In this document: one piece after another, positions 1-64,000 of the stretch
How positions within the stretch are numbered: position 1 is the first letter of the stretch
Layout of the letters: each line of letters starts with the position of its first letter
Assembly (NCBI GenBank): GCA_965178125.1
Contig: OZ237739.1
Location: forward strand, 744,001-808,000
Length of the DNA: 64,000 nt
Direction: 5' to 3'
Origin: Bilabrum cf. latius
Taxonomy: Eukaryota
Notes under the pieces: model-generated
What the model was told of the DNA's origin: nothing
Database searches by the model: none
What the model saw: only the letters and a program-made list of their open reading frames with translations
Program-made: the position numbers and the translations under genes

Positions 1-3000
1 CGGCAACGACTCGGAGCCGATCTATCCCAACCCTCCGTGGATGCACCGGGCAGACGCGTTGATCCTCGATGCCCTGGAGTGCAGTGGCACGGCCAGTTTG
101 TGCCAGTCGTTGGCAGCGGCCGGTGGCAGTGGAGGCCAGCCAGTAGGCCAAGCCGGGGACGCGGTGCTGCTTGGTGCAGCACCGACCGAGGCAGCGTACC
201 TCGAAGCACTCGGGCTTGGTATCAACGCCAGCACTACCGGTCCCGGCAGTGATTTTCATGCTAGAAATCGGAACAGGACCATGTACCACGTTCAGAGGGC
301 TGCATGTCAGCTGGCCGGGGATGCCCTCGGGGGGCAAGCACCGGCTGCAACTGGAGGTGACAGAGCGCGGCAAGGTGACATCCTGTGGGCCGGTCCGGCT
401 GCAGCGTGCTAGGCGTCGTTCGCTAACCAGCCAGGTGGCCTGCTTGCTGTGGTAATTGCACGCAACCACTCAGAAGGTCACTGGAGGCCGGGAATGCCAG
501 TTCTGGAGGGACCTCTTCCATCGGAGTTGGGACTGGCGCAGGAGGCTGCCATGGTCTGGGTAGGTGGGCTTCGGTGCCTCACACGGTCTTGGGTCGACGG
601 CCCGTCGTGGGTCACTATCACGTGCGAGCCGGAGAGGGGGCTAGTTCCGGGTTTGGCTGAGGTGGTGGTACGCTCGGGTGGGGGCGGCTGGTCCACCGAT
701 GGGCTGGAGGCTCGAGGGATTCGGAGTGGGAGTGGGTGTGCACTCGCTTCCAGGCAAGCCGGAGGTGGATACCCTCGTCCAGAGGAGCCGTCTGCCGACG
801 GCGTTGCCTGCGTCGCCATTGGTTACGCGGGAGAACTCGGATTGCGAGCGGTGGAATCCGCTGCACTTGACGAGAAATGGTGGGAGGTGCCCTTGCTGCC
901 GTCAGAGGAGGCGATCTTCGAACCAGTCGGGAATGCCTGGCACGGCGGCTCTGTGCTCGATGCAAGCAAACGGAGCGTGGCCGGCGGTGCAAACGCTCTG
1001 TCTACAGGAGTAGCCACCGATTCGTCGTTGTGGGCGCTACGTGAGAAACACAGGAGCCCTGCTTCCCTTGGCTACCAGCACGTGCGCCTTCGGATGGGTA
1101 CCCTCTCCTGCAGAGTGTCGCCCGATGCAGGCAGTCTGATGGGACTGCAATCCCGGAACTAGCAGACTGGAAGTAGCAGGGTATCCTGCTGGGTGCACGA
1201 TGACCTCCCGGGCGGGCCGTTCCAGGCTGGCATGCACCTTCCTGGGCTGGAGTGGCTGGAGACGGCGGTCATCCCCGCATCTATCGAAGGCGACGATGCA
1301 GCTGTTGCGCCCCTATGGGTGCGATGGGCGAGATCGTAGCTCCAGGGGGTAGAGCCGCGGAAATTCTCTGTCCTAGACATGCTTCAGTCACACCGAGACG
1401 CGTCGTTGAACACGACAGTCACTCTGCGTGGGACTGGGCTAGAGCAAAATGGAACGTCGGCCGCTGTGGAGGTGTTTGTAGGAGGGGCACGCTGCCTTGG
1501 CATCGAGTATGCGGGCACAGATGCCATTCGCTGCCGAGTGCGGCCTGTCGAGGTGCGCAGTGGTGTCATCGAAATTGTGCGAGGCTCAGGAGGGCTTCTA
1601 CTTGATCCAACAGGGATTGATGCGCAGCAGGAATGGGCCATACTATCGGGAGTGGGTTCGTCCGTTTCGCTTGGAGTCCCGGCGCCAGTCGTATTGCCGG
1701 AACAAGGCTCCCCTAGTGACCGGCACACAGGGCTGCTGTCACCCGCAAACCCGGCCGTCCTGGGGTCAAGCCCCACCACCATGTCCACGAGGGGGGGTTC
1801 CGACCTGCAGCTCCTAGGCGTTGATCTAGGGGCATCACAGGGGGAGTATATCGCTTCAGTGGATATAGATGGCACGCCATGTCAAAACCTCACGTGGTTT
1901 TCCGACTTTGTCCTGCGATGCACCTCCGCTGCTTCGCTCGGAGGATAGGGCACGGTCAACGTGAATTCCATCTGGGGCCAGACCTTTGACAGCGCGCCTG
2001 GCATCATAGCGTACGAAATGCCGGAACTGTCCCCGACCAACCCGGTCGAGGTAGATCCGCCCGCCATTTTTAATGTGCTGGCGGAATCGTACGTGGTCCG
2101 TGCCTTCGGAAAGAACTTTGGTTTCCCCAGGCAAGGGGGCAACGGGACAGAGACGAGAATGCAGGTTTCCGGCAAGGACTGCGAGAACGTCACAGTGGTT
2201 AGCGACGGAGAGATAGTGTGCCACGAGATATCACCGCCGTGGACCATTGGTGACTACAGCGTACGGGTGATCCTGCGTGGAGGACGCACAGCGGTGGCGC
2301 TGAGTGCATTCATCTTTCAGCCGCCGGTGCGGGTGGTTTCCGCCCAGCCGGCCATAATCAGCGGAGGAGGAGGCCAAGTCACGATCGGTGGCACCGGGTT
2401 GGGCGCATCCGCTCTGGATGTGCAGTCCGTGCGGGTTGGGCCGCACGCCTGTGGGAATGTGAGGGTGGAGGAAGGCGGCACTCGCTTGACGTGTGACGTG
2501 CCTCCGGGCGTGGGAGCAGACCATCGAGTCGTGGTTGAGTCTAGGCGCAACGGATAGAACGACCCTGTAGAAGCACCAACAGTCTCCTACAAGGCTCCAT
2601 CAGTCACTAAGCTGTCCATTGTGGCTACGTCTGCGAACGTGGGAGAAGCAGAGCCAGTGGCTGCCGGTGTGTCTGCAATCAACGGCTCGAACTCAAACGC
2701 AACAATCGCAGGCACGCCTAGGGCTGCGTCGTACCTGCACGAGACGCTCGTATAGATAGAAATGGATGTTGCAGATGCGGGTTGGGATCTGCAGCAGTGG
2801 AATCCTGCTACTTCTGTCGCCGGGACAGATGGCGGACTGAACAGCACGCAGGAGTATGTAGTCGCTGTCCGTGGATCCACGTGGGCCGTACCCTGCGCAG
2901 GACTGGAGCTGGTGGGGACACAGCCCGCTGCCGCTGAGCCTTCCATCGAGCTCGTATCAAAGATCCGCTGTACGGTACTGCAGTGGCCCGCAGAGGCCAG

Positions 3001-6000
3001 GATCAGCCTTGAGGCGTTGGGTGGGGCAAGCATGAGCGAGGTGGCTCGAGTTGAGTTCTCAGTTGCTGGGCAAGATGTTCAGGGGCACCTCACAGGGGAT
3101 ACAACCGACGAACTTCGGGCCGCTTCCAGTGCCAGCGGAGGCAGTCTGCTTCTGATCGGTCGGCCTTCCATCCAGGTTGTGAGTCCCCGGCTGTTTCCAT
3201 CCAATGGCACGGCGGATGCGGTGGAAGAGGGAGCTGCAGTGCGCGCGCAAGAAGCTACTGGAGCTGCCAGTCCACCCAGCCAACAGCTAGCGATGGCGCT
3301 GCAGATCTAGTCATTGGCAGAGACTGCTGTTTTTCACCGTGATGACCTGCTTGCGGCTGCACCCACCCTCATGACCGCACCTGCATCTGCCGGGCTGCTT
3401 CAGATCCAGGGCAGTGGAATGGGGTTGGGGCCCTGGGCGCTCAGAGGAGTAACCGTCGGCGGCAAGCCTTCCCGACTGGTGGTGTGGGTCTCTAGCACCG
3501 AAGTGCTTGCATACTGCGAACCTGGTGTGGGTTTTAACGTGCCAGTAGCCGTGCAGACGTTGGGTGGCGATAGTCAGGGGATCTTAGAGGGCGGTGATGG
3601 AAATGGACAGGATGACAGTATGCAAGGAAGTGTGCCACAGCAGGCCGCTATATCCTATCAGGCACCGTACGTAGAGGCTATCGAACCGGAGTACAGCCTG
3701 ACTGGCCCAAACGTACTGTCCAACTTCACAATCATAGGGTCTCATTTTGGTTTTGAGAAAGAAGACGTGGACACCGCGTTCGTCGGAGGGCAGTAGTGCA
3801 ACCCGGTGCTGTGGGTGTCGAACGCGGAGCTGCGGTGTCTCGCAGTGCGAGGGGATAACTGGGAGGGCAGCAACGTAGAGGTGAATGTGCGGCAACAGAA
3901 GAGTCCCCGGAACCGCCTATTTGCCCACATTGGTCAGCCGGTGGTCCAGTCAGTGACCCCGCCCAACGGTGTCGGTGGCAATAGGATCATTATTGCGGGT
4001 GAGAACTTTGGCCGTCAGACCGCTGATATTGACAAGGTCATGCTGGGGCAGCACCACTGCGATGGAGTGGTCCTGCGTGGACCGACATCGATCGAATGCT
4101 TCGTGCCACAGCTGGAGGACATCAACGAGCCGGCCATGCCGGTTGTCGTGCACCAGCGGGGAGGGTCCTTCAGCACCGGCGGAGCTTCGTTCACTTACGG
4201 CGTGCTTGGCACTGTCTGGCCTTTCATAGCATCGCGCGTGCAGGCTTGGCGGGAGAGAAACGACCGGATCGAGGTGCGATGGGCCTTCCCTTTTCCAACC
4301 GGTGAGCTAGCCCTCGCACTTGGAGCAGAGCCGCTCCAGGGATTCGAAATCGAGACTAGGCTACTGCCTGCTGGCACCGGCAGCAGCTACGACGCTACGA
4401 CTGCTAGTGCAAGTGCCAGGAACGTCTCAGAAATCCAGACCACGGTCTTCGATGTTGACCTCGAGGACATTCAATTCCGGAACAGCTCTACCGGTGCGCT
4501 GGCTCTTATGAGGGCCTCCGTGACCGCGGTGGATCCTAGGCCATTACAGCTCCGGATCCGCGCATTGAATGCAGCGGGTGGAGGCCCGGCAACTAGCTGG
4601 AGCCCGCTGATTCCATCAACCTGCGCGCCTACCGAATTCCTGTCGACGTACCTCGATCCTTCCGAGTGGGTGTGCAGGTCCTGCGGGGTGACGGCCGCCA
4701 CGTGCGACGGGGGCTCATCCTTTTCGGTCGCAGCGCGTTCCGGCTACCAGCGACTGCCTTGGGTCGCCGGACGAGCTGCATTTATCCGTTGCCCTAGACC
4801 AGAATCCTGCCTGGTTGACACCGAGATTGCAACCGATAGCAAGGTCAATTCTGCTGCTACCGATAACGATGGCGGGTCTGCGCTGGCCGACGACGGCTCG
4901 GACACATCGTCTCTGCCCACTCTGCAGCAGCTGTACCAGCTTGAGCTACCGCCGCCCTCCATAGCCCTTGAACGGGCCGGTGCCATAAGGAGAGCATACA
5001 GTAACGTTACAGGGGGCAGCACCGCTGTACTTCCTGAAGTTAAGGATAGCCCGGCAGCTCCTGCTAGTCATCTCTCGACTATGCTTCCGCCATGGATGCA
5101 GGAAACTTGCGCTGAGGGCTATTCCGGTATCATGTGCGCCAGGTGCGAGCCTGGATACACACCCTGGGGGTCATATGAGTGCCAGAAATGCCGGGGCGGG
5201 GTCGCTGTGGCTGTCGTTGCTGTTTTGCTTACAATGGTGATCGTCATGATCACCATTGCACTGGTGCTGAATGCCCTGAGGCGAGGGGCGCAGACCGCAG
5301 AAAGACTGCAGCAAATGGCACGTGGTGAGACAGAGCGAGAAGACAGGTGGGGCAACGTGGTTACAATCGACTCGAGGGACGGCCGCGGCCGGATGCACGT
5401 CACTGCTGCTTCTACGGGTGCTGCTGATTCTGCGGGTATTGGTAGCGCCTGTCACCCTGCAAGCTCCATGCCTTTACCAGGCTTCGTGGGGCACCCTGAA
5501 TCTAATCGGTTAGGAGGCAAAGTGACGCTGAACCCCTTGTCCCTTGCACAGGCGGGTACCGCGCACAAGAGGCAGGACGCGTCGGTGGGCCCCGGTGCGG
5601 CTTCAATTGATCCGTCTCCGGATGCAGGGAATCCGTCGAGTAGCCGTCTGCCGTCTCAAACGCCGCAGCAGCCCGGAGAAAAGCATCCGACGGACCAACG
5701 CACAGGCTCTCATGCATCGCAAAGCCAGCTCCTTGCCGGAAATGGCGCTCCTTCCACCGGTAGTACCAAGACGTTGACGGTCAGAGAGCCTCGGCAGTGG
5801 ACGGTAGCGGCGATCAAGATCCTATTCTCCCATGTACAGGTGGTCTCCATCGCCTCGTCGTTCAAGCTATCCTGGCCGTCGTCGGTTCTCCGCTTCTTTA
5901 ATAGCATGACAATGTTCTCGAGAGTTAGCTCGGACGTACTGAGCCTGGACTGCATGCTGCAGGGCAACGGCGACAACGCCGGTGTCGTGAATCCAACGAA

Positions 6001-8011
6001 CGCCACAATGGAGTTGAGCTAGATCGAATCGGGGAGCAGTAGTGGAAATGGCCAAGCGATGGACACGAAATGGCTTGCTGTGGTCGTTGGGGGCGCCGAA
6101 GCGGCGGCCAGCAACGAGAGTAATTTCGCTGGTATCGACCCCTCGAATAGTTGGCCTCATGCCGACCTGAATGACATCAAGGTGCTCGCTGGATCCCTTG
6201 GAGTGCACGAGAGTATCATGCTGGGTGAAGGCAAGAGCAGCTCCGGGATTGCGGCCCTCATGCCTCACGGCTCGACGTATTTCCTTCGTACGCTCGTGGT
6301 GCTCATGAGCCCGTTCGTGCTTGTGGCCGGCCTGTCCCTCTTCTGGATCATAGTGGATGCGGTCGATGGATGTCTGTATGAACACGTAGACGAGGAAGAG
6401 GAGGACAAAAATAATTATAGGGAGGGCTTGGCAAGGGAAGAACATCATTAGAGCCGTCCCCAGCCGAACAGAAGCCAGGATTTGCTAGGGGCTGCAGCAG
6501 CGTCCGCGCGTGGAAGCAGGATAGATGCAGCCACTCGGCAGTGCGATGAGCCGGGTGGCCTACGCACGAAAAATGGCAGTGCAGGAGTGATGGGCCACAA
6601 TAATCACATGCCGGGGAGTGCAATGGAAGAGGGTGGGCGCACCCGCCCAGATGACTTCCGACGGCGCCGGAGTAGCGTGTTCGTCCAGTTGGCAAGGGGC
6701 TCACTGCCGGGCCTTGGCCGGCAAGCCTCTTCCACTAAGCCTGATAAAAGCGTCCCTGGGGGAACTGATAGCGAAATTGAGGGTAGTCCTGGTGCTGCCC
6801 GCGGCCCTGGTGTTCAAGAAGGTATGAACGATAGTGCTGGCTCCAATGGCATCCAGGTTTTCATTTCGGGAGGCCGCGGCGGACGGGAACGCGCTGCCGC
6901 AGAAGATAGCGGTGACGATAGTGGTGATGATGAGATATTCTGGCTGGCTGGGTCGAAGCGACCAGCCAGCATTCTGCAGTACGTCGGCGTGCCCCTCCAG
7001 GTGCTGCGACTGTCCCTCGGGATGCGGATCCTGTCGGGCCTCATCGTGATCGGCTTCCTTGTGCATCTGACGCTGACGGAGGCGTCCTTCGGCATGATGA
7101 CCTGCACAGACGTGAGGCCAGACGTGGATCTAGCGGCTGAGGACAGACTGGATCCAGCGGAAGGACGGCAGGGGGGTCTGTCGATGAGTCCGGGGCTGAC
7201 CGACGACTGCCCCGCAGGGACGGAGGGGCGCCGCCTGGTGCTCGACCTTGACGTGTGCTGCTACAACCCGAAGGCATTGGTGCTAATGTACGGCGTGGGG
7301 ATCCCCTCCGTGCTATTGTTTGCCGTCGGCATTCCGCTATCTGCCGGCCTGTGGCTGTGGAGGGTCAGGTGGCACACCGGGGAGCCTGCGGTCCTCTCTA
7401 CGCTAGGGTTCCTCATGGTGGGTTTGCAGGGCAATGCGTACTACTGGGAGGTCGTGGTGATGCTGCGAAAGCTGGCTGTGGTTGCTATTACGGTACTGGT
7501 GGAGCCCTGGGGGGTGCGTGTGCAGACCTACTCGGCCCTGGCCGTGATTTTCGCCGCCAGCGTCCTGCATTCTCTGTACCGGCCGTACAACGCCGGTGAG
7601 TTGAACGCGCTTGAACTGATCGCACTCTGTGGCGCCTTCCTGACGTTCGAGGCGGGCCTGTTCCTGCACGACCCCAACTCAGGCGAGGCCACCATCATGG
7701 CGGCGACTGCTGTGGTTTTCCTGTCAAACCTCGTCGTACTCATCGCTGGCATGTATGTGATGAAGGAGAGCATCATTAAGGCTGGGAAGAGTGCGTGCAT
7801 TGCCATTGGGGCAGTTGCAAGCAAGTGGGCGGGCGGTGAGGGCGGGGGTAAGGATGCGTCTACGGCACCTCAGAAGGGGACCAACAGCCGCGGGAGTGCA
7901 GGTACTAGTGGGCCGGCTGTTGCGAGCGGAAATGGACAAGGTCAATCTGGATGGCCTGCAGGAGGTACCGGTGCCGCTGGTGGGTTATACCGCGTGGGTG
8001 CACTAAGCTGA
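1..8011 (+). CDS. Large surface/membrane protein, 5'-partial: IPT/TIG-like repeats, FN3-like domain, Cys-rich (EGF/laminin-like) segment and multi-pass TM C-terminus
   Basis: Nine ORF-track fragments (41, 449, 1379, 1961, 2762, 3314, 3806, 6059, 6482) share one frame and are separated only by TAG (410, 1160, 1337, 1946, 2555, 2753, 3308, 3794, 6020, 6449); ends TGA 8009-8011. TIG-like motifs (ITIGGTGLG..VRVGPHAC..LTCDVPPGVG; IAGENFG), LRIRALNAAGGGP, CAEGYSGIMCARCEPGY, TM block with YYWEVVVMLRKL. Confidence 0.85.
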
Positions 8012-8046
8012 CTCAGCTGAGGCCAGCACAGCCTAGGCCGGTGCTG

Positions 8047-8194
8047 GACCGTACAGAGTTGATGGATCTGTGGCATACGTAATCGTTATCTACCCTGCCG
8101 GGTACAGTTGCTGAGAAAGACGGCGACAGTGATGGTGGGGGCTGGCCCTCCGCCAGCACCACCACAGGGCGGCCGCCCTCGGCCCGCCCTCACC
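8047..8194. repeat. Split direct repeat Y, terminal copy (148 bp)
   Basis: GACCGTACAGAGTTG...GCCCTCACC, identical to 8580-8727 (offset 533). Confidence 0.97.
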
Positions 8195-8392
8195 TCCACC
8201 CATCATGTCGTCGAAGGGAACGTGAGCTCCCTACCGGCAGGTATCAATTCAATCAGTACCAACCAAACAAAAAAATACTACCATATGCGGTGTGCTGAGT
8301 CCCCTAGTCCCGAATCCTCTGCATCGCCCTTGGCGCGATGGGTGGTGCTCCACTTGTGGTATCACCTTTTGTGCAGCTCACGGGTGGGTGGG

Positions 8393-8581
8393 TCAACTTT
8401 AGCTACAACGTCCGTTGTGCGCCTCGTGTACTAGGTATCAGTTACCTTGTGCCGTAGATTTATATCTTTTTGCGCTAGTTATTGCGCGTGCTCCCACAAG
8501 GGTGCCAGATTCCAGGGCCACTCTCCACGGTCCGATCAAACCGGAACTCTCCGCGCGCTCCGACTCCCAATTTGAAACAGA
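8393..8581. repeat. Split direct repeat X, internal copy (189 bp)
   Basis: TCAACTTTAGCTAC...TTTGAAACAGA, identical to 15283-15471 (offset 6890). Confidence 0.97.
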
Positions 8582-8727
8582 CCGTACAGAGTTGATGGAT
8601 CTGTGGCATACGTAATCGTTATCTACCCTGCCGGGTACAGTTGCTGAGAAAGACGGCGACAGTGATGGTGGGGGCTGGCCCTCCGCCAGCACCACCACAG
8701 GGCGGCCGCCCTCGGCCCGCCCTCACC
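8580..8727. repeat. Split direct repeat Y, internal copy abutting X
   Basis: Identical to 8047-8194; overlaps repeat X by GA at 8580-8581. Confidence 0.97.
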
Positions 8728-10064
8728 ACTTTGATTTGTTGTCGATCGGGCGTGTGTTGGTCGATCGGGTGTTGCCAGTCTGACTCAGGTGATCGTGTAC
8801 GCTCGGTCTGCTGCGCGGAATGTGTATTGACGCCGATGGCCAGGTGGCGTGGTCCTCGCCGCTGCAGTAGGCCTAAGCGTCGGGCTCGATCTGATTCCAA
8901 TTCATATTGCATGTCTCCACATGTCCTCCACGGCACACTGCGTGCAGTGCTGCCGGACCACCCAAGCGAAGTTTGTGCGCGTCACGATGCGTTTCCGTGC
9001 AGTCCTGTGGGGCCTAACTTTTCTCGGACCCTATCCAAATCTTCGGGTGCCAACTCAACCATCCCACACTCGTACCCGAACGGATGCAAAGGAATTCAAA
9101 GGCATCCGAATCACCAACTTGTGCAGAACGTGCAAATTCGCTCGTGGGCTCTGTTCGGGCATGAACTTTCTTGGGGCGTGGCGGTTCAATCTGGGCTGAT
9201 GGGCGCCCGGAGTGGGTCCGGTGCCGGTTGAGTTGCTGCCGTCGTCGCAGGTGCCCTCAGGTATAGGGTGTACTACAGTTGCGCGTAGACAGACAGTGCG
9301 CCTTGCAATCGATGAGGTGGTGAAGAAACCGACGAGAAACGTCGGGAAAGAAACACCTGCCCTCAGGTCCGCCCTTCTCAACCGTAGTTGAGGTGACGAG
9401 TATTCGAGTGCATAGACTATGACCCGGAGTGCTGGCTACAGCAGTCTGATTGTAGCTTGACGCGTCATCTCGGTCCCATGTTCGATAGGGGTGGGAACCT
9501 TGAAGAACATGACGTCGTCAACTAGATGGAAGGGGGCGACGTCCGCCCCTCCAATCGTGGGTGTTGTGCCTGACCCGAGAACACGTCACGTGCCGGGTCA
9601 GCAGGCCGTTGTTGATGAATGTTGGCGCGGTGGAATCCTCTCCTGCGGCATCACCCTCGTCGGTGTCAGCTGATACCTCGCCGCGTGATTGAAGTAGCAT
9701 GTCCGTTGTAACGGTCCCCGAAGCTCCAAACCTAGCCGCCGCCGATCCCCCCTCCATTCGTGATGAAGGGGTCAGAGTCGGAGCAACCGGGAGAGGGGCA
9801 GACGAGCCACCTGGGTCATACAGCAACAATCTATCACGACGAGCCGGTACAGATGCCTGATGTCGATCTGCCCTCTCGGCTACGGCTGCAACCACTCTGT
9901 CGACAGAGAGCGGGGACGTTACCTCTCGCTACCCCTCTGCCCGGTGGGCCGCGCTCGGAACTGAGCTGACTAACGATGATGATGAGACATGGTGAAGACT
10001 CCTCGTCGTGCCACAAAGTACCCTATGGATACATTCGCGCAAATGCTCTGATCACTTCTAGTTT

Positions 10065-13000
10065 GGCGGCCAGGACAAGCAGCAGTCTCACTGCGAGCCC
10101 AGCCTGCCTCTTGATCATCCAAGCCGGCGCAAGCCAGAGACACGTGCACACTGTCGTGTTCCAATCACACCAAGGCAAGCACCAGCGAGACGCAGGCGGG
10201 CGAGCAGCATTCTCACTGCGAGCCCAGCCTGCCTCTTGGTCATCCAAGCCGGCGCAAGCCAGAGACACGTGCACACTGTCGTGTTCCAATCACACCAAGG
10301 CAAGCACCAGCGAGACGCAGGCGGCCAGGGCAAGCAGCATTCTCACTGCGAGCCCAGCCTGCCTCTTGGTCATCCAAGCCGGCGCAAGCCAGAGACACGA
10401 GCACACTGTCGTGTTCCAATCACACCAAGGCAAGCACCAGCGAGACTCAGGCGGCCAGGGCAAGCAGCATTCTCACTGCAAGCCCAGCCTGCCTCTTGGT
10501 CATCCAAGCCGGCGCAAGCCAGAGACACGTGCACACAATTGTGTCCCAAATTCGCCAGAGCAAGCACCAGCGAGACTCAGGCGGCCAGGGCAAGCAGCAT
10601 TCTCACTGCAAGCCCAGCCTGCCTCTTGGTCATCCAAGCCGGCGCAAGCCAGAGACACGTGCACACAATTGTGTCCCAAAATCCAATAGGTCCAGCACCA
10701 GCGAGACTCAGGCGGCCAGGGCAAGCAGCATTCGCACTGCGAGCCCAGCCTGCCTCTTGGTCATCCAAGCCGGCGCAAGCCAGAGACACGTGCACACCAT
10801 TGTGTCCCAAATTCGCCAAAGCAAGCACCAGCGAGACGCAGGCGGCCAGGGCAAGCAGCATTCTCACTGCAAGCCCAGCCTGCCTCTTGGTCATCCAAGC
10901 CGGCGCAAGCCAGAGACACGTGCACACCATTGTGTCCCGGCCAGGGCAAGCAGCATTCTCACTGCGAGCCCAGCCTGCCTCTTGGTCATCCAAGCCGGCG
11001 CAAGCCAGAGACACGTGCACACCATTGTGTCCCAAATTCGCCAAAGCAAGCACCAGCGAGACTCAGGCGGCCAGGGCAAGCAGCATTCTCACTGCGAGCC
11101 CAGCCTGCCTCTTGGTCATCCAAGCCGGCGCAAGCCAGAGACACGTGCACACCATTGTGTCCCAAAATCCAACAAGACTAGTTCCAGCGAGACTCAGGCG
11201 GGCGGCCAGGACAAGCAGCATTCTCACTGCAAGCCCAACCTGCCTCTTGGTCATCCAAGCCGGCGCAAGCCAGAGACACGTGCACACCATTGTGTCCCAA
11301 ATTCGCCAAAGCAAGCACCAGCGAGACTCAGGCGGCCAGGGCAAGCAGCATTCTCACTGCAAGCCCAACCTGCCTCTTGGTCATCCAAGCCGGCGCAAGC
11401 CAGAGACACGTGCACACCATTGTGTCCCAAATTCGCCAAAGCAAGCACCAGCGAGACTCAGGCGGCCAGGGCAAGCAGCATTCTCACTGCAAGCCCAGCC
11501 TGCCTCTTGGTCATCCAAGCCGGCGCAAGCAAGTGACACGTGCACACCATTGTGTCCCAAATTCGCCAAAGCAAGCACCAGCGAGACGCAGGCGGCCAGG
11601 GCAAGCAGCATTCTCACTGCAAGCCCAGCCTGCCTCTTGGTCATCCAAGCCGGCGCAAGCCAGAGACACGTGCACACCATTGTGTCCCAAAATCCAACAA
11701 GACTAGTTCCAGCGAGACTCAGGCGGGCGGCCAGGACAAGCAGCATTCTCACTGCAAGCCCAACCTGCCTCTTGGTCATCCAAGCCGGCGCAAGCCAGTG
11801 ACACGTGCACACTGTCGTGTTCCAATCACACCAAGGCAAGCACCAGCGAGACTCAGGCGGCCAGGGCAAGCAGCATTCTCACTGCGAGCCCAGCCTGCCT
11901 CTTGGTCATCCAAGCCGGCGCAAGCCAGAGACACGTGCACACTGTCATGTCCCAAATTCGCCAAAGCAAGCACCAGCGAGACGCAGGCGGACAAGCAGCA
12001 TTCTCACTGCAAGCCCAACCTGCCTCTTGGTCATCCAAGCCGGCGCAAGCCAGAGACACGAGCACACTGTCGTGTTCCAATCACACCAAGGCAAGCACCA
12101 GCGAGACGCAGGCGGCCAGGGCAAGCAGCATTCTCACTGCAAGCCCAGCCTGCCTCTTGGTCATCCAAGCCGGCGCTAGCCAGAGACACGTGCACACCAT
12201 TGTGTCCCAAAATCCAACAAGGCAAGCACCAGCGAGACTCAGGCGGCCAGGACAAGCAGCATTCTCACTGCAAGCCCAGCCTGCCTCTTGGTCATCCAAG
12301 CCGGCGCAAGCCAGAGACACGTGCACACTGTCGTGTCCCAATAGACCAAGACAAGCACCAGCGAGACTCAGGCGGCCAGGGCAAGCAGCCATAGCACTGC
12401 GAGCCCCCGCCTGCCTCTTGGTCATCCAAGCCGGCGCAAGCAAGTGACACGAGCACACTGTCGTGTTCCAATCACACCAAGGCAAGCACCAGCGAGACTC
12501 AGGCGGCCAGGGCAAGCAGCCATAGCACTGCGAGCCCCCGCCTGCCTCTTGGTCATCCAAGCCGGCGCAAGCAAGTGACACGAGCACACTGTCGTGTTCC
12601 AATCACACCAAGGCAAGCACCAGCGAGACTCAGGCGGCCAGGGCAAGCAGCATTCTCACTGCAAGCCCAGCCTGCTACTTGGTCATTCAAGCCGGCGCAA
12701 GCCAGTGACACGTGCACACCATTGTGTCCCAAATTCGCCAGAGCAAGCACCAGCGAGACTCAGGCGGCGAGGGCAAGCAGCATTCTCACTGCGAGCCCCG
12801 CCTGCTACTTGGTCATCCAAGCCGGCGCAAGCCAGAGACACGTGCACACTGTCGTGTTCCAATCACACCAAGGCAAGCACCAGCGAGACGCAGGCGGCCA
12901 GGGCAAGCAGCATTCTCACTGCGAGCCCAGCCTGCCTCTTGGTCATCCAAGCCGGCGCAAGCCAGTGACACGAGCACACTGTCGTGTTCCAATCACACCA

Positions 13001-14742
13001 AGGCAAGCACCAGCGAGACGCAGGCGGCCAGGGCAAGCAGCATTCTCACTGCGAGCCCAGCCTGCCTCTTGGTCATCCAAGCCGGCGCAAGCCAGAGACA
13101 CGAGCACACTGTCGTGTTCCAATCACACCAAGGCAAGCACCAGCGAGACTCAGGCGGCCAGGGCAAGCAGCATTCTCACTGCGAGCCCAGCCTGCCTCTT
13201 GGTCATCCAGGCCGGCGCAAGCCAGAGACACGTGCACACTGTCGTGTTCCAAGCACACCAAGGCAAGCACCAGCGAGACTCAGGCGGTCAGGGCAAGCAG
13301 CATTCTCACTGCAAACCCAGCCTGCCTCTTGGTCATCCAAGCCGGCGCAAGCCAGAGACACGAGCACACTGTCGTGTTCCAATCACACCAAGGCAAGCAC
13401 CAGCGAGACGCAGGCGGCCAGGGCAAGCAGCATTCTCACTGCGAGCCCAGCCTGCCTCTTGGTCATCCAAGCCGGCGCAAGCCAGAGACACGTGCACACC
13501 ATTGTGTCCCAAATTCGCCAAAGCAAGCACCAGCGAGACTCAGGCGGCCAGGGCAAGCAGCATCCTCACTGCGAGCCCAGCCTGCCTCTTGGTCATCCAA
13601 GCCGGCGCAAGCAAGTGACACGTGCACACCATTGTGTCCCAAATTCGCCAGAGCAAGCACCAGCGAGACTCAGGCGGCGAGGGCAAGCAGCATTCTCACT
13701 GCGAGCCCCGCCTGCTACTTGGTCATCCAAGCCGGCGCAAGCCAGAGACACGTGCACACTGTCGTGTTCCAATCACACCAAGGCAAGCACCAGCGAGACT
13801 CAGGCGGCCAGGGCAAGCAGCATTCTCACTGCGAGCCCAGCCTGCCTCTTGGTCATCCAGGCCGGCGCAAGCCAGAGACACGTGCACACTGTCGTGTTCC
13901 AAGCACACCAAGGCAAGCACCAGCGAGACTCAGGCGGTCAGGGCAAGCAGCATTCTCACTGCAAACCCAGCCTGCCTCTTGGTCATCCAAGCCGGCGCAA
14001 GCCAGAGACACGAGCACACTGTCGTGTTCCAATCACACCAAGGCAAGCACCAGCGAGACGCAGGCGGCCAGGGCAAGCAGCATTCTCACTGCGAGCCCAG
14101 CCTGCCTCTTGGTCATCCAAGCCGGCGCAAGCCAGAGACACGTGCACACCATTGTGTCCCAAATTCGCCAAAGCAAGCACCAGCGAGACTCAGGCGGCCA
14201 GGGCAAGCAGCATTCTCACTGCGAGCCCAGCCTGCCTCTTGGTCATCCAAGCCGGCGCAAGCAAGTGACACGTGCACACCATTGTGTCCCAAATTCGCCA
14301 AAGCAAGCACCAGCGAGACTCAGGCGGCGAGGGCAAGCAGCCATCGCACTGCAAGCCCAGCCTGCCTCTTGGTCATCCAGGCCGGCGCAAGCCAGAGACA
14401 CGTGCACACTATTGCCAACAAGGCAAGCACCAGCGAGACTCAGGCGGCCAGGGCAAGCAGCATTCTCACTGCAAGCCCAGCCTGCTACTTGGTCATCCAA
14501 GCCGGCGCAAGCCAGAGACACGTGCACACAATGTGTCCCAAAATCCAACAAGGCAAGCACCAGCGAGACTCAGGCGGCCAGGGCAAGCAGCATTCTTACT
14601 GCAAGCCCAGCCTGCTACTTGGTCATCCAAGCCGGCGCAAGCCAGAGACACGTGCACACTATTGTGTCCCAAAATTCAACAAGGCAAGCACCAGCGAGAC
14701 TCAGGCGGCCAGGGCAAGCAGCATTCTCACTGCGAGCCCAGC
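10065..14742. repeat. Tandem array of ~36 units of ~130 bp inside the element
   Basis: Unit GCAAGCAGCATTCTCACTGCRAGCCCAGCCTGCCTCTTGGTCATCCAAGCCGGCGCAAGCCAGAGACACGTGCACAC-[variable ~25 nt]-GCAAGCACCAGCGAGACTCAGGCGGCCAGG; copy number estimated from length/130. Confidence 0.97.
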
Positions 14743-15282
14743 ACTCTCTTGTTGATGCATTGGCTCCCGGGGCATCGAGATGCCCAGATTAGTTACGAGG
14801 CGTAGGTATAAGGTTGTTGGCCTGCTGTTTGTGCTCGACCTGCCGCCTCCTTTCTCCATTCTGTGAGAGACTGAACTCAATAATAGTTTATTTTTCGTTT
14901 GAAAGTAAGGCTGCGAGGCATCAGGTGCATAGCATGTGAGTGCCCTAAACGGTTGTGCTCAATGACCGGGCTGGACTACTTGTGCGGAGCCCGCTGGTCG
15001 GCAAGTCGCTTGGCAGCCCGCCTAGAAGTTCTTAATGTACAGTCAAGTCAATGCGATGGTCTGTTTGATGTCCATCTCGTGGGTCTTGACGGGCAGCAGG
15101 GACAGTTGGCACGTTGACAACGACTGGGGACCTCATTGGCCTGCAATCGGGCATCTTGGCGCGCCTTCTGAGCATAAAACTGTCGGATGGACCCAGTGTG
15201 CGTTTCAGTGTAGGAGCATTGCGAGGTTGTGTTCGCGTAGCAAGAGTCTTGCTGCAGCTGGGGTACACTTCACTTGGTGGCT

Positions 15283-15471
15283 TCAACTTTAGCTACAACG
15301 TCCGTTGTGCGCCTCGTGTACTAGGTATCAGTTACCTTGTGCCGTAGATTTATATCTTTTTGCGCTAGTTATTGCGCGTGCTCCCACAAGGGTGCCAGAT
15401 TCCAGGGCCACTCTCCACGGTCCGATCAAACCGGAACTCTCCGCGCGCTCCGACTCCCAATTTGAAACAGA
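15283..15471. repeat. Split direct repeat X, terminal copy (189 bp)
   Basis: Identical to 8393-8581; the minus strand contains GATATAAAT (TATA-like). Confidence 0.97.
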
Positions 15472-15567
15472 TCTGTTGCGATCGAGCAAAGAGGGGGAGT
15501 TGCTGTTTGTTGCTAGACGCAGCCACTGCCGGCTCAGGCACTATTTGGTTAGGCACGCATTCAATAA

Positions 15568-18497
15568 TCACAAGTGTATTCTAGCCTCAGGGGAGGCGCC
15601 CGCCTATGATTCAGGTGAGGCCCCGACTCCACCAGAGCTGGCCCCCTTCTTCACCGGCGTACCTCCGCTGTTTGATACCTCCTCGTCTTCCTCCTCGCTC
15701 TCCCCCTTTGATTCCGTCCCACCAACACCAGCGTCCTTTCCCGCCTGCGTAGTCCTCTTGGGCGCCCCCCCTCTGCCGCTCGCACCAGCACCTTTCCTGC
15801 CAGCAGTGGTAGTGAAGGCACTCCCAGCACTGCCAGATCCACCTCCCGCGCCGGCACTCGCGCCCTTCGCAGCCTCTTGCTCGATCTTTTGAAGTGCTTT
15901 TTCTTCCTCCTCCGCGGCCTCCCGCAGCTCGCTGAGCAGCCTCGCTTCCTGCTCCTCCATCGCATGCACGGCCTTCATGGCTTCCTCCTCCCGCCCCGCC
16001 TCCTTCTTCATCCGATCCTCGTAGGCCTTGCGCTGGGCCTCCCTCTTGGCCGCCAGCGCCGCCTCCCTTCTCTTCTGGGCCTTCTCTCGCTCTAGCCTCG
16101 CTTTCTCTGCCGCCTTCTTCCTCCGTTTGGCCTCCTTCTCGGCTGCTTTCTTGAGCAAAGCCTCGTGCTGCCGGCGCTCCGCGCGGACCCTGTCGGCGGC
16201 AGCCTTGGCTTCTTTCTCCGTCTCGCGCTCGGCCGCGCGGCACTGCTCGCGGCGCTCCTTGGCCTTCTTACGGTTTTGCTGACGGATCTTCTTGATGCTC
16301 TTGCCTTCGTCTGTCTGGCGCGCGCGACGGGTGCTGGCCTGCGCCGTGGCGGCCCGCTGTGCTCTGGCCACGGCCTCATGGTGCGCGTGCGCAAGCTCCA
16401 CGCGGCGCTTGGCACCTCCTATCTCGTGTTTGAGCCGCTGCAGGCGGTTCTCCATTAGCCTCCGCATATGCTCCGCTTCTTGGCGCCGCGCCATGGCTGC
16501 TAGCATCCCTGCTTCAGCCTGCCCCGCAGCATCCTCGCCCCCCTCAGCACCAGCCCCAGCACCAGCCCCAGCACTGCCGCCCTGTTGAGTGCCCTCGGAC
16601 CTCGATCCCGATGCTGTCGAACCGTGTCCCGCCCGACTGCTTGCACCCGCCCGGGAGCCCGCACCCGGGGCGATGTGTTCCCCAGCCGGTCCCGGGATGC
16701 TCCTCTCGTACGGGGACCGGGACGGCGGCGGCTGGAGCATTGCATGGCGATGCTATCCAGCGAACCCGTCCTCGTCCTCGTCGGCGCTGACACCGAGCGG
16801 CGTGGTGGCCGCGAAACCACCGGGCCCGCCGCGACCGCTGCTGGCACCCCCTAGGCTATGACCGCCAACGGCACTAGCCCCCGCGCTGCGAAGTCCCACG
16901 GACTGACGGAGGGGCGTCAGGGCAGAGGCGCTCAGCCCGCCCCCCCGGCTCTGAAGCTGCCGCGGCAGCAGGGTGGGCGACGTGCTGCCCATTCTGGTTC
17001 CACTGCGCGGCGACCGGCTTCTCGGCCTGCGGAAACCGGAACTACCGGACCCAGGCTGCGGGTGACCCGCGCCGCCGCGCTGGCGTCCAGACGCAGTCGT
17101 GGCGCGGTTTGCGGGGCCGCGCAATGGTTCCGCACCCCCAGACGCACTTGTTCCTTCGCTCTGTGAGACGTCTTTGTGTTCCTGTGCCTTCCTGTGCCGC
17201 AGGAAGCTCGGAATCTTGCCGAGTGGCCTCTCGCGGTCCAGTGGGGACCTGGGCTCGCTGCCGCCATGTAGCGCACCACCGTGCGATGCACCCTGGTGGT
17301 GGGGTTCTCTCGAGGGAAATGCCGCGTGAGCCGCCGCCATTGACCTCGGCTTGGGACTGGTCGCCCTCGGGGAAGGCTGCGCCTGCGGGTGTGACGAGTG
17401 AGGGCCACCCTCACGGCGACTCTTTTGTCCCCTGGGTGCCCCTGCCCGGGGACTCCTGCTCCTGTTCCTTGCCCTGGGCGAGTGCTTGGCCCCACCGCCA
17501 CTGCTGCCCGCAGGCCGCGGAGGTGCCACCACCACGGTGCGGCGTGTGACCCTCTTCCTCGACTGCTGGCTGAGGGCAAGGAAATAGGGGGAAGCAGTCA
17601 GCGGGCCCCCACCATTGCCAACACTGACACTTGTTCCGAAGCCCCCATTCGTTGCTCCTACCTTGCCCTAGGTCCAGCCATGCCTGGTGCCACCACCGGC
17701 AGATGCATCTGCTCCACTGCCGCGCTGCCCGCCGCCCGTCTCCTTCGACTCGATTGCGGCGGCGCTGTCCGCCTGTCGGTAGCTGCCACCACCACCACCA
17801 CCCTGGGATCTCGATCCAGAAATTGGGGCTCGTCGCGGCGGGGCCGACACCCGGATGGGCACCTGCTTGACGACAGCGCCCGTCTCCTGCATGATGATCG
17901 AACGAGCCATGGCGCGGGGAGACCGCTTGCCTCTTTTCCTGGCGGTTGAGCCCTTCGCCCGGCGATTGGAGGCATCGTGTGGATCTCTGCTCGCCGTCCA
18001 TTTGCTGCCAGCCTTTTCCTCTTTGGCGGCGAGGGCGATGCTGTTTCCTTCTAGGTCGTCCGCGGTGCGTCGTCCGGATTCCTTGCTACCGGAGCCTATC
18101 CGGCCGCCACTTGTTCCGGCCCCGTCGTTAATGGGTGCACTAGTTCGTGTGCCACCCTGCCGTGATTCTGGCTAGCTGGTCCAGGGCGAGAGCCTGCCGG
18201 CCGGCTCGCTCCTTGCAGAATGAGCTTCGTTCGGCTTGGCATCGCTTCCAGACCCTGCGATGTTGCACGTTACGCAGTTCAAGGCTGTGAATGAATCACT
18301 TTGCGAGAACAAGGGGAAATGAACAGATCATATGGCCCTATCTCACGGGTTGGAGCCATCTCAACACTGGGCCCAGGTGCAACTTGGGATGGCGATTTGT
18401 CGTGAGGCCGAGCCGCATGCCGGGAGCTGGCGCGCGACTGGATATCTTCCCCAAATAGATCGTCGTCAGACGACGATGCAGTTAGCTTTCTGTTCAT
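15568..18497 (-). CDS. Uncharacterised protein: long disordered N-terminus and C-terminal charged coiled coil (2 exons)
   Basis: Exon 1 18497-18347, phase-compatible GT-AG intron 18346-18255, exon 2 to TGA 15570-15568; in-frame TAG at 18172, 17668, 16753, 15604; E/K/R/A-rich coiled coil (MENRLQRLKHE...). Confidence 0.7.
18255..18346 (-). other. Spliceosomal intron (92 nt)
   Basis: GTGAGA...TCGCAG; removal joins the ATG exon in frame to the long downstream ORF. Confidence 0.7.
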
Positions 18498-18665
18498 TGA
18501 TTCGGTTGCACGGCCGTGTTATATCGCGGCGAACGGACACACGTTCGGTCGCACGCGGAAGGTTCGCTAGAGCCCTCTGGTCGCAGCGGGACAGATGGCT
18601 CCCTAACACCCACCATCCATTTTCCACTTATCGATTTATTAACCATCAATGTATTGTAGGTAACC

Positions 18666-21248
18666 ATGATTCGATAGCGTGGAGCTCTCAGGCGGAATGA
18701 AGGAAACTTGGACTCTGCTGAGCGCGATGATGCTGACGTTGTGAAACGAAGCAGGGCTAATGGTGCGGACTTCTCTACCGCTGCGCTGCTGACTTGCGTT
18801 GCGCTCGTATTCCTGGGTTTAATTGCCTTGATGCTTAGCAAAGTGGTCGAGCACGTGCGGCTAGCGTCTACCGAAGACCCGTGGAGCAAGCGAAACGCAT
18901 TCGTCGAATACAGCAGCGAACTTCGTGTTCAAAGCACTGCAAAGGAATGCGAAGCAACTTCCCTCTTTGGTGGAAAGCGAAACCTTGAAGGAATTACTGT
19001 CCAGGAGTCCAGGTCAGCCAGCGACGTGCTGCAGGGTTCTGTCTCTGGCAGTGTCCAGCTTGCGAGGCCACGCGCAAAAGGAAGCGAATCTGTGGTGGAT
19101 GCGACCGGCTTGCGCCAGCAGGACGGAGCATGGAGGCTTTGCACTTCAAGCTCTGCGGCAACCGCTGAGCTGCCACTGGGCGTATCCGGTTCTTCGGGCC
19201 GATTCTGGCTTCCGGTACCTCTCTCGGCGACGGCGAGGGCGGGCGCCAGCGCGTGCCCCCAAGACCAGGTGCCAGGGTTGCTGCTCGGACAAGACCGCAT
19301 TCCAGTGGCCGCGTGCGTGCCCCCAACATCCGGTGCCAAGCGCCTAGACGAGAACGCCCCCGAGCAAGTGCTCCGGCTGCCGCTCGTGCTCGCCTCGGCC
19401 GCGCGCACCGGCGGGTGGATGAGTCACGAGGCCGGGGCCGCCGCTGTCAGCGAGTCGGCGGTGCGGCTGCACCCGTTACCACCCCCCGGTGACTTCGGTC
19501 CAAAATTGTCCCAGGGGTTACAACCGCCTGGCATGCAGCGGGTTGGGCTGAGGCTGCGGCCCGACGCTTCCAGGCAGGCGCTCGTGGGTGAAACCTCGTG
19601 CGAATTCGGTGCCAGCTCCGTGCAGGCCCCGCAGACGGCTGGGCCTCAGGGGCTTGGCATCGGGGACCCGTGGTCAAAATGGGCTCTTGGGGGCGGCGTG
19701 ACGAACGTTCCTCCGCCCTAGGGGATCAGGAAGAACCCAGTGGGGGACTCTGGTCTCGGCGACGGCGTGTGGGTGCACAGGGCGGCGGGGCTGCTGCCGT
19801 TCGGGTGGGCGGAGGTCGAGGCGGCGGAGGAGGCGTGGGTGCAGCTGGCACTCTCAGGGGCGTTCGCTGACCTGAAATTCCGGGGCGCAATGGCCTTGAA
19901 TCCCGCTAGGGCCCTGGCTGGTCAGCTCGATCCAAGCCTGCCGAGCCCCGTTGAAGAGGCTGGGGAGTTTGCCGGTGGCGGTGTGACTGACCAGCGGCAG
20001 CTAGCTCAGCCCTCATCCGTCATTCCATCTGACGACTCGCAGCCAGCAGGAGAACCTAGCGAACGTTCGACGAGCAGGTATCCGTTCCTCCGCCTGCTGG
20101 ACGCGGTGGGTGAGGGCCTTGCCCGTGCCATCGGCCTCGCGCCTGGGCCCCCGAGCGTGGTCGAGGCGGGGTTGCTTGCCCTGGACTACATGCGGGCGGG
20201 CCCGTTGCATCTCCAGCATGTGATGTCAGGCACACAAGGAGCTGGAACAGGTCGGCATGGAGAACTACCTCGCCGGTGTGTTGTGTGGTCCTTCGGTGTC
20301 GAAGAGGACTGGTCCTTCGAGGTGTCCATGGTGGCGCAGGGATGCGCGGTGACTTCGTTCGATCCATCCATTGACAGGAGGAAAGCCGCTGCCTTCGGAC
20401 GGGCACTGGGCGTGAGGTATTTCCCTTGGGGCTTGTCAGGGGAGGAAGAGGAGGAGACGCGGTACGGAGTGCTGGGGCAGGCAGTGGACGAGGCCCTGCT
20501 CGCTGCTGGGTAGCTGGCCGGGGCCACCGGACAGGCCAGCAGACCGCAGCAGGGGCAGGCAGAAGAGAACGATCTTTAGGATCACGCACAGGGCAAGCTG
20601 TTGCAGCAGGTGCGCGGTGCCGTGCGAGCCGGCAGCGGGGTCAGCAAGAGCTCCTCGCAGTGGAGGATGAGGACACTGCCTGGACTGCTGGCCGACTCTG
20701 GCGTCGTGGGTCCCGGAGACTGGCATCTTGGAGCAGACGAGCATGGCGATGGAAAGAAAGATGGAATAAGAAAGCATGGGGAGGGCACATCGCGCAGGTT
20801 TTTGGTTGACGTGCTGAAGATCGACGTCGAATGCGCGGAATGGGCGGCACTCGAGACCTGCCTCGATGCTGGGGACGAGTGCATCGGCAGGTTCGGGCAG
20901 ATCGCTCTGGAGGTGCACAACTGCCCTGATTCCCTCGCAGCGGCAATGGACCCCAAAGTGGGGTCCAGAGGGGGCGCATCTGCTGGCGGCTCGGCCGCCC
21001 TGGCGGTCAGCGCGAGGGCGATGCAACGGCGTGCGAGCGTGCTCAGGAGGCTGCGGGAGGAGGCGGGCTTCGTGGTGGTGGCTCACCACACGAACCCGCT
21101 GGCGTATTTCGTGGACGTAGGAGCCGACGACCGCGCGCAAGGAAGCGAGGCCAAGGGCGGCGGAGGCGGCACTAGGGGGGGTTGGTCCAGGAAGTCCGGG
21201 GTCCGCAAGGAGCGCTGCTGCGGCGAGATCCTGCTCGCTCGAAGCTGA
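18666..21248 (+). CDS. Membrane-anchored SAM-dependent methyltransferase-domain protein (Methyltransf_22/METTL24-like)
   Basis: ATG 18666 (MIR*RGALRR); fragments 18708, 19740, 20601 in one frame; TAG at 18675, 19719, 20511, 20577; TGA end. N-terminal TM helix; motifs CVVWSFGVEEDWSFE..GCAVTSFDPS and VDVLKIDVECAEW. Confidence 0.75.
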
Positions 21249-21452
21249 CGAGGCGCACCAAGGGAAGTTGCTCATTTTTCGCGCCTTAGCAGGGATAGCA
21301 TTGTTGTTGTTTGCCACCATCTACATGTTGTGCATTGTCGGTACTACCTACAGTTTTGGTCGCGGTACTGCCAGGTACGGTACCGGAAGTGGCGCCTACC
21401 TGGCTCTAGCGGCAACCGAGCATTCTGGTTGACGCGCTCTCCTAGAGCAAGC

Positions 21453-21959
21453 ATGGCCGGGGCAACAGCTACGCCAGAAGCACAGTATTTCAGTACATTT
21501 AGCTCGGCGGTTGTGCCTGCGACTGCTGCCGAGGTTTGGGGAGCCGTACGAGGCTTTGACCAAGCTCACGCTTCTGCATGGCCCGGACCAGTCGTTTGCG
21601 AGCTGACCAAAGGAAAACCATCACAGGTTGGAAGCATTCGCACAATCACGCCAAGTGACGGAAGCAAAGGGTTTCGGGAGACATTGCTTCGAATCTCGGA
21701 TGAAGATCGGGTCTACGAATACGACATCTCCAACGAAGACGTGCCTTGCCTTGGTGGCTACCGCGGCAAGGTGCAAGTGATCCCCATAACAAGTGACAAT
21801 ACCTGTCTCGTGTGCTTTACGAAGTCTGGGATGTACAATCCCAGCGCTGGGGGAGACTTCGTCACCTTTTTCGCTGCGATTGCTTCGCAGGAGATGGGTG
21901 ACAACCTTCTGACTTGGTTCACGTTTCCGTGGGGATCTAAAAAGGAAAAGTCGTCATGA
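21453..21959 (+). CDS. SRPBCC / polyketide cyclase-dehydrase (MxaD-like) protein
   Basis: SAVVPATAAEVWGAVRGF...VGSIRTIT...FRETLLRISDEDRVYEY; TGA end. Confidence 0.8.
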   Translation: MAGATATPEAQYFSTFSSAVVPATAAEVWGAVRGFDQAHASAWPGPVVCELTKGKPSQVGSIRTITPSDGSKGFRETLLRISDEDRVYEYDISNEDVPCLGGYRGKVQVIPITSDNTCLVCFTKSGMYNPSAGGDFVTFFAAIASQEMGDNLLTWFTFPWGSKKEKSS

Positions 21960-22132
21960 ATAGCGGGAACCTGCGGCTGCCTGAGCAGCATGAGGGCTCC
22001 GCTCAGCGTTGTCCGGAGTTGCAGTTGGACCATGTTAAGGCTACTGCCAGTGGTAGATTTGCGATTGCTTTGAGTGTCTCGGTGGTGATAACTTGCTTGG
22101 CAAAATCCCTTTGACGCAAACATTCAATTCTT

Positions 22133-25100
22133 TCAGTTCGAATCTGCCCAAGACTGCAGCCAGTCGCAGGCGCCTCCCACCGACTGCCGGAGCGCCTCCG
22201 CCCTCGATTCCACGCTCTCCAGAGCCCTCTAGATCTCCAACTCTGCTGCTGGAAACGGATTCGCCTCGAAAAAGCTTGTCACGTCCTCTTTGAACGCATC
22301 CGTCACCCCGGCAGACGCGGTGGCGCTGACGAGGGACGAAGCCGCGAAGCCGCCGCTCCCGTACCTCTCGTTGAAGACGTCAAACTTAGCCTTGAAGAAA
22401 TCCCAGGCGAGCTCACCCCCCATAGGGTTGTTGGCCACCGAGACGATCAAACTCACGGTGTCCTGCCGCCTCACGTTGGGGTCAAGCGAATAGTCCAGGG
22501 TCTGCTGCAGAAGCTCTTTGCTCTGGGCGTACCCGAGGGCACGCAGCAGGGTGTTCTTCACCCCCGGCGAGTCCTGCTCGGCCTCGTACGCCTGCTTAAC
22601 GGAAGCATACGCCACGTCGCCGCCCCAGCGCACCACGCTGCGGGCCACGATGGGCAGGATGTCAGAATCCAGGGAAGCCCCCTCGTCCGCCCACTTCTGG
22701 GCCGCCGTGTCGCGGACCCACTGCACGCCGAAAGCGTCCGCGGCACTGAGAGCACTCGACCGCAGCAGTGGCTTCTCAGGGTCAGCGCCGCCCCCGGTAC
22801 CGGAGTCCCAGTCGAGCGCAGTGGCCAGAGGCTCGATGAGGTCCCTTGCGTACTCGTTCGCGTTGTCGACGCACGTCTGGTCCACAGTGTCCAGACCTGC
22901 CTCCACCCCGGACCGCAGCACGTCGGTGAGGCTGTACAGCCACGAGATGCTAGGCAGCCACACCTGGCGGGCCGTCTCGAGTCGCACGAACTGCAGGAAC
23001 TCGAGGGCATCCGCGAGTCCCTGTGCCGGCCCGCTGGGCGACAGGCCGGCGAAAGCAACGCTGAACGCATCATCAACCATCTGAGCCCGCTCGGGCTGCG
23101 TGAAAGGCACGTTGGACTGGGGCCCAGCACCCGTCGCATTCACCTGGTTGGCCACGATGGCGTCTCGGATGGACTGCCAGACCGGCGCGGGGTACGACAC
23201 CCGGCAGTAGGCAGAGGCGAGCCTGTTCGCGTGGATGTAGCCGTCCCTGGCCACGTCGTACTCAAACGTGATGTTCCAAGTGGGCTTGTTGAAGCCGCCC
23301 TGGGACATCATGGCGCGCCCCGCGTCGGCTGCGGAACCCGTCCCCGATGCAGTGGTGAAATCCACGGGGATGTACCACAGCTGGTCCGGGCCTGCATCCA
23401 CGTACCCCGTGGCACGCTGGTCCGGTGTCCTGGGCAGCTACGATGCAGCAAGGGACTGCTCCCTGGAGAAGGAGCTGCGGTAGAAGCGCTGCTGACGCAC
23501 TCGCATGGTCCCGCTCGTCACCACAGAGTCGTCGTTCTCGCCCCCATCGCCCTCGGCGAACTCGAACACCACAAGCGGCACGCCGGGAGCGTGCGTGAAG
23601 TTGGCCATCCGCGGCGCTAAGCTCGAGAGGCCGGCTCCCTCGAACACAGAGGCCCACATCTGGTCCGCGTTTGCGTTCTGGAAGCTGTACTTCTGGAAAT
23701 AGTTCTGCAGACCGGCGGTGAAAGCAGCCTCGCCCGCCTACAGGCCCCCTGGCGTGTGGTCGAGGATCATCTGCCGTGCCATGCGGATGATGCTGCCGCC
23801 CTTCGCATACGAGATGTCGTCGAACATCTCCTCGATCTCCGCCGCAGTGTCCACGTCGGGGCGAACGAGGGGGTGCGTGGCAGCGAAGGAGTCTGTCCTC
23901 ATGGCAGACTGCAGGTCCTGCGGCACGAACTGGTTGAATATCTTGTACTCAGGGTACGTCGCGTTGACTCCGTAGTACTCGAATAGAGTGGCGTAGCCCT
24001 CGTTGAGGAACAGGCTGCCCCACCATTCGGCGGTCACCAGGTCACCAGCCGTCTGGTGCACCAGCTCGTGAGACACCACGGTTGCCACCCGCAGCAGCTC
24101 GGCGGCGGAGGCAGAGCTCCTGTTGGCGATGAGAGCCGTCTCGCGGTACGTCACAAGGCCCCAGTTCTCCATGGCGCCGGCCGCAAAATCGGGGATGGCG
24201 ATGAGGTCCATCTTTGCCATGGGAAACGGAGTCCCGAAGAGCTTCTGGAAGTACTCTAGGCAGCCCACCGCGGCCTCCAGCGCGAACTCAAGGTCGCTCT
24301 CGGACCACGTTGGCCTGGCCAGCACCCGGACAGGGAAGGATTCGCCGCTGGGCTGGCCGTCCGGAGTCATGCGGCGCGCGGTAGATTCGACTTTGACCAC
24401 CTTTGAGGCTACGAACGCCACGAGGTAGGTGGACATGGGCACTGACTGGTCAAAGTACACGTCCCTGGTGCCATCACCGTTGTCCACCGTTCGCGCGACG
24501 GGGGTGTTGTACAGCGCCTCGACCCCCTCGGGAATGCCCCTGCCCACCATGCTGAACTTGGCCTTGAAGGTTGGCTCGTCGAAGCAGGGGAAGGCGTGCC
24601 TGGCATAGGTTGCCTCGAACTGCGTGGCGATGATGGGCTCCGTGACCTATTCGCCCTCGCCGTTGGTGTCGTTGTACTGGGCCAGGTAGAGACCGTTCAT
24701 GTTGCGGCCCAGAGGAGCGTTGAAAGACACGAACAGGGAGAGCTTGTCGCCCTTTCGAGCGAGGGAGGGCAGAGGGACGAGGGCCAGCTGGCGGTCCTCG
24801 TCGAACTCGATCGAGGTGATGCTCAGCCGGCTGGAGCGGTTCGGAGACTCCACCGGGTCAGTCCCGTTCCTCGACTCGTTCACCTGCGCACCTGTCCAGG
24901 TAAGACCAGCGGTGTGAAGCACGATGCACTGCGAGTCTTCGTCCACATTCATTCGAATGAGTACGGACCCGTGGAAGTTGAACGGAGGGGCAAAGTCTGG
25001 GGTCCAGTCGATCTCGTAGTCGGTGGGGATGACAGACAATGGAAGTCGAGGGCTAGTCCAGGAGCACTGATCGCCAGTTCTGAACCGGAAGAAGCCTACG

Positions 25101-25378
25101 ACTCCGACGGCGGCGACGAGAGCCACCGTAGCTCCCGCGCCACCCGTCCATCCCCACCTTTGCGCCGGCGTCACGCAGACACCCTGGGTAGCCCCATCAG
25201 GAACGTCACGAAATCCATCATCAGCGTAAGAGGGCTGGGCGAAGGCTCCTTCTTGGCTGCTGGCAAAGTTGCTAGAGGCATGCTCGGGCGGCAGAACCAC
25301 GGTGTCTTCGGCAGCGATATCTCCGTACATACCCTCATTCGATTCTTTCCCATCTTCACGAAGTTTAGCTCCCGACAT
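22133..25378 (-). CDS. M1 family aminopeptidase (aminopeptidase N/ERAP1-like), type II membrane anchor
   Basis: ATQFEAT.AR.AFPCFDEP, GAMENWGL, HELVHQ..NEGYA, FDDISYAKGGS and an ERAP1-like C-terminus; four in-frame TAG (24647, 23738, 23438, 22229); TGA 22135-22133. Confidence 0.93.
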
Positions 25379-25643
25379 ATCAGATGAGCGGAGACGCGGG
25401 GTGGCAGCGTCCGAACGAAAGACTAGGATTGATTTTTGGGCCCTTGCGTGGAGATCTATTTCTGCAACGAACCTCTCCGAACGTTCGTATCGTCTGAAAT
25501 GACCAAAACTACAGCACTCGATTTCTGCATCCATGCACCGGACAATTAGCAGTCCGCGCATAATTCGCACATTAAAAAGATTAAGATCCACCAGATCTGT
25601 CCAGGATGTATCTGTAAATCAAGTTTTAGCGCAATTGCAAGGC

Positions 25644-28136
25644 ATGCGTTAGTCAGCGCTGCTGTCAGACAGTTCAGCAACGAGGCTCGCCGTATTGGCC
25701 GCGAGCCACAATTGCTTGACAAAGGCATAGCAGTACATTGTGTGGAACAGCTTCATTGAGTCATTGGATCCACAACTCGTACCTCAAAGCATCGCTGACA
25801 TCGTTGCTTCAGTCGTGCAGAGCAGCCCCGATGGCATCGAGTTTGCGTTGCGCTGCCGGGAGCAGCTACTGTCTGCGGCACGAAGGTCAACTAGCGATAC
25901 TTCTTCCCATGAGGGTGGAGTCTTTGCGGCCAAGGATGCTGCCCGCCGCCTGCAGCAAGTACTGGCGAGTTTGTACACGCGCGCTCTACTCGACGTGAGA
26001 GAGATTCGCTGGGAATCTGCGAGTGGTAGGGTCCTAGAGAAGGTCGCTGCTGCTGAGACTGTGCACCCCACGGATCGCTTGTGGAGGTTTCGCTCAAGGT
26101 TCGGCGCCAACAGGACCTGCTACGGTCTCTTCCACAAGGCAGCAAAGCCCGAGAGCAGCGACCCAGTCGCGTTCATACACGTCGCCATGACGCCGTTCAT
26201 CGCGGGAAATATGGCCGAGCTGGCAGTTCAAAGCACCCCGCACGACTACATCCATGGCTTTACGCCTCGCATGGACTCTCCGGAGTCCACGCCAGAGGAT
26301 AGAGACATGGTCATCCGAGGCATAGTTGCGAATCACGAGGACATGGAACAAGACCGGGAGCTTGGGTACCACAGCGAGTATTTCTCCGATTTCTCCTCCG
26401 ACTCGGACGACTGGACCGATTGCTCCTCCTCATCTTCGGACGAATCCGACGCCGGCCGGGAAGCAGGCCAGGGCACCAGTCGGGAAGCAGGCCAGGGCAC
26501 CAGTCGGGAGCCTCTATCCCAGAAGCGGTACGCCATGTGCTGGTCCGTGGGAAACGCAGAGCCAGGTCTCGCCGGTCTGGGGCTGGGCCGCTCGCTGATC
26601 CATGGGCTGCTAGAGACGGTGCGGGAAGACCCGCAGGTGGCCGGCGTGGTCACTCTCAGCCCCATTCCCGGCTTCTCCAAGTGGCTCAATGGTGTGACGA
26701 GTGAAGCGCTGGGCGCGCTCGGCGCGCCGCCCTCTAGTGCGAGCAGCGCAAAGGACATCTTGGATTTGCTTGAGCAGTGCGATGGCGGCAGGTCAGCGGG
26801 GCTGCTGTCTGTCTCACAGAGGCTGGCCGCGCTGGGTGTGCCCGTCACAGCAGGGGATGTAGGGGCGCTACTGCAGGCAGCCGCGGATGGACACCTGCCA
26901 GGGTTAGAGACAGGGCGATCGGAAAACGTTATGGAGATTGCTAGCGATACGGATCAGCTGGAGAGTGCTGCAGCAGCTGCCGCGCTGCTCGTGCTGAGGG
27001 CTTCCTTCCGGCTGTGGCAGCGCGCGGGGGCGATCCGCGGACGGGACATCGACAGGCGAGCGGACGAATCGGTGGTGCAATCGTCGCATCACGGGGGCGA
27101 GATGGCCGGTATGGGAGCAGGCGACAGCATCAGGCCAGCGCCGGCCGCTTCGGGCGTGCACGTGTCCGATGCCTCCGGTGTGACGAGTGCGGACCGAAGG
27201 CAGCGACTTCCAGTGTGGGCGGTGGGTCCACTCGCGTCTCCGCGTGGGGTTGGACCCACCGATGACTCTGGCAGCGTAGATGCGGCTGCAGCCGGTTCCA
27301 GCGCCTCCGTTGGCTCTAGCACAAGCGCAGAACCTGCATCGTCGGGGTCGGGCACCTGGCCGCTGCCGCCCGACGCCGAGGCAGCGCTGGGGCGGTGCTG
27401 CATGCGCCTCGTCTCGCACTACCTGGTTCGTGCCGGCTGGGAAGAGGATAAGAGGGCTGCAGCAGGTCCTGCATCCGGGGGCGAAGCCAAGAGCGGTAGC
27501 AGAACTGCTGCAAGGGGGCGCCCAATGTGCCCGGTGAGCAACTTCCACACGGGCAACGGGGCTGAGCTCATGCGCGTGCTCTGGGGCGCGAACTTCAGCC
27601 CGAAAGGTATGATCGAGAGCGGGGGCATCATGGCAAACTACAGCTATCCCATGCACCCTGAGGCCATCGAGGCCAACCAGCTGAGGTACGAGAGGTGTGT
27701 GGGCAAGCTGGGTGAGTACGGGAAGCAGAGGCTGCGAGAGCTCGCGAACCCGCACAAGGAGTGGTTCTGCAGGCGGGAGCTCTTCATTGCTGATGAAGAG
27801 GCAACCGGAGCAGACAGGCAGGGCGCGGATATAAATAGTGAAATTGACAGTGAGGACGAGGAGGAGGACGAGGACAGGGACGGAGCAGGAGGCAGCGACT
27901 CGTAGACTATCCGTCCCAGTTTCAGGAGGATCACCTTCGGCCCTCCCTAGTACGACGGCCACGCCCGCGCGGATAGGGAGCTCCCGCACCACTGGTGGGG
28001 ACGCACACAGGATCGGATATTCACCGGTGACCAGGGGGCATTTCCGTGGTGCTCCCCGCCAGCATGGCTGTCTGGTTTGGAACCAGACATTGCCGGTAGT
28101 GAGCAGGACGACGCTGCAGCTCGCGGTCGGCAGTGA
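25644..28136 (+). CDS. MLYCD: Malonyl-CoA decarboxylase with low-complexity insertions
   Basis: LEKVAAAETVHP, RTCYGLFH, TLSPIPGFSKWL, CPVSNFHTGNGA, GIMANYSY. Start ATG 25644 and end TGA 28136 require TAG read-through at 25650, 25728, 27903, 27948; start uncertain. Confidence 0.85.
26457..26509 (+). repeat. In-frame 24-bp tandem duplication (REAGQGTS x2)
   Basis: CGGGAAGCAGGCCAGGGCACCAGT repeated directly. Confidence 0.9.
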
Positions 28137-28278
28137 CAGTGGAAAGGGCCCCCGCCAACCCGAACTCTGCTAGAGTAATTGCTGAGGCGTGTCATATGTA
28201 TTGCTGGCCCGTATTGAGGGCAGATATCGTCATATAGATAGCAAATACGATAGACTGCCTTGTCATCTTGCCCCAGGC

Positions 28279-28828
28279 TCAGAAAAAGTACGAAGGCGGC
28301 TTCAGCATGCCGTAGCCTGGCGTGTTGTACAGCTGCATATAAGCCTTCGCGAGAGGCTTGCATGTCTCCCTGAAGTTCGCGGGATCTCGTCTGTAGCAAG
28401 CCGTCACCTCTTCCCGCAAAAACTTCATCTCCTCGATCGCCACCAGACGCTCCCGTCGGAACTGCTCCTTGGCCTCAAGCTTATCAGGACCCTTCAGCGA
28501 ACTTGTGATCGGGTTGCCAAGCTCGTCGCGATCAAAGTCTTTGGCCCTAGGAAAATAGCGATGGGACCGAAGCTTGATCGGGCCCTTGGACTCGGCGTTG
28601 AGCATTACCCGTTGCCGGCACGCTTCGTCCAATACCTGCTAGCAAGTACGAAGCACATATGGAACCTCGCACGGTGTGACGCATAGCACAGGGGATGGCA
28701 CGATTGGGCTCATCGCTTCGCCTCACCTTCTTCGCGTCAACCTTCAACTCAGGGAAATCCTTAAGGTCCTCCGGAACCTCAGGAAACAAAGAAGGATCAA
28801 TCTTATCTGCTCTACGTGATGACGCCAT
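28279..28828 (-). CDS. NDUFB10: NADH:ubiquinone oxidoreductase subunit B10 (PDSW)-like, 2 exons
   Basis: EAKEQFRRERLVAIEEMKFLREEVTACYRRDPANFRETCKPLAKAY; intron 28726-28636 (GTGAGG...TAGCAG) joins exon 1 in frame; TGA end. Confidence 0.85.
28636..28726 (-). other. Spliceosomal intron (91 nt)
   Basis: GT-AG, phase 0, restores a continuous ORF. Confidence 0.85.
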
Positions 28829-29048
28829 CCGAAGATTTGCTAGTCTAACGCGACAAATAGGTTCACGATTGAGATCTGGTTTATACTAGCATAACGTGTG
28901 CTTTGGGGTCGACATTTGCGCAGATGTCTGGTCATGGTGCGGTGCTCAGCTGCTCCGCTCCCCAAATACTACAAATTGTTTGACAATTCTTGACTATCTG
29001 TTGTACATTTGGATCGACCAAATTCGGAGTTGGTAGAGCGGAAACGCA

Positions 29049-32000
29049 TCACTGTCCCCTGGCTGCCCCGCCGGCAGCGGCAGCCGCGCCGCCCTAATCC
29101 GGGGTGGGCGTGTCCGTGTCGCGCTCCGTCACATGCTCATCAATCTCCTCCTCATACTCAATCTGCTCATTTTTCACCTCGTCAAAGCCCACCCCATCCT
29201 CGACGGCACGTGACGCCTCTTCCTCCGCGGCCTCCCTCCGCCTCTCCTCCGGGGTGGCATCCACCAGGAGATCCGCGAAGGTCACCATGCTGGGCCGCAT
29301 GGTCTTCTTGCCCCCGCTCATGCTACGGTGGGACACCGAAGTGCCGCCCTTCACAGAGCCGTGGATGGACTTCCTGGACCGGTACATGTCCGCTTGCTTG
29401 AGACCGGCGGCGATGTCAGCTGCGGTCAGGCCAGCCCTAGATGCCAGCGAAGCCAGCACGATGGACCGCGCGGAGCTATCCGCAAGGTTCTTGATGAAAT
29501 CGAACACGCTCAGGGCCAGCTGAATCACGGGTTCCTGGATGAAGATGTCGGTCAGGAAGGAGATGAAAGAGGCCAGGATCCAAGCGCGAGCCTGCTGCGG
29601 GGTGAACAGCACGCCGTACAGAAGCACGATGTAGAACGAGAGAGATACCACCAGGAAGAGACACGCGTACACGAACCATGCCACCACGATCCGCTGGAAC
29701 GCCACCTCGTCACTCTGCCACACGTTCAGCTCCTTGAGCCTGACCCTCTCCTGCACGGCGTGGAACCTCCTGTAGGCCGACTGCACCATCACCACGGCCC
29801 CCAGCTGCTTCTCGTCCTGCCCCATGCTCTCTACCTGAGTGGCGAGCTCCTCCATCCGAGAAGAGATGCGCCACTGCACGACGATGTAGGCGACGTAGGC
29901 CGCCAGCGCAACCAGGCCAGGCACCAGCTGCAGGCCAAAGACCATGATGGCAATTTCTCGCAGGAACGCAGCGTCGAGCAGCACCATGCAAACCGCGGCC
30001 CCGGCCTGCAACAAGATACTCGCGATCCAAAGCAAGATCGTTCCCACGAACGAGTGCTGACGGGCCTGGAAATACCCCATCAGCCCGGTGAAGCCGAACA
30101 GGAAGCTCGCCGATACTCCGATCACGATCGTCCGCAGCGGACCGGCATAGTTGTAGGCCTCCCCTGCAACCAGGTAGATGCAGAACAAGAACCCAACGAA
30201 GGCAGCCCACACTTGCACCAGGTTGAGTACCGTGAAGGCCGACAGCGTCGTGTGCTCGCACGCCGTGAGCGGCCTCGCGTCTAGGATGGAGCCCAGCATC
30301 ACCGTGCGCCTCCTCGTCTTCTTGCGCGATCCCATCGACCTGGAGCTAGAGCTGCCAAAGCGTCGGCTGCTCCCCCCACTCTTGCTGCGCGGGCCCTCTA
30401 CGAAGCCAGAGGCGTCAGACACGACCGAGTCAGCATCAGACATGTCGCGACGGCTGAAGGCACCTCGGCTGAAGCCCCTGCTGTCATTGCGCATCGCATG
30501 GTGTTGCTCGATCTCTTTCAGCGTCTCTCGCAGGTCGTAGTCCTCCTCTGCCAAAGCAGCGACACCGCTAGCCACTGCCGACGAGGATCCCTTGGGTGCA
30601 TCGGCGGCCGGGAAGGCCACACCGCCCTGCTCTGCGGTAGTGGGCGACTGCAGGAGCCCAACAGCGGCATCAGGGTCTGTCATCACGTCGTTTGCCTCGC
30701 CCTTTGCATCAACCTGGCCCATTCGGCGCTTGGACTTCGCCTTAAGAAGCGACAGCGGGGCCCTGAACACGGGCTTGGCATCCTTCTCTTTGTCGGCATC
30801 ATGCTCTCGCGGGGAGTCCAGCACGCCGGCATCACCTGCATCGAATCCCACGTCCTCACCACTGCCGCCGGACGACGACCCGATCTCTTCAGTCTTCTAT
30901 TGGAACTCCTTGATGGCGTCGTTCGCGCAGTCTAGCAGGGCCTCGCGCCCAGAACGCACGGCATTCGCGATGACCCGCACGCCCTGCTCTCTCATCTTTT
31001 CGTCGAGGTCCGTCTCCTCGTCCACCATGCCAGGCGCAGAGTTGAAAGAGTCGCCGCTCATCAAGTGGCCGCCGGCAAGCTCCTCCCGAACGCAAGAGAC
31101 AAGCAAACGGATGGGGTCCTCCGAGGGCTCCGGAAGGCCATCCATCCAACCCGTGCCTCCGTTGACAACGGGAGGCTTAAACAGCCGAGCGTGCGTCAGC
31201 TTTGCGGTCGCTGCTCCAGACTTGAGAGACTTGGACTGGAATCGTCCCGGGGCTGCTGTAGCCCCTCCGGCCCCGCCCAGCGAAGCGCGTCGCTTCGTGG
31301 TTGTCATGGATCGAGTACGGTACCGGATGTGCGAGACTGCCTTTGCCACGCCTGCTTCGATTGCACGGATCACGGCTGGTGCTCGGAGCGGCGAGCCGGA
31401 GCCAGCAGCGCCCCCATCGGAACCTTCCGCATTCGCAGCGCGGGCGACTTCGCACAGCAGCGTCACCCCAGATGCGTCGTTCAGGCCGAGTGCCTTGGTG
31501 ACATCGGTGCTCGCGACATCAGCTAGTGACTCTACGGTGGTGCCTTGCTTCGCGCTGGGTGGCGAACTTCTGCTCTTGAGGGTAGTTGCTGACGGGTCGG
31601 GGCCGGCACCATCCTCCATCTCGACCCGATGGACGGGAGTCGATGCTCCCGTGGCGGGGGCAAACGGGTCAGAGGACGGCTTGCTCTCGGCATCGTCTTC
31701 GTCTGTGCCGATTCTCATCGGAGGAGGTGGCAGCGACCGCTCGCCGGCCTTGGTCGAAGAGGGCCCCGAAACGCCAGGGCTAGACTGGTGCCTAGCGCGG
31801 ACAGACGTCACTCGGATGTTCAGGCGCTTCCGGGCGCGCTTGCCACCGGGTCCAACATCCGCGCTAATGCTGCGGTGCGGGGGTCCGTTTGGCTACGAAT
31901 CCGCAGCATCGGTGGTGGCCAGCCAGCTCGCTTCCTGTGCCTCACCATCGCTGACTCCTGCACCAGTGGCAGTATACTTCGCGGCCGACCCGGGAGGAGG

Positions 32001-35000
32001 CAGTGACCCTGTGCGACCCGCTGCTCTGCTTGAAGACGTGGGCCCAGATGTTTCCCTGCCCCTGTTAGGCGTCTTGAGAGAGCCACCATCGTCAAGCACG
32101 TCACCGGCAGTCGCCCCGGCAACCTTGCCACCGCTCGACATGGATTTGCTGCTCTTATTGAGCTGTCGGATGCGTTCGGTGTGGGCCTGCAGCTGCTTGA
32201 GCCTCTATCTTCGCCTGAGGATCGCCTGCCTTCGCTCCTCTAAAGTTCTAGACTGAATCGAGTTGACGGTCGTGAACAAGTAAGGGAAGAACTCGTTTAC
32301 TGGCAGCATTACCAGGGTACTGATGAGAGCAACGAGCACGCGACCTGACACCCTCGACGGAGTCGTACCGAAGAACACGGCGTTCACCGCCATGGAAGCA
32401 AGGCACGTTGCACACAGTACGCCGATCCGCTGGGAGACAGTCATCCTCAGCTACTCGTCAAGGGGCGGAGAGAAGACGGAACCCCAACCGTGGTGCCTCC
32501 TCAGTCTATCGAGCCAGGTGAGCCAAATGTGCTGCACCACCAAGAAGGCCGTGCCAGATTTGCGAGCTTCTCGCAGTCGCTGCACATCAGGGTCTACCTC
32601 ACCAGTGTCGGCCTTGTGAAGCTTGTCAAGCCCGCGACCCTGGCGCAGCTCGCCGTAGCGCACAAACTGGGCCCGCGCGAGGTCCTTCCGTTCCTCCTCG
32701 GTAGCTCGGTACAGGCAGAACGACACGCCTGCTGCCATTACGAACGCGCCAAAAAGCACGCAGAGCACGATCAGCACGAAGAAATTGCGAGGGTCCAGGT
32801 AGTTCTGCAGCAGGCCAGCGTTGCCGATGGGGTCGATCGCGTTGATCTGGGGCAGGTCCTCTTCTACCTGCGAGCTGAAGTCCGTGAGATGCAGCGTCGC
32901 GCAGATGGCCATTCGTCTCGTGTTGCCGTTTGGCAGCTCGTCAGTCTCGAAGCGAAGCAAGACCATGCCATCGGTGAAGTCGCGCCCCGTTTCTTCGTCA
33001 AAGTACCTGCACTCGTACATGTCCTCGGTCGCTGCATCGCTCACGGGCAGCCGAAGCAGCAGCGGGCATCGCAGCTCCTGGACATCGATCGTCTCACCGG
33101 AACCAGTACCACCTGCAGAAGCGGGCGCACCGGCAATGTCCATCGATACGACACCGCCACCGCGCTCAGGGGCCCCTCCCTGGCCGCTCTCTTGCAGCAC
33201 GTCCGACCACAGGTATGGGTTGGAGGACCACGCAATGCCTCTTAAGTCCACGGAGGCATCTCCATCGCCAGTCACCGAATTGTTATTCAGCAGTCCAGAC
33301 ACGCCACCCAGCGGCAAAACCATTTCTGCGCCGCTGCCAAGCTGCAGGACCTGGGCCTCCTGAATGGAAATACGCACGCTAGTTGCCTGCAGGGCATCTG
33401 ACTGCAGGGTTTGTGGCTCTTCCCCCTGCGCCACGGCCAAAGTGGAGCTCCTGCTCAGGCTCTCCGCACTGGCCCTCAGGCGCAGGGTCTAAGACAGTGC
33501 TCTAGTCTCATTGATGAGAGCCTCCGGGGTCCCGGAGCCCTGGTCAGCGGCGGCCTGCAGGAGTCGGTGAGCTGCGATCTTCAATTGGCCCGCATGGCTC
33601 GAGGGCGATTCATCGCCCACTTGAATCTCGCGGAAGAGATCAAGGCGTCGACTGGGTGACGCAGGGCTGTGCATCAGGTGGGTGGAATCCGCCGCCTCTA
33701 GCGCGAGATCCATGGGGATGAGGTCAGACAGGATCGAGACGTCGAGCGAGCCGGTCGACTCGGCAAGCATCCGGTGCGAATCGGATGAGCTTGATATAGA
33801 GGCGCTTCCAGTCAAGCGGTCAGTATACTGCGCAGAGTTCTCAACCCGAAGCCAACTGAGTTGTCGACTAAAGCTAGGCAACTTGATCGTACCAAGGTAG
33901 GGCAGCTCGAGGGATCGATCGGTATCAGTACCCCTTGCAGTCTAGTGCCCGATCATGGCATCAGGTAGCACGCCCCGCAGCTCGCTCGCTGCATCATGCT
34001 GTCCCATGGCGCTAATTACAGCGGCATGGCCCTTTCCAAGCCACCATAGCGGGTTCCAACTGGCGTCTTCGGGCAAGGTTGCGTCCTCAACTGACGCAAG
34101 GTAGGCAGCGTGGCCTAGATTGGCGCTATGAGGCTCAGACGCACTCTGAAACGCATCACGGGCCAATTGGTACTCCTCAGCTACCAGTCGTCGCGCATCG
34201 CTAGCTCCAGCTGCGTGCAGCAGTGTTGCGGCAGCTTCCAACCGTCTGACTGCCTGCGACCGGTTCTACCCAGATGCAGCTGCATACCTGTCCTGGTTGG
34301 AAGAGAACAGCACGCCGAGAACGGATAGAATCTGCTCTGCTGTTCCAAGCGACACGCCCGAGGGTGCCTGGCCCTCCTGACCATCGTCCCCGCTGTCCTG
34401 CGATTCGACTTGAGTGAGGGCAGCATTGGACAGCCGCTCTGCCATCGCGAGAGCGAGGTCCTGCCCGGACTCATCGAGGCTGTCTGTGTTTCCGGACAGC
34501 CCAGTGAGTGTGGCAGCATGCATGGAGATGTCCTCTTCAGTACCCTCGAGATCATTGGAAGCCTGGAACTGCCTCTGGAGCAGACGCTGCCTTTGCGCCT
34601 GCAGCGCGTTCACGGCTGACTGCCTCCTGGCACATGCAGCCCCTGCCCACGGGTTGTTGGGCTGGTTTCCAGACTCACAGCTGCACACTGCCTGGCAGCC
34701 GGTGGTGTCACCAGCGCTACACATCGGCGGGGTACGAATACAGATTCCGTTGCCGCTGCACTCATCAGCAGGAACGAGCATTTCGCGGCCAGTAACGAGG
34801 TCAGTTTGCCGCACCCGACTGGGCGAGCTGCCGGGGCACGCAAGCACAATAGGCAGCTCTTCCACCGTACCGCCAGCGTCGTCCTCTTCGGTCTCCACCT
34901 CGCTGACACAGTTGCCCTGGAAGCAGCGCTCACCATCAGAGCATGTCACACCATCGCACGGGTCACCCGGCACGATATCAAGCACGTCCGTAATCGCGCT

Positions 35001-38000
35001 GATGTCGTTAAGGATGCGCGAAACATCACCCTCCAGCTCTGCCTCATCCAAGCCAGCCTCTGTCGACTCAACGAGGTTTAGGATGTCTTCTGTAGACTGC
35101 ACCGTTGGCGGGTCCACCTGTAGCACAACTGCCGCGCCAGTCTCGTCGAAGTAAGCGGTTGTTGTGGCACCCAAACGATCGCTCACCTTCACTGCGAGTG
35201 TCAGCTGATTGGAACTGCCGACACCTCGAGGGAGCCGGACACCGCTCACAGAGTCCTGAGCAGCAAATTGATTGCTCATTGGGATGAACTCGGGCGCCTC
35301 CTCGCCGGCCTGTAGTTGCCCGTCTGCAGCGCGCTGCACCGCGCTACCTTCAGCCAAGTAGTACCCGAACAGGTACCTCAAGGGCAAGTCTTCTTCATCA
35401 TCGGTCCACTGCACCGCCTGCAAACTGAACTGCGTCTCCAGCATGGTGCCAGCCCGTGGCTGAGCCGCAAGATAACCGCTGAAAGGGGGCTGATTCACGA
35501 GGACCTCGGTGGTGGCGGTGGAGGAGCCGCCCGTCACAGTGTCAGTCACAGTGAATACGAATATGTACGCAGAGCCCGGCTCAAGCACGCCTGGCCTAAG
35601 TGTGACCAGCAGGCGATTCGAGGGTGTGGCGAACACACGTGAGGCAATCTGCTGGTTGGTCGTGTCGATGCGCCATGAGTAGCTCAGGTCACCTGGAGAC
35701 GCGGGCAGACCAGACCCAAGCGTAACCGTAGCACGGAGGCTCGACCTCACGTTGGATAAGATCTTGTCAGGGTTGCCCACGATGCCGGCAGACGTGACGA
35801 TGGGCGGGCTGCCCGACACAACCGAGAGATCAATGCTCGCTGTTGAGCTACGCACTGCGAGGGGCAGCAGCGCACCAATGCTAGAGTTGGTGCCCCTGCT
35901 GTAGGTGACACTGATGCGGTACCTCCCCTGCCCCAAGTTGCGAGGGCCCAAGGTAGGGAGACCCGTCCCTGGGCTCGACTGGGGTCCATGGGCTGGGTCT
36001 GTCGGTACGTTGAAGTTGATCTGCCTGCCGGTTGTGTCGGTGCAGGCTGGGAACAGGGACCCGCTGCCTTGGTCCACGACCACGCCGCCCACTACGGCGA
36101 ACTGGCCCGCCAGAATAGCTGCCTCCTCCTCTACGGTGTCGGGCAGCTGCACGCAGCTCCAGGAGAAGGACTGGGTGCCCACTTCGGAGAGCGTGAAGCC
36201 ATCGCGATCTGAGGAACCAGTCGCGTCGAATCGAAGCGTCTGGCTCTGACCGATCTCCCGTGTGGCGCCGCCTGCTATCTCGGCACGGACGCCCTGTCCG
36301 ACCACCAGCAACTCCATTGTGGCCGTGTTCCGCACGCTGGGCCTCGAAGGCAAGAATGCCTCGGCCTGTAGGACGTATCTACCGCCCGACACTACCAGGC
36401 GAGGAGGCAGCACCAGCGTGCGGCCACCCCTCGTGAAATACTGGGCCAAATCGGGCAGAGCGGGCACGCTGAGGGCAGCCGAGGCTACTTGCGGCCATGG
36501 CGATGCGCTCACCGCTGTCCACCTGTACGACAGAGCTTCCCTCGGGCCAGTACCACCGCCGCCATCACACGTCGGTAACTATGCATCTACAGAGAGTCGC
36601 ACGGATTGCGAGGCTCGGACCTGCAAGCTCCTGGTTCCCTGGATGGAGATGAGCGGAATAGGCTGGTCCTCGACGACGACAGTGTGGGTCGCCACGCCGG
36701 GCTCAACGGACAAAAAGGACGAGGCCCTCATCTCGAAGGTGATCGTGGAACCGGCTGGCAGCAGGGTGGCATTGGCGATGCTGACGATTCCCGGCCTGAG
36801 GCCAAGGACACTGCGGCTGGTCTGGCTGGCAACCAGTGCCGCCTGCAGCCTCTCCTCCGCCGCATCGCGCTGTGCTGCAGTCGCACCAGCGATAGCGCCG
36901 ATCGTCACGCTCCAACTGAAGGCGAGGGGCCGCCCACCGCCACCAGTCGTTGAAGACCCGTCCAGCTGGATCCCGTCGCAGAACGAAATGCGCTCCGGGC
37001 CCGAGATGGATGCCCGCGGCGGACTCGCCGGCACAACGGGGCCTGCGATGAGGGAGCAGGACCTCGAAGCGCTGTTGACGGAGCCTTGCACTGCACGGAT
37101 GGCACCATTGCCGCGCAAGACAAGTCCGTGCGTGGTGTTGGCACAGGGAGCCAGCGCGTCAAAGAGCAGCAGCGGCGTGGCAGTGGCTCCGATCCCCAGC
37201 CGAACGGCCATCCTGGTGGCCGACTAGAAAGTGCAAGACGAAGCCGCGGGCCCCGTCTGAGATGCTCCGAGGATCTGCCAGTTCTCGAACACGCGAGAGC
37301 ATGGGCCAGCCCCCGGACCATCAGCTAGAAGCTGTGATGTTTTCGACGTGAACTCGACGTCAAGGCTGGCTCCAGAGGACGAGAAGCGCACGGACCTCAC
37401 CGCAGGGATGGGCAGCCGACCTTGCAGCACCACAGATCCACTTGAGGAGAAAATTGACGCAGCAGATGCCTTAATCACGCCCCTGCGGATCTAAATAGTG
37501 CTGCCTGCAGCCGGCTCCATGAACGTGCCCCCGTCCTGCCCGACAGCAATCCTAAGCCTGTCACTGGCGGGCCAATAGCACACAGCCGAGGATCCACCGA
37601 CGCTGAGAAGCGTAGCAGGATCCAGCACCTGCATACTGGAGCAAGCCTGGGAGCCTGCAGCGCCCATGCTTCGGCCAGCCATGGTGGTGGCTCTGCTAAA
37701 GACCACCTCGATCTCCCGTGCGGTCTCGACTAGGAACGCGCTGGCCAGCACCGGTGCTGGGGTGGTGTCAATAGCAGCCTCCACATCGTTGTCCAGGATC
37801 TCAACGGACACTTCCAGGAGGGATGCCTCGATACCCCTCTGTTCGCCGTCTACGAGTTGCACGGGTGATGAGTAGTCCGGGTCGGTGGAGGACAGCCCAA
37901 GCGTGATAGTTGCTGATTGGGCCGACTCGATGGTCTCGTCGTCGACCGCAGTGATGGTGAAAACCACAGGGGTCTGCCAATTCTATGCAGTCCTCACTGC

Positions 38001-41000
38001 AGCTGCAGGCGTAAGCGCGATCTGACCGTTAGAGGCAGCAGCGGTGACTGTCACAGAGCCCACGGGGGCCGATTTGAATGACATTGACACGGTGCCCGAC
38101 GACGGGGCCCCGCCCACGCCACCCTCACCCAGTAGCAGATAGGACTGATCCACCGAGATACCCGGCACGTCGTCCTCGGTCACGCGGGCTGTCACAGCGG
38201 GCATCTCAGCAGACCCACCCACCAGGCCGGCGTAGGCGGGATCCGACGGCGCCGAAGCAACCGTCACGTTGACCTGCACAGAGCGGAGCTGCTCGGGAGA
38301 AGCGCCCCTGAACACTGCCTGGTCGTTCGAAGGAACAAACGAGACCGACTGCGGGGTCTGCCAGTTTGCAGTCGTGAAAGACAGCGAGGAGGGGGCGACG
38401 ACCACCGCACCTCCGAAGGGCGCGTCCCCTGCGATTGCCAGACCGCTGGCAGCCAAGCCCAGCGTGACCGTCCCGGACGGCGTGGTTCCAAGCCGAACAA
38501 AGAACTGACCTGACTCGCCCTCCTCCACCTGGAACCCGTCAGGTTGCACCACCCGCACGGAAGCAGCGTCGTCGTCGTGCACGACGACAGTGATCGACAT
38601 GCTCACGTTGGCGTACTCATCGGGTGAGCCCTCACCGGCGTTCACGCTGAGCGTCTGCGTGTACGTGTCACCGCGATCGATGAAATCGGGGGGAGCGAAC
38701 ACGTCAAGTCTGACAGGAAAGTCCCAGCCGGCGCGAGTGAACTCTGCTGCGCCCGTAGCCGTGTTGTCAGAACCTCCGAAAGATAGAGTGCCTCGACTAG
38801 GGCTGATGATCTGCACGAGCCCGTTCGAGTGTGACGAGTGCTATAGATCCGCACTGACCGCCTGGAATGGCGTTGATGCCAGCGTAACCTCGATGGAGCG
38901 CCTCTCGCCCTCCCGCATCTCGACCACGAGCCCCTCGCGCCCAGCCACCGACCAGGTGGGGGTCAGCAAGGCGTCAGGGCCAACTGCAATAGGGTTCGAG
39001 GTGCCGAGCAGCGGGAGGCCGGCTGATGGCGCCTGGTCGATTCGGCGGAGGATAAAGCCCGGTGCATCATCATCAATGACCTGGCCGCTGATCTAAGCGC
39101 TCTCTCCACCAAACAGGCCGCTGTACCTGCTGTCGCTAGCAGATTGCGACGTGTGCCCAACGGTGACGGACACGTCTCCCTCGGCAAACGTGTTCTGCAC
39201 TGCTTCCAGCCGAATTACCACTGGAACCTTCCAGTTGGCTCGCGTGAACTGCACCGTCTCGGGCACGGCCTCAATCTGGGCGGATCCGATCGGACCAACG
39301 GGCGTATTGGTGGTGTGACTAGGTCGGACGGTCACCGTGGAATCCCTAGCGGGCGGAGAGAGGAGCCGCACGGAGTACTCGTGGGTCGAGCTGGTCACTG
39401 CCGCCGTGAGCAGTCGTGCACCTCCACCAGAGGCCGAGGCCCCGCCCTCAAGCACGCTGAAGCTGCTGGCGTCGACAACTCCGATGCCCACAGGGTCATA
39501 CACGAGCACGTCTACCGATACGTCTTCCGTTGCCGCATATACAGCGTCGTCGGAATTGGCCGAAGACACGATCAGCCTGAAGCCTTCTTCAGTCTCAGTC
39601 AAGCCGTCTCGGCCAGCAAACAAATAGATGAACTGCGGCGTGTTCCACGTGTCAGCATCGAAAACAATCGAGGTGTTGCCAAATGCGCCAACGTCGCTCA
39701 GGTTGGCCGAAGAGGGGCTGCTCGTCACACCGTAATCAACACCAAGCCCACCCGATCCACCGACACCCTCGTCCACAGAATCGGACTGTACCGTAATTAT
39801 GACGGTGCTGCTGGGTCTGGTTCCAAGAGACACCGTGAACAGGGCCCCTGCCGCATCACCTTCAACAATCTCCACGGCATCATGCTCATGCTGCACGCGG
39901 ATGCCTGCTTCATCGTTGTCCGTAATTCCGAGCACCACCCGCGGTACAAATCGCCCGTCGTACCGAGGGTCCTCCGGGGCACTCACGCTGTGCAGCACGG
40001 CGGTGGAAGCCGAAACGCCCTCATCCACGTCGTCGTCCAGAACAGTCACGGTGATCTCGCGCCACTCGTTAAAATTGGAGCTCGTGAAATCCATGGGCTC
40101 GGCAGGCGATACAGAAATCAGGGCTGTAGTGGCCCCAGAGAACGGACGGGGCGACGTGGTCTCCTCGGCGGCCTGGACCGTGACTGACCCAGCAGTCGGG
40201 GGTGCCGTCAGCCTGATGCGATAGGAGAAGCCGGACGAGACCGGCGGGATGCCTGTCGGAGACGCCCCCTCCGTAAGGTTTGTGACGATGGCCCGACCAT
40301 CCCCGAGCTCATAGGATCCTGGCGTGACCGCCTCCAGCTCGATGCCGACTTCATCGGTCACAGTGATGGGCAGCTCCACCGCCTCGAGTTCGTTGTAGAA
40401 CGGATCGGCGCTTGAGGGCTTCAGCTCGATCGTAGACTCCATAGCAGGCTCGTCTGGCGCGCCGGCCCCGTCACGGATGGCAAGCACTGACATCTGCTGC
40501 GGCGTATCCCAGTTTGATTGATCAATCACCACGAATGCAGGCGATTGAAGAACAACCTGAGTTCCGTTGAATGGGCTGGATGCACTGACTGTGACGGGGT
40601 ACAGCGGGCTCGTGCTCGCTCGGACGGAGAATTGAGCGGCAGGTGCACCCTCGGCTACCTGCAGCTGAGTCGGTGACACCACGATAGCCACCAATGTGCT
40701 GTACACTGCCTGGATGCCGTGTGCGAACGGGAAATCGTAGTTGCTCAAGCCGCCACCGTACGTGTCTGCCGCGCTCAACTTGAGCAAAAAGTCCACTTGC
40801 TCACCGAAATGCGTGTCACCATCCTCGATGTCCACATCAAAGCTCAGCTGGTGGACAAACCCCTCAGACGGCTCGGATAGGTCGGCCCCAACGGCCACCA
40901 TAGCCCCGGAGGAGAGCTCTGGCAGAGGAGCCATGCCTTCAACCACCGAGACGTTGGCCCGCTGGAATGCGACCGAGATGGATATGTTTCCGTGCGGAGG

Positions 41001-44000
41001 AGGAATCGCGCTGAGCCTGGCAAAGTAGCTCACAGGGCCAGCCGACTCGAGGATTTGGCGCGTCTCGTCGCTGTCGCTGAGAACAACCTCTACACCGTCG
41101 TTTACGTAGACCAGCTGCATACTGGCATTGGTGGTGTCCACCAGCTCCAGTGCCATGGTGTCGGGGACCGTGTCATTGCCATCAGCACGATTCAGGCCTG
41201 CAAGCGTGTCCGATTCGCTCGCCACACTGATCACATACTGCTCGTCGCCCTGCAGCACAAAATCGAGCCCTTCAAAATTAAGGTTCAGCGTCACGTTCGG
41301 GTATGCGTGATCCACTGAGACGGCGTGGTCAGTAAGCTTGGCAAGCTCAAGGCCAGGCTCCGGGAATCCCTCGGTGACGTGCTCAATTGCGTAAGACGGG
41401 TGGCTGCCGGTCGCAGAGGCGTCGAATGAGAGCTCTGCCTTTCCAAAGAGAGGCAGCTTCGTGGGGAACAGGACCACCTGCGCGGATCCTTCGTTCTCTC
41501 GCAGGGACAAAGAGCTCGCTGCCCACCGGTACTCAGACACGTCGTTGTCTCCCAGCTGCACGGTGGCACTCGCCTATTCCACGCCGTGGTAGTTTGAGGC
41601 AGATGACTCCTAGTCTATCGTTAGCAAAAGGTAGGCCTCCAGCGTGTCAGGCTCGACGAAGCTGTCGTCCAGAGCAGACACTATAATAGTCTGCGTAACG
41701 TTCCAGTTCGAATGGTCGAACGTGAGCGAGGCAGGCTCGAATACCAGCTATTGGTACTCAAGCTCTGACAGGTCCGTCACGAGCAAACCGGCTTCGTTCA
41801 CACTCTAGCTCGTGAATACGACCACCTCGCTGGTGCCCGTGTTGTCTGGAACATCTGGAATGGCAGCAAGCCGCACATGTACGCTGGCAGTCGCCCCTCC
41901 TTCAGCCGCCTGGAAGGTCTGCGGGTTCATCACAACGAGGTCGGGCGCCTCGTACACGAAGAAGGTCACTTGCGTGACGGCCGCATCCGTGCCCGTTATG
42001 GTATCCACGGGCAGGAATGTCGATCCGGTGATGGTCACGGTGAGTGCAAATGTGGCCTTATGCTCGAATGCCTCGCTGTCCGCAGGGGCCGTGGCCTCGA
42101 ACAGAAGCGGGCCAACCAGGTTCTAAACGGTTGAAGACGAGCCTGATTCGCCCCCTAGCACTGCCAAAGACCTTTCCATATTGTCCTTTAGAAGGACCAC
42201 GATGTCATCGAGTTCGGCATGGGAACCGGACACAACGGACAATGTCACCTCGACGGTATACGACTCCTCTTCAGTCTCCGCAGCAGACATCTCGGCGATG
42301 AACACCTATCCAGTGATTGCTTCCTCTTCACCTTCGATGAGGGCGCCCTGGGCCGGACTTGCATCCAGGTACAGGCCCTCATCAGCGTCCACAAACAGGA
42401 GGCCAACCGATTGTCTGCTCGAGTTCCAACCGACCAATCCCTCTTGCGTGAAGGTAATCGCTGACAGCGTGATGGTGCCGTTTCCGGTTCGTGGGAGCGA
42501 AGCAGCCGCCTGCACGTCGACGTCAAAGCTGTCTCCAGTTGTAGGGTTCTCCACGACAACAAACTTGGCATCTCCGTCGGAAAATGAGGACCATAGCGCA
42601 AGGTCAGCGTTGGACTACGCCCAGGAAGGCAATTCTGAATAGTATGACTCATTCCAACCGATCGGCAGCAGCTCCAAACCGGGGATGACAGTGCCATCCA
42701 GGTGGAACACACCAGACGCAGCGAATACCAACACAAGTGTTTCGCTCGAAGTTCCATTGACTGTAACCGTCATACCAGAAGACGCGTTGTACCCCTCGAT
42801 CACGCTTGGGGTCCCTGTGGCTTGCACCTCCACCGAGCCGAGATCGTCGTCCCTCACTAGAACGTCCGCGAAGTCCGACACAACAGCCTCCATGCGCGAG
42901 AACCCATCATCCACAGCTGACGCTTCGATCATTGCGACGAGAGTAGTTGCATTGGGCATAGCTTCGTCGCCATGAGTCATCTCTGGACTCTCAGCGAAGA
43001 ACCCAAGCACAGTGGACACCAGGTCGATTTCAATCACGTCGTCCTGCAAAGGAGAGAGACGAACGTCTACTTCCTGGTCCCAATTCGACTCATTGAACTC
43101 AATCACGGCTATGTATCCGTTCAGAACAGGCTCAAACTGGGCAGGGTAGGAATCCCCGAGACCAGGCTCGCTCGTGCGCTCGGCAAGGCTCGAAGTACCC
43201 GACCCTGCAGCTTCGGATCGGCCTAGCGAATTCAACCGATATGTGGTTAACTCGGCCACAATGACACGTGCAGAGCCGTTGGCATAGATAAAAGAATCGG
43301 GGGGATTGTCCAGCCGAACTTTTGCCGCGATCGCAGGGCTATCTCCTTCGGACAGCTCGGTCGGGCGATCACCGACTGCCAGACGCACCTGCGGTCGTGT
43401 GCGGTTGACCTCAATGAACTGAATGGTAGCATTCGCGGGCTCCTCTAACCATCCATTTGTACCCGGTGCTCCGAGTACCCAGGACATGGCCTGCACCTCG
43501 AACGACCTCTCGTAGTCGTCATCAATTTCTACGTTGACGCGTGTTAGCAGCGACTCTGCGGCAGCCAGCGATGTCCGGTAGGCGTACAGGACATCACCAG
43601 ACAGCAGACCCGAGTCGTTCAGGACCGTCACACGATCCTGCGCCCATGCAGGCAGCGACATGAAACCCACAGGGGACCAGTCGATCGCCGCGAGCGACAC
43701 GCTCGGAAGACCAAATGGCTCTGGCCATACGGCGTGAGCTGACACAACCGCTACCAGCTCCTCGCTGGACTCTCCATTCAGCACGGTGGCGAAAGACGAG
43801 GTGGCCGTATCGTTCAGAGATATCTTGGAGGGCACTCCTGGGCCCACTACCTGCACGCTGCCCGTGTCATCGTCCAAGATGCTCACAGTGCCAATAAATA
43901 GCAGCTCCAGCCTGGGCATCTCACCGGTCTGCACCGTCACGTTCTCGAACACCTTTGTAGTGACTCGCACCGTGAAATTACGGACAGCCTGGTTGATGGT

Positions 44001-47000
44001 GTTGTCATCAGTGAAGCTCAGAGCAGCAGAGGCTGAGTCCAGGTGCGTCTGGTTGCTCAAACTGGTGTCGCTGCTTGTCGCCAGCGAAGATGCGACGTAC
44101 GTCAGCCCGTTCTCGTCCAGCGTCTCCACACTGACCTATATTCCACCGTTCACGAATCGGATCATGTCCGCAACCACCAACCCCAGCCCGTTGGCAAGGC
44201 TGCTCTCCTTGATGCGGAGGACAGCCCCACCGCTGACCTAGTGCTGGTCCATGTCGGGCATATCAATGGGGATGGACACCAGCTGCACCGCGTCGGCAGG
44301 AAAAGCCCCTCCCAGCGACACTTCGACGTACGGCACATCGTCGTCGAGCGTCCCCACGATGGTTCCACCCCACACAGTGCTGTTCAAGACTGGGTTAGGT
44401 CCTGCCTCGGCCGGCATACTCGCGTTGAGGCTGAGCTCGCTGAACACGATAGAGAGCTCGCTTGCAACCAGGTCCTCCGAGCTCAGCAGCGGAATGGCTT
44501 GCTCTTGCGCAGCTGCCACCAACGACGCGGTGAACTGGCCCAGCCTCACCAGCGGCTCTTCCCCGCTGAGCCCCTCGACTCTGACGGTCACTTCCACTGG
44601 GAACATAGTCTCACCTCCTTGCAGGGCGACCACCAACCACGCCAGCTCGTTCTCGCGCAGAACAGCACAGCTTCCAGTGATCCCGAGGCCAATTGCTTCG
44701 CTGGATGGAGAAACCGTGTCGTTGCCGCAAACTGCCACGCTCCGCGGGACATTGTACAGGTCAAGACCGCTGCTGTACAGGGGGTTCGTTAGGGTGAAGG
44801 GAATCTCGAGCCCCGCAACTCCGCGGTTGTCGCCACCCTCCACCCACAGCTGAATAAACGGATGCTCGTTGTCCACTACAATAATGTCCATCGCAGCATC
44901 CGCCGCTGCCTCGATCCTGGTCTCGTTCATCGCGTCGGCGTCTCCGCGCAGAATGGCCCTGCCCGTGGCGGCGTCGGGCATGGACGAGTAGCCGTTCGTC
45001 ATGTCTGGAGACTCCACGACAAAGCCCAGCACCACGGAGAGCTGTTCGATCTCGATGATGGAGTCGTCCAGCACGCTGACGACCACGTCCTGGTCCTGCT
45101 CCCAGTTGGCCTCGTTGAACTCGAGCACGGCCACGTAGCCGTCGGCACTCGTCTCAAGCTGGAAGGGATAGGCGCTCGAGATGGCTGGCTCGATGGTCCG
45201 GTCCGCGATACTAGCATTGTTGGACTGGTTTGCCAGGCTACGCCCCAAACTGCTAAGCTCGTACTGCGCCAGTTCAGCCACGAATACCCTCACCGTGCCG
45301 TTGCCGTACATGGGCGCATCAGGGATGCTGGACAGCCGCACCGTGCCCACCACCACGTCCCTGTCGCCCTCGGTAGCAGCAACGCTCAAGTTTTGGGTGG
45401 CAATGACGCCTACCTCGCTCACTGAGGACTTCTCAATGATGTTCACGGTCACATTCTGCAGCAGGCCGTCGTACTTGGGATCGGAGGAGTTCGTCCGCAG
45501 CACAACCGTGGCTGTGCGCGCGTGCCCGTCGTGCTGCGTGATAGACTCGGTTAGGCGCACGATGAACTGGAAGCTCGTGTCCTGATCCAGCATGGCGTCA
45601 AGGCCGGGCGGCAGCGTCAGGTTGAGCGACTGCGACGCGCCCCCGAGAGCCAGGTCAGAGGCGTTGTGCAGAAAAACCTCCACCCCGTCGATGTCCGCCT
45701 GGTCAAGCGCAACAGTCGCGTGCACGCCCACTGCGGCGAAAGGGGACGTCAGCGTGCCCACCCTCAGGATGGCTGTGCTCCCCTCCTACAGCTCGATCTG
45801 CGCGGTAGGGAAGTGCCCCATGGAGCTGTTGGTGCTGTTGGCCTGCACCGCCGACAGGGCCAGGCCAGGAACGTCGTCGTCCAGCACCGCCACGGTGATG
45901 GTGCCGTTCCCCAGCTCGTACGAGGACGTATAGGCAAATGTGCTGTTCAGGACCAGCTGGATGCTGCCCGTCCTGAGACCGTCCGCCACGGCGTTCTGCC
46001 GCCCCCGCACCTGGATCACACGGCTGGTCGTGCCTCCAGGGGCAAAGAACAGGGTGCTGGGGGTGACGTCAAAGGCAGGGGGGATGCCCTACCCGCCCAC
46101 GTACGGATCAAAACGGTCCGCGGGGGGCACCATGTCGTACACGGGGTTGGTGTTGTTGGTCTTGAGCTGCACCATGACCGTGTCGGTGACCGTCCCAGTG
46201 ACGTAGATCTCGATGTGCTCAGAGCTGGAGGAGCCCTCCTGCAGCACCACGTGGCTCGAATTGTCCGTGGTAAAGGCGTCACTGCCATATGCCCGCGCCG
46301 AAATAGTCACGGTCTCCACCACGATCGTCACCGCCACAGTCGCCTCGAGCCCGTCGAAAGCGCCCTGCGTGGAGGTGGACTCAACCGCGACCAGCACCTC
46401 CACGTTGCCGGTGCCCTCCAGCTCAGCCTGCTGAATAAAGTTAAAGTTTTCGTTGATCTGCAGGGAGAAGGTGGCGCCAGCGACCGCAAGCTCCGACACG
46501 CCCGTGACCGACGGCAGCGAACCGTTCGCCAGGACGAATGGGGGCTCGGTTTGGTCTGAGCCAGCAGCTGCTTCGCTGGTGATGCTCAGTGTCACGTTGG
46601 TACTTGGAGCTGCACCAAGGAATGCAGACACATCAATCTGTCCGCTGAAGCTGGCCCCAGTGGTGCTCAAAGACGAGGATAGAGCTATCGTTGCCGAATC
46701 GTCTTCCTCCAAGTAGAATCGGAACCGGGACTCCAATCCGTCAAAAGTCCCATTCGAGGAACCATTTCCACTAACCACTAGCTCAAGCAGATGAGAATGC
46801 TCGCTTGGGACGAGATCATCTGGCATCGTTGCTGAGAACTCCACAAATCCCGCGTTTGCGCCAAGGTCGCCGTCTACGTTCGACCAGCTTCCGTTGGCCA
46901 CTGCATTACTTGCCTCAGCATCTGTGGTAAATGCCTCAATGAAGCGTACGGATGGCACGGCAACGAATGAGCCGAGGTCAGCATCGCTGCCGGCTGCTAT

Positions 47001-47312
47001 TACGTTCAGCGACAGGGCCACCTCTATGTCATCAACCGCGGCCGGCTCGCTCGCCCACACGCGGATGGTAACCAATTCTCCCTCTGATGATGCATCTGGA
47101 ATGGTAATATTAGATTCGGATTCAAGAGGGAGCTCTATTGTACCGATGGCGGCGTGAAAGCGCGGCACTGAAGAGCTGCTGAGCCGTCGACCCCAGGAAC
47201 GAAGCTGTTCTACATCTTCAAGTCCGACGTCCGCCTCCTCGTACGAAGAGGCCTGTGATAACTCTACATATACTCCAAGTACCACGGCCGAAATTGCAAG
47301 AACCGCCCACAT
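29049..47312 (-). CDS. Giant polycystin-1/REJ-like receptor (~6,090 aa): signal peptide, Calx-beta-like repeats, REJ, EGF-like, GPS, multi-TM, IQ motif
   Basis: 20 ORF-track fragments in a single frame, 25 in-frame TAG, no TAA/TGA until 29051-29049. Signal MWAVLAISAVVLGV; repeats FT.ANW..PQ.V.V.A.DD; REJ VNQPPFSG..WTDDEEDLPLRYLFGY; GPS CRYFDEE..CATLHLTDFS; IQ-like VQSAYRRFHA. Confidence 0.88.
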
Positions 47313-47615
47313 TCTGCCCGAGAACCGCGGTATAGCAATAACGGAAGGGTTCACGGCACGCGCCACGTTTCAAGGCCAGGCTGCGTGTCGATACTTGGAA
47401 CTACCAAGAATGTATCGTCTAGGTCTTGTGCGAACCTTTTGCTTTAGTAACACCTAGGCTTTATCGCTACTTGTGCGCTGGAAATGCGAAAATGCGTCCG
47501 GAGCGTTTTGGGTACCCCTTCTGTGAACAGATGGTCGCAACATGTGCAAGCACAAAACCACGGCCTGAACTGGCTGCAAACGAATAAATTGGAGAATGCT
47601 GCAATGACAAATGTA

Positions 47616-49324
47616 TCATGTCATCGTAAAGTGCGACTGGAGCTGCTTTCTAAGCTCGAGAGAGTCTGCGTGCTCTGGGTACGCCTCCAGCGCCCTTCCA
47701 ACCATCTCGAACGCCTCCTGAAACTGCCCTACTTTGTACGCCAGCAGTGCGCCGTTGAATTGAGCCTCGTACAGGTGTGGCGCAAGACGAGCTGCGGATC
47801 GAAACGAAGCCCGGGCCGCCTCAACGTTCCCCCGGCGCATCTCCAGCACGCCGAGATTCACCATGGCCTCCGCGTGCTGGGGGTCTGCCGCGAGCGCAAC
47901 CTTGAACGCCTGGTAAGCGACTCCCATATCGCCAATCCCGATGCCTATGTGGCCCACGTTGTACCAGACGTCGGCCGCCGCGTCGTCCTCGGCCATGGCG
48001 AGGGCCCGCTCGAGGCACGTGAGAGCCATGTCGAACTGGGAGGCGTAGAAGCAGCACAGGCCCAGGTTGGTCCACAGCTCGGCGGAGTGCACGCCCATCT
48101 GGAGCAGCCGCCTATAGTACCGCAGCGCGATCTCCGGCCGGTCCGAGTAGAAGAAGTTGCTCGCCAGCGATGCGATTGCTTCGATGTGGCCGGCGTCCCT
48201 CGAGAGCACGCGCCGGTACAAGGCGGCGCTGGCCTGCACCTCCCCCAGCATCTCATGGACCCTGGCCATGCCCTGCAGCAGGTAGGCCTCGTCGGGGAAC
48301 CGCTGCAGCCCCTTCGAGTACCACTGCAGAGCAGTGGCCGGCTGGTCCAGCTTCATGTAGCACTTGCATAGCTCGAGGTACCCGTCCACCGTGGGCTGCG
48401 TCTGCAGGGAGCTCTTGAACTGCCGCTCGGCCTCCCGCAGCAAGCCCAGCTGGTAGTACGCCTTGCCCAGCCGTGACTTCCACCACCAATCCGCAAAGCC
48501 AACCTTGACTGTGGCTGCTGCCGCCAGCTCCACTGCCTTCCTCGGGTTATGGTCGTGATACAGAATGTACTCGCAAAGGGCCTTGGCCACTGCTGCTCGC
48601 CCGGCGTACCGCTTCATGTCCAATCGTTCGACGTCGATGAACGGACCGCCTTCTTGGGACATCATAGACGCAGTGCCCAGCCGCACCGCCCGCCCGAGGC
48701 TGGTCATGGGCCGGGAGCTGCCCGCCCTTGAGCTCTTGAAGGCGCTGCTGGCGCCAGTCTGCATCCCGGTGATCGGCCGGGATGACGTCCCCGGGCGTAA
48801 GAATCCCGACACTGGTCGACCAGTGGCCGTTACAGGACGCATGGCGGGATTGTTTGCGGAGGAAGCGCTCCCAGTGATCGGTCGATGCAATGATGTTCCA
48901 GCTCTGCGCGCAAGGACGAAGTATCATCAATGTACAATGAAAAGGTCCATGAAGATGCGAGCCGCACTTTCTGATACCGGAGTCGCTATGACAACCTACT
49001 TGCTCACCTCGGCAGCTGGGCAAGGGCGTTGTCGTCCATTAACAGTTCAGCTACGCCCTCCTCCTCCATCTCTGTATCGTCAATCCACATCTTTTCTGTC
49101 AGTGCCCTGGTTTTCAGCATCCAGACAGCCCGATCGAGAGAATTCTATTTTAACAACTTAGTGCATAGATCGATGCATGCATCGTACTGCTAGCAGTCGA
49201 ATTTAAACTGGGCATAGAAGAAAGGGTCCACGCCAGCGGGGATCGCAGCCTCATCAGTGGCACCCGCCTGGCTTTCACCAGCTCCGCTAGCAGCAGCGGC
49301 TATTGGCTTTAACGGAACTGCCAT
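47616..49324 (-). CDS. BBS8: BBSome subunit TTC8/BBS8, 2 exons
   Basis: Exon 1 DPFFYA..CIDLCT..AVWMLKTRALT..EEEGVAELLMDDNALAQLPR with TAG at 49190 and 49145; intron 49007-48904; RPMTSLGRAVRLGTASM, DWWWKSRLGKAYY, TPR array; TGA end. Confidence 0.96.
48904..49007 (-). other. Spliceosomal intron (104 nt)
   Basis: GTGAGC...GCGCAG; splicing gives QLPRAGTSL, matching BBS8 PRPGTSL. Confidence 0.92.
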
Positions 49325-49449
49325 ACGTTGAATCAAAAGCCCTCTGACGAATTCGCTGTTAGTGGGACGCGCGTCGCCATCCGTTTGTGCTATGCGAGCG
49401 ATAACCGGAACTGCATATTAGGGTCCAGCCGGTCCATAAGTGCCTAAGA

Positions 49450-50235
49450 ATGGAAGCTTCCTTTGGGTAGACAGTGTCTGGTGCTCTAAAATTGAAAGGA
49501 ATTGATCTTAGTGCGTCAGCAGCAGGGGGCAAAAAGAAGAAGAAGAAGGACAAGAAGCGCAAGAAGAGTTCCAAGGACTCTGGCAGCGAAGCGGCCAGCT
49601 CTTCCCTTGTCGGACGGAAGCGATCGCGAGAGCCTGATGCGTCTCATGATGCAGATTCATCTGGGATGATTGGCGCTAGAGTGTTTCGAGGAGCAGGGTC
49701 CGTGACTGTGGCCGGGACTGTCGTCACCGGGATTGGGACGAAGTTCCTGTCTGAGTTGCGGGATGGTGACGCCATCAAGTTGGAAGCTCCATCCTTACCG
49801 TATTCGCCACCATCGAGTGCAGCTAGCAGTAGCTCCAGCGGTGCATCGACTGCTTCAGCAGCGGCTTCCAGTACTTCTAGTGGCGAAGTGCGCGTAGTGA
49901 AGCACGTCTTCTCGGACACCCAGTTGAAGATAAGTTCTCCCTTCCCCGGGACCCACGCCGCTCCCGTTCCATATACTTGCATGACCCTCCCTCGAAAGGT
50001 GGAAACCGAAGCAGACCGTCAGGCGAAGGAAAAGCGGCGGAGGCTGGCGGAGGAGAGCGCGGCTGCCGGCACGTACGGGGGTGCCGGCGGCCACGTGCTG
50101 ACGTTCCGAGAAAAGAAGGCAGGCACTTCCCATGGATCCTACCGTATCGTCACCAAGAAGCTGGACGGGCCTATCAGCAGGGAGGAGCTGTTGCAGATGA
50201 GGGCCAAGAAGAAGAGCGACAGGTACTGCATGTGA
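49450..50235 (+). CDS. Basic nuclear-type protein with FRG1-like termini
   Basis: ATG 49450, TAG 49468, LKLKG + poly-Lys N-terminus; C-terminus ELLQMRAKKKSDRYCM resembles the FRG1 tail (LLDRRAKLKADRYCK). Confidence 0.7.
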
Positions 50236-50359
50236 TGGCAGCCTGCGGGAAGCTGCTGCTCATTCAAAGTTCACGATGAACGTTGATGCAAAATACAACG
50301 ATTGCTTTGCAAGCAGTATCATGCGAGTATGGACGCCTAAAGCTGCTTCGCACCGCACA

Positions 50360-52857
50360 TCAAGGACCCTCTACTGCCAGAGGCACGGGCCTAGCCGTGA
50401 CGCCCTCTACATCGGTGCTTGCAGACCTGTGCCGCACCCCGCCAGAGAGACTTGAAAGCTCCACCGAGGCAGCATAGGCCACAGCACCGGCTGCGTCCCC
50501 AGGTTGTACCACATCAACGGGATGGCCCCTCCCGTTCTTTGCACCTGCCTTGCCTTCCTCCCCCCCTCCCTCCCCTTCTCTGTCCTACATGCCCAGCTGG
50601 ACCTGTGCCCCCTCCCTCTCCTGCTCCTGCTACTCCTCCTTGCGCATGGCAGCGGCATTCACGATGGCAGCTTCTTTCTGTCTCGTGTTCTCGCCCTTCT
50701 CTGCCGCATCGTTTATGAGGCTCCAGCCACCCAGCATCAGGGCCAACATGCCGAGAGCAATCCAGCTGAAGCTCCCAAGAAATGCCAGCTTGCCGCCGCC
50801 CATCTGGTAGAGCCACCCTCCCATGAGCGCCCCGATCGCGCCCCCGAGCCCCCAGTGTGTTCCTGTAAGCAAGCCCTGTGCCGTGGCTTGCAATTCTCGG
50901 GGAGCCGCCGCGTTTGCGAATGCGGTGCACGCAGCCCAGCCGGCGCCGTAGGTCACCCCATGCAGCAGCTCGGCAGGCAGCACCCACCAAGCATCGCCAG
51001 CAGCTGGCACGACGTACGAGTACCACAGAATCCTGAGAGTGTACGCGACCAACGCCGCCATCAGCATGGCAGAGTGGCCAAAGCGGCGCAAGAAACCCCC
51101 CGAGTAGTGAAACACGGGTACCTCGGCCACGCACGTCACCAGCAGGCACATTCCGAAGAGGAACCGAGACGAGCCCGGCTGCGTCTCGAGGTACACGAAC
51201 AGGAACCCGCCGATGGTGCCAAAGCATGAGCCCATGCATAGCGCAACAAGAAGGAAAACCTGCATGGCGCGGTTTCCCACCAGCATCTGCACCTCGTCCC
51301 AGGTTGACCTCGGCTTGGCGGCCAGTGATGAAGCGCCGGCTGCGGCGCCGTGCGGGCCAGACACAGGCCGGCCCGACCGAGCCGCACCTTCCGCGCCTTC
51401 CAAATGTCCCGCAATTGGAAGCAGAGACTACTGCTCCACCTCGCTTGGCTACCCTGCACCATGTCGCTCGCTGTCGCCGAGCCCCCCGTGCACAGGAGCA
51501 TTGGCCCCCGCCCCACCGAGCCCCGAGCCCTCCTGCTTGTAGGCCTAGTCCGAAGAAGCCCTTCCTCGGGAGAGGTGGGCAAACTTGGGCGCTGTTTTCG
51601 CAGCACGCCCATCCTCAATCTCCACTACTTCAGCCTTTGATTCCAAGCCCATGGCTGCGTCGTCCTCACGACCCCGACCATGTGTAGCCGCCCCGCCTGC
51701 CTCGCTTCCCACTACTTCCTCGTCGCCCTCCGCCCCACTCACAGACCCTCCCATGCCAATGAAACCAAGCCCCCCTTGGGTCGTGCCATCACTCACGCTG
51801 CCAGATACGCTATTCCTGTCCCTGTTCCCTTCGCCGCCGCCCAGAGCAGCGTCAACATCCCTGGTGACCGCCCTCATCCTCTCCTATGCGAGGCTCTTCG
51901 AATGGGAGCTGGCCACCAGACCGATGGCTTCGTCCTCCCAGGCCTCGTCCTGAATGGCACCTGAGATGTGTCTTTCATCTGAACCCTCGTCACGATCATG
52001 ATCTCGCGTTTTCTGCTGGATGCGGGGCAGCTCGGCAGATCCACCCGTGCCGGCGCCGCGCCCTGCCACAGCTTCCTCCCCTTGGTCTTGGGACCGGTCC
52101 ACAGGCTCGTCCAATCCGCAGTCTCGAATCACAACAGCTGCAACCAGGGCAGACAGCGCTTGAAATACCGCGAACATCATGAAGCTCACGGCGAAAGACT
52201 TGGTTGCGTCCTGCACAGCTCCAGCGACTGGCGACATGATCCCCCAGCCTACCGCCCCATAGAGCCTTTGCTGCCCGTAGTCTTCGGCAGCATGCAGCTT
52301 GATCCGCGAGTCCTTTTTGGCTGGAGTTGATTGAGATGCAGACAGCGCCTTGGAACGATTCACGACTGCCATCACGGCGGCGTCCAATTGGGATGGGACC
52401 GGGGAGGCCACAAATTCGGCGATAAGGACAGCAGCTAGAAGCGGCCAAAATGTGTGCAGGCTCAGCAAAGAGAATCGAAGGATTGTACCAGCAACCAGCA
52501 GTGATAGAAATACGCACACGCGGCTCCCAGCTTTGTCAGCCACCATGCCCCACAGTGGTGAGGCAACAATGCTAGTGACGTTCCCGATAGCTCTCAAAGT
52601 TCCGATTTGGACCGGATCCAGGCCGTTGTCTTCGAATAGAAGAACTACAAATGGCATGAAGCAGGCCCAGCCGCTATAAATCAGGCCGTACGAAGCCTTG
52701 CATCTCCAAAGCAATCCCTGGAGAACGCTATCTTGGGATTCGACTGGAGTAATCATTATCTGCAAGCTGGCCCACGCATCGAATTGCAATGTATTAGAGC
52801 TCGAAACGGCAAATACCTTACCCCAAGGAAGTAATTGGGCATTTCATGTTCCTGCAT
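50360..52857 (-). CDS. Major facilitator superfamily transporter (MFSD6-like)
   Basis: Two 6-TM halves (ASPLWGMVADK, YGQQRLYGAVGWG, AEVPVF, ELLHGVTYG, LQATAQGLL); TAG at 51884, 51545, 51449, 51428, 50630, 50585; TGA 50362-50360; probable intron 52821-52760 (GTAAGG..CTAAT..TTGCAG). Confidence 0.88.
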
Positions 52858-52956
52858 TTGGTGGTTGTAACCACTTTTGCAGCTTGCGACCAAACGGCAA
52901 ATCCTGGCGCGACCGCGCCCTCGACCGGCTGCCAATCACCTCTGTACTTTATCGAG

Positions 52957-53876
52957 ATGGCCGAGCCAATCCATGTAGAGGGAGCTGTGAGTTACTCGTT
53001 GTTGGTTTGATATGAAGGCTGCTTGGCCTCGATGTGATCACTTCATCTTGGCCCGAACAGCACCTATTGCTATTGTCGTTAAGCACGCAGTCTTGCGGCA
53101 ACACATTCTCACGCATCGTGAACATCACGGTATTCAAGGTAGAGGGACTCCCGAAAGGACTACTTGGGTTTCCCAATGCATACGTAAAGAGTAAGTTTGG
53201 ACTATGGAGTTGCCCAAAACCCGGTCACTGCCTCGAAACCGATCTCTGCTTTGGTTGGGGTAGATGGCCTGCGTGGGTGCCTATTCGACATTGTGATCGC
53301 GGTGTCCTTTGATTGTTCATTTAACATATCCTTGCAGTGACCCCTGATGTGCCTTGCCAGGGCGGAGTGCTTGGAACTGCTTTCCAGGGTGAGAGCCAAC
53401 TACGGAGCCAGTGCATTCACAGGCATAGGAGCCAGTCGAGAAGCAAGTTTGCTTGCTACAGCGTGCATATAATACTTAACTGTCTACTGAGACTACTGCT
53501 GCGATGCATGGATGCATGGATTCTGTATATTGTACATTTGTCTCTCGCAGGGCTGTCGAGAACGCGCACCTTGACTTCTGACGACGGCAACTACCAGTGG
53601 AATGAGTCGCACGTGATGATGTGCATGCCACAGAAGGGATCTCGCATCGTGTTTGAGGTGTTTGAGAAGGGTACGCTGTGGGACTCGCCCTACGGCAAGG
53701 CTATTGTTACGTTCGATAGCCAGCTGAACGAAGATGAGAGCAAGGCCCAGAAGAGCTTCAAGAAGACCGGCATGATCATTGCCGAGATTGATGCTGGAAG
53801 CAAGGGTGGAGGCCGCATCTACTACCAGATCTCGACCATGGGAGCCACGACCCCGTTCCAGATGACTACGGCATGA
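52957..53876 (+). CDS. Small C2-domain protein, 4 exons
   Basis: Exons 52957-52986, 53091-53190, 53338-53388, 53551-53876 with phase-consistent GT-AG introns; VNITVFKVEGLP..PNAYVK..WNES..IVFEVFEKGTLWDSPYGKA. Confidence 0.75.
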
Positions 53877-54151
53877 GGCTCTCAATTCGCAGCGCCAGAC
53901 TGCTGCATGCAATGAAGCAGTGTGCAACCGAATCGGTTTCAACGCGAAACTTATTCGAGATGTGTCATCTTGCGAGCGCCTGGCCATGGTTTAGGCGCTG
54001 TCTATGCCAAGGAGAGCTGGCATAGGGCTGGCTTGATCCAGCGGTCCGATGCATTTGCTGGCTTGAATCTAGCTGGGCGTTCACACACAAGTCCGAACAT
54101 ATATCAGTGTTCTACGGTGCAATCATTTGATCACCGCGCTCGCTCTCAGAC

Positions 54152-55720
54152 TCAATAATCGATCTTCTGCCCCTGCTTGACCAGTTCCTGCTGCAGCGCA
54201 CTCACGTCGAGAGTGTGCATGTCCACGGGGCTGCTGCCTGCCTTTGACGCGGCCATGGCTGCGGCAACGCCAGACGACTGCCCAAGAATCATAAACTGGG
54301 GCTCCAGCCGGATCGCGCCGTACCCGATGTGGCTGGCGCTGCACGGGACCGGTGCCAGAAAGTTGGCCGCCTCGGTTTTCTTGGCGAGAAGCATCCTGTA
54401 GGGCATCTGGAAGGGCCCATCCTGGTGGCCCACCTCGATGTCGCCCTCGTTCCTCACGTACTGGGCCGACTGCGCGAATCTGATGGCGTGGTGGGTGTCT
54501 TGGTTGTAGCTCCCGAGCCCGATGGAGTCCGTTTTGTTCTTGTGCACCATCCTGTCGTTCTGGTTGAACACGAAGTCGCTCACCATCCTGCGACCCTCCC
54601 GCACGTACAGCTGGAAGGGCCACCCCTCCGTGTCCTTGAACTCGTCCTTTGACAGGCCGTAGGCGCTGAACTCTTCCCGTACCTGAGGGGGCACGCTGTC
54701 GTCCGTCAGCAGGAACCAGAAGAACTCCCACGTGTACTGCTTGTGCGCGTCGTAGATGGCCTGCTGCTCCTCGTAGCTCGCCTCGGGGAAGTTCCAAGAC
54801 CCCCCGATCATGTCCGTTGAGATGGGCCCATGGTTGTTGATGTCCGTCTTGGAGTTTGGCATGGGAGACACGATGATGAAATCCGTGATCTTGGCCTTGC
54901 TCGGGTCCACGGCCTCCTTCATGTAGTTGCGCAGCAGCTGCCACTTCGAGGGATCGTACCCCGGGGGCTCTGTGAAGTTGTTCCGGTTCGACGGGTTGTC
55001 GGTGAGGCACATCCGGAAGTTGTACGCCTGCACGCGCTTGTCGCCCTCGTGGTACGGGGTGCTGGGCTCGGGCAGGACGAAGGGAAGGAGGGTGCCATTG
55101 GGCCACGTGTGCGTGACCGGCTTGTAGAACTGGTGGTCCCCGTCGTTGTTCGGGACTGGGAGGCGGCCTGCGAGGGACTCGTTGTACTCTGTCTGCCCCT
55201 CGCGACCCCATGTGTAGGAAATATTTGCTCTGGGGAGCAGCTCCCCGTTGTAGCTCGCGTCCAGGAAGACCTTGGCGCTGTATGTGCTGCCGGACTTGGT
55301 CGTGATCGAGCGGATCTAGCGCGTCGAAGGGTCGAAGTCTGACGATACCACGGGCTCATTGCGAACGATAGATAGGGACGATTCCTCGGCCATCATCTCC
55401 TCAAACACTTCCTCCGCGACGTGGGGCTCGAAGAAATACGTCGGATCCGACTTGCCATACTTCTTTCCCACTCGCACAAAGAACTCGTTTGCCATCCCCT
55501 TAACGACTGCAGCGTTGCCAATATCAGTTTTACCCAATCCTGAAGCGACCATGCCACCTACGTGCTATTGCTCGTGGACCAGGAGCGTCTTCGCGCCTGA
55601 TCTTGCGCTCGCCACAGCAGCAATGACTCCTCCAGCAGTTCCCGAGTAGACAATAACGTCTGCATCATGAGTAGCAAAACTAAAAGAGAACAATGTGAGT
55701 GCAGCTACGACTGACCGCAT
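54152..55720 (-). CDS. Secreted FAD-dependent oxidoreductase (FAD_oxidored family)
   Basis: Signal peptide, DVIVYSGTAGGVIAAVASAR, *HVGGMVASGLGKTD, FLDASYNGEL, QAYNFRMCLT, LYVREGRRM, SASHIGYGAIRLEP; TAG at 55565 and 55316; TGA end. Confidence 0.92.
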
Positions 55721-56512
55721 CTCCGGCCGTATGTTGGAGGTGTTTTTATTTCGCTCGACGGTGCGTGGCGCCGCGCGTGAGGTTCCGCAGTCACCCAACT
55801 GCAACTTGGAGTTTAGATACGCCAAGTTCAAATAGACTCGCCTTTGAGGCCTAGTGTGCAGTTTGTTGGATTGATATTACGTACTTGTTCCTTCCACTAG
55901 GGTCGAAACCCCTCAAATGAAGGCTAGTACGTCTTCCTTGCATATTTCCAAGACACATGATAGTTTCTCGTTTGAATTCACATAATAGAACTACAATATG
56001 CCAGTATTATTCGCTGATAACTACGCGTGAGGGAGTATTTTCGTTGCACTCTAACACACACCAACAGCGCCGCAATCAGTTCTCTGAACCACTGAAGCCT
56101 TCGTGCAATTCAGACATTGCTGAGGGCTTGCACCTTCGCGCGCTGGACGCAGTGCTTGGGCAAGATCAAGAAGTTTGTTTGGTGTAATAGAAATGATTGC
56201 GTTGGGGAATGAGCGGAATAGGGGCGGTGGCAACCGGTAGACACAGGTAGGGCAGGAACGTGCGTGCACCCAATGGATTGCGTGATCTCACAAGAGTAAT
56301 AATTGCACCCCTTAAAGAAATTAGAGCAGTGCCGGATTTAAATTTGCAAGCAGAAAAGGCCTATATGTAGTTTGAAGCCATATCGTATTTTGCAGGCCGC
56401 AGCAACGGTAGGATCCGAGATAGCCCCAAAGATCCAGGTAGGACCGGTCGCAACCTCACCAGTCCTTGAGATCCGCCCACTCGTTCACAGCCACGGTATC
56501 AAGTCACAAACA

Positions 56513-57297
56513 ATGCGTGGAACACTTACTGCTGCCATGCTAGCAATTGCCTTTGCGTGCATCACGCGAACCACCTCCGCCCAGGAAGCCTGCTGCGCCG
56601 ACGTGTGCATCGGCGGGGCCGATGATGTCTGCAACGGGAGTGAATGCAGTGAAGGCTTCGAGTCGTGCATCTGTGCAGGAGCATGCGACTCGCGCGCTAT
56701 TGAATGCGTTGCAGACGCATGCTTCGCTCGCAAGGACAAAGCGAAGGTGAGTGGCGCTCAGGGTTCGCGTGCCACCTCAGGATCGCTACTTTGGCGATGG
56801 CAGTCCGTCTAGTCGAGTTTGCACGAGACTGCTACTCTAGGATGCAAGTAACAGCCATACGTGTATTTAGTTTCGCACCGCAGCGGGATGGCGTCATCGC
56901 TGCAGCGGTCCTCACGCCAATCGTGCTGCTCGCGGCATCCATCGTCGGCTGCGCCTACTGCTGCAAGTGCTGCTGCTTTGCGCCAAAAGAGGGACAGCAA
57001 GTGACCATCGGGCATGTTGGAGGCACACCACATCCAACGTACGCAGCTGGTGCACCCCATGCAACTGTGAACCCGACCATTGGCACTGGAATCGCCCCGG
57101 GAGTGATCGTGGGCCCACAGGGATCAGCACAAGCTCCCACACAAAACATGCACCAGGCCCCTACGCAGCCGCCTCCGCCCCCAGGACCGTCGCTACCAGA
57201 GGGATGGTCTGCGATCACAGACCCGTCTACGCAGCGCACGTACTACGCGCACACGAGCGGGAAAACGCAGTGGGAACTGCCGGAATCTTCCAAATGA
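56513..57297 (+). CDS. Single-pass membrane protein: Cys-rich ectodomain, Cys cluster after the TM helix, C-terminal WW domain (2 exons)
   Basis: Signal peptide; intron 56747-56883 (GTGAGT...CCGCAG, phase 0); TM VIAAAVLTPIVLLAASIVG; LPEGWSAITDPSTQRTYYAHTSGKTQWELP. Confidence 0.85.
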
Positions 57298-57461
57298 GAC
57301 TGCTTGAGAGACGGGTATCGGTTGAACCTGATTGCGTCTCCTCTGCACAACCCAGTGCTAGATGAGGGCTGTGCCACAATGAGATGGATTGTCACCGATG
57401 CTTGATTTTGATTGACCTGTGTGCGTCCTATGCTGTCTCTGCAATTGACCACGAGGCGGCC

Positions 57462-60400
57462 TCACAGCATCATTGCGAAGCCGGCTTCATCGCATCCCTT
57501 GCTCTTGGCTACCTCCAGCACCAACGCTTGCATTCCTTCCATGAACCGAGGCGTTCCAATCACGTACACCCTTCGCAACGAAGCACCAGCGGCTGCATTA
57601 TGTCCCCTGCTGCCCCCAGTCGAAGAAGATCGCTCGTCCTGTGGTCCGGCCCACACGCGGATCGGCAATGCGTCGGTGAGCGTGCCAGCTACCATCGCTC
57701 CTCGTCGCAGTACGCGATGCATTAAGAACGCTTCCAGCGCATCCCTGCCAAATCTGCCTTCGGACCACGATTCGGGCCGGATGCCGCACAGCACTGCGGA
57801 CCCTGCCCCGGTTGTCCCGGACACGGGTGCATCCTCGCCAATCGCACCGAGACTACCGATGCCAGTGGGGGCTTGCTTGTAATTGATCCACAGCTGCAGT
57901 CGAGGTGCGGCTGGCACGCCCCATGGGCCTGTGCTGCCGGCAAGCTTGCGCAAAATCGACCTAGCAGCCTGCAGCGCCTCTGCGATCAGTGCCATCTTGC
58001 GCAGCCAATGCACCGCGACCGCGTCTGTCTCGCTGGCTGCAAGCAAGCAGATGCGCATGCACATGCTGGACCCAACCAGGTTGCGAGCACGTTCGCGGAT
58101 GGCAGCCGGCACTGTCAGGACCTTAATGATTGCCTCGCGGGCCCTGGCGAAGTGCTTGTCATTGTCAGTGCCGCTGCCCTCAAGTGCTGTTGCCACAGCG
58201 TACTTGCCGCTGGGGCTCGGACCCGCAGGCCCATCCACTCCCGCGCTGATGATGCGCTGGCGATCAAGCCCACCTCCAGTAGATCCTTTCGTAGGATTGG
58301 ATGCTGCCGCGACCCCGGGCAGCGGCGAGATGTCGCTTGCTGCAAGTAATACACCGCCGGAGCCAGGTGGACTGGAACTATCGTCCTGGCGTACAAGCCG
58401 CAACAACTGGTCCAGTTCTTCCTCATCCAGCGCAGAAGACAGCACCAGCTGCGTAGCGAAGTCCAGCACTGGCAGCACTCCAGTGCCAGCCGCCACCACC
58501 CCAATCACGTTTGTACCTGCAGCGGAAGCACGATCTGAAGCATCGTCCCCGCCCGGTCCAGATGCTGCCCCGCCCCCTTGGACTGAGGTCGCCCGCAACG
58601 CGTGATCTGGTATAGACATACCTGCCCCGTATGGGCCTCCTAATTTCACAGCAGCGTGCTCCCCAAGCTCCGCGTGCGCGATTTCGTGCAGGTAGCTGGA
58701 CGCCAAGCCCCCGTCGATTCGACGCACACAAAGTGACAGCGTGGAAGCCGTTGGCGTTGCGAGGCTGCCAATCAGGTCCTGCAGGCTCGCTCCTTCAAAG
58801 TGGGGAGCGGCTGCTCGCGCGCCGATCGCGCTCCTGAACGTGTCAAGCATGCCCACACCTCCCGCAGAGCCAGAGTCACATCGGGCGAGGCCATCCAGCA
58901 GCCGCCAGGTGAGAGAGGTCCATGGCTGCATACCGGCAGCCAAGTCGACACGAACTATGGTGTATGGCCGCGTGACCTCTGCCTGAACAGCTGCAGGGGC
59001 ACCTTCACTAATCCTACCGTCCTCTGAGTGCCCATTGCCGACCCTCGACGCGCGAGAGGCCTTTGATACGTTGCTGCCAACCCGTCGCAGATTGCGATTT
59101 GAGATGCCGCCAGTGGCACTCACCACAGTCCTTCTTGACTTCATCTTATCTGCCATAGCGCCGACACCCGCAGCAGTGGCATGCGCCGCATTGCCACCTG
59201 CGCCATGCACAGCGGTTGACCCCTTGCGCACCTCCTGTTCGGAGCCGGCCGCAATCACCGACGCAGCTCTATCCTCTGCCTCCGCGGCAACATCTGTGGT
59301 CCGTAATCGATCTGGAGACAGGTGCACATACATGTGCTGCGCGTATGAGTCTAAATTTGAGGCATCCAGGGTCAGAGGGGGACCATCAGGCTTCGTCCGG
59401 CCAGGCACTTCATCGCCGCTGCTGCACTGCACGGTTATCTGCGCCACTGGCCGCTGATCAACAGGTAATCCAATGGATGTGCACAGAGAGTCCTCGCCAC
59501 TTGTGACTGCCTCTGGTCCGGTGAGGAACACGGACTTCTAAACGTTGAATAGCCTGGGTGCGCAGTCATCAGAGCTGCTGTACCCGCTCCCACTTCCTTG
59601 GCCTTCGGCAGCAGGGCCTCCCTCAACGATCTTCTAAAGATCCCCATCTTTCAGCGCCTCGTGGATCAGCAGCCACGAAGACCTCCTCTCCTTGGGTTTC
59701 TTGCTTCCCTGCAGACTAACCCTCCTCTGCTTTTTGCTTGGGCTGGACCTGCCACTGGCGATGGAGTTCCGCGAGACGCGATCGGCCCGGCTGCCTCCTT
59801 CGAAGCCACTTGGCTTGCTGGTGGGGCTCGCCTTGCTTTCGGAATTGACTGGCTCACCCTCGGGTTTGCCTGCGGCCTCGCCCCCTCTCTCGACAGCATC
59901 CTCGTCGGGGACAAGCGAGGCGATAGCGAGGTCAGCCAGCAGAGCCCATGCGTAGTCCGAGTGCTGGTGCAGAGCGAGCCTCTTGTCCATCCTGGCCTCT
60001 CCAAAGAAATACTCAGTAATATCCTTGCCAATGCTCCGAGTAATCACGGCTGAGCTACCAGGATGGCGGGGCGCGAAGCCAGCGAGGTCGACTACAAAGT
60101 CATTCACGATGGTGAACTCGTCGCCTGCCTCGATGCACTCGTGAAAATGTGACACGGTCATCAGTGGCAGATCGCTGCCCCCATCGTCTTCAAGCCCGAT
60201 CGCTTCGATGCCAGTTTCAGAGCTGGCCAGTCGAGACATGTCACGGTCGCTCTACATCGAGGTGCCAGGGAGCGACATGCCGCCGGAATCATCCGCGGTG
60301 GGCAGCAAGCGCAGCTGCTCGCCAGCAGAAATCTTCGAATCTGCAATACCTGCATGCCTAGCTCTTGCACTGCTGCGAGCCGTCTACGCGGCGGAGACCA

Positions 60401-63400
60401 CCCTCGTCAGTGTACCCATTCCGACCTTGGGTGGGCGGGCCCTCACATCGGAGAGGCCCTGCCGACTGCCTCGCCTCTTGAGCTTAGCAGTGCGCAGGCT
60501 CGTCAGGACACCCTTGGACTTTGCGCGGTTCCGCAGCAGAGACAACTGGTATTGCTCGTACACACCAATGCCGATGAAAGCAGCGATAATCAGGCCGTAC
60601 CAAGCGATGGGCAGCCACATGTACCCTCTCGCAGTCATCTCAAATCCGATCGCAACGTTCGCCACGGTCAAGCCAGCCACGAACCACCCGAAACCTCGAT
60701 GCCCGATGCGCCACGGTTTGAACACAGCAGATGCGTTCACGTCCTCCCCAGTATGGTATTCTTTTGCTGCCCGCCCCATCATCAGCTGGATTACGGCGCA
60801 GCCAGTGATGATCACCCCGATGAGCAGGTGCGGCGACAGGCGCCCGTTCCCCGCGCTGAAGGCAGCAGCAGCTGCGGGTATTGTAATGGCAGTTGCCAGC
60901 GTCATTGCCATGGCGTGAAAATCGAGCCAGAACTGCCGGTGCTCCTTGAATGCCCTCAGTGCGAGCCACGTGATGGGCAGCAGCACGGCCCAGCACGTCG
61001 TCATCAGCACTGCGTGCACAATAATGGGCACAGGCACTGCTGGGACTAGGGACCGCACAGAGCTGTCTACCTCGATTTGAGAGCCGGCAAACAGTGGCAG
61101 GGCCACCACCTAGCGCCTGCTGGTCCCATGGTATGACATGACGATCGTGTTGAACTGCCAGGCAAAGATCATCTCAACCAGATCAGAAGAGCTCGGCGCG
61201 GAGGAGGCGCCGGCGCTCTGGTTGCTGGGCGCGCCTGCATACTCTTGCACGTTCTCTGGCACATAGATGCGCTTGTTCCTCCCGTCAAACGGGTCCACCG
61301 GTCGCACAAATTGGCAGAACACCACCTGCTCTACTTCTGCACCGGGCGATGGTCCCTAGCCGTCGGGACCGAAGATTGTGCTGGCGTTCAGCTGAGACGA
61401 CACCTCGCTACGTTCCGACATGGGCCTCTCCAGGACCAGCCCTAGGCCAGCTCCACCTGCTGCCAGCTGTGTGTCGAGCCATGGCACCGCGCTATCGATG
61501 CTGGGCACAGTCTGTGCCTGGCTCGTGGTGTCGTGCAGCTCTAGTGACCTCGCTTCCCTGCCCTGCGGTGTCTGGCATGTGATGATATCCGAATCGAACA
61601 TGCCTCGTCCCAAGCCAAGAGACATCCACGCCACTCCGTTTGTCGTGCGAAGCGCCAGCGTGAAAGCTACATGCGTCACTGGATCGGCACCAGCAGTCTG
61701 CATCCTTCGGCCAGCTCCGGAGCCTCCAGCCACCTATAGACCGAGTCGGTCCGCAGCTGATGCACGGATGGTGCGCCAGCGGAGCACGTGCTGGCAGTCG
61801 CCGTCGAGGAATGCCAGCAGGCTGCACAGCCTAGTCTCGCCATCTCCGCTAGGATCGCCCCCCTAGAAGCCAACGTGCAGCAACGGTCCCAGGCCCAAGG
61901 CCTCCCTCTGCCTCCTGTGCTCGTCCGACTCCCTGCCGATCCCATCCGCTGCCACTGCCTCCCCTGCCAAGATACCTAAGTCATCGGGATCCTGCACGAT
62001 CTCAACCTCATTGGCTGGCAGCACGGCCGCACCGCCAGGCCCGGCCCGCCCCCAGGCCGGCAATACGATGCCTGCCTCGGTATCAGTGCCGTACACCTGC
62101 GCCATCACCGCCTTGTCTGCCTGCTCGTCACCGGACCCGCTGGGGTCACCCGGCATCTCACCAAGGTCTGTCAGAATGGGCACCGCCAGCCGTGTGCGTC
62201 TGGTGCCGTGGTACACCGGTGTGGATGATTCGAAGCTCCATGCCAGCAAGAACGGCAGTTCGGAGGTCGACCCGATCGGCACAGACGTGGCACCGGCTGG
62301 CAGTCCGGACAGCACGTCCACCGGCACAAACGGGAAGTTCTGCGACTCGGAAGGCAGGAGTCGCCTCGACACGACGCAATGTGTGCTGCCAGAGCCAGCG
62401 ATCAGATTCTGCGAATCGCCCCCGCCAAATACTCCGTCCGCGTTGCCACGACCTCCAGCCAGCAGCATGGTGTCTCTCGACACGACCCGCGTGCCATCCA
62501 CCGACCCGTCCGAGGACAGACGAGCCACGTTCCCTCCGTCTGGCCGGGGCGGCAGGAACCCGATACCCGTCCCATCAACCAGCGTCACGGCACCGTCCGC
62601 ATCCACACCACAAAACATAAGATCTGAATTTCCCATCCCGGTCCCGGCCCCAAATCCCGCCCAGGTGGGCGACGGGTCGGATGCATCACCGAGAGAATCC
62701 AGCTCCACGATGATGATCGCAAACTCAACAGTGCCGTCACCAGCGGGGCCGCCAGCCGATGAGCCGGGCACGCCGGCGTCCTCCAGCTCCTGCTCGGTCA
62801 ACCCCAGCGGGCCAGCAACCTCTCTGAGCCTGGACGCCGACATGGTCGCAAACGACAGCCGCACGCCCGCTTCGGCGGACCCTTGCCACGCAGCATCGAT
62901 GAAAGCGTCTCTGGTCCGGTTGAGAGCCATGGGCTGCCCGTTGCTGCTCTGGGACGCAACTCGATCTGCGGGCGCTGGAATAGCCGACACCACGAATGCG
63001 TCGTCTGGAAGCCCGGTGATCTCGTTAGCGGATCGTAGCAAGGCGGACACGCTGCGGCCCCTAACATACTGCAGCTCCAGGCCAGTCAGCAGCCCCTCCC
63101 TCTCGTACCACTCCGGGTCACCATCTCTTAGAGCGAGGAACTGCTCCTCGAGGATGGCCCGGAACAGAGGACCCACCTCGGGGCGGCGACTACTGCTGCT
63201 GCCTACATTTGACGACAGAGGGGGAGGTGGGCCCACTTCCGTTTCTGCCAGCCCGCCGACGATCAGATCAACCGAGGCGTCCAACGCGTCGGGGCACCCG
63301 CCGTACAGGCTCACGAGATCTGCCACGCGCCGTGGGCTCGCACCCGCACCGAGCACGGTGCTCCACCTCCGTACCTCGCCTGGAGCAGCGGGGTCTCCGC

Positions 63401-64000
63401 CCAGGTTGGCTGCATCGCCACCTCCCCCCACCAATCCAGCAGCAGCCGGGCAGCTGGTGTTGGTGAGCAGCTCCAGCGCTTGCTGGGATAGGCCAGCAGC
63501 CCGGGGCAGCTCCCCTCCGCTACTAGAGGTAGGCAAGGGCCCCGCCTCACCCACGAACGATCTCGCGGGCGGGCCGATCCCGGCCTGGTCAGCGGGATCC
63601 ATGTGTTCCCTGTACAGGCGCCTGGCCTCTCCATAGGAAGCCGCGCCCAGGTCCCTGCTCCTGGCGATCGCGAGTGCGACCGCGTCGCCGATGCCGCTCA
63701 CCTCGAAACTGCGGAACCGGGCCCGGATGGAATCCGCCGCGTACAGGCTCGGAGCTGCCGCTTGCCCCACTACCATGCCCCGCAGCAGGGGTGCCCACAC
63801 GTGCCCGGGCCTGGCCCGCTCGGCCTGCACGCCGGCCGGGTCCCTGACCTGCTCGGAGGGGGCGTCCAGCGCCGCCTCAGCCTCGTCTGCGAGCTCCAGC
63901 GGGCGAAACATCCTGGACACGGTGTCCAGGGGGCCGGCAGGGGATAGGCTGCCGTCTTCCCGGAGGCGAAGAGCGGTACCCGGCGTGCGCATCAGGGCCA
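57462..64000 (-). CDS. Fusion oxidoreductase, 5'-partial: heme-peroxidase-like + 2x DOMON + cytochrome b561 + cytochrome b5 + FNR-type FAD/NAD(P)H module
   Basis: One frame with 8 TAG (61863, 61734, 61356, 61110, 60384, 60252, 59634, 59538), TGA end. Motifs VDLIVGGLAE..GPLFRAILEEQFLALRDGDPEWYE; GMGNSD..YHG and GMFDSD..YHG; four b561 His; HPGS..HQHS; RPYT, GPYG, AAGTGVLP. Confidence 0.88.

Follow-up and report, generated by a model that had tools for sequence, protein, structure and literature searches.

Nuclear genetic codes in which UAG has been reassigned while UAA is kept as a stop codon are documented (PMC5304391; PMC11687900), and nuclear codes that give UAG and UAA different meanings are few; these accounts name Iotanema, the rhizarian exLh, Scotinosphaera, a handful of ciliates and the ciliate PL0344. 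In the fornicate Iotanema spirale, as reported by Panek et al. 2017, UAG encodes glutamine and both UAA and UGA are stops, with UAA predominant (PMC5304391). Among ciliates, McGowan et al. 2024 describe Protocruzia tuzeti, Hartmannula sinica and Trochilia petrani as having reassigned UAG alone to glutamine, with UAA retained as a stop, and the mechanism proposed there is a CUA-anticodon tRNA that is unable to read UAA (PMC11687900). The exLh lineage and Scotinosphaera are likewise described as keeping UAA as a stop, with UAG read as leucine and serine, respectively (PMC5304391; PMC11687900). Outside cellular genomes, code 15 is reported in phage genomes (PMC9523058).

The stretch of DNA analysed here, referred to as the window, spans 64,000 nucleotides and is probably nuclear DNA with a code of the NCBI table 15 type, in which UAG is a sense codon, most likely for glutamine, UGA serves as the principal stop and UAA persists as a minor one. 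The split between UAG and UAA, which the original prediction treated as unusual, belongs to a known type of code, found in Iotanema, Protocruzia and some phyllopharyngean ciliates (PMC5304391; PMC11687900). As described for Iotanema, in-frame UAG here most likely corresponds to glutamine, UAA and UGA do not occur in frame, and UAG is decoupled from UAA; UAA is the predominant terminator there, whereas TGA ends 15 out of 15 genes here. Moreover, Iotanema is an anaerobic metamonad, while the window is GC-rich, encodes a complex I subunit and a malonyl-CoA decarboxylase, and groups with a stramenopile. The reported UAG-only ciliates resemble the window in that UAG alone is reassigned and UAA is, here probably, kept as a stop, but differ from its gene-dense 64 kb with a GC content of 0.60, its GT..AG introns of 104-162 bases and a TTC8 protein that falls with Cafeteria. 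The code-15 phages, as described, have the table that is probable for the window, with TAG as glutamine and TAA and TGA as stops; they are viral, in contrast to the cellular nuclear DNA analysed here, with its introns and eukaryotic housekeeping genes.

Gene models were derived from ORFs bounded by TGA only, and TAA was therefore free to occur within them; these ORFs were cut back to the first ATG, and three genes were spliced using RNA-like contigs. All 15 models end in TGA and none contains TAA. The first encodes an IPT/TIG-domain membrane protein (2..8011, forward strand, 10 TAG, TGA at 8009-8011), its 5′ end lying beyond the window. A 130-base satellite at 10065-14742 leaves all three forward frames open, yet is not coding. 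The next models are a low-complexity protein without a Pfam family (15568..17910, reverse, 3 TAG), which is the weakest model with a coding score of 0.109, a Methyltransf_22-like protein (18666..21248, forward, 4 TAG), an SRPBCC/Polyketide_cyc2 protein (21453..21959, forward, no TAG), an M1 aminopeptidase (22133..25561, reverse, 4 TAG), malonyl-CoA decarboxylase (25533..28136, forward, 4 TAG) and the complex I subunit NDUFB10 (28279..28713, reverse, 1 TAG). They are followed by a giant single-exon gene for a REJ-domain, polycystin-like protein (29049..47312, reverse), which carries 25 TAG and neither an internal TGA nor a TAA over 6,088 codons. The two-exon TTC8/BBS8 gene (47616..49324, reverse, TGA at 47616-47618) has 2 TAG, both in exon 1, and a GT..AG intron at 48904-49007 on the same strand that is spliced out in contigs of three runs. 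Downstream are genes for a FAM32A-like protein (49450..50235, forward, 1 TAG) and an MFS_1_like transporter (50360..52756, reverse), whose 6 TAG all lie in loops or low-complexity stretches, and a C2-domain gene (52957..53876, forward, no TAG, TGA at 53874-53876) with exons at 52957-52986, 53091-53190, 53338-53387 and 53550-53876. The window closes with a FAD-dependent oxidoreductase of family PF12831 (54152..55720, reverse, 2 TAG, TGA at 54152-54154), a spliced WW-domain membrane protein (56193..57297, forward, TGA at 57295-57297), with introns at 56244-56392 and 56745-56881 and a further one upstream at 56027-56152, all on the forward strand, and a haem-peroxidase/DOMON/cytochrome-b5 protein (57462..63998, reverse, 8 TAG, TGA at 57462-57464), whose 5′ end lies beyond the window. 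Pfam domains are spread along the TAG-bearing ORFs.

TAG is a sense codon here, and TAA is not used as sense. The 17,465 codons of the models include 71 in-frame TAG and no TAA, alongside 525 CAG and 124 CAA; the TAG total is given as 70 to 71, since one TAG may belong to the 5′ leader of the WW-domain gene, which has none or one depending on the choice of ATG. These counts reproduce those of the original prediction, which had reported no TAA inside coding models or as a terminator (15 of 15 ending in TGA), around 70 TAG and the use of CAA. For comparison, TGT, the least frequent genuine sense codon, is present 28 times. Across all TGA-delimited gene ORFs, the sole in-frame TAA is codon 12 of the ORF at 54152..55912, located 5′ of the ATG and outside the region covered by transcript contigs, whose ends fall at 55729 to 55736. 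The triplet itself is not scarce in this DNA: counted over the 10 large genes, each of the five other frames has 23 to 85 TAA (237 in total) and 94 to 139 TAG (598 in total). Among the non-gene ORFs of at least 70 codons that end in TAA, none in the 64-kb window had a positive coding score.

NCBI table 6, found in many ciliates, hexamitid diplomonads and some ulvophyte green algae, assigns both UAR codons to glutamine. It shares with the window TAG as the probable glutamine codon and TGA as the terminator, but organisms with this code also use TAA as glutamine, whereas the 17,465 codons here lack TAA, of which at least 10 would be expected. An ordinary code of this kind, in which TAA has become rare through GC bias, would fit the window GC of 0.60, the minority of A-ending codons and the exclusive use of TGA as terminator. 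However, the GC3 of the genes is only 0.64 to 0.78, and were TAA employed in the same way as TAG, 10.3 occurrences would be expected from the CTA/CTG ratio, 16.8 from CAA/CAG and up to 59.3 from GCA/GCG, with a probability of observing zero of at most 3.3e-5 across every NNA/NNG codon ratio of the gene models. Because all these ratios predict at least 10 TAA, the missing codon is not due to GC3, an explanation that the original prediction had named among those that would refute it. Furthermore, CAA:CAG stands at 124:525 while TAA:TAG stands at 0:71, and a related contig, described below, terminates a gene at TAA. We consider the ordinary UAR code highly improbable for this DNA, and the proposed uncoupling of UAA from UAG is upheld by the comparison of 71 TAG with no TAA where 10 to 59 were expected.

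RNA-like contigs were obtained from public sequencing runs of two further coded studies (P3 and P4). Within positions 44001-64000, the contigs of runs X6 to X8 have the introns removed, one is poly-A tailed, and none differs by a single letter from the window. Judging from their intron-less joints, the poly-A tail and their transcript sizes, these contigs appear to be RNA-derived, no run being recorded as RNA. They include an X6 contig of 18,467 letters that ends at 47445 and corresponds to the giant REJ-domain gene. All 23 in-frame TAG codons of this region lie under RNA-like contigs (22 under X6 and 1 under X8) and are unchanged, which, in spliced and poly-A-tailed contigs, rules out RNA editing and assembly error, and the whole 20 kb is present as one piece in a DNA assembly. 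The view that the in-frame TAG codons are an artefact of pseudogenes, of TAG-to-CAG RNA editing or of misassembly, in favour of which nothing was found, also conflicts with a 98%-identical strain, where fragments with these TAG codons as their boundaries occur as well, and its probability is negligible.

The RNA-like contigs also delimit the 3′ ends of several genes. In the C2 gene, which has the deepest RNA-like contigs, poly-A begins after 54090 and the 3′ UTR measures 214 bases, while the FAD-oxidoreductase contigs stop 14 to 27 bases beyond the TGA and, judging from contig ends, the 3′ UTRs of two genes are 14 to 30 bases long. Short 3′ UTRs of this kind bear on context-dependent codes. 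Condylostoma and Blastocrithidia have ambiguous stop/sense codes, in which the reassigned codon also serves as a terminator close to the 3′ end of the mRNA, and a comparable code here would make TAG, and perhaps TAA, sense or stop according to its nearness to that end. In addition to the two short 3′ UTRs, two genes carry a TAG 12 to 15 codons ahead of their own TGA, so that a dual stop/sense TAG is possible for those two. On the other hand, the C-terminus fixed by homology reaches the TGA in the FAD-oxidoreductase, and likewise, judging from Pfam ranges, in the M1 peptidase; none of the genes requires termination at TAG or TAA, and the 3′ UTR of the C2 gene measures 214 bases. A context-dependent code is very unlikely.

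Regarding the residue encoded, glutamine is most likely, as judged from sequence comparisons. In L001, a relative's contig of 2 kb from a metagenome, an in-frame TAG aligns with a CAG glutamine codon of the window, with identical flanks on both sides. The protein P0415, from a 57%-identical relative, has glutamine at the window TAG codon 1205 of the haem-peroxidase gene, beside a conserved SAA, and this predicted protein ends just before the window CAG 1345. Another fragment, the 89%-identical P0417, ends just before a GAG (glutamate) of the window; a TAG at that point would not fit glutamine, and the end of a contig is an equally possible reason. Cafeteria has Q at site 315 of the M1 peptidase and D and A at two other M1 sites. 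At M1 site 1121, also a TAG, Q is present in 38 out of 95 homologues, while two of the four M1 TAG sites lie in insertions missing from 90 to 95 of the 95 homologues and are uninformative on the residue.

Distant homologues would allow TAG to be sense with arginine, lysine or glutamate as the residue, TAA behaving as in the favoured reading. Over six TAG columns, the summed BLOSUM62 scores were 7.95 for R, 5.95 for K and 4.56 for Q, with E below Q. Arginine is found at TTC8 site 45 in 77 out of 99 homologues, and in Cafeteria the two TAG sites of TTC8 are both occupied by R; at site 135 of the FAD-oxidoreductase, R occupies 61 of 182 aligned rows, 34 being gaps. Nevertheless, TTC8 site 45 says little, because the adjoining window residues deviate as well (D and C opposite conserved R and R), and the window's own CAG and CAA glutamine codons likewise often fall in columns rich in R, E or G. 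We know of no description of UAG as arginine. Considering that the closest comparisons give CAG and Q, a residue other than glutamine seems rather unlikely. The six columns are polar or basic, with leucine at -11 and serine at about 0, both well under Q. This separates the window from exLh and Scotinosphaera, with which it shares, according to the published descriptions, a nuclear UAG split from UAA, but which differ in the amino acid. The composition around TAG did not discriminate: Q occupies 10 of 142 positions beside TAG (0.07) against 0.03 to 0.048 for other residues, but Q beside canonical Q reaches only 0.042. The PDB alignments of malonyl-CoA decarboxylase did not reach the TAG sites, and no PDB entry matched the FAD-oxidoreductase.

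The status of UAA is less direct, since none of the 15 window genes ends in TAA, and we infer its role as a stop in this genome largely from the relative. The metagenome search for relatives' DNA yielded only the 2-kb contig L001, and the genome-contig search with TTC8 gave no match. The sole match of the genome-contig search with the FAD-oxidoreductase, L002, was a bacterial homologue with 43% identity. Over 181 codons, L001 and the window are 82% identical in protein and 76% in DNA, and in L001, too, the FAD-oxidoreductase gene has the C2 gene as its convergent neighbour. Its FAD-oxidoreductase ORF terminates in TAA, two codons beyond the position of the window's TGA, and the orthologue alignment ends within two codons of that TGA. 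Past this TAA, GC3 drops from 0.74 to 0.48, and 95 codons follow before a TGA is reached in frame. The C2 gene of L001 ends in TGA, so that one of its two gene ends is TAA. L001 represents a different species, with one short contig and one TAA gene end, and its code could differ from that of the window.

The part of the original prediction that held UAA to be a rare stop is thus supported, indirectly, by a relative with an in-frame TAG that ends an orthologue in TAA. The other part, that UAA is almost unused or abandoned, is not established by the absence of TAA among 15 terminators, which has a probability of about 0.04 to 0.08 under a background TAA share of 0.16 to 0.19 (from TAA:TGA ratios in the window), 15 genes being a small number. 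The suggested enrichment of TAA just downstream of stops did not materialize: 20 codons per gene, 300 in all, read in frame beyond the stops contain 1 TAA (about 1.1 expected), 8 TGA (about 3.8 to 5.4 expected) and 1 TAG. This lack of tandem back-up TAA beyond chance, with TGA somewhat enriched, is what would be seen if UAA were effectively unassigned, neither decoded nor terminating, leaving UGA as the only working terminator. The same could be said of its absence both from the 15 terminators and from the 17,465 sense codons, and of the C2 gene, which, despite having the deepest RNA-like contigs, also ends in TGA. Against this stand the background probability just given, the TAA gene end in L001 and the reading of UAA by eukaryotic eRF1 in all UAG-only codes described so far (PMC5304391). 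An unassigned UAA has, in our view, a small but appreciable probability.

Under the favoured code, with UAA as a minor stop, UGA would do the terminating in all genes observed, and UAA would be avoided within reading frames since it is still recognised as a stop, serving as a rare terminator in a GC-rich genome. A tRNA-Gln with anticodon CUA would pair with UAG only, and an eRF1 lacking UAG recognition would have kept that of UAA and UGA. For the eRF1 N-domain, PMC5304391 names the motifs GTS, NIKS and YxCxxxF together with E55, S70 and position L69. No tRNA gene was found in the 64-kb window using ARAGORN with and without introns, no Rfam family matched it at gathering scores, and the eRF1 gene is not among its 15 genes.

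The organism appears to be a GC-rich, intron-poor, flagellated and aerobic protist, and is probably a stramenopile related to Cafeteria, the stramenopile with which it groups in a tree of one gene, TTC8. Its nearest relatives are the organisms of L001 and P0415, P0005, with a TTC8 that is 64% identical, and Cafeteria. A literature search returned no report of a UAG=Gln code or other nuclear code change in stramenopiles. Judging from the sequence comparisons, the code would be of a rare, already described type in a lineage with no earlier report of such a code, and, if the affinity with Cafeteria holds, it would represent an independent origin of the UAG/UAA split in stramenopiles. In practice, gene callers that apply the standard code truncate the proteins of this organism at each TAG, and TAG-truncated fragments of the peroxidase gene are already present in the protein database. 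Public sequencing data from several coded studies already include the organism's DNA (DNA-like runs X1 to X5) and its apparent transcripts (X6 to X8). A vacant UAA, which no tRNA reads and with which no gene ends, in a free-living eukaryote with UGA as sole stop and UAG as glutamine, is unlikely. Should it apply, this lineage related to Cafeteria would have been caught in the act, at a stage from which UAA could next be captured or lost.

Under the standard or bacterial code, the window (GC 0.60 across 64 kb) is split into many short ORFs. Reading through TAG gives very long ones instead, one of which has 6,105 residues with 25 TAG codons and neither TGA nor TAA. The ORFs are eukaryotic protein genes and encode an IPT/TIG membrane protein, an M1 aminopeptidase, malonyl-CoA decarboxylase, NDUFB10, the ciliary protein TTC8/BBS8, FAM32A, an MFS transporter, a WW-domain protein, a C2-domain protein (52957–54090, + strand), a PF12831 FAD-oxidoreductase (54152–55720, − strand), a haem-peroxidase/DOMON/cytochrome-b5 protein (57465–63998, − strand) and a giant REJ-domain protein of 6,088 residues (29049–47312, − strand). 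The latter is encoded by a single 18.3-kb exon, an unusual length for a protist gene without introns. Neither tRNA genes nor Rfam matches were found within the 64 kb. Part of the largest gene-free gap is filled by a tandem satellite (10065–14742; about 36 copies of a 130-base unit, 91–93% match), in which all three + frames are open, yet coding scores are negative.

ORFs were bounded by TGA alone, leaving TAA free to occur in frame. The 15 gene models comprise 17,465 codons, including 71 TAG and 0 TAA, and TGA terminates all 15, in agreement with the roughly 70 TAG and 15 of 15 TGA of the original prediction. TAA does occur in this DNA: outside the coding frame, the 10 large genes contain 237 TAA and 598 TAG over their five remaining frames, and non-genic DNA carries TAA at 3.6 to 3.7 per kb on each strand. 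Gene GC3 is 0.64 to 0.78 and A-ending codons are regularly used (CAA 124 versus CAG 525; TTA 32 versus TTG 171), the least frequent true sense codon occurring 28 times in the 15 models. Applied to the 71 TAG, any observed NNA/NNG ratio predicts 10.3 to 59.3 TAA (probability of none ≤ 3.3e-5). GC3, which had been considered as a full explanation of the TAA scarcity, therefore does not account for it, and the same deficit refutes the ordinary code in which both UAA and UAG are read as Gln. The proposed uncoupling of UAA from UAG is thus supported by these counts.

Public sequencing runs were compared with the window over 44001–64000. One DNA-like contig of run X1 contains this entire 20 kb, and runs X6–X8 provide transcript-shaped contigs from which seven GT..AG introns (104 to 162 bases) are missing; one has a poly-A tail after 54090, and another, of 18,467 letters, is the size of the giant REJ-domain gene. 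The run records are silent, and the intron-less joints and the poly-A tail lead us to infer that X6–X8 are RNA-derived. These joints were used to build the three spliced genes (TTC8, C2 and WW). All 23 in-frame TAG codons of the region lie under X6–X8 contigs (22 under X6, one under X8), and no changed letters, insertions or deletions were listed in contigs over 44001–64000. If X6–X8 are indeed RNA, the TAG codons persist unchanged in it, and RNA editing, pseudogenes and misassembly therefore do not explain them.

The same contigs show very short 3' UTRs for two genes, stopping 14–27 and 30 bases past TGA (54125–54154 and 47586–47618). The WW and peroxidase genes are convergent, with stops only 165 bases apart (57295–57464), and one contig spans both. 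RNA-like contigs are deepest, by a wide margin, over the C2 gene, which has zero TAG (2,871 in X6 versus 35–180 for its neighbours); contig depth is a poor gauge of expression. Runs X1–X16, which contain all or part of the window, come from 10 coded studies and carry nine different coded organism labels plus two metagenome labels, which suggests that the organism is a frequent companion of other cultures or samples.

Most TAG codons sit at poorly conserved places, and the strongest evidence on the residue comes from close relatives. In a metagenome contig from a relative (L001), a TAG aligns with a window CAG (Gln 420) between flanks identical on both sides. A peroxidase relative with 57% identity (P0415) has Q opposite window TAG 1205, and its predicted protein stops right before window CAG 1345. 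In the M1 peptidase, site 315 is Q in Cafeteria, and 38 of 95 homologues have Q at one TAG column. Set against this, two M1 sites fall within insertions, 77 of 99 homologues have R at one TTC8 site, the other TTC8 site is mixed (K/R/A/Q/E), residues vary at the two oxidoreductase sites (R/N/K/A and R/K/T/Q), and BLOSUM62 scores summed over six TAG columns rank R above K above Q. An 89%-identical peroxidase fragment (P0417) ends ahead of a window GAG, which could reflect a TAG opposite Glu or the end of its contig. Provided that TAG is sense, Gln is its most probable meaning. Three further database fragments of the peroxidase gene end exactly at its TAG codons, two (241 and 201 residues) with 100% identity and one of 89 residues from a 98%-identical strain; this organism's proteins are shredded by standard-code gene calling.

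UAA could be a rare stop or could have been nearly abandoned. Non-genic DNA has TAA and TGA in the ratio 102:431, and the off-frames 237:1286. With the TAA shares of 0.19 and 0.16 that these backgrounds give, 0 TAA among 15 terminators has a probability of about 0.04 to 0.08. The TAA enrichment just downstream of stops raised in the original prediction was absent: the 20 in-frame codons past each of the 15 stops (300 codons) contain 1 TAA against about 1.1 expected, alongside 1 TAG and 8 TGA, for which about 3.8 to 5.4 would be expected. Back-up TGA looks enriched there; its positions include +2, +7 and +16 for the FAD-oxidoreductase and +3 past two other stops. The 2,038-base L001 (GC 0.53) covers the final 181 codons of the FAD-oxidoreductase (82% protein and 76% DNA identity to the window), followed by the C2 gene, convergent as in the window. 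Its FAD-oxidoreductase ORF reaches a TAA two codons beyond the window TGA position, past which GC3 falls from 0.74 to 0.48, similarity stops and the next in-frame TGA lies 95 codons on; the C2 orthologue ends in TGA. TAA therefore appears to terminate a gene in this close relative with in-frame TAG, the evidence being a single gene end from a different species. Of these readings, the rare stop has the most support and is probably correct, near-abandonment of UAA being unlikely.

The PF12831 FAD-oxidoreductase has a bacterial-looking origin. Its sole organism-named match among the best matches looked up is an amoebozoan transcript, and the only relative in the genome-contig search is a Bryobacterales MAG (43% identity; L002, 10001–11551). 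The gene may be an old transfer into the protist lineage.

Among named relatives, Cafeteria gives the best match for both TTC8 (62% identity) and the M1 peptidase; Cafeteria itself probably uses the standard code. In a FastTree phylogeny of TTC8 (33 sequences picked from the 120 matches listed, together with one cluster member), the window and Cafeteria are sisters (local support 0.987), and a Logan protein joins the two at 0.998. Because this is one gene, we only infer that the organism is a bicosoecid-related stramenopile.

Reassignment of UAG alone, with UAA remaining a stop, is described as first shown in the rhizarian exLh (Leu) and in Iotanema spirale (Gln), whose main terminator is UAA (PMC5304391). 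The combination of UAG=Gln and a UAA stop is likewise described for Protocruzia tuzeti, Hartmannula sinica and Trochilia petrani; the accepted explanation is that a CUA anticodon pairs with UAG and not with UAA (PMC11687900). Full-text searches covering few subscription journals turned up no such nuclear code for bicosoecids or other stramenopiles. The case fits this known UAG-only type of code. It differs from the known cases in lineage, in being GC-rich and in having TGA at every gene end seen.

Follow-up and report, generated by a model that had tools for sequence, protein, structure and literature searches.

UAG as a probable glutamine codon alongside a UGA terminator in nuclear DNA of a GC-rich flagellate

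The 64-kb stretch of DNA analysed here (the window) is, with high probability, nuclear DNA of a GC-rich, intron-poor flagellate in which UAG encodes glutamine, translation ends at UGA and UAA carries no sense meaning, a code of the NCBI table 15 type. The analysis covered the window and one 3.7-kb metagenome contig (L001), and the evidence from the two supports genome-wide recoding of UAG with UGA as terminator. An initial annotation had proposed UAG as sense and UGA as terminator but had left the amino acid unnamed; its proposal is borne out by in-frame TAG codons in 11 of 13 gene models and terminal TGA in all 13.

The 13 models are those definable in the window, which has a GC content of 0.60. 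The initial annotation had counted 15 genes, 11 with TAG; the 11 were reproduced, but the total was not. Its figure of about 70 in-frame TAG codons becomes 69 on recounting, among the 16,866 codons (0.41%) of the 12 models tallied, and these codons include neither TAA nor TGA in frame. The thirteenth model, a WW-domain gene of 215 codons, stands outside this tally and is without TAG; no in-frame TAA occurs in any of the 13. When TAG is read as sense, the frame at 29049..47369 on the reverse strand extends over 6107 codons with 25 TAG, exactly as had been described for an 18.3-kb frame, and those at 2..8011 on the forward strand and 57462..63998 on the reverse strand extend over 2670 and 2179 codons with 10 and 8 TAG, respectively; none of the three contains TAA or TGA. 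As a control, each stop was freed in turn: the longest frame, 827 codons under the standard code, stays at 827 when TAA is freed and reaches 945 for TGA and 6107 for TAG. The codons are spread evenly along genes, with 12, 10, 12, 6 and 11 TAG in successive fifths (n = 51).

All of the models terminate with TGA, as had been claimed. A TIG-domain membrane protein (PF01833, E 2e-37), its 5′ end cut by the window, lies at 2..8011 on the forward strand (2669 codons, 10 TAG), and a low-complexity/coiled-coil protein with no family match and an uncertain start lies at 15568..17910 on the reverse strand (780 codons, 3 TAG). These are followed by a Methyltransf_22-domain protein at 18666..21248 (+; 860 codons, 4 TAG), an M1 aminopeptidase of the aminopeptidase N/ERAP-like kind at 22133..25561 (−; 1142 codons, 4 TAG), a malonyl-CoA decarboxylase-like protein at 25533..28136 (+; 867 codons, 4 TAG) and a giant REJ-domain membrane protein (PF02010, E 6e-36) at 29049..47312 (−), with 6087 codons from the first ATG and 25 TAG. 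The BBS8/TTC8 orthologue at 47616..49324 (−; 534 codons, 2 TAG) ends at the conserved C terminus and consists of exons 49324..49008 and 48903..47616, separated by an intron at 48904-49007 that is seen in RNA contigs; both of its TAG codons (49192 and 49147) are in exon 1. A small lysine-rich protein at 49450..50235 (+; 261 codons) has a single TAG at codon 7, and the MFS_1_like transporter at 50360..52756 (−; 798 codons) has six, located in loops and tail. The small gene at 52957..53876 (+; 168 codons, no TAG) contains three GT..AG introns, has the highest contig cover in the RNA-like runs and is associated with a poly(A) loose end at 54090. An FAD-dependent oxidoreductase (PF12831) occupies 54152..55720 (−; 522 codons, 2 TAG), and the TAG-free WW-domain gene, at 56513..57297 (+), encodes a spliced membrane protein whose signal-peptide-like start and WW-like motif were read by eye from the translation. 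Finally, a peroxidase/DOMON/cytochrome b5/reductase-like fusion, also cut by the window at its 5′ end, lies at 57462..63998 (−; 2178 codons, 8 TAG); its reductase part was read by eye and has no family match. This fusion gene is the one compared codon by codon with L001. The earlier statement that TAG lies inside conserved genes holds, with Pfam families extending across TAG sites: Peptidase_M1 with ERAP1_C, FAD_oxidored, MFS_1_like, MCD, TIG, REJ and An_peroxidase/DOMON/Cyt-b5. No Rfam family was matched in the window, and tRNA genes were found in neither the window nor L001.

The fate of TAG in transcripts was followed in sequencing runs from three studies, one of DNA (X1) and three that are RNA-like (X6, X7 and X8). 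The RNA status of the latter is an automatic guess, with X6 labelled 'probably DNA'; they were taken as RNA because their contigs contain splice joints and a poly(A) end. Seven joints of 104-162 nt (six GT..AG and one CT..AC) are present in these contigs and absent from X1, and there is a poly(A) loose end. For the giant REJ protein, an 18,467-nt X6 contig runs from 47445, its aligned part being 44001-47445 and its end, extrapolated by length, falling at about 28979. Between 44001 and 64000 there are 23 TAG codons, of which contigs of X6, X7 and X8 cover 22, 10 and 11, respectively; together the three runs cover every one of them, and neither a letter difference nor an indel is seen. The initial annotation had pointed to spliced mRNA as the place to look for TAG, and all 23 tested sites are kept in RNA-like contigs; of the contrary outcomes that it had named, neither TAG edited or lying in micro-introns nor CAG in the reads was seen at these sites. 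Because TAG persists unchanged in contigs that are spliced and bear poly(A), these data exclude editing, micro-introns and consensus error as explanations. UAG is retained in the mature mRNA of most genes. The broader view that TAG is not translated as such, whether because the genes are pseudogenes, because the consensus has systematic C-to-T errors or because the codons are edited in RNA or removed with tiny introns, is the default worry with any one assembly, but no support for it was found and it retains almost no credibility. Against it stand the identical letters of X1 and X6-X8, the 0 of seven joints that remove a TAG, the stretches of up to 6107 codons without TAA or TGA, and the same pattern in an independent metagenome contig from a relative.

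That contig, L001, carries a frame of 1249 codons with 13 TAG, no TAA and no TGA, its other five frames having 15-37 TGA each. The window and L001 orthologues share 53% amino-acid identity over 1314 columns, and 20 TAG codons can be paired across the alignment. Their partners are glutamine in eight cases (seven CAG, one CAA), serine in three, alanine and glutamate in two each, and arginine, leucine, lysine, proline and glycine in one each; among the pairs in which at least 10 of 20 flanking residues are identical, glutamine accounts for 7 of 14. Given a background of 3.2% glutamine, 8 of 20 corresponds to P = 9e-8. The log-likelihood of the TAG meaning is −44.5 for glutamine, −56.7 for glutamate, −62.1 for serine and −68.1 for lysine, a lead of 12 units over glutamate, the next best. 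Glutamine is conserved between window and L001 at 32% of ordinary glutamine sites and 40% of TAG sites. Protein libraries already hold pieces of the window's fusion gene cut exactly at TAG (P0362 and P0365), and library fragments from relatives stop opposite CAG, TAG, CAA, CAG and GAG of the window. The aligned orthologues thus demonstrate, at the level of codon pairs, that UAG is interchangeable with CAG and CAA and that at least one distant relative evidently reads UAG likewise; taken together, they support glutamine as the probable meaning of UAG. A first scan of metagenomes, for which 4983 residues from the giant REJ protein served as query, returned 44 pattern matches, of which none was confirmed. 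Internal paralogues of the giant, TIG and peroxidase-like proteins (27-37% identity) gave seven TAG sites with partners Q, S, V, L/S, D, A and S/S, a mixture that is uninformative as to the residue.

More distant homologues provide an argument that UAG is sense but means glutamate, lysine or arginine, or several residues inserted by near-cognate tRNAs. At the five TAG sites alignable to such homologues, basic residues lead the columns and glutamine ranks second to fourth: arginine is found in 49 and 64 of 120 sequences at the two FAD oxidoreductase sites, arginine in 78 and lysine in 31 of 100 at the BBS8 sites, and R 30, Q 25 and A 21 among 109 sequences at the aminopeptidase site. Calibration of the first four of these sites, taken alone, disfavoured glutamine, with P = 0.007 for glutamine, 0.30 for lysine and 0.90 for arginine. 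In alignments with solved structures, the BBS8 TAG sites are opposite R and K, and one aminopeptidase TAG is opposite Q of human PSA. The structure alignments of malonyl-CoA decarboxylase do not reach the TAG sites of that protein. At two well-aligned TAG codons of L001 the partner is GAG (glutamate), and around one of these 20 of 20 flanking residues are identical. When 13 sites from four families were put to a calibrated test, the scores were Q 13.5, R 11.1 and K 10.6, and true-R or true-K sets reached the glutamine margin in no more than 0.1% of 5000 draws; glutamine came out on top from true-R sets in 0 of 2000 draws and from true-K sets in 2 of 2000. By the standard of true glutamine sites, the lead of glutamine in this test is low, both over R (P = 0.03) and over K (P = 0.008). 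The orthologue data weigh against a meaning other than glutamine: arginine and lysine are each the partner in 1 of 20 pairs and glutamate in 2 of 20, whereas conservation between window and L001 at ordinary sites is 61 of 84 for R, 14 of 29 for K and 25 of 57 for E. The reading of TAG as arginine or lysine, which the R/K-rich columns had suggested, was dropped because of these data, and another residue or mixture of residues is unlikely. We know of no arginine anticodon that is a single change from CUA.

The status of UAA follows from its absence. Read in their +1 and +2 frames, the gene models hold 93 TAA among 33,708 triplets; in the absence of constraint, about 46 would be expected in frame, against none observed in the window. 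CAA and CAG are used in a ratio of 117:510 (CAA making up 19% of glutamine codons). Were TAA a glutamine codon too, this ratio would predict about 16 occurrences in the window and 5.4 in L001; the observed number is 0 in both. UAA is not a sense codon, and the absence of TAA from reading frames thus confines the change to UAG. The 'ciliate' code of table 6, in which UAA and UAG are both glutamine and TAA would be rare through high GC, matches the finding that every stop seen is TGA, as in table 6 organisms, but it is scarcely tenable with these shortfalls in TAA, both in the window, on either expectation, and in L001. The pairing of UAG with glutamine together with a TAA that is not sense therefore points to the known UAG = Gln type, table 15. 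The earlier claim of genome-wide recoding rather than pseudogenisation is upheld by TAG in spliced poly(A) contigs, by its even spread, by the TAG codons that L001 has of its own and by the absence of TAA.

Some nuclear codes are ambiguous, the reassigned codon also ending genes and being depleted just before true stops. A code of this kind, in which UAG is sense within genes yet terminates near mRNA 3′ ends (cf. Condylostoma, karyorelicts and Blastocrithidia, there with UAA), is improbable here, although contigs are blind to the behaviour of ribosomes, and two models have their final TAG just 12 and 15 codons short of TGA, leaving their ends undecidable from sequence. Frames end with TGA in 13 of 13 models and none needs TAG as a stop, the TGA end falls within 5 residues of the C termini of 98 of 100 BBS8 and 92 of 109 aminopeptidase homologues, and the last fifth of genes is not depleted in TAG (11 of 51, a small sample). 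Where UAG is decoded as pyrrolysine, it is rare, confined to few families such as methylamine methyltransferases, and dependent on pylS and pylT. The pattern here does not fit pyrrolysine decoding, TAG being present in 11 of 13 unrelated genes and 0.41% of codons and pairing with glutamine codons. TAA serves as a stop in 0 of 13 models, a sample of 13 genes only from a GC-rich genome, and such a genome may simply favour TGA. The lack of TAA among 13 stops, among 16,866 codons and in L001 allows, without demanding, a more radical option: UAA may be unassigned in this clade, neither read nor used as a stop, an idea that we hold tentatively and consider less likely than its alternatives. In such a system, release by eRF1 would by now be limited to UGA, a state that ciliate-code organisms show, with only tRNA-Gln(CUA) present. 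If true, this would represent a living intermediate between the standard and UAR = Gln codes, in a lineage near the stramenopiles for which no nuclear code change is recorded.

The position of the organism was approached through BBS8. In a maximum-likelihood tree of 101 rows, computed in quick mode, the query falls in no supported clade; its unsupported group adjoins rows of Bicosoecida sp., Cantina and oomycetes, and the only neighbour named by cluster look-up is Cantina marsupialis. The 'bicosoecid-like stramenopile' of the initial annotation is thus compatible with this single-gene tree, but the placement is not demonstrated by it, and the lineage, that of a GC-rich flagellate, is placed provisionally near the stramenopiles. 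The accompanying statement that no such code was known in a bicosoecid-like stramenopile agrees with a full-text literature search in which no report of nuclear UAG reassignment in stramenopiles was found. A review of the stramenopiles (PMC11412368) mentions codon reassignment solely in a mitochondrial reference.

By analogy with other reassigned codes, (Panek et al. 2017; McGowan et al. 2024), UAG = Gln would be achieved by a tRNA-Gln with its anticodon changed to CUA, which would pair with UAG and not with UAA, and by an eRF1 that would no longer release at UAG. Nuclear codes that split UAG from UAA are few: these papers (PMC5304391, PMC11687900) name a fornicate, a rhizarian and a green alga, one of each, and a few ciliates. 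The present case would be a further independent origin of a split meaning. A code common to relatives at about 53% protein identity would also provide a clade in which to order the gain of the suppressor tRNA, the change in eRF1 and the fate of UAA. There is a practical consequence as well. Gene callers that use the standard code truncate the proteins of this organism at each TAG, as the fragments already in the public library illustrate, and annotation, phylogenomics and metagenome binning of the lineage therefore need table 15.

Code 15, with TAG as glutamine, is reported for crAss-like and other phages. Those systems are viral and are translated in bacteria, whereas the spliceosomal introns and poly(A) of the window mark it as DNA of a eukaryotic nucleus. 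Among organisms with UAR = Gln (table 6), PMC11687900 lists Tetrahymena, hexamitin diplomonads, some ulvophytes, Streblomastix and Amoeboaphelidium; they share UAG = Gln and a UGA terminator with the window, but UAA is also glutamine in them, whereas here in-frame TAA is absent against 16-46 expected. UAG is reported (PMC5304391, PMC11687900, PMC10553269) to be leucine in the rhizarian exLh and in uncultured phyllopharyngean ciliates, serine in Scotinosphaera and, with UAA as lysine, glutamate in the ciliate PL0344. In all of these, as here, UAG and UAA have parted in meaning, but the amino acid differs, leucine, serine and glutamate being the partner in 1, 3 and 2 of 20 pairs, compared with 8 for glutamine. 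The ciliates Hartmannula sinica, Trochilia petrani and Protocruzia tuzeti have UAG = Gln and formally the same code (NCBI table 15; McGowan et al. 2024, PMC11687900), with UAG widely used as sense. Their stop preference is 'ubiquitously' for UAA, in contrast to TGA in 13 of 13 models here, and the nearest BBS8 rows, which are stramenopile, and the GC content are a poor fit to a ciliate. A close counterpart is Iotanema spirale (Fornicata, Metamonada), in which UAG is glutamine and the stops are UAA, the primary one, and UGA (Panek et al. 2017, PMC5304391). The window resembles it as a case of a free-living flagellate outside the ciliates in which only UAG is reassigned, to glutamine, with UAA not sense. 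Iotanema differs in belonging to another supergroup and in relying on UAA as its main terminator, where the GC-rich genome described here has TGA at the end of 13 of 13 models and no TAA stop.

Under the standard stops no frame in the window exceeds 827 codons; the maximum is still 827 codons when TAA is freed and 945 codons when TGA is freed, and freeing TAG opens frames of 6107, 2670, 2179 and 1162 codons. The 18.3-kb frame at 29049..47369 (−) contains 25 TAG and neither TAA nor TGA. The window is 60% G+C, and family matches give it a eukaryotic gene set: a REJ-domain giant protein (29049..47312, −), a BBS8/TTC8 orthologue (47616..49324, −), an M1 aminopeptidase (22133..25561, −), an FAD oxidoreductase (PF12831; 54152..55720, −), a peroxidase/DOMON/cytochrome-b5 fusion (57462..63998, −), a malonyl-CoA decarboxylase (MCD), an MFS_1_like transporter and a TIG-domain protein. 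Thirteen gene models were defined, and the codon tally from twelve of them gives 69 TAG, 0 TAA and 0 TGA in 16,866 codons, a UAG share of 0.41%; the thirteenth, of 215 codons, has no TAG. TAG occurs in 11 of the 13 models and is distributed evenly over the complete genes (12, 10, 12, 6 and 11 in successive fifths), and every model ends in TGA. The counts of TAG codons, TAG-bearing genes and TGA ends in the initial annotation, and its 18.3-kb frame, are reproduced.

Part of the stretch was found in 16 public sequencing runs, of which four (X1, X6, X7 and X8) were compared with the window over 44001-64000. X1 behaves as DNA, with a single contig spanning the whole interval and no joints, and may be the window's own source. 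X6-X8 carry an RNA label that is a guess of the tool, which marks X6 "probably DNA", but they are RNA-like in behaviour: their depth is very uneven, their contig ends agree with the gene models, a loose poly(A) end lies at 54090, and they contain seven joints not found in X1. Six of these are GT..AG on the plus strand; the seventh, CT..AC, is an intron of BBS8, which lies on the minus strand. The introns in the contigs of these three runs are 104-162 nt long with GT..AG ends. One X6 contig, 18,467 nt long, begins at 47445 and was compared over 44001-47445; judged by its length it would end near 28979, matching the giant gene plus short UTRs. The 23 TAG codons in the interval are each covered by at least one RNA-like run (22 in X6, 10 in X7 and 11 in X8), the tables of differing letters and indels are empty, and none of the seven joints removes a TAG. 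As far as contigs can show, therefore, editing, micro-introns and consensus error can be dismissed at all 23 sites, and TAG is kept in spliced transcripts with its letters unchanged, a check that had been proposed at the outset.

UGA is a terminator. Besides closing all 13 models, TGA coincides with the homologue end in 98 of 100 cases for BBS8 and lies at most 5 residues from it in 92 of 109 for the aminopeptidase; the agreement of the FAD oxidoreductase with only 45 of 120 homologues is due to a C-terminal extension in many of them. UAA is kept out of the frames. CAA makes up 117 of 627 Gln codons, so that if TAA had the same meaning as TAG, the window should contain about 16 and L001, a metagenome-contig stretch carrying an orthologue of the peroxidase fusion gene, 5.4; neither contains any. 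The other two frames of the models contain 93 TAA in 33,708 triplets, predicting about 46 in frame against 0 seen, so selection rather than composition accounts for the absence. The change thus concerns UAG only, as the initial annotation had held along with UGA termination. None of the 13 models ends in TAA, which, with few genes and a GC-rich genome, fits UAA either as a stop or as an unassigned codon.

The amino acid was approached through relatives of the peroxidase-like protein, found by an exhaustive HMMER search of a protein library with 1200 of its residues. Two entries, P0362 and P0365, are identical or 98% identical to the query and begin and end at its TAG codons; they are what a standard-code gene caller makes from the window's organism. 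Pieces from relatives, 45-89% identical, carry M/R, Q/A, S, Q, Q, L and K at window TAG sites, the Q at site 264 standing among flanks identical at 18 of 21 residues, and five fragments with well-aligned C termini end opposite window CAG, TAG, CAA, CAG and GAG. A cluster look-up placed most of the fragments on one 7.5-kb metagenome contig, half of which is L001. Its frame 0 is open over all 1249 codons, with 13 TAG, 0 TAA and 0 TGA; each of the other five frames is broken by 15-37 TGA. In the codon alignment of L001 with the window's gene at 57465-63998 (53% identity, 1314 columns), 20 residues stand opposite TAG: 8 Gln (7 CAG, 1 CAA), 3 Ser, 2 Ala, 2 Glu and one each of Arg, Leu, Lys, Pro and Gly. 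UAG is used often as a sense codon, freely exchanged with CAG between orthologues. Against a Gln background of 3.2%, 8 of 20 has a binomial P of 9e-8, and Gln is the partner in 7 of the 14 pairs with at least 10 of 20 flanking residues identical. The 40% pairing fits the prediction for TAG = Gln, as ordinary Gln sites are conserved at 32%, and under the alignment's own substitution table the log-likelihood is −44.5 for Gln, −56.7 for Glu, −62.1 for Ser and −68.1 for Lys. The alignment has 21 TAG positions, none common to both genes; TAG turnover is fast relative to the 53% protein divergence, which is what synonymy of TAG and CAG would predict.

Distant homologues tell a different story, in which UAG would encode Arg or Lys. 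At the TAG codons at 55567, 55318, 49192, 49147 and 22231, homologues mostly have one of these residues, with Gln second to fourth. For the FAD oxidoreductase (120 homologues, 43-50% identity), Arg leads both TAG columns (49 and 64, with Gln at 13 and 6); among 100 BBS8 orthologues, the first column has R 78, H 6 and Q 6 and the second K 31, R 16, A 15 and Q 13, and the corresponding residues in solved mammalian BBSome chains are R and K. For the aminopeptidase, one column in 109 M1 peptidases reads R 30, Q 25 and A 21, two further sites lie inside insertions, the fourth is variable, and opposite the first of the aminopeptidase TAG sites the human PSA residue is Q. Calibrated against the query's own residues, the first four sites alone give Gln a P of 0.007, Lys 0.30 and Arg 0.90, a result that counts against Gln. 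The relatives nevertheless speak against both residues, because ordinary sites in the L001 alignment are conserved for Arg in 61 of 84 cases, Lys in 14 of 29 and Glu in 25 of 57; opposite TAG the shares are far lower, at 1, 1 and 2 of 20. Pooling 13 sites from four families gives totals of 13.5 for Gln, 11.1 for Arg and 10.6 for Lys, and Gln ranked first in only 0 and 2 of 2000 draws from true Arg and true Lys sites. In the same test the Gln total is ordinary (P = 0.19), and its margins over Arg (P = 0.03) and Lys (P = 0.008) are low. A Gln assignment does not explain the Arg/Lys-rich columns at the alignable sites; the sole explanation we offer for the four-site misfit is small numbers combined with divergence of the query at those places, and in BBS8 conserved Arg residues flanking the TAG sites are also replaced. 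On balance, these comparisons make it very probable that UAG encodes Gln.

Several further features of the region deserve mention. A tandem array at 10065-14742 (130-bp unit, about 36 copies, 91-92% identity) creates long spurious open frames in the three plus-strand frames; it has no credible family match and is probably a non-coding satellite between genes. The aminopeptidase and MCD-like genes form a divergent pair with almost no spacer, and their first ATGs (25561, −; 25533, +) overlap by 29 bases; at least one probably starts further in. The gene at 52957-54090 (+) has 168 codons, three GT..AG introns, no TAG and a TGA end, and contigs of the RNA-like runs cover it far more deeply than any other, with word depth reaching about 2900 in X6; the poly(A) end at 54090 belongs to it, and by eye its product resembles a C2-type domain. 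The named proteins closest to the FAD oxidoreductase, at 43-50% identity, come from bacterial metagenomes, e.g. from Hydrogenedentes and Bryobacterales, and stand together with a few EukProt transcripts; the gene may be an old transfer from bacteria and, carrying two TAG, would have been resident long enough to take on the host's code. Library entry P0361 is identical to the peroxidase-like product at 381 of 382 aligned residues and differs over the last 30 or so (about 57462-57560, −), which by hand translation suggests a frame slip in the other assembly; the window's protein ends in a stretch resembling a C-terminal motif of domains of the ferredoxin-reductase type.

BBS8 shares no more than 64% identity with any protein in the library, with oomycetes, haptophytes and Bicosoecida sp. 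as best named matches. A quick maximum likelihood tree leaves it outside every supported clade; library entries P0174 and P0138 lie closest by path length, Bicosoecida sp. is the closest of the named rows, and Cantina marsupialis and the oomycetes branch near the query. The stramenopile placement guessed initially is plausible on this basis. Full-text searches of articles yielded no nuclear UAG reassignment for any stramenopile. An independent origin of UAG = Gln in a new lineage is probable. The runs date from 2025, so a description may be in preparation or lie beyond the texts searched. At least one distant relative, the source of L001, shares the recoding, as probably does a second, the carrier of P0364, a 49% identical library protein on another contig that ends exactly at the window's TAG 264.

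Frames, contigs and L001 together bear out the recoding first proposed, in finding and interpretation alike. Mechanistically, a tRNA-Gln whose anticodon had changed from CUG to CUA would read UAG and not UAA, the argument given for such codes (PMC11687900), and eRF1 would have lost recognition of UAG; scans of the window found no tRNA genes and no Rfam families. The code type is already known, being that of NCBI table 15, UAG = Gln with UAA not reassigned, and the more novel question is whether UAA here is a stop or an unassigned codon. Earlier reports describe table 15 in Iotanema spirale (PMC5304391) and in the ciliates Hartmannula sinica, Trochilia petrani and Protocruzia tuzeti (PMC11687900), and assign other UAG-only changes to Leu, Ser or Glu (PMC5304391, PMC11687900). 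Those four species prefer UAA as their stop, whereas in the window UGA is the only one seen.

What the first reader, a model, noticed from the sequence alone, without database searches (positions are those of the whole stretch)
8047..15471. Young, apparently non-autonomous split-direct-repeat retroelement carrying a satellite instead of genes
Seen: X - body - Y X - unique - Y layout with 189-bp and 148-bp repeats identical by eye, so insertion looks recent. No RT, RNase H or tyrosine-recombinase ORF is recognisable even with TAG read-through, and 4.7 of 7.4 kb is a tandem array. Established: split direct repeats define Ngaro/PAT YR-retrotransposons; from memory Chlamydomonas TOC1 has this layout plus internal tandem repeats, and Ngaro elements occur in Cafeteria burkhardae. 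Inference: it is mobilised in trans and spreads a satellite.
Basis: partly seen in the sequence, partly recalled or inferred. Interest (0 to 1): 0.8.

Follow-up and report, generated by a model that had tools for sequence, protein, structure and literature searches.

The report
Gene-less split-repeat retrotransposon carrying a satellite
This is a 7.4-kb mobile element without genes, built like the known TOC1-type tyrosine-recombinase retrotransposons and filled mostly with a 130-bp tandem repeat; it is a new example of a known kind, not a new kind.

Summary
A 148-bp repeat (8047-8194 = 8580-8727) and a 189-bp repeat (8393-8581 = 15283-15471) are both 100% identical and interleaved. The inner copies abut with a 2-nt overlap, so the joined outer ends equal the inner junction. 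A 130-bp x 36 tandem array (10065-14742) makes up 63% of the 7,425 bp. No protein domain is found under the standard code or with TAG read as sense, which this genome does. Read on the minus strand, the layout is the canonical A1-internal-B1A2-spacer-B2 of PAT/Ngaro/VIPER elements.

Contigs of four public runs show a multi-copy, sequence-variable family with other flanks. It is about single-copy in two coded organisms and roughly 4-19-fold in two others. A strand-specific RNA hairpin (z -5.8) sits on the B1|A2 junction of the minus strand.

Best reading (0.7): a young non-autonomous DIRS-order retrotransposon like TOC1, mobilised in trans. The autonomous partner, the RNA intermediate and the presence of the satellite in other copies could not be tested. 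New member of a known kind; moderate interest.

The parts
8047..15471 (-). Whole element, 7,425 bp. The sense strand is inferred to be the window's minus strand.
   Evidence: Limits are set by the exact repeats. Loose ends show other flanks before 8047 and behind 8581, the latter equivalent to 15471.
15283..15471 (-).
   Evidence: 100% identical to 8393-8581
8728..15282 (-). Internal region, 6,555 bp: 540 bp unique (14743-15282), the array, and 1,337 bp unique (8728-10064)
   Evidence: No Pfam domain. One ORF searched against 1.84 billion proteins gave only spurious cadherin-repeat hits.
10065..14742 (.). Tandem array of a 130-bp unit, about 36 units, 63% of the element
   Evidence: TRF. Unit alignment gave 37 anchors with spacing mostly 130. 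For 35 units, mean pairwise identity is 0.899 with 29 distinct sequences, and there is a 460-bp exact block duplication at lag 650.
8580..8727 (-).
   Evidence: 100% identical to 8047-8194
8393..8581 (-). A2 (189 bp), abutting B1 with a 2-nt overlap (GA on +, UC on -)
8195..8392 (-). 198-bp unique spacer between A2 and B2
   Evidence: Unrelated to the body: local alignment scores sit at the level of shuffles. It is multi-copy in reads, with variants.
8047..8194 (-). B2 (148 bp), the 3' terminus on the minus strand; contains the 12-nt palindrome GGGCGGCCGCCC (8167-8178)
8519..8593 (-). 75-nt strand-specific RNA hairpin centred on the B1|A2 junction
   Evidence: -39.3 kcal/mol, z -5.79, 0 of 200 shuffles as stable. 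The + strand gives z -0.14. It is the top outlier of 514 windows scanned.
2..8011 (+). Left flanking gene (at least 2,669 codons with TAG read as sense, 5 TIG domains), stop TGA 8009-8011, 35 bp before the element
15568..18327 (-). Right flanking gene, convergent, stop TGA 15568-15570, 96 bp after the element

Best explanation
This is a young, non-autonomous retrotransposon of the tyrosine-recombinase (DIRS) order, of the split-direct-repeat type (PAT/Ngaro/VIPER architecture, TOC1-like). It is inserted in the 131-bp spacer between two convergent genes.

Read on the window's minus strand it is A1(189) - internal 6.6 kb - B1(148)A2(189) - 198-bp spacer - B2(148).

Inferred mechanism, following the published model for this order:
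- The element is transcribed from the minus strand.
- It is reverse-transcribed by enzymes supplied in trans by an unseen autonomous relative.
- The internal B1A2 junction serves as the template, or pairing partner, that restores and joins the two termini.
- The joined form is integrated by the relative's tyrosine recombinase without a target-site duplication. The dinucleotide GA is found once at the inner junction and once at each end.
- The 130-bp array is passive cargo that was already present when this copy was made.

Shown here: the architecture, the absence of coding capacity, the multi-copy variable family with other flanks, and the hairpin. Inferred: the RNA intermediate, trans-mobilisation, the recombinase step, and the role of the hairpin.
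For: 1) The repeat layout matches the definition 'A1-internal-B1-A2-B2' (passages of PMC8969392; PMC6681497; PMC4157794; PMC13465315). Both pairs are 100% identical.

2) The outer ends joined together reproduce the inner junction exactly, with a shared GA. A passage of PMC7192593 describes DIRS elements as flanked at either end by the short sequence found at the circle junction.

3) No TSD is present. The flanks are ...GTGCTG and TCTGTT.... Lack of TSDs is listed as a DIRS trait.

4) There is no coding capacity.

5) Family behaviour in reads:
- The single-copy flank contig has depth 79.6 (X3), 18 (X5) and 3.87 (X8).
- Exact-match element contigs have depth 70.5-81.6 in X3 (about 1x) but 147-351 in X5 (8-19x).
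- In X7 they are 15-31 against a flank of 3.2-4.3.
- Variant contigs carry 12-15 differences per 139-164 nt.
- Loose ends show other flanks before 8047 (X8) and behind 8581 (X5, X3).

6) The spacer and repeats are about 4-17x in X3, while part of the body (8856-9263) is about 1x. Family members therefore share the repeat module and differ inside.

7) The units of the array differ by 10% on average while the 337 bp of repeat pairs show 0 differences. The array's diversity is therefore older than the insertion.

8) The junction hairpin is stable only on the minus strand: 27 pairs, 5 of them G.U. This agrees with the orientation given by the canonical layout.
Against: - No reverse transcriptase or recombinase gene was seen anywhere. 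The 33 long ORFs of the window have none, and the genome could not be searched.
- No RNA run is on record.
- Short contigs cannot link the two halves. They reach only 28-30 letters into the adjoining repeat, one to three short of the tool's 31-letter criterion for a bridge. The long-range order therefore rests on the assembly alone.
- Depths of contigs are, by the tool's own warning, not copy numbers.
- The spacer-to-body depth ratio varies from 0.4 to 1.7 among the four runs, not the 1:1 of uniform full copies.
- Some loose ends leave the b repeat after 8579, before the GA, so the GA is not kept in all copies.
- The hairpin was picked after seeing the fold, and no covariation is available because the copies do not vary there.
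Confidence: 0.7

Rival explanations
1. These are two separate members of one family lying head to tail: a short one (a-198 bp-b, 8047-8581) and a long one (a-body-b, 8580-15471). Each would be bounded by a at one end and b at the other, for example after site-specific insertion of one beside the other. The split-repeat picture would then be a by-product.
For: Short contigs cannot link the halves. The spacer and the body differ in summed depth, with ratios of 0.4-1.7 across the four runs. In Trypanosoma cruzi the short element SIRE corresponds to just the A2...B2 part of VIPER (passage of PMC6681497), so short units of this kind can exist on their own.
Against: Both repeat pairs are 100% identical even though family copies differ elsewhere, including in b (3 substitutions and 1 deletion in a variant contig of X3). 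That is expected if both pairs were made in one replication cycle, and it would be a coincidence for two independent insertions. The spacer is not a deletion derivative of the body. The exact layout is the textbook one for this order.
Confidence: 0.1
2. This is a DNA-only mobile element, or an integrated circular DNA, that moves by a site-specific recombinase without reverse transcription. The inner junction would be a relic of a partial tandem integration.
For: No RT is in evidence. The joined ends equal the inner junction, as for any element that passes through a circle. The right junction forms a 12-nt perfect palindrome, AACAGA|TCTGTT, reminiscent of recombinase core sites.
Against: In the passages I read, split direct repeats are attributed only to YR retrotransposons, while Cryptons are described as having only 4-6-bp direct repeats (passage of PMC13465315). 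A partial tandem of one circle would repeat the spacer or the body, which is not seen. The hairpin is strand-specific through G.U pairs, which points to RNA. Another insertion's flank (X5) lacks the palindrome.
Confidence: 0.1
3. This is a rearranged LTR-retrotransposon derivative (LARD/TRIM-like), or a nested or tandem pair of LTR elements.
For: It has direct repeats of LTR-like size, a non-coding interior, and identical repeats as in young LTR elements.
Against: The ends are GACC...CAGA, not TG...CA. No 4-6-bp TSD is present. No tRNA-like primer site beginning TGG follows either repeat, by my reading. The two repeat pairs are interleaved, and the outer limits fall exactly on the inner b|a boundary, which LTR recombination does not predict.
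Confidence: 0.05
4. This is an assembly artefact: the repeats were mis-joined, and the true locus has a simpler structure.
For: Long-range order could not be checked with reads. No listed contig spans the stretch.
Against: Each local junction is represented in contigs or loose ends of several runs from different studies:
- flank|a: X3 and X8, reaching 28 and 30 nt into a.
- a|spacer|b: X5, X7 and X8, reaching 30 nt into each repeat.
- a|body: X5, X7 and X8.
- body|b: loose end identical to 15253-15282 in X3, X5 and X8.
- b|right flank: loose end identical to 15472-15501 in X3 and X8.
Confidence: 0.03

Closest known systems
TOC1 of Chlamydomonas reinhardtii (non-autonomous relative of TOC3, PAT group of the DIRS order)
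   Same: Both are non-coding elements of several kb bounded by split direct repeats, mobilised in trans, with copy number varying among strains. TOC1 is called 'non-autonomous DIRS retrotransposon' in PMC9940879 and 'non-autonomous version of TOC3' in PMC5613634. From recall only (Day et al. 1988 and Day & Rochaix 1991 were not held): TOC1's layout is 237 - internal - 217.237 - 123 - 217, and it has an internal array of 76-bp repeats.
   Different: The repeat lengths differ (189/148 against 237/217 recalled). The unit is 130 bp, and the array makes up 63% of the element. The host reads TAG as sense and has long intron-free genes. No sequence comparison with TOC1 was possible, and the autonomous partner is unknown.
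SIRE / VIPER of Trypanosoma cruzi
   Same: This is a non-autonomous derivative of a split-repeat YR retrotransposon. SIRE equals the A2...B2 part of VIPER (PMC6681497 passage), which corresponds here to 8047-8581. In run X3 that module has about 4-fold or more the depth of part of the body.
   Different: SIRE is about 0.4 kb and lacks A1 and an internal region. Here a complete A1...B2 unit with 6.6 kb of cargo is present.
Autonomous Ngaro and PAT-like elements (e.g. in zebrafish, fungi, nematodes, Ectocarpus)
   Same: Same terminal architecture, A1-internal-B1-A2-B2, and no TSD.
   Different: They encode Gag, RT/RNase H and YR (plus a methyltransferase in PAT). None of these is present here.
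Transposons carrying internal tandem arrays that seed satellites (e.g. Tetris of Drosophila virilis, PMC4079207, search listing and abstract start only)
   Same: A mobile element whose interior is a tandem array that could be dispersed by transposition.
   Different: Tetris is a foldback DNA transposon. Here the carrier has the architecture of a YR retrotransposon, and dispersal of the array was not shown.

Membership tests
Split-direct-repeat YR retrotransposons (PAT-like / Ngaro / VIPER; DIRS order) | Two pairs of direct repeats in the order A1 - internal - B1 A2 - B2 | tested here: met
   189-bp and 148-bp pairs, both 100% identical, are in this order on the minus strand.
Split-direct-repeat YR retrotransposons (PAT-like / Ngaro / VIPER; DIRS order) | Joined termini (B2+A1) equal the internal B1A2 junction; a short junction sequence is present at both ends | tested here: met
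   The outer limits fall exactly on the inner boundary. GA occurs once at the junction and once at each end. It is 2 nt here, against trinucleotides in DIRS. Chance of a 2-nt overlap is 1/16.
Split-direct-repeat YR retrotransposons (PAT-like / Ngaro / VIPER; DIRS order) | No target-site duplication | tested here: met
   The flanks GTGCTG | ... | TCTGTT share nothing adjacent to the ends. A 3-nt CTG match exists only if the right end is shifted by 1 nt. Only one insertion has both flanks known.
Split-direct-repeat YR retrotransposons (PAT-like / Ngaro / VIPER; DIRS order) | Encodes RT/RNase H and a tyrosine recombinase | tested here: not met
   No Pfam family passes its cut-off in 16 + 8 ORFs, and only 2,075 bp are unique. 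It can therefore be filed only as a non-autonomous derivative.
Split-direct-repeat YR retrotransposons (PAT-like / Ngaro / VIPER; DIRS order) | For a non-autonomous member: an autonomous element in the same genome shares the terminal repeats | not testable with these tools
   No genome is held. There were 0 hits in metagenome, prokaryote-genome and viral contigs.
Split-direct-repeat YR retrotransposons (PAT-like / Ngaro / VIPER; DIRS order) | Dispersed multi-copy family with different flanks | tested here: met
   One search shows variant contigs, other flanks at 8047 and 8581, and summed depth 2-19 times the flank in X3, X5 and X7. Depth of contigs is only a rough guide.
PAT versus Ngaro versus VIPER (which superfamily) | Methyltransferase domain present (PAT) or absent (Ngaro, VIPER); RT/YR phylogeny | not testable with these tools
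   There are no proteins in the element.
TOC1 family itself | Nucleotide similarity to TOC1/TOC3 termini | not tested
   No TOC1 sequence was at hand in any tool. The repeat and unit lengths differ from those I recall.
LTR retrotransposon derivatives (LARD/TRIM) | Terminal LTR pair with TG...CA, PBS/PPT, 4-6-bp TSD | tested here: not met
   The ends are GACC...CAGA. No TSD is present, no TGG-start primer site follows a repeat, and the repeat pairs are interleaved.
Helitron | 5'-TC...CTRR-3' ends, insertion between A and T | tested here: not met
   The minus strand starts TC but ends ...CGGTC, and the flanking bases are G and T.
Penelope-like pseudo-LTR | Simple repeat of the element's tail formed by a 5'-truncated tandem copy | tested here: not met
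   There are two interleaved repeat pairs and a unique 198-bp spacer unrelated to the body.

The most novel reading that the evidence does not exclude
The 75-nt minus-strand hairpin is not incidental. Because the B1|A2 junction lies inside one of its helices, the same pairing in a linear sense-polarity strand would bring the 3' end of B2 against the 5' end of A1 as a nick in a continuous helix. Split-repeat elements would then close their ends by self-pairing. That would be a counterpart of the internal complementary region of DIRS-1, and it would be the minimal cis signal that lets a gene-less element, and any satellite inside it, be copied around a compact genome.
Probability: 0.15. Interest if true: 0.6.

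Novelty: new member of a known kind. Interest (0 to 1): 0.35.

Why it matters
Non-autonomous tyrosine-recombinase retrotransposons are rarely described; TOC1 and SIRE are the usual examples. How split-repeat elements restore and join their ends is still only a model.

This copy is clean: both repeat pairs are perfect, there is one insertion between two genes, and the window is otherwise repeat-free. It belongs to a family whose depth differs roughly 10-fold between closely matching samples. The organism may therefore offer a live system for studying trans-mobilisation.

The repeat module (A1, B1A2, spacer, B2) is shared by copies with different interiors, which marks it as the cis-acting part. 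The junction hairpin gives a concrete, testable candidate signal.

The element also shows how a 4.7-kb satellite can sit inside a mobile unit in a gene-dense genome that reads TAG as a sense codon.

Tried and rejected
- **Own genome search:** not held.
- **Other copies in public collections:** exact-pattern scans of metagenome contigs (junction; b repeat), prokaryote genome contigs (satellite) and viral contigs (junction and satellite) all gave 0 hits.
- **Earlier findings:** nothing for this genome or sequence.
- **RNA:** no RNA holder is listed among the sequencing runs. Runs X5-X7 are only guessed as RNA, and their contig lengths (51 and 34 kb) look like DNA.
- **This insertion in run X5:** its flank contig stops at 7928 and nothing is laid on 7929-8046.
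- **Coding remnants:**
  - Pfam on 16 + 8 ORFs gave only sub-threshold chance hits: RsfS 19.9 bits against cut-off 21.6, Phage_GPD 16 against 30.1, DGKI E 0.08.
  - The array ORF against 5.8 billion protein clusters gave nothing at E <= 0.001 among 8,000 candidates of 333-1063 aa.
  - ORF 9058-9585(-) against 1.84 billion proteins gave 4 hits at E 2e-7 to 4e-4, none at 1e-10 or better. All four are bacterial cadherin-repeat proteins matched many times by a 40-residue stretch, and the pairwise BLASTP E-value is 0.28. I rejected these as spurious.
  - Codon-position GC of element ORFs does not show the host pattern GC2 < GC1 < GC3 clearly.
- **Open frames of the array's + strand:** explained by composition. 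It has 13.5% T, the expected number of TAA+TGA is 2.3 per unit, and P(0) is about 0.1. The unit length is not a multiple of 3.
- **Origin of the array from adjoining element sequence:** the flanks do not resemble the unit above shuffles.
- **Spacer as a deletion product of the body:** no similarity.
- **Rfam and tRNA scans of the window:** 0 matches.
- **Bacterial promoter/terminator scan:** nothing above shuffles, and it is not apt for a eukaryote.
- **Host taxon:** the M1 peptidase exon has best hits of at most 51% identity, spread over animals, chytrids and protists. The malonyl-CoA decarboxylase search gave 3 weak hits. The taxon is left open.
- **Amino acid encoded by TAG:** the 4 TAG sites of the peptidase gene fall in unconserved or gapped columns, so this is undecided.
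- **Literature on a hairpin at split-repeat junctions:** one search was too loose. One search lists 4 papers holding both 'split direct repeats' and 'hairpin'. None is about this by title, and I saw the listing only.
Full report
**What is there**

The region 8047-15471 (7,425 bp) carries two exact direct-repeat pairs: 148 nt at 8047-8194 and 8580-8727, and 189 nt at 8393-8581 and 15283-15471. Both are 100% identical, and blastn confirmed them. In the script I printed all hits except satellite-to-array hits inside 10000-14800; apart from the two repeat pairs, each part of the element matched only itself.

On the + strand the order is a - 198 bp unique - b a - 6,555-bp body - b. The inner b and a overlap by GA. 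The bases outside the repeats differ. The outer ends of the element therefore coincide to the base with the inner b|a boundary, and joining the ends reproduces the inner junction.

The body consists of 1,337 bp unique sequence, a tandem array at 10065-14742 and 540 bp unique sequence. The array has period 130, with 6.8 + 29.3 copies at 91-92% matches. It makes up 4,678 bp, or 63% of the element. The other 56.6 kb of the window holds no repeat of 35 nt or more.

**Context**

The genome reads TAG as a sense codon. With TAG read through, the window resolves into very long uninterrupted frames. For example, 29052-47369(-) has 6,106 codons with 25 TAG, 0 TAA and 0 TGA in frame, while the other two frames hold 139-170 TGA. 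The frame 2-8008(+) has 2,669 codons with 10 TAG. Six of the seven frames checked end in TGA; the seventh check, at the right flanking gene, was off by one codon, and one search shows that gene also ends in TGA.

The element lies between two convergent genes. The left gene carries TIG domains and stops at 8009-8011, 35 bp before the element. The right gene stops at 15568-15570, 96 bp after it. Without the element the spacer between the genes would be 131 bp.

The host taxon stays open. A conserved peptidase exon finds nothing above 51% identity.

**No genes**

- None of 16 element ORFs under the standard code reaches a Pfam cut-off, and neither does any of 8 under TAG=Q.
- None of 33 long ORFs elsewhere in the window is an RT, RNase H or recombinase.
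- The long open frames on the + strand of the array follow from its composition: 13.5% T, and a unit that by chance lacks TAA/TGA, with P about 0.1. The unit is not a multiple of three.
- A translation of the array finds no protein among 5.8 billion clusters.
- One minus-strand ORF of the unique body, searched against 1.84 billion representatives, gave only four weak hits to bacterial cadherin-repeat proteins. I reject these as spurious.
- With 2,075 bp of unique sequence, the element cannot encode its own machinery.

**What kind of element**

Read on the minus strand, the layout is A1(189) - internal - B1(148)A2(189) - 198 bp - B2(148). This is the arrangement given as typical for split-direct-repeat DIRS elements in the passages I read:
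- PMC8969392, which also names 'lack of TSDs';
- PMC6681497 for VIPER, Ngaro and PAT;
- PMC4157794;
- PMC13465315, which contrasts Cryptons, described there as having only 4-6-bp direct repeats.

No TSD flanks this copy. The GA found once at the junction and once at each end parallels the junction trinucleotide described for DIRS elements (PMC7192593 passage). A 2-nt overlap has a 1/16 chance, so this is weak support.

Features of LTR elements (TG...CA, primer site, TSD), Helitrons and Penelope pseudo-LTRs are not met.

**Is it a family, and does it move?**

The genome is not held, and exact-pattern scans of three collections found nothing. One search of public runs found 8 runs, from 4 studies and 4 coded organisms, that hold 63-91% of the sampled words of 7000-10060. 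I laid contigs of four of them on 6000-10060. I left the array out because the tool turns away long repeats.

The flank is one long contig with no differences: depth 79.6 in X3, 18 in X5 and 3.87 in X8. The samples are therefore very close relatives. The element breaks into many short contigs.

| Run | Flank depth | Exact-match element contigs | Ratio to flank |
|---|---|---|---|
| X3 | 79.6 | 70.5-81.6 (body) | about 1x |
| X5 | 18 | 147-351 | 8-19x |
| X7 | 3.2-4.3 | 15-31 | about 4-8x |
| X8 | 3.87 | 2-9.8 | about 0.5-2.5x |

In X3 there are also variant contigs with 12-15 differences per 139-164 nt, at about 0.5-0.6x.

In X3 the repeats and the spacer sum to about 4-17x, while 8856-9263 stays at 1x. 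Other members therefore share the repeat module but not this interior. A variant contig in X3 and X5 replaces 8613-9797 with 27 other letters.

Loose ends give the expected second contexts. The body end 15253-15282 appears before b in X3, X5 and X8. The right flank 15472-15501 appears behind b in X3 and X8. Loose ends also give foreign flanks, before 8047 in X8 and behind 8581 in X5 and X3.

Caveats:
- These are contigs, so depth is no true copy number.
- Contigs reach only 28-30 letters into the next repeat, short of the tool's 31-letter rule for a bridge.
- Nothing links the two halves of the element.

With these limits, the family is multi-copy, heterogeneous, dispersed, and very unequal in abundance between near-identical genomes. 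This is what a recently active, trans-mobilised element would show.

**Age, and the satellite as cargo**

The repeat pairs show 0 differences in 337 bp. The 35 full units of the array average 89.9% pairwise identity (minimum 77.7%), with 29 distinct sequences and three variant types. There are also recent block duplications, including a 460-bp exact repeat at lag 650.

Such diversity cannot have arisen since an insertion this young. I therefore infer that the array was already in the template that was copied. The inference fails if gene conversion keeps the repeat pairs identical. Whether other copies carry the array was not tested.

**A new detail: the junction hairpin**

Folding the repeat module showed a hairpin centred on the B1|A2 junction that is stable only on the minus strand.

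| Stretch and strand | Parameters | Energy (kcal/mol) | z-score | Shuffles as stable |
|---|---|---|---|---|
| 8519-8593 (-) | RNA | -39.3 | -5.79 | 0 of 200 |
| 8512-8600 (+) | RNA | -20.6 | -0.14 | 83 of 200 |
| 8512-8600 (-) | DNA | -16.6 | -2.37 | 3 of 200 |
| 8512-8600 (+) | DNA | -11.5 | -0.98 | 39 of 200 |

In a scan of 514 windows of 90 nt, covering both strands of the flanks and the unique parts, it is the strongest outlier: z -6.1 against -4.2 for the next window, with 40 shuffles each.

By my reading of the dot-bracket string it has 27 pairs, 5 of them G.U, which explains the asymmetry. The junction lies inside a 9-bp helix. The strand agrees with the orientation deduced from the canonical layout.

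The same pairing between the 3' end of B2 and the inside of A1 would place the two ends of a linear sense-polarity strand side by side. I offer this as a hypothesis for end joining, analogous to the internal complementary region shown to be essential in DIRS-1 (PMC7192593 abstract and passages).

It was found post hoc. The copies do not vary there, so there is no covariation test.

**Comparison and verdict**

The closest known element is TOC1 of Chlamydomonas. It is called a non-autonomous DIRS retrotransposon with strain-variable copy number (PMC9940879 passage) and a non-autonomous version of TOC3 (PMC5613634 passage). Its repeat lengths and its internal 76-bp array are recalled, not read, because the papers were not held.

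SIRE of T. cruzi corresponds to the A2...B2 part of VIPER, which here is 8047-8581.

The element meets the structural criteria of the split-repeat group and fails the coding criterion, so it can be filed only as a non-autonomous derivative. Its superfamily (PAT, Ngaro or VIPER-like) cannot be told.

I rate it a new member of a known kind, of moderate interest: confidence 0.7 for the main reading, interest 0.35.

The main open points are the autonomous partner, an RNA intermediate, and the presence of the satellite in other copies.

Noticed in passing
whole window, e.g. 29052-47369(-), 2-8008(+), 57465-63998(-), 22136-25618(-): TAG is an in-frame sense codon. Reading it through fuses ORFs into frames of 6,106, 2,669, 2,178 and 1,161 codons, with 25, 10, 8 and 4 TAG and no TAA or TGA in frame. 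Genes end in TGA and show no introns. Which amino acid TAG encodes could not be decided, because the 4 sites in the M1 peptidase gene fall in unconserved columns.
   Followed up: partly
15466-15477: The right element/flank junction is a perfect 12-nt palindrome, AACAGA|TCTGTT: the first 6 flank bases are the reverse complement of the element's last 6. The chance is about 1/4096 per junction. Another insertion's right flank seen in run X5 (ACCTTC...) lacks it, so it may be coincidence or a loose target preference.
   Followed up: partly
8167-8178 and 8700-8711: Each 148-bp repeat holds the palindrome GGGCGGCCGCCC within a very GC-rich tail. Windows 8105-8224 fold strongly on both strands (-44 to -52 kcal/mol, z -2.4 to -3.3).
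   Followed up: no
13104-13563 and 13754-14213: A 460-bp exact duplication, five units apart, lies inside the array, and several unit pairs are identical (u25=u30, u26=u31, u08=u27=u32). This shows recent block duplication or unequal exchange within the array.
   Followed up: yes
8612 to 9798: One contig in X3 (depth 54.5) and one in X5 (5.4) join position 8612, inside the 148-bp repeat, to 9798 through 27 other letters. This is a family variant with a different or deleted interior.
   Followed up: no
15472-64000 and 1-8046: Apart from this element, the window has no direct or inverted repeat of 35 nt or more, no tRNA and no Rfam family. The genome appears gene-dense and repeat-poor here.
   Followed up: yes
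8723-10051 (-): With TAG read as sense, three overlapping minus-strand ORFs of 177, 176 and 177 codons tile the 1.3-kb unique part next to B1. They have no Pfam hit, no convincing homologue for the middle one and only a weak codon-position signal. They are probably chance, though a decayed gene cannot be excluded.
   Followed up: partly

What the first reader, a model, noticed from the sequence alone, without database searches (positions are those of the whole stretch)
42615..43890. Internal duplication aligns TAG with CAG, pointing to UAG = Gln
Seen: two paralogous modules of the giant receptor align: DDDTGSVQV..GVPSKI..NGESSEELV..LAAIDWSPVGFMSLPAWA-Q (CAG at 43640-43638) and DDDLGSVEV..GTPSVI..NGTSSETLV..LLPIGWNESYYSELPSWA-* (TAG at 42617-42615). 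Other support: EYQ*LVFEP matches the Q in sister repeats NGQIALTP, SAQIEAVP, GTQVVLQSP; aminopeptidase I*RALESV resembles QQALE; MFS tail EE*QEQERE. Caveat: the BBS8 and FAD-enzyme sites align with K/R as I recall the homologues, so Lys is not formally excluded.
Basis: partly seen in the sequence, partly recalled or inferred. Interest (0 to 1): 0.8.

Follow-up and report, generated by a model that had tools for sequence, protein, structure and literature searches.

The report
TAG read as glutamine, eukaryote
In this GC-rich eukaryotic genome piece the stop codon TAG is an ordinary codon that almost certainly means glutamine, while TGA ends the genes, a rare but already known type of genetic code in an organism I could not identify.

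Summary
Two modules of a 6106-codon gene align (E 7e-9), and TAG 42615-42617 stands opposite CAG 43638-43640. That single column is weak evidence, because other paralogue columns opposite TAG hold S, A, V, L, D or G.

The reading UAG = Gln holds on better evidence. Ten long reading frames (satellite frame excluded) hold 68 in-frame TAG and 0 TAA, and all end in TGA. BBS8 exon 1 adds 2 more TAG.

Public protein fragments from a close relative (86-98% identical, itself broken by in-frame stops) cover 15 of the 25 TAG of the giant gene:
- 10 read Gln, including the finding's own TAG.
- 2 read Glu and 1 reads Ser.
- 2 coincide with a stop in the relative.

Nine stops private to the relative face window CAG (5), GAG (2), TTG (1) and TCA (1). 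Ordinary Glu, Lys, Leu and Ser codons of the same gene almost never face Gln. Gln beats the next residue by about 10^11 in likelihood.

Distant homologues are less clear: the three usable columns are polar, Arg is commonest and Gln is present.

The tRNA and the release factor could not be examined, because no genome is held. This is a new member of a known kind (table-15-type code). The host lineage is unidentified.

The parts
29049..47369 (-). Giant gene, 6106 codons, with 25 in-frame TAG, ending in TGA. It has repeated extracellular modules, a REJ domain and a C-terminal membrane region.
   Evidence: Pfam REJ E 5.7e-36; distant homologues carry Calx-beta and REJ
42615..42617 (-). The TAG of the finding (codon 1585 of the giant gene).
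   Evidence: faces Q1244 of the paralogous module and Q in relative fragment P0410
43638..43640 (-). CAG (Gln 1244) in the paralogous module.
43584..43886 (-). Module copy A (aa 1162-1262; DDDTGSVQV...PAWAQ).
   Evidence: E 7e-9 against copy B
42561..42863 (-). Module copy B (aa 1503-1603; DDDLGSVEV...PSWA-TAG).
2..8011 (+). IPT/TIG-repeat membrane protein, 5' end outside the window. 10 in-frame TAG, ends in TGA.
15568..18327 (-). Low-complexity, coiled-coil-like ORF with 4 TAG, ends in TGA. No Pfam family.
18501..21248 (+). ORF with a weak Methyltransf_22 match and 5 TAG, ends in TGA.
22133..25618 (-). M1 aminopeptidase with 4 TAG, ends in TGA. The last TAG lies 25 codons before the stop, inside the ERAP1_C domain, and the homologues continue past it.
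25503..28136 (+). Malonyl-CoA decarboxylase with 4 TAG (all outside the parts that align with solved structures), ends in TGA.
47616..48923 (-). BBS8/TTC8 exon 2 (TPR repeats), no TAG, ends in TGA.
49004..49417 (-). Frame holding BBS8/TTC8 exon 1, with 2 TAG.
   Evidence: E 1e-18 to PDB 6xt9_H and 6vbu_8
50360..52843 (-). MFS_1_like transporter with 6 TAG, ends in TGA.
54152..55876 (-). FAD-dependent oxidoreductase (PF12831) with 2 TAG inside the domain, ends in TGA.
57462..63998 (-). Peroxidase/DOMON/cytochrome-b5 multidomain protein, 5' end outside the window. 8 TAG, ends in TGA.

Best explanation
The window is nuclear DNA of a GC-rich (about 60%), gene-dense, intron-poor eukaryote that builds a cilium or flagellum. 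In it UAG is a sense codon translated as glutamine. It is a minor Gln codon, about 10% of Gln codons. UGA ends every gene seen, and UAA never occurs in frame.

Shown here:
- TAG is read through in real, selected genes.
- TAG exchanges with CAG the way a synonymous codon would between close relatives.
- TAA is not a Gln codon.

Inferred, not shown:
- Decoding is by a dedicated tRNA-Gln with anticodon CUA, one mutation away from the CUG isoacceptor. That anticodon reads UAG but not UAA.
- The release factor eRF1 has lost recognition of UAG.
- A dedicated, efficient decoder is needed, because one gene alone has 25 TAG.
For: 1. TAG is sense.
- With TAG open, the window gives frames of 6106, 2669 (cut) and 2178 (cut) codons and others.
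- Ten frames totalling 16,671 codons hold 68 TAG, 0 TAA and 0 internal TGA. At whole-window trinucleotide frequencies, 115, 43 and 225 would be expected. BBS8 exon 1 adds 2 more TAG.
- Pfam domains run across TAG, for example FAD_oxidored 1-416 of 416 and ERAP1_C 2-317 of 318.

2. The genes are under selection.
- A relative at about 8.6% DNA difference (1678 listed differences over 20 kb, run X10) differs at only 6.7% of residues (270 of 4010).
- The 12 listed indels fall in groups that look length-compensating or multiples of three.

3. The residue.
- Relative fragments are 86-98% identical to the window. The three Logan contigs they come from are 98-99.5% alike among themselves; one further fragment (P0257) comes from an ENA record.
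- They read Q at 10 window TAG, E at 2 and S at 1. Two fragments end exactly at a window TAG.
- The relative's 9 private stops face window CAG x5, GAG x2, TTG x1 and TCA x1.
- Two relative contigs that are 99.5% identical in protein differ by stop versus Q at aa 4269.
- log10 likelihood of the 13 residues: Q -6.1, H -17.7, K -19.7, E -21.4.
- If TAG were Glu, P(9 or more Gln among 14 sites) is about 9e-11, allowing 3.5-fold for transitions. This was computed on the earlier tally of 9 Gln.

4. TAA is not Gln. With CAA/CAG = 0.24, about 17 TAA would be expected beside 68 TAG; none is seen, P about 3e-7. No frame lengthens when TAA is also opened.

5. Distant homologues exclude hydrophobic and aromatic residues. 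L is 1 of 118 in both FAD columns, and Y and W are 0.
Against: - The three usable columns of distant homologues favour Arg over Gln about 35-fold. FAD columns: R 49 against Q 13, and R 63 against Q 6, each of 118. M1 column: A13 E8 K5 R3 Q3.
- The two BBS8 TAG face R and K in the only two homologues compared, both mammals.
- Three of 13 read-through TAG are not Gln in the relative (E, E, S). That is more than the 6 of 161 ordinary Gln codons that changed. One of them (aa 3129) sits in an NW motif where the paralogues and the relative all have S or A.
That its in-frame stops are TAG is inferred from the window codons facing them.
- Fragments were found more easily where a TAG had been replaced, so the sample is biased toward changed sites.
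- All relative evidence comes from one gene.
- No tRNA lies in the window, and no genome is held.
Confidence: 0.9

Rival explanations
1. UAG encodes glutamate (as UAR does in peritrich ciliates and Blastocrithidia), and the TAG/CAG exchanges are Glu/Gln replacements.
For: - Two of 13 window TAG face E in the relative, and 2 of 9 relative stops face window GAG.
- At aa 2220 one relative contig has a stop where another has E.
- The closest M1 homologue has E at the one alignable TAG column.
Against: - Ordinary window Glu codons face Gln in only 3 of 245 cases, whereas TAG faces Gln in 10 of 13.
- log10 likelihood is -21.4 against -6.1 for Gln.
- P(9 or more Gln of 14) is about 9e-11.
- E is 1 of 118 and 9 of 118 in the FAD columns.
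Confidence: 0.02
2. UAG encodes a basic residue (Arg or Lys), as the distant-homologue columns suggest.
For: - R is the commonest residue in both FAD columns (49 and 63 of 118).
- R and K face the two BBS8 TAG in two mammalian chains.
- The deep-column likelihood ranks R first.
Against: - None of the 13 read-through TAG is R or K in the relative, and no relative stop faces a window AAG or an Arg codon.
- K scores -19.7, and R is below the eight best residues, that is under -28.
- Arg codons are two steps from TAG.
- Columns dominated by R on protein surfaces commonly accept Q. Q is second in FAD column 1.
Confidence: 0.02
3. UAG has no dedicated tRNA. It is read by near-cognate tRNA-Gln(CUG) because eRF1 no longer recognises it, so it is mostly Gln but possibly mixed or leaky.
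For: - No tRNA gene is in the window.
- Non-Gln partners (E, S, L) are rather frequent at TAG sites.
- TAG is used less than its trinucleotide frequency predicts, 68 against 115, which fits a disfavoured codon.
Against: - One gene has 25 TAG, so even 90% read-through per site would leave about 7% full-length product (an inference).
- The absence of a tRNA in 64 kb says nothing about the genome.
Confidence: 0.05
4. The TAG are not translated: pseudogenes, assembly errors, tiny in-frame introns or RNA editing.
For: No RNA data could be used. No listed holder is on record as RNA.
Against: - There are 70 TAG against 0 TAA and 0 TGA in frame.
- An 18.3 kb frame is kept open in two species with mostly silent differences.
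- The same stretch is identical in a contig of another run (X8, 7021 bases, 0 differences).
- No W faces TAG, which argues against A-to-I editing to UGG.
Confidence: 0.01

Closest known systems
UAG-only reassignment to glutamine in nuclear genomes (NCBI table 15 type): the fornicate Iotanema spirale, the ciliates Protocruzia tuzeti, Hartmannula sinica and Trochilia petrani. Read as passages of PMC5304391 and PMC11687900.
   Same: UAG is sense and means Gln. UAA is not used as a Gln codon. A CUA-anticodon tRNA-Gln is the expected decoder.
   Different: - In those taxa UAA is the dominant stop (passages). Here all 12 gene ends seen are TGA and no TAA stop was seen.
- This genome is about 60% GC, gene-dense and mostly intron-free.
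- Its genes (haem peroxidase, cytochrome b5, malonyl-CoA decarboxylase) suggest an aerobe, unlike Iotanema (my inference).
- The 64-kb locus with genes on both strands does not look like a ciliate gene-sized chromosome (my inference).
UAR (UAA and UAG) = Gln codes (table 6 type): many ciliates, Hexamita, Streblomastix, ulvophyte algae, and the aphelid Amoeboaphelidium protococcarum. Passages of PMC11687900, PMC5304391 and PMC6299283.
   Same: Gln is the residue and TGA is the stop. Amoeboaphelidium is an algal parasite, and relatives of this window occur in runs labelled algae or protist metagenome.
   Different: - TAA is absent from 16,671 in-frame codons, where about 17 would be expected.
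- Amoeboaphelidium genomes are about 40% GC (Table 1 of PMC10608142) against 60% here.
- No close NCBI protein hit was found.
Other UAG-only reassignments: Leu in the rhizarian exLh, Ser in the green alga Scotinosphaera, and Leu, Glu or Lys in some ciliates. Passages of PMC11687900 and PMC5304391; abstract of PMC10553269 seen in listings.
   Same: UAG is uncoupled from UAA.
   Different: The residue differs. Leu, Ser, Glu and Lys are each far less likely here.
TAG = Gln recoded phages (crAss-like, Lak). Listing of PMC9523058, and earlier scan notes.
   Same: The same codon has the same meaning.
   Different: This is a cellular eukaryotic genome, with BBS8, REJ receptors and an intron, not a phage.

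Membership tests
Table-15-type nuclear code (UAG = Gln; UAA and UGA not sense) | In-frame UAG inside conserved, selected protein-coding genes | tested here: met
   70 TAG in 11 genes. Pfam domains span them. The relative keeps the 18-kb frame with mostly silent differences.
Table-15-type nuclear code (UAG = Gln; UAA and UGA not sense) | UAG positions correspond to Gln in close relatives | tested here: met
   10 Q, 2 E and 1 S of 13 read-through sites. 5 of 9 relative stops face CAG. Likelihood.
Table-15-type nuclear code (UAG = Gln; UAA and UGA not sense) | UAG positions correspond to conserved Gln in distant homologues | tested here: inconclusive
   Only 3 alignable columns, all variable and polar. 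R is commonest and Q is present (13, 6 and 3 sequences). The two BBS8 sites face R and K in two mammals.
Table-15-type nuclear code (UAG = Gln; UAA and UGA not sense) | UAA is not a sense codon | tested here: met
   0 TAA in 16,671 in-frame codons. No frame extends when TAA is opened.
Table-15-type nuclear code (UAG = Gln; UAA and UGA not sense) | UAA still functions as a stop | tested here: inconclusive
   All 12 gene ends seen are TGA. Given the base composition (TGA:TAA about 5:1 in the window), 0 of 12 is not significant.
Table-15-type nuclear code (UAG = Gln; UAA and UGA not sense) | tRNA-Gln with anticodon CUA | not testable with these tools
   No tRNA in the window, no Rfam match, and no genome held.
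Table-15-type nuclear code (UAG = Gln; UAA and UGA not sense) | eRF1 altered in the stop-recognition motifs (GTS, NIKS, YxCxxxF) | not testable with these tools
   eRF1 is not in the window, and no genome is held.
Table-6-type code (UAA and UAG = Gln) | In-frame UAA used as Gln | tested here: not met
   0 observed against about 17 expected, P about 3e-7.
UAG = Leu (rhizarian exLh type) | UAG at Leu or hydrophobic columns | tested here: not met
   L is 1 of 118 in both FAD columns. 0 of 13 sites read L in the relative, and 1 of 9 relative stops faces TTG.
UAG = Ser (Scotinosphaera type) | UAG at Ser columns | tested here: not met
   1 of 13 sites in the relative. Ordinary Ser codons face Gln in 0 of 422 cases, so 10 Gln cannot be explained.

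The most novel reading that the evidence does not exclude
This is an independent, so far undescribed origin of the UAG-only-to-glutamine code in a GC-rich, intron-poor, flagellated, aerobic eukaryote lineage that has no close relative among named proteins. TGA is the working stop, TAA is practically unused, and TAG is a fast-turning-over minor Gln codon: at least 13 of the 25 TAG of one gene are not TAG in a relative only about 9% diverged. At least two members of the lineage share the code, and they turn up in sequencing runs labelled with several other organisms and with algal or protist metagenomes.
Probability: 0.45. Interest if true: 0.7.

Novelty: new member of a known kind. Interest (0 to 1): 0.55.

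Why it matters
Nuclear codes in which UAG and UAA have different meanings are rare. The papers I read list one fornicate, one rhizarian, one green algal genus and a few ciliates. A further case in a GC-rich genome that ends its genes with TGA would bear on why the two codons usually change together, and on how GC pressure shapes stop-codon capture.

There is also a practical consequence. Any standard-code annotation of this organism chops its genes at every TAG. The public ORF fragments of its relative show exactly that, so its proteome, orthologue sets and completeness scores will be wrong unless table 15 is used.

Tried and rejected
- Internal paralogues as the main test: rejected. The columns facing TAG are variable.
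- M1 aminopeptidase homologues (best 37% identity): 3 of 4 TAG lie in lineage-specific insertions and the fourth is in a variable column.
- Malonyl-CoA decarboxylase against the PDB: no TAG lies in an aligned part. FAD enzyme against the PDB: no match.
- Whole genome: not held, so no search for tRNA or eRF1 was possible. ARAGORN and Rfam found nothing in the window.
- Relative's DNA: read laying showed a relative across the whole gene, but listed only 40 of 1761 differences, none at a TAG of the giant gene, and its cap is one call. JGI metagenome contigs hold no relative of the REJ part. I did not use the second metagenome scan or the genome-contig scan.
- RNA: no RNA holder was listed, so transcription and editing were not tested.
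- The frame 9970-12447 with 3 TAG was dropped from all counts. It lies in a 130-bp satellite that is open in all three frames.
- Organism identity:
  - Amoeboaphelidium was considered and rejected on GC content and on UAA use.
  - A quick, unfinished-search tree of M1 peptidases places the window with unnamed environmental sequences and a long-branched green alga, which does not name a lineage.
  - The Atlas search only confirmed the TTC8 family.
- Earlier scan notes: nothing for this genome or sequence. The word search returned only recoded phages.
- Literature: searches found no description of a GC-rich non-ciliate, non-fornicate eukaryote with UAG-only = Gln. Subscription papers (for example Karpov 2013 and the aphelid genome paper) were not readable, and I saw no supplements.
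Full report
**What is in the window**

The window is about 60% GC throughout. Under the standard stops it gives only moderate reading frames. With TAG open it resolves into long frames on both strands:
- 29049-47369(-), 6106 codons with 25 TAG
- 2-8011(+), 2669 codons, cut by the window edge, with 10 TAG
- 57462-63998(-), 2178 codons, cut by the window edge, with 8 TAG
- several of 575-1162 codons

Opening TAA as well changes none of these frames. Opening TGA fuses everything into nonsense.

Pfam finds eukaryote-type proteins that run across the TAG:
- IPT/TIG repeats
- an M1 aminopeptidase with its three domains
- malonyl-CoA decarboxylase
- an MFS_1_like transporter
- an FAD_oxidored enzyme matched over the whole profile
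- a haem-peroxidase/DOMON/cytochrome-b5 protein
- a REJ domain in the giant protein
- a TPR protein

The Atlas search and the PDB identify the TPR protein as BBS8/TTC8. BBS8 is split by one short intron, and its first exon lies in the frame 49004-49417(-), which holds two more TAG.

The apparent frame 9970-12447 lies in a 130-bp satellite of about 36 copies (10065-14742) that is open in all three frames. I removed it from all counts.

In the ten remaining long frames (16,671 codons) there are 68 TAG, 0 TAA and 0 internal TGA. At whole-window trinucleotide frequencies, 115, 43 and 225 would be expected. All ten frames end in TGA, and so does a further small gene at 49405-50235. TAG is therefore a sense codon, while TAA and TGA are not.

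**The observation itself**

Self-comparison of the giant protein, with TAG written as X, aligns residues 1162-1262 with 1503-1603 at 34-39% identity, E 7e-9. The TAG at 42615-42617 (codon 1585) faces Gln 1244, the CAG at 43638-43640.

The duplication is real, but this is one column. Other TAG that fall in paralogous alignments face S, V, L, S, Q, D, S, A, S, G, A, S, A, S and A. By itself the paralogue argument does not fix the residue. Taken naively, it leans toward Ser or Ala because of one motif column.

**Distant homologues**

The best homologues of the aminopeptidase are only 37% identical. Three of its four TAG lie in insertions that 27 to 34 of the 34 aligned homologues lack.

The FAD enzyme has homologues up to 53% identical. 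Across 118 of them the two TAG columns read:
- column 1: R49 Q13 A12 N8 V8 K7 T7 D4 H3 S3 G2 E1 L1
- column 2: R63 T9 E9 A8 Q6 V5 K5 S4 H3 M2 and four singletons

The two BBS8 TAG face R and K in the two mammalian chains of the PDB. The decarboxylase TAG lie outside the aligned parts.

These columns exclude Leu, Tyr and Trp and point to a polar residue. Taken alone they favour Arg over Gln about 35-fold.

**A close relative decides it**

A search of public runs found the stretch complete in several runs. Small shares of its words occurred in others. Laying four of them showed that three runs hold a relative of the whole giant gene. Run X10 has 1678 differences over 20 kb, transitions dominate, and the few indels fall in groups that look frame-preserving. 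The table of differences was cut, however, and showed no TAG site of the giant gene.

The protein collection holds ORF fragments called under the standard code on three Logan contigs and one ENA record of that relative. They are 86-98% identical to the window's protein and collinear with it. They are separated by single in-frame stops, so the relative uses the same code. The three contigs are 98-99.5% identical to one another in protein.

Over a non-redundant 4010 aligned residues, 270 (6.7%) differ. Set against about 8.6% DNA difference, most DNA differences must be silent, so the gene is under purifying selection in both organisms.

At window TAG sites:
- The relative reads Gln at codons 528, 1078, 1585, 1688, 1855, 1874, 4368, 4476, 4973 and 5159.
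- It reads Glu at 1044 and 5055, and Ser at 3129.
- Two fragments end exactly at window TAG 1749 and 3293.
- Codon 1585 is the TAG of the finding, read as Q in fragment P0410.

In the other direction, the relative's nine private stops face window CAG five times, GAG twice, TTG once and TCA once. Eight of these nine codons are one step from TAG.

Two relative contigs that are 99.5% identical differ by stop versus Gln at codon 4269. Two others differ by stop versus Glu at codon 2220.

Ordinary codons in the same alignments give the baseline:
- window Gln stays Gln in 155 of 161 cases
- window Glu faces Gln in 3 of 245
- Lys in 1 of 28
- Leu in 1 of 375
- Ser in 0 of 422
- Tyr in 0 of 70
- Trp in 0 of 35
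- Arg in 1 of 193

The log10 likelihood of the 13 observed residues is -6.1 for Gln, -17.7 for His, -19.7 for Lys and -21.4 for Glu.

On the earlier tally of 9 Gln, and allowing a 3.5-fold higher rate for a transition, the chance of seeing 9 or more Gln among 14 sites if TAG were Glu is about 9e-11.

The proportion of "silent" partners (10 of 13) is about what one expects among changed codons in a gene where roughly three quarters of DNA differences are silent. That last comparison is my inference.

**Weak points**

- The sample is biased. Fragments are long, and so easier to find, where a TAG has been replaced, and conserved TAG show only as fragment ends.
- All relative evidence comes from one gene.
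- That the relative's stops are TAG is inferred.
- Three of 13 partners are not Gln, a somewhat higher share than for ordinary Gln codons. With the two Glu alone, P is about 0.03-0.09, depending on whether 14 or 25 sites are counted.
- TAG sites probably sit at weakly constrained positions. TAG is used less than base composition predicts and seems to turn over fast: at least 13 of the 25 TAG of this gene are not TAG in the relative.
- These features fit a minor, mildly disfavoured synonymous codon in a GC-rich genome. They could also fit decoding that is not perfectly clean.

**UAA and UGA**

With CAA/CAG at 0.24, about 17 in-frame TAA would accompany 68 TAG if TAA were also Gln. None is seen (P about 3e-7). 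The code is thus of the UAG-only type. Whether TAA still terminates cannot be told from 12 gene ends, all TGA, in a window where TGA outnumbers TAA five to one.

**Mechanism**

As argued for Iotanema and the rhizarian exLh (passages of PMC5304391), reading UAG but not UAA requires a CUA anticodon. The simplest origin is a mutated copy of tRNA-Gln(CUG), combined with an eRF1 that has lost affinity for UAG. Neither could be examined here. There is no tRNA or Rfam match in the window and no genome is held. This part is inference.

**Comparison with what is known, and novelty**

UAG-only = Gln is known from Iotanema spirale, Protocruzia tuzeti, Hartmannula sinica and Trochilia petrani, and it is NCBI table 15 (passages of PMC11687900 and PMC5304391). 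UAG-only to Leu or Ser, and UAR to Gln, are known elsewhere.

The window does not fit those hosts:
- It is GC-rich and gene-dense.
- It has aerobic-type enzymes.
- It ends its genes in TGA, not UAA.

The algal parasite Amoeboaphelidium (UAR = Gln) was considered, because relatives of the window appear in runs labelled algae or protist metagenome. Its genomes, however, are about 40% GC, and its proteins are in NCBI, whereas no named protein is close to the window's.

A quick tree of M1 peptidases groups the window only with unnamed environmental sequences. I could not place the organism, so I cannot say whether its code is already in print. My six literature searches found no such description.

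**Verdict**

It is a new member of a known kind. Interest would rise if the lineage proves to be a new, independent origin of this code.

Noticed in passing
window 10065-14742: A tandem satellite with a 130-bp unit, about 36 copies at 91-93% match. It is open in all three plus-strand frames, so it mimics long ORFs (for example 9970-12447, 12969-14939).
   Followed up: partly
window 29049-47369 compared with relative fragments P0242-P0257, P0275, P0326, P0348, P0408-P0410: TAG codons turn over fast. At least 13 of the 25 window TAG are not TAG in a relative only about 9% diverged in DNA, and the relative has 9 private in-frame stops. Near-identical relative contigs differ at stops (aa 2220 and 4269). 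This fits a disfavoured minor codon under GC pressure, but the sample is biased.
   Followed up: partly
window 37983-37985 (codon 3129 of the giant gene): This TAG sits just before a conserved N-W motif, where four paralogous repeats have S or A and the relative has S. It is the one site that looks like Ser rather than Gln.
   Followed up: partly
window about 48924-49006: BBS8/TTC8 is split. Exon 1 ends near 49007 (...ALAQLPR) and the protein continues in another frame from about 48900. At least some genes in this otherwise intron-poor locus therefore have short introns.
   Followed up: partly
window 54152-55876: The best named homologues of the FAD-dependent oxidoreductase are bacterial (Hydrogenedentes, Bryobacterales, Planctomycetota; 44-48% identity), alongside a few unnamed eukaryotic transcriptome proteins. 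The gene carries two TAG and a signal-peptide-like start, so it is resident in this genome. It may be an old transfer from bacteria.
   Followed up: no
window 37400-47369: The identical 10-kb stretch is held by runs filed under four different coded organism names in four studies. The organism may live with, or contaminate, cultures of other organisms.
   Followed up: no
window 25503-25618: The stop-to-stop frames of the aminopeptidase (minus strand) and the decarboxylase (plus strand) overlap head to head. The two genes are therefore divergent, with a very short shared upstream region.
   Followed up: no
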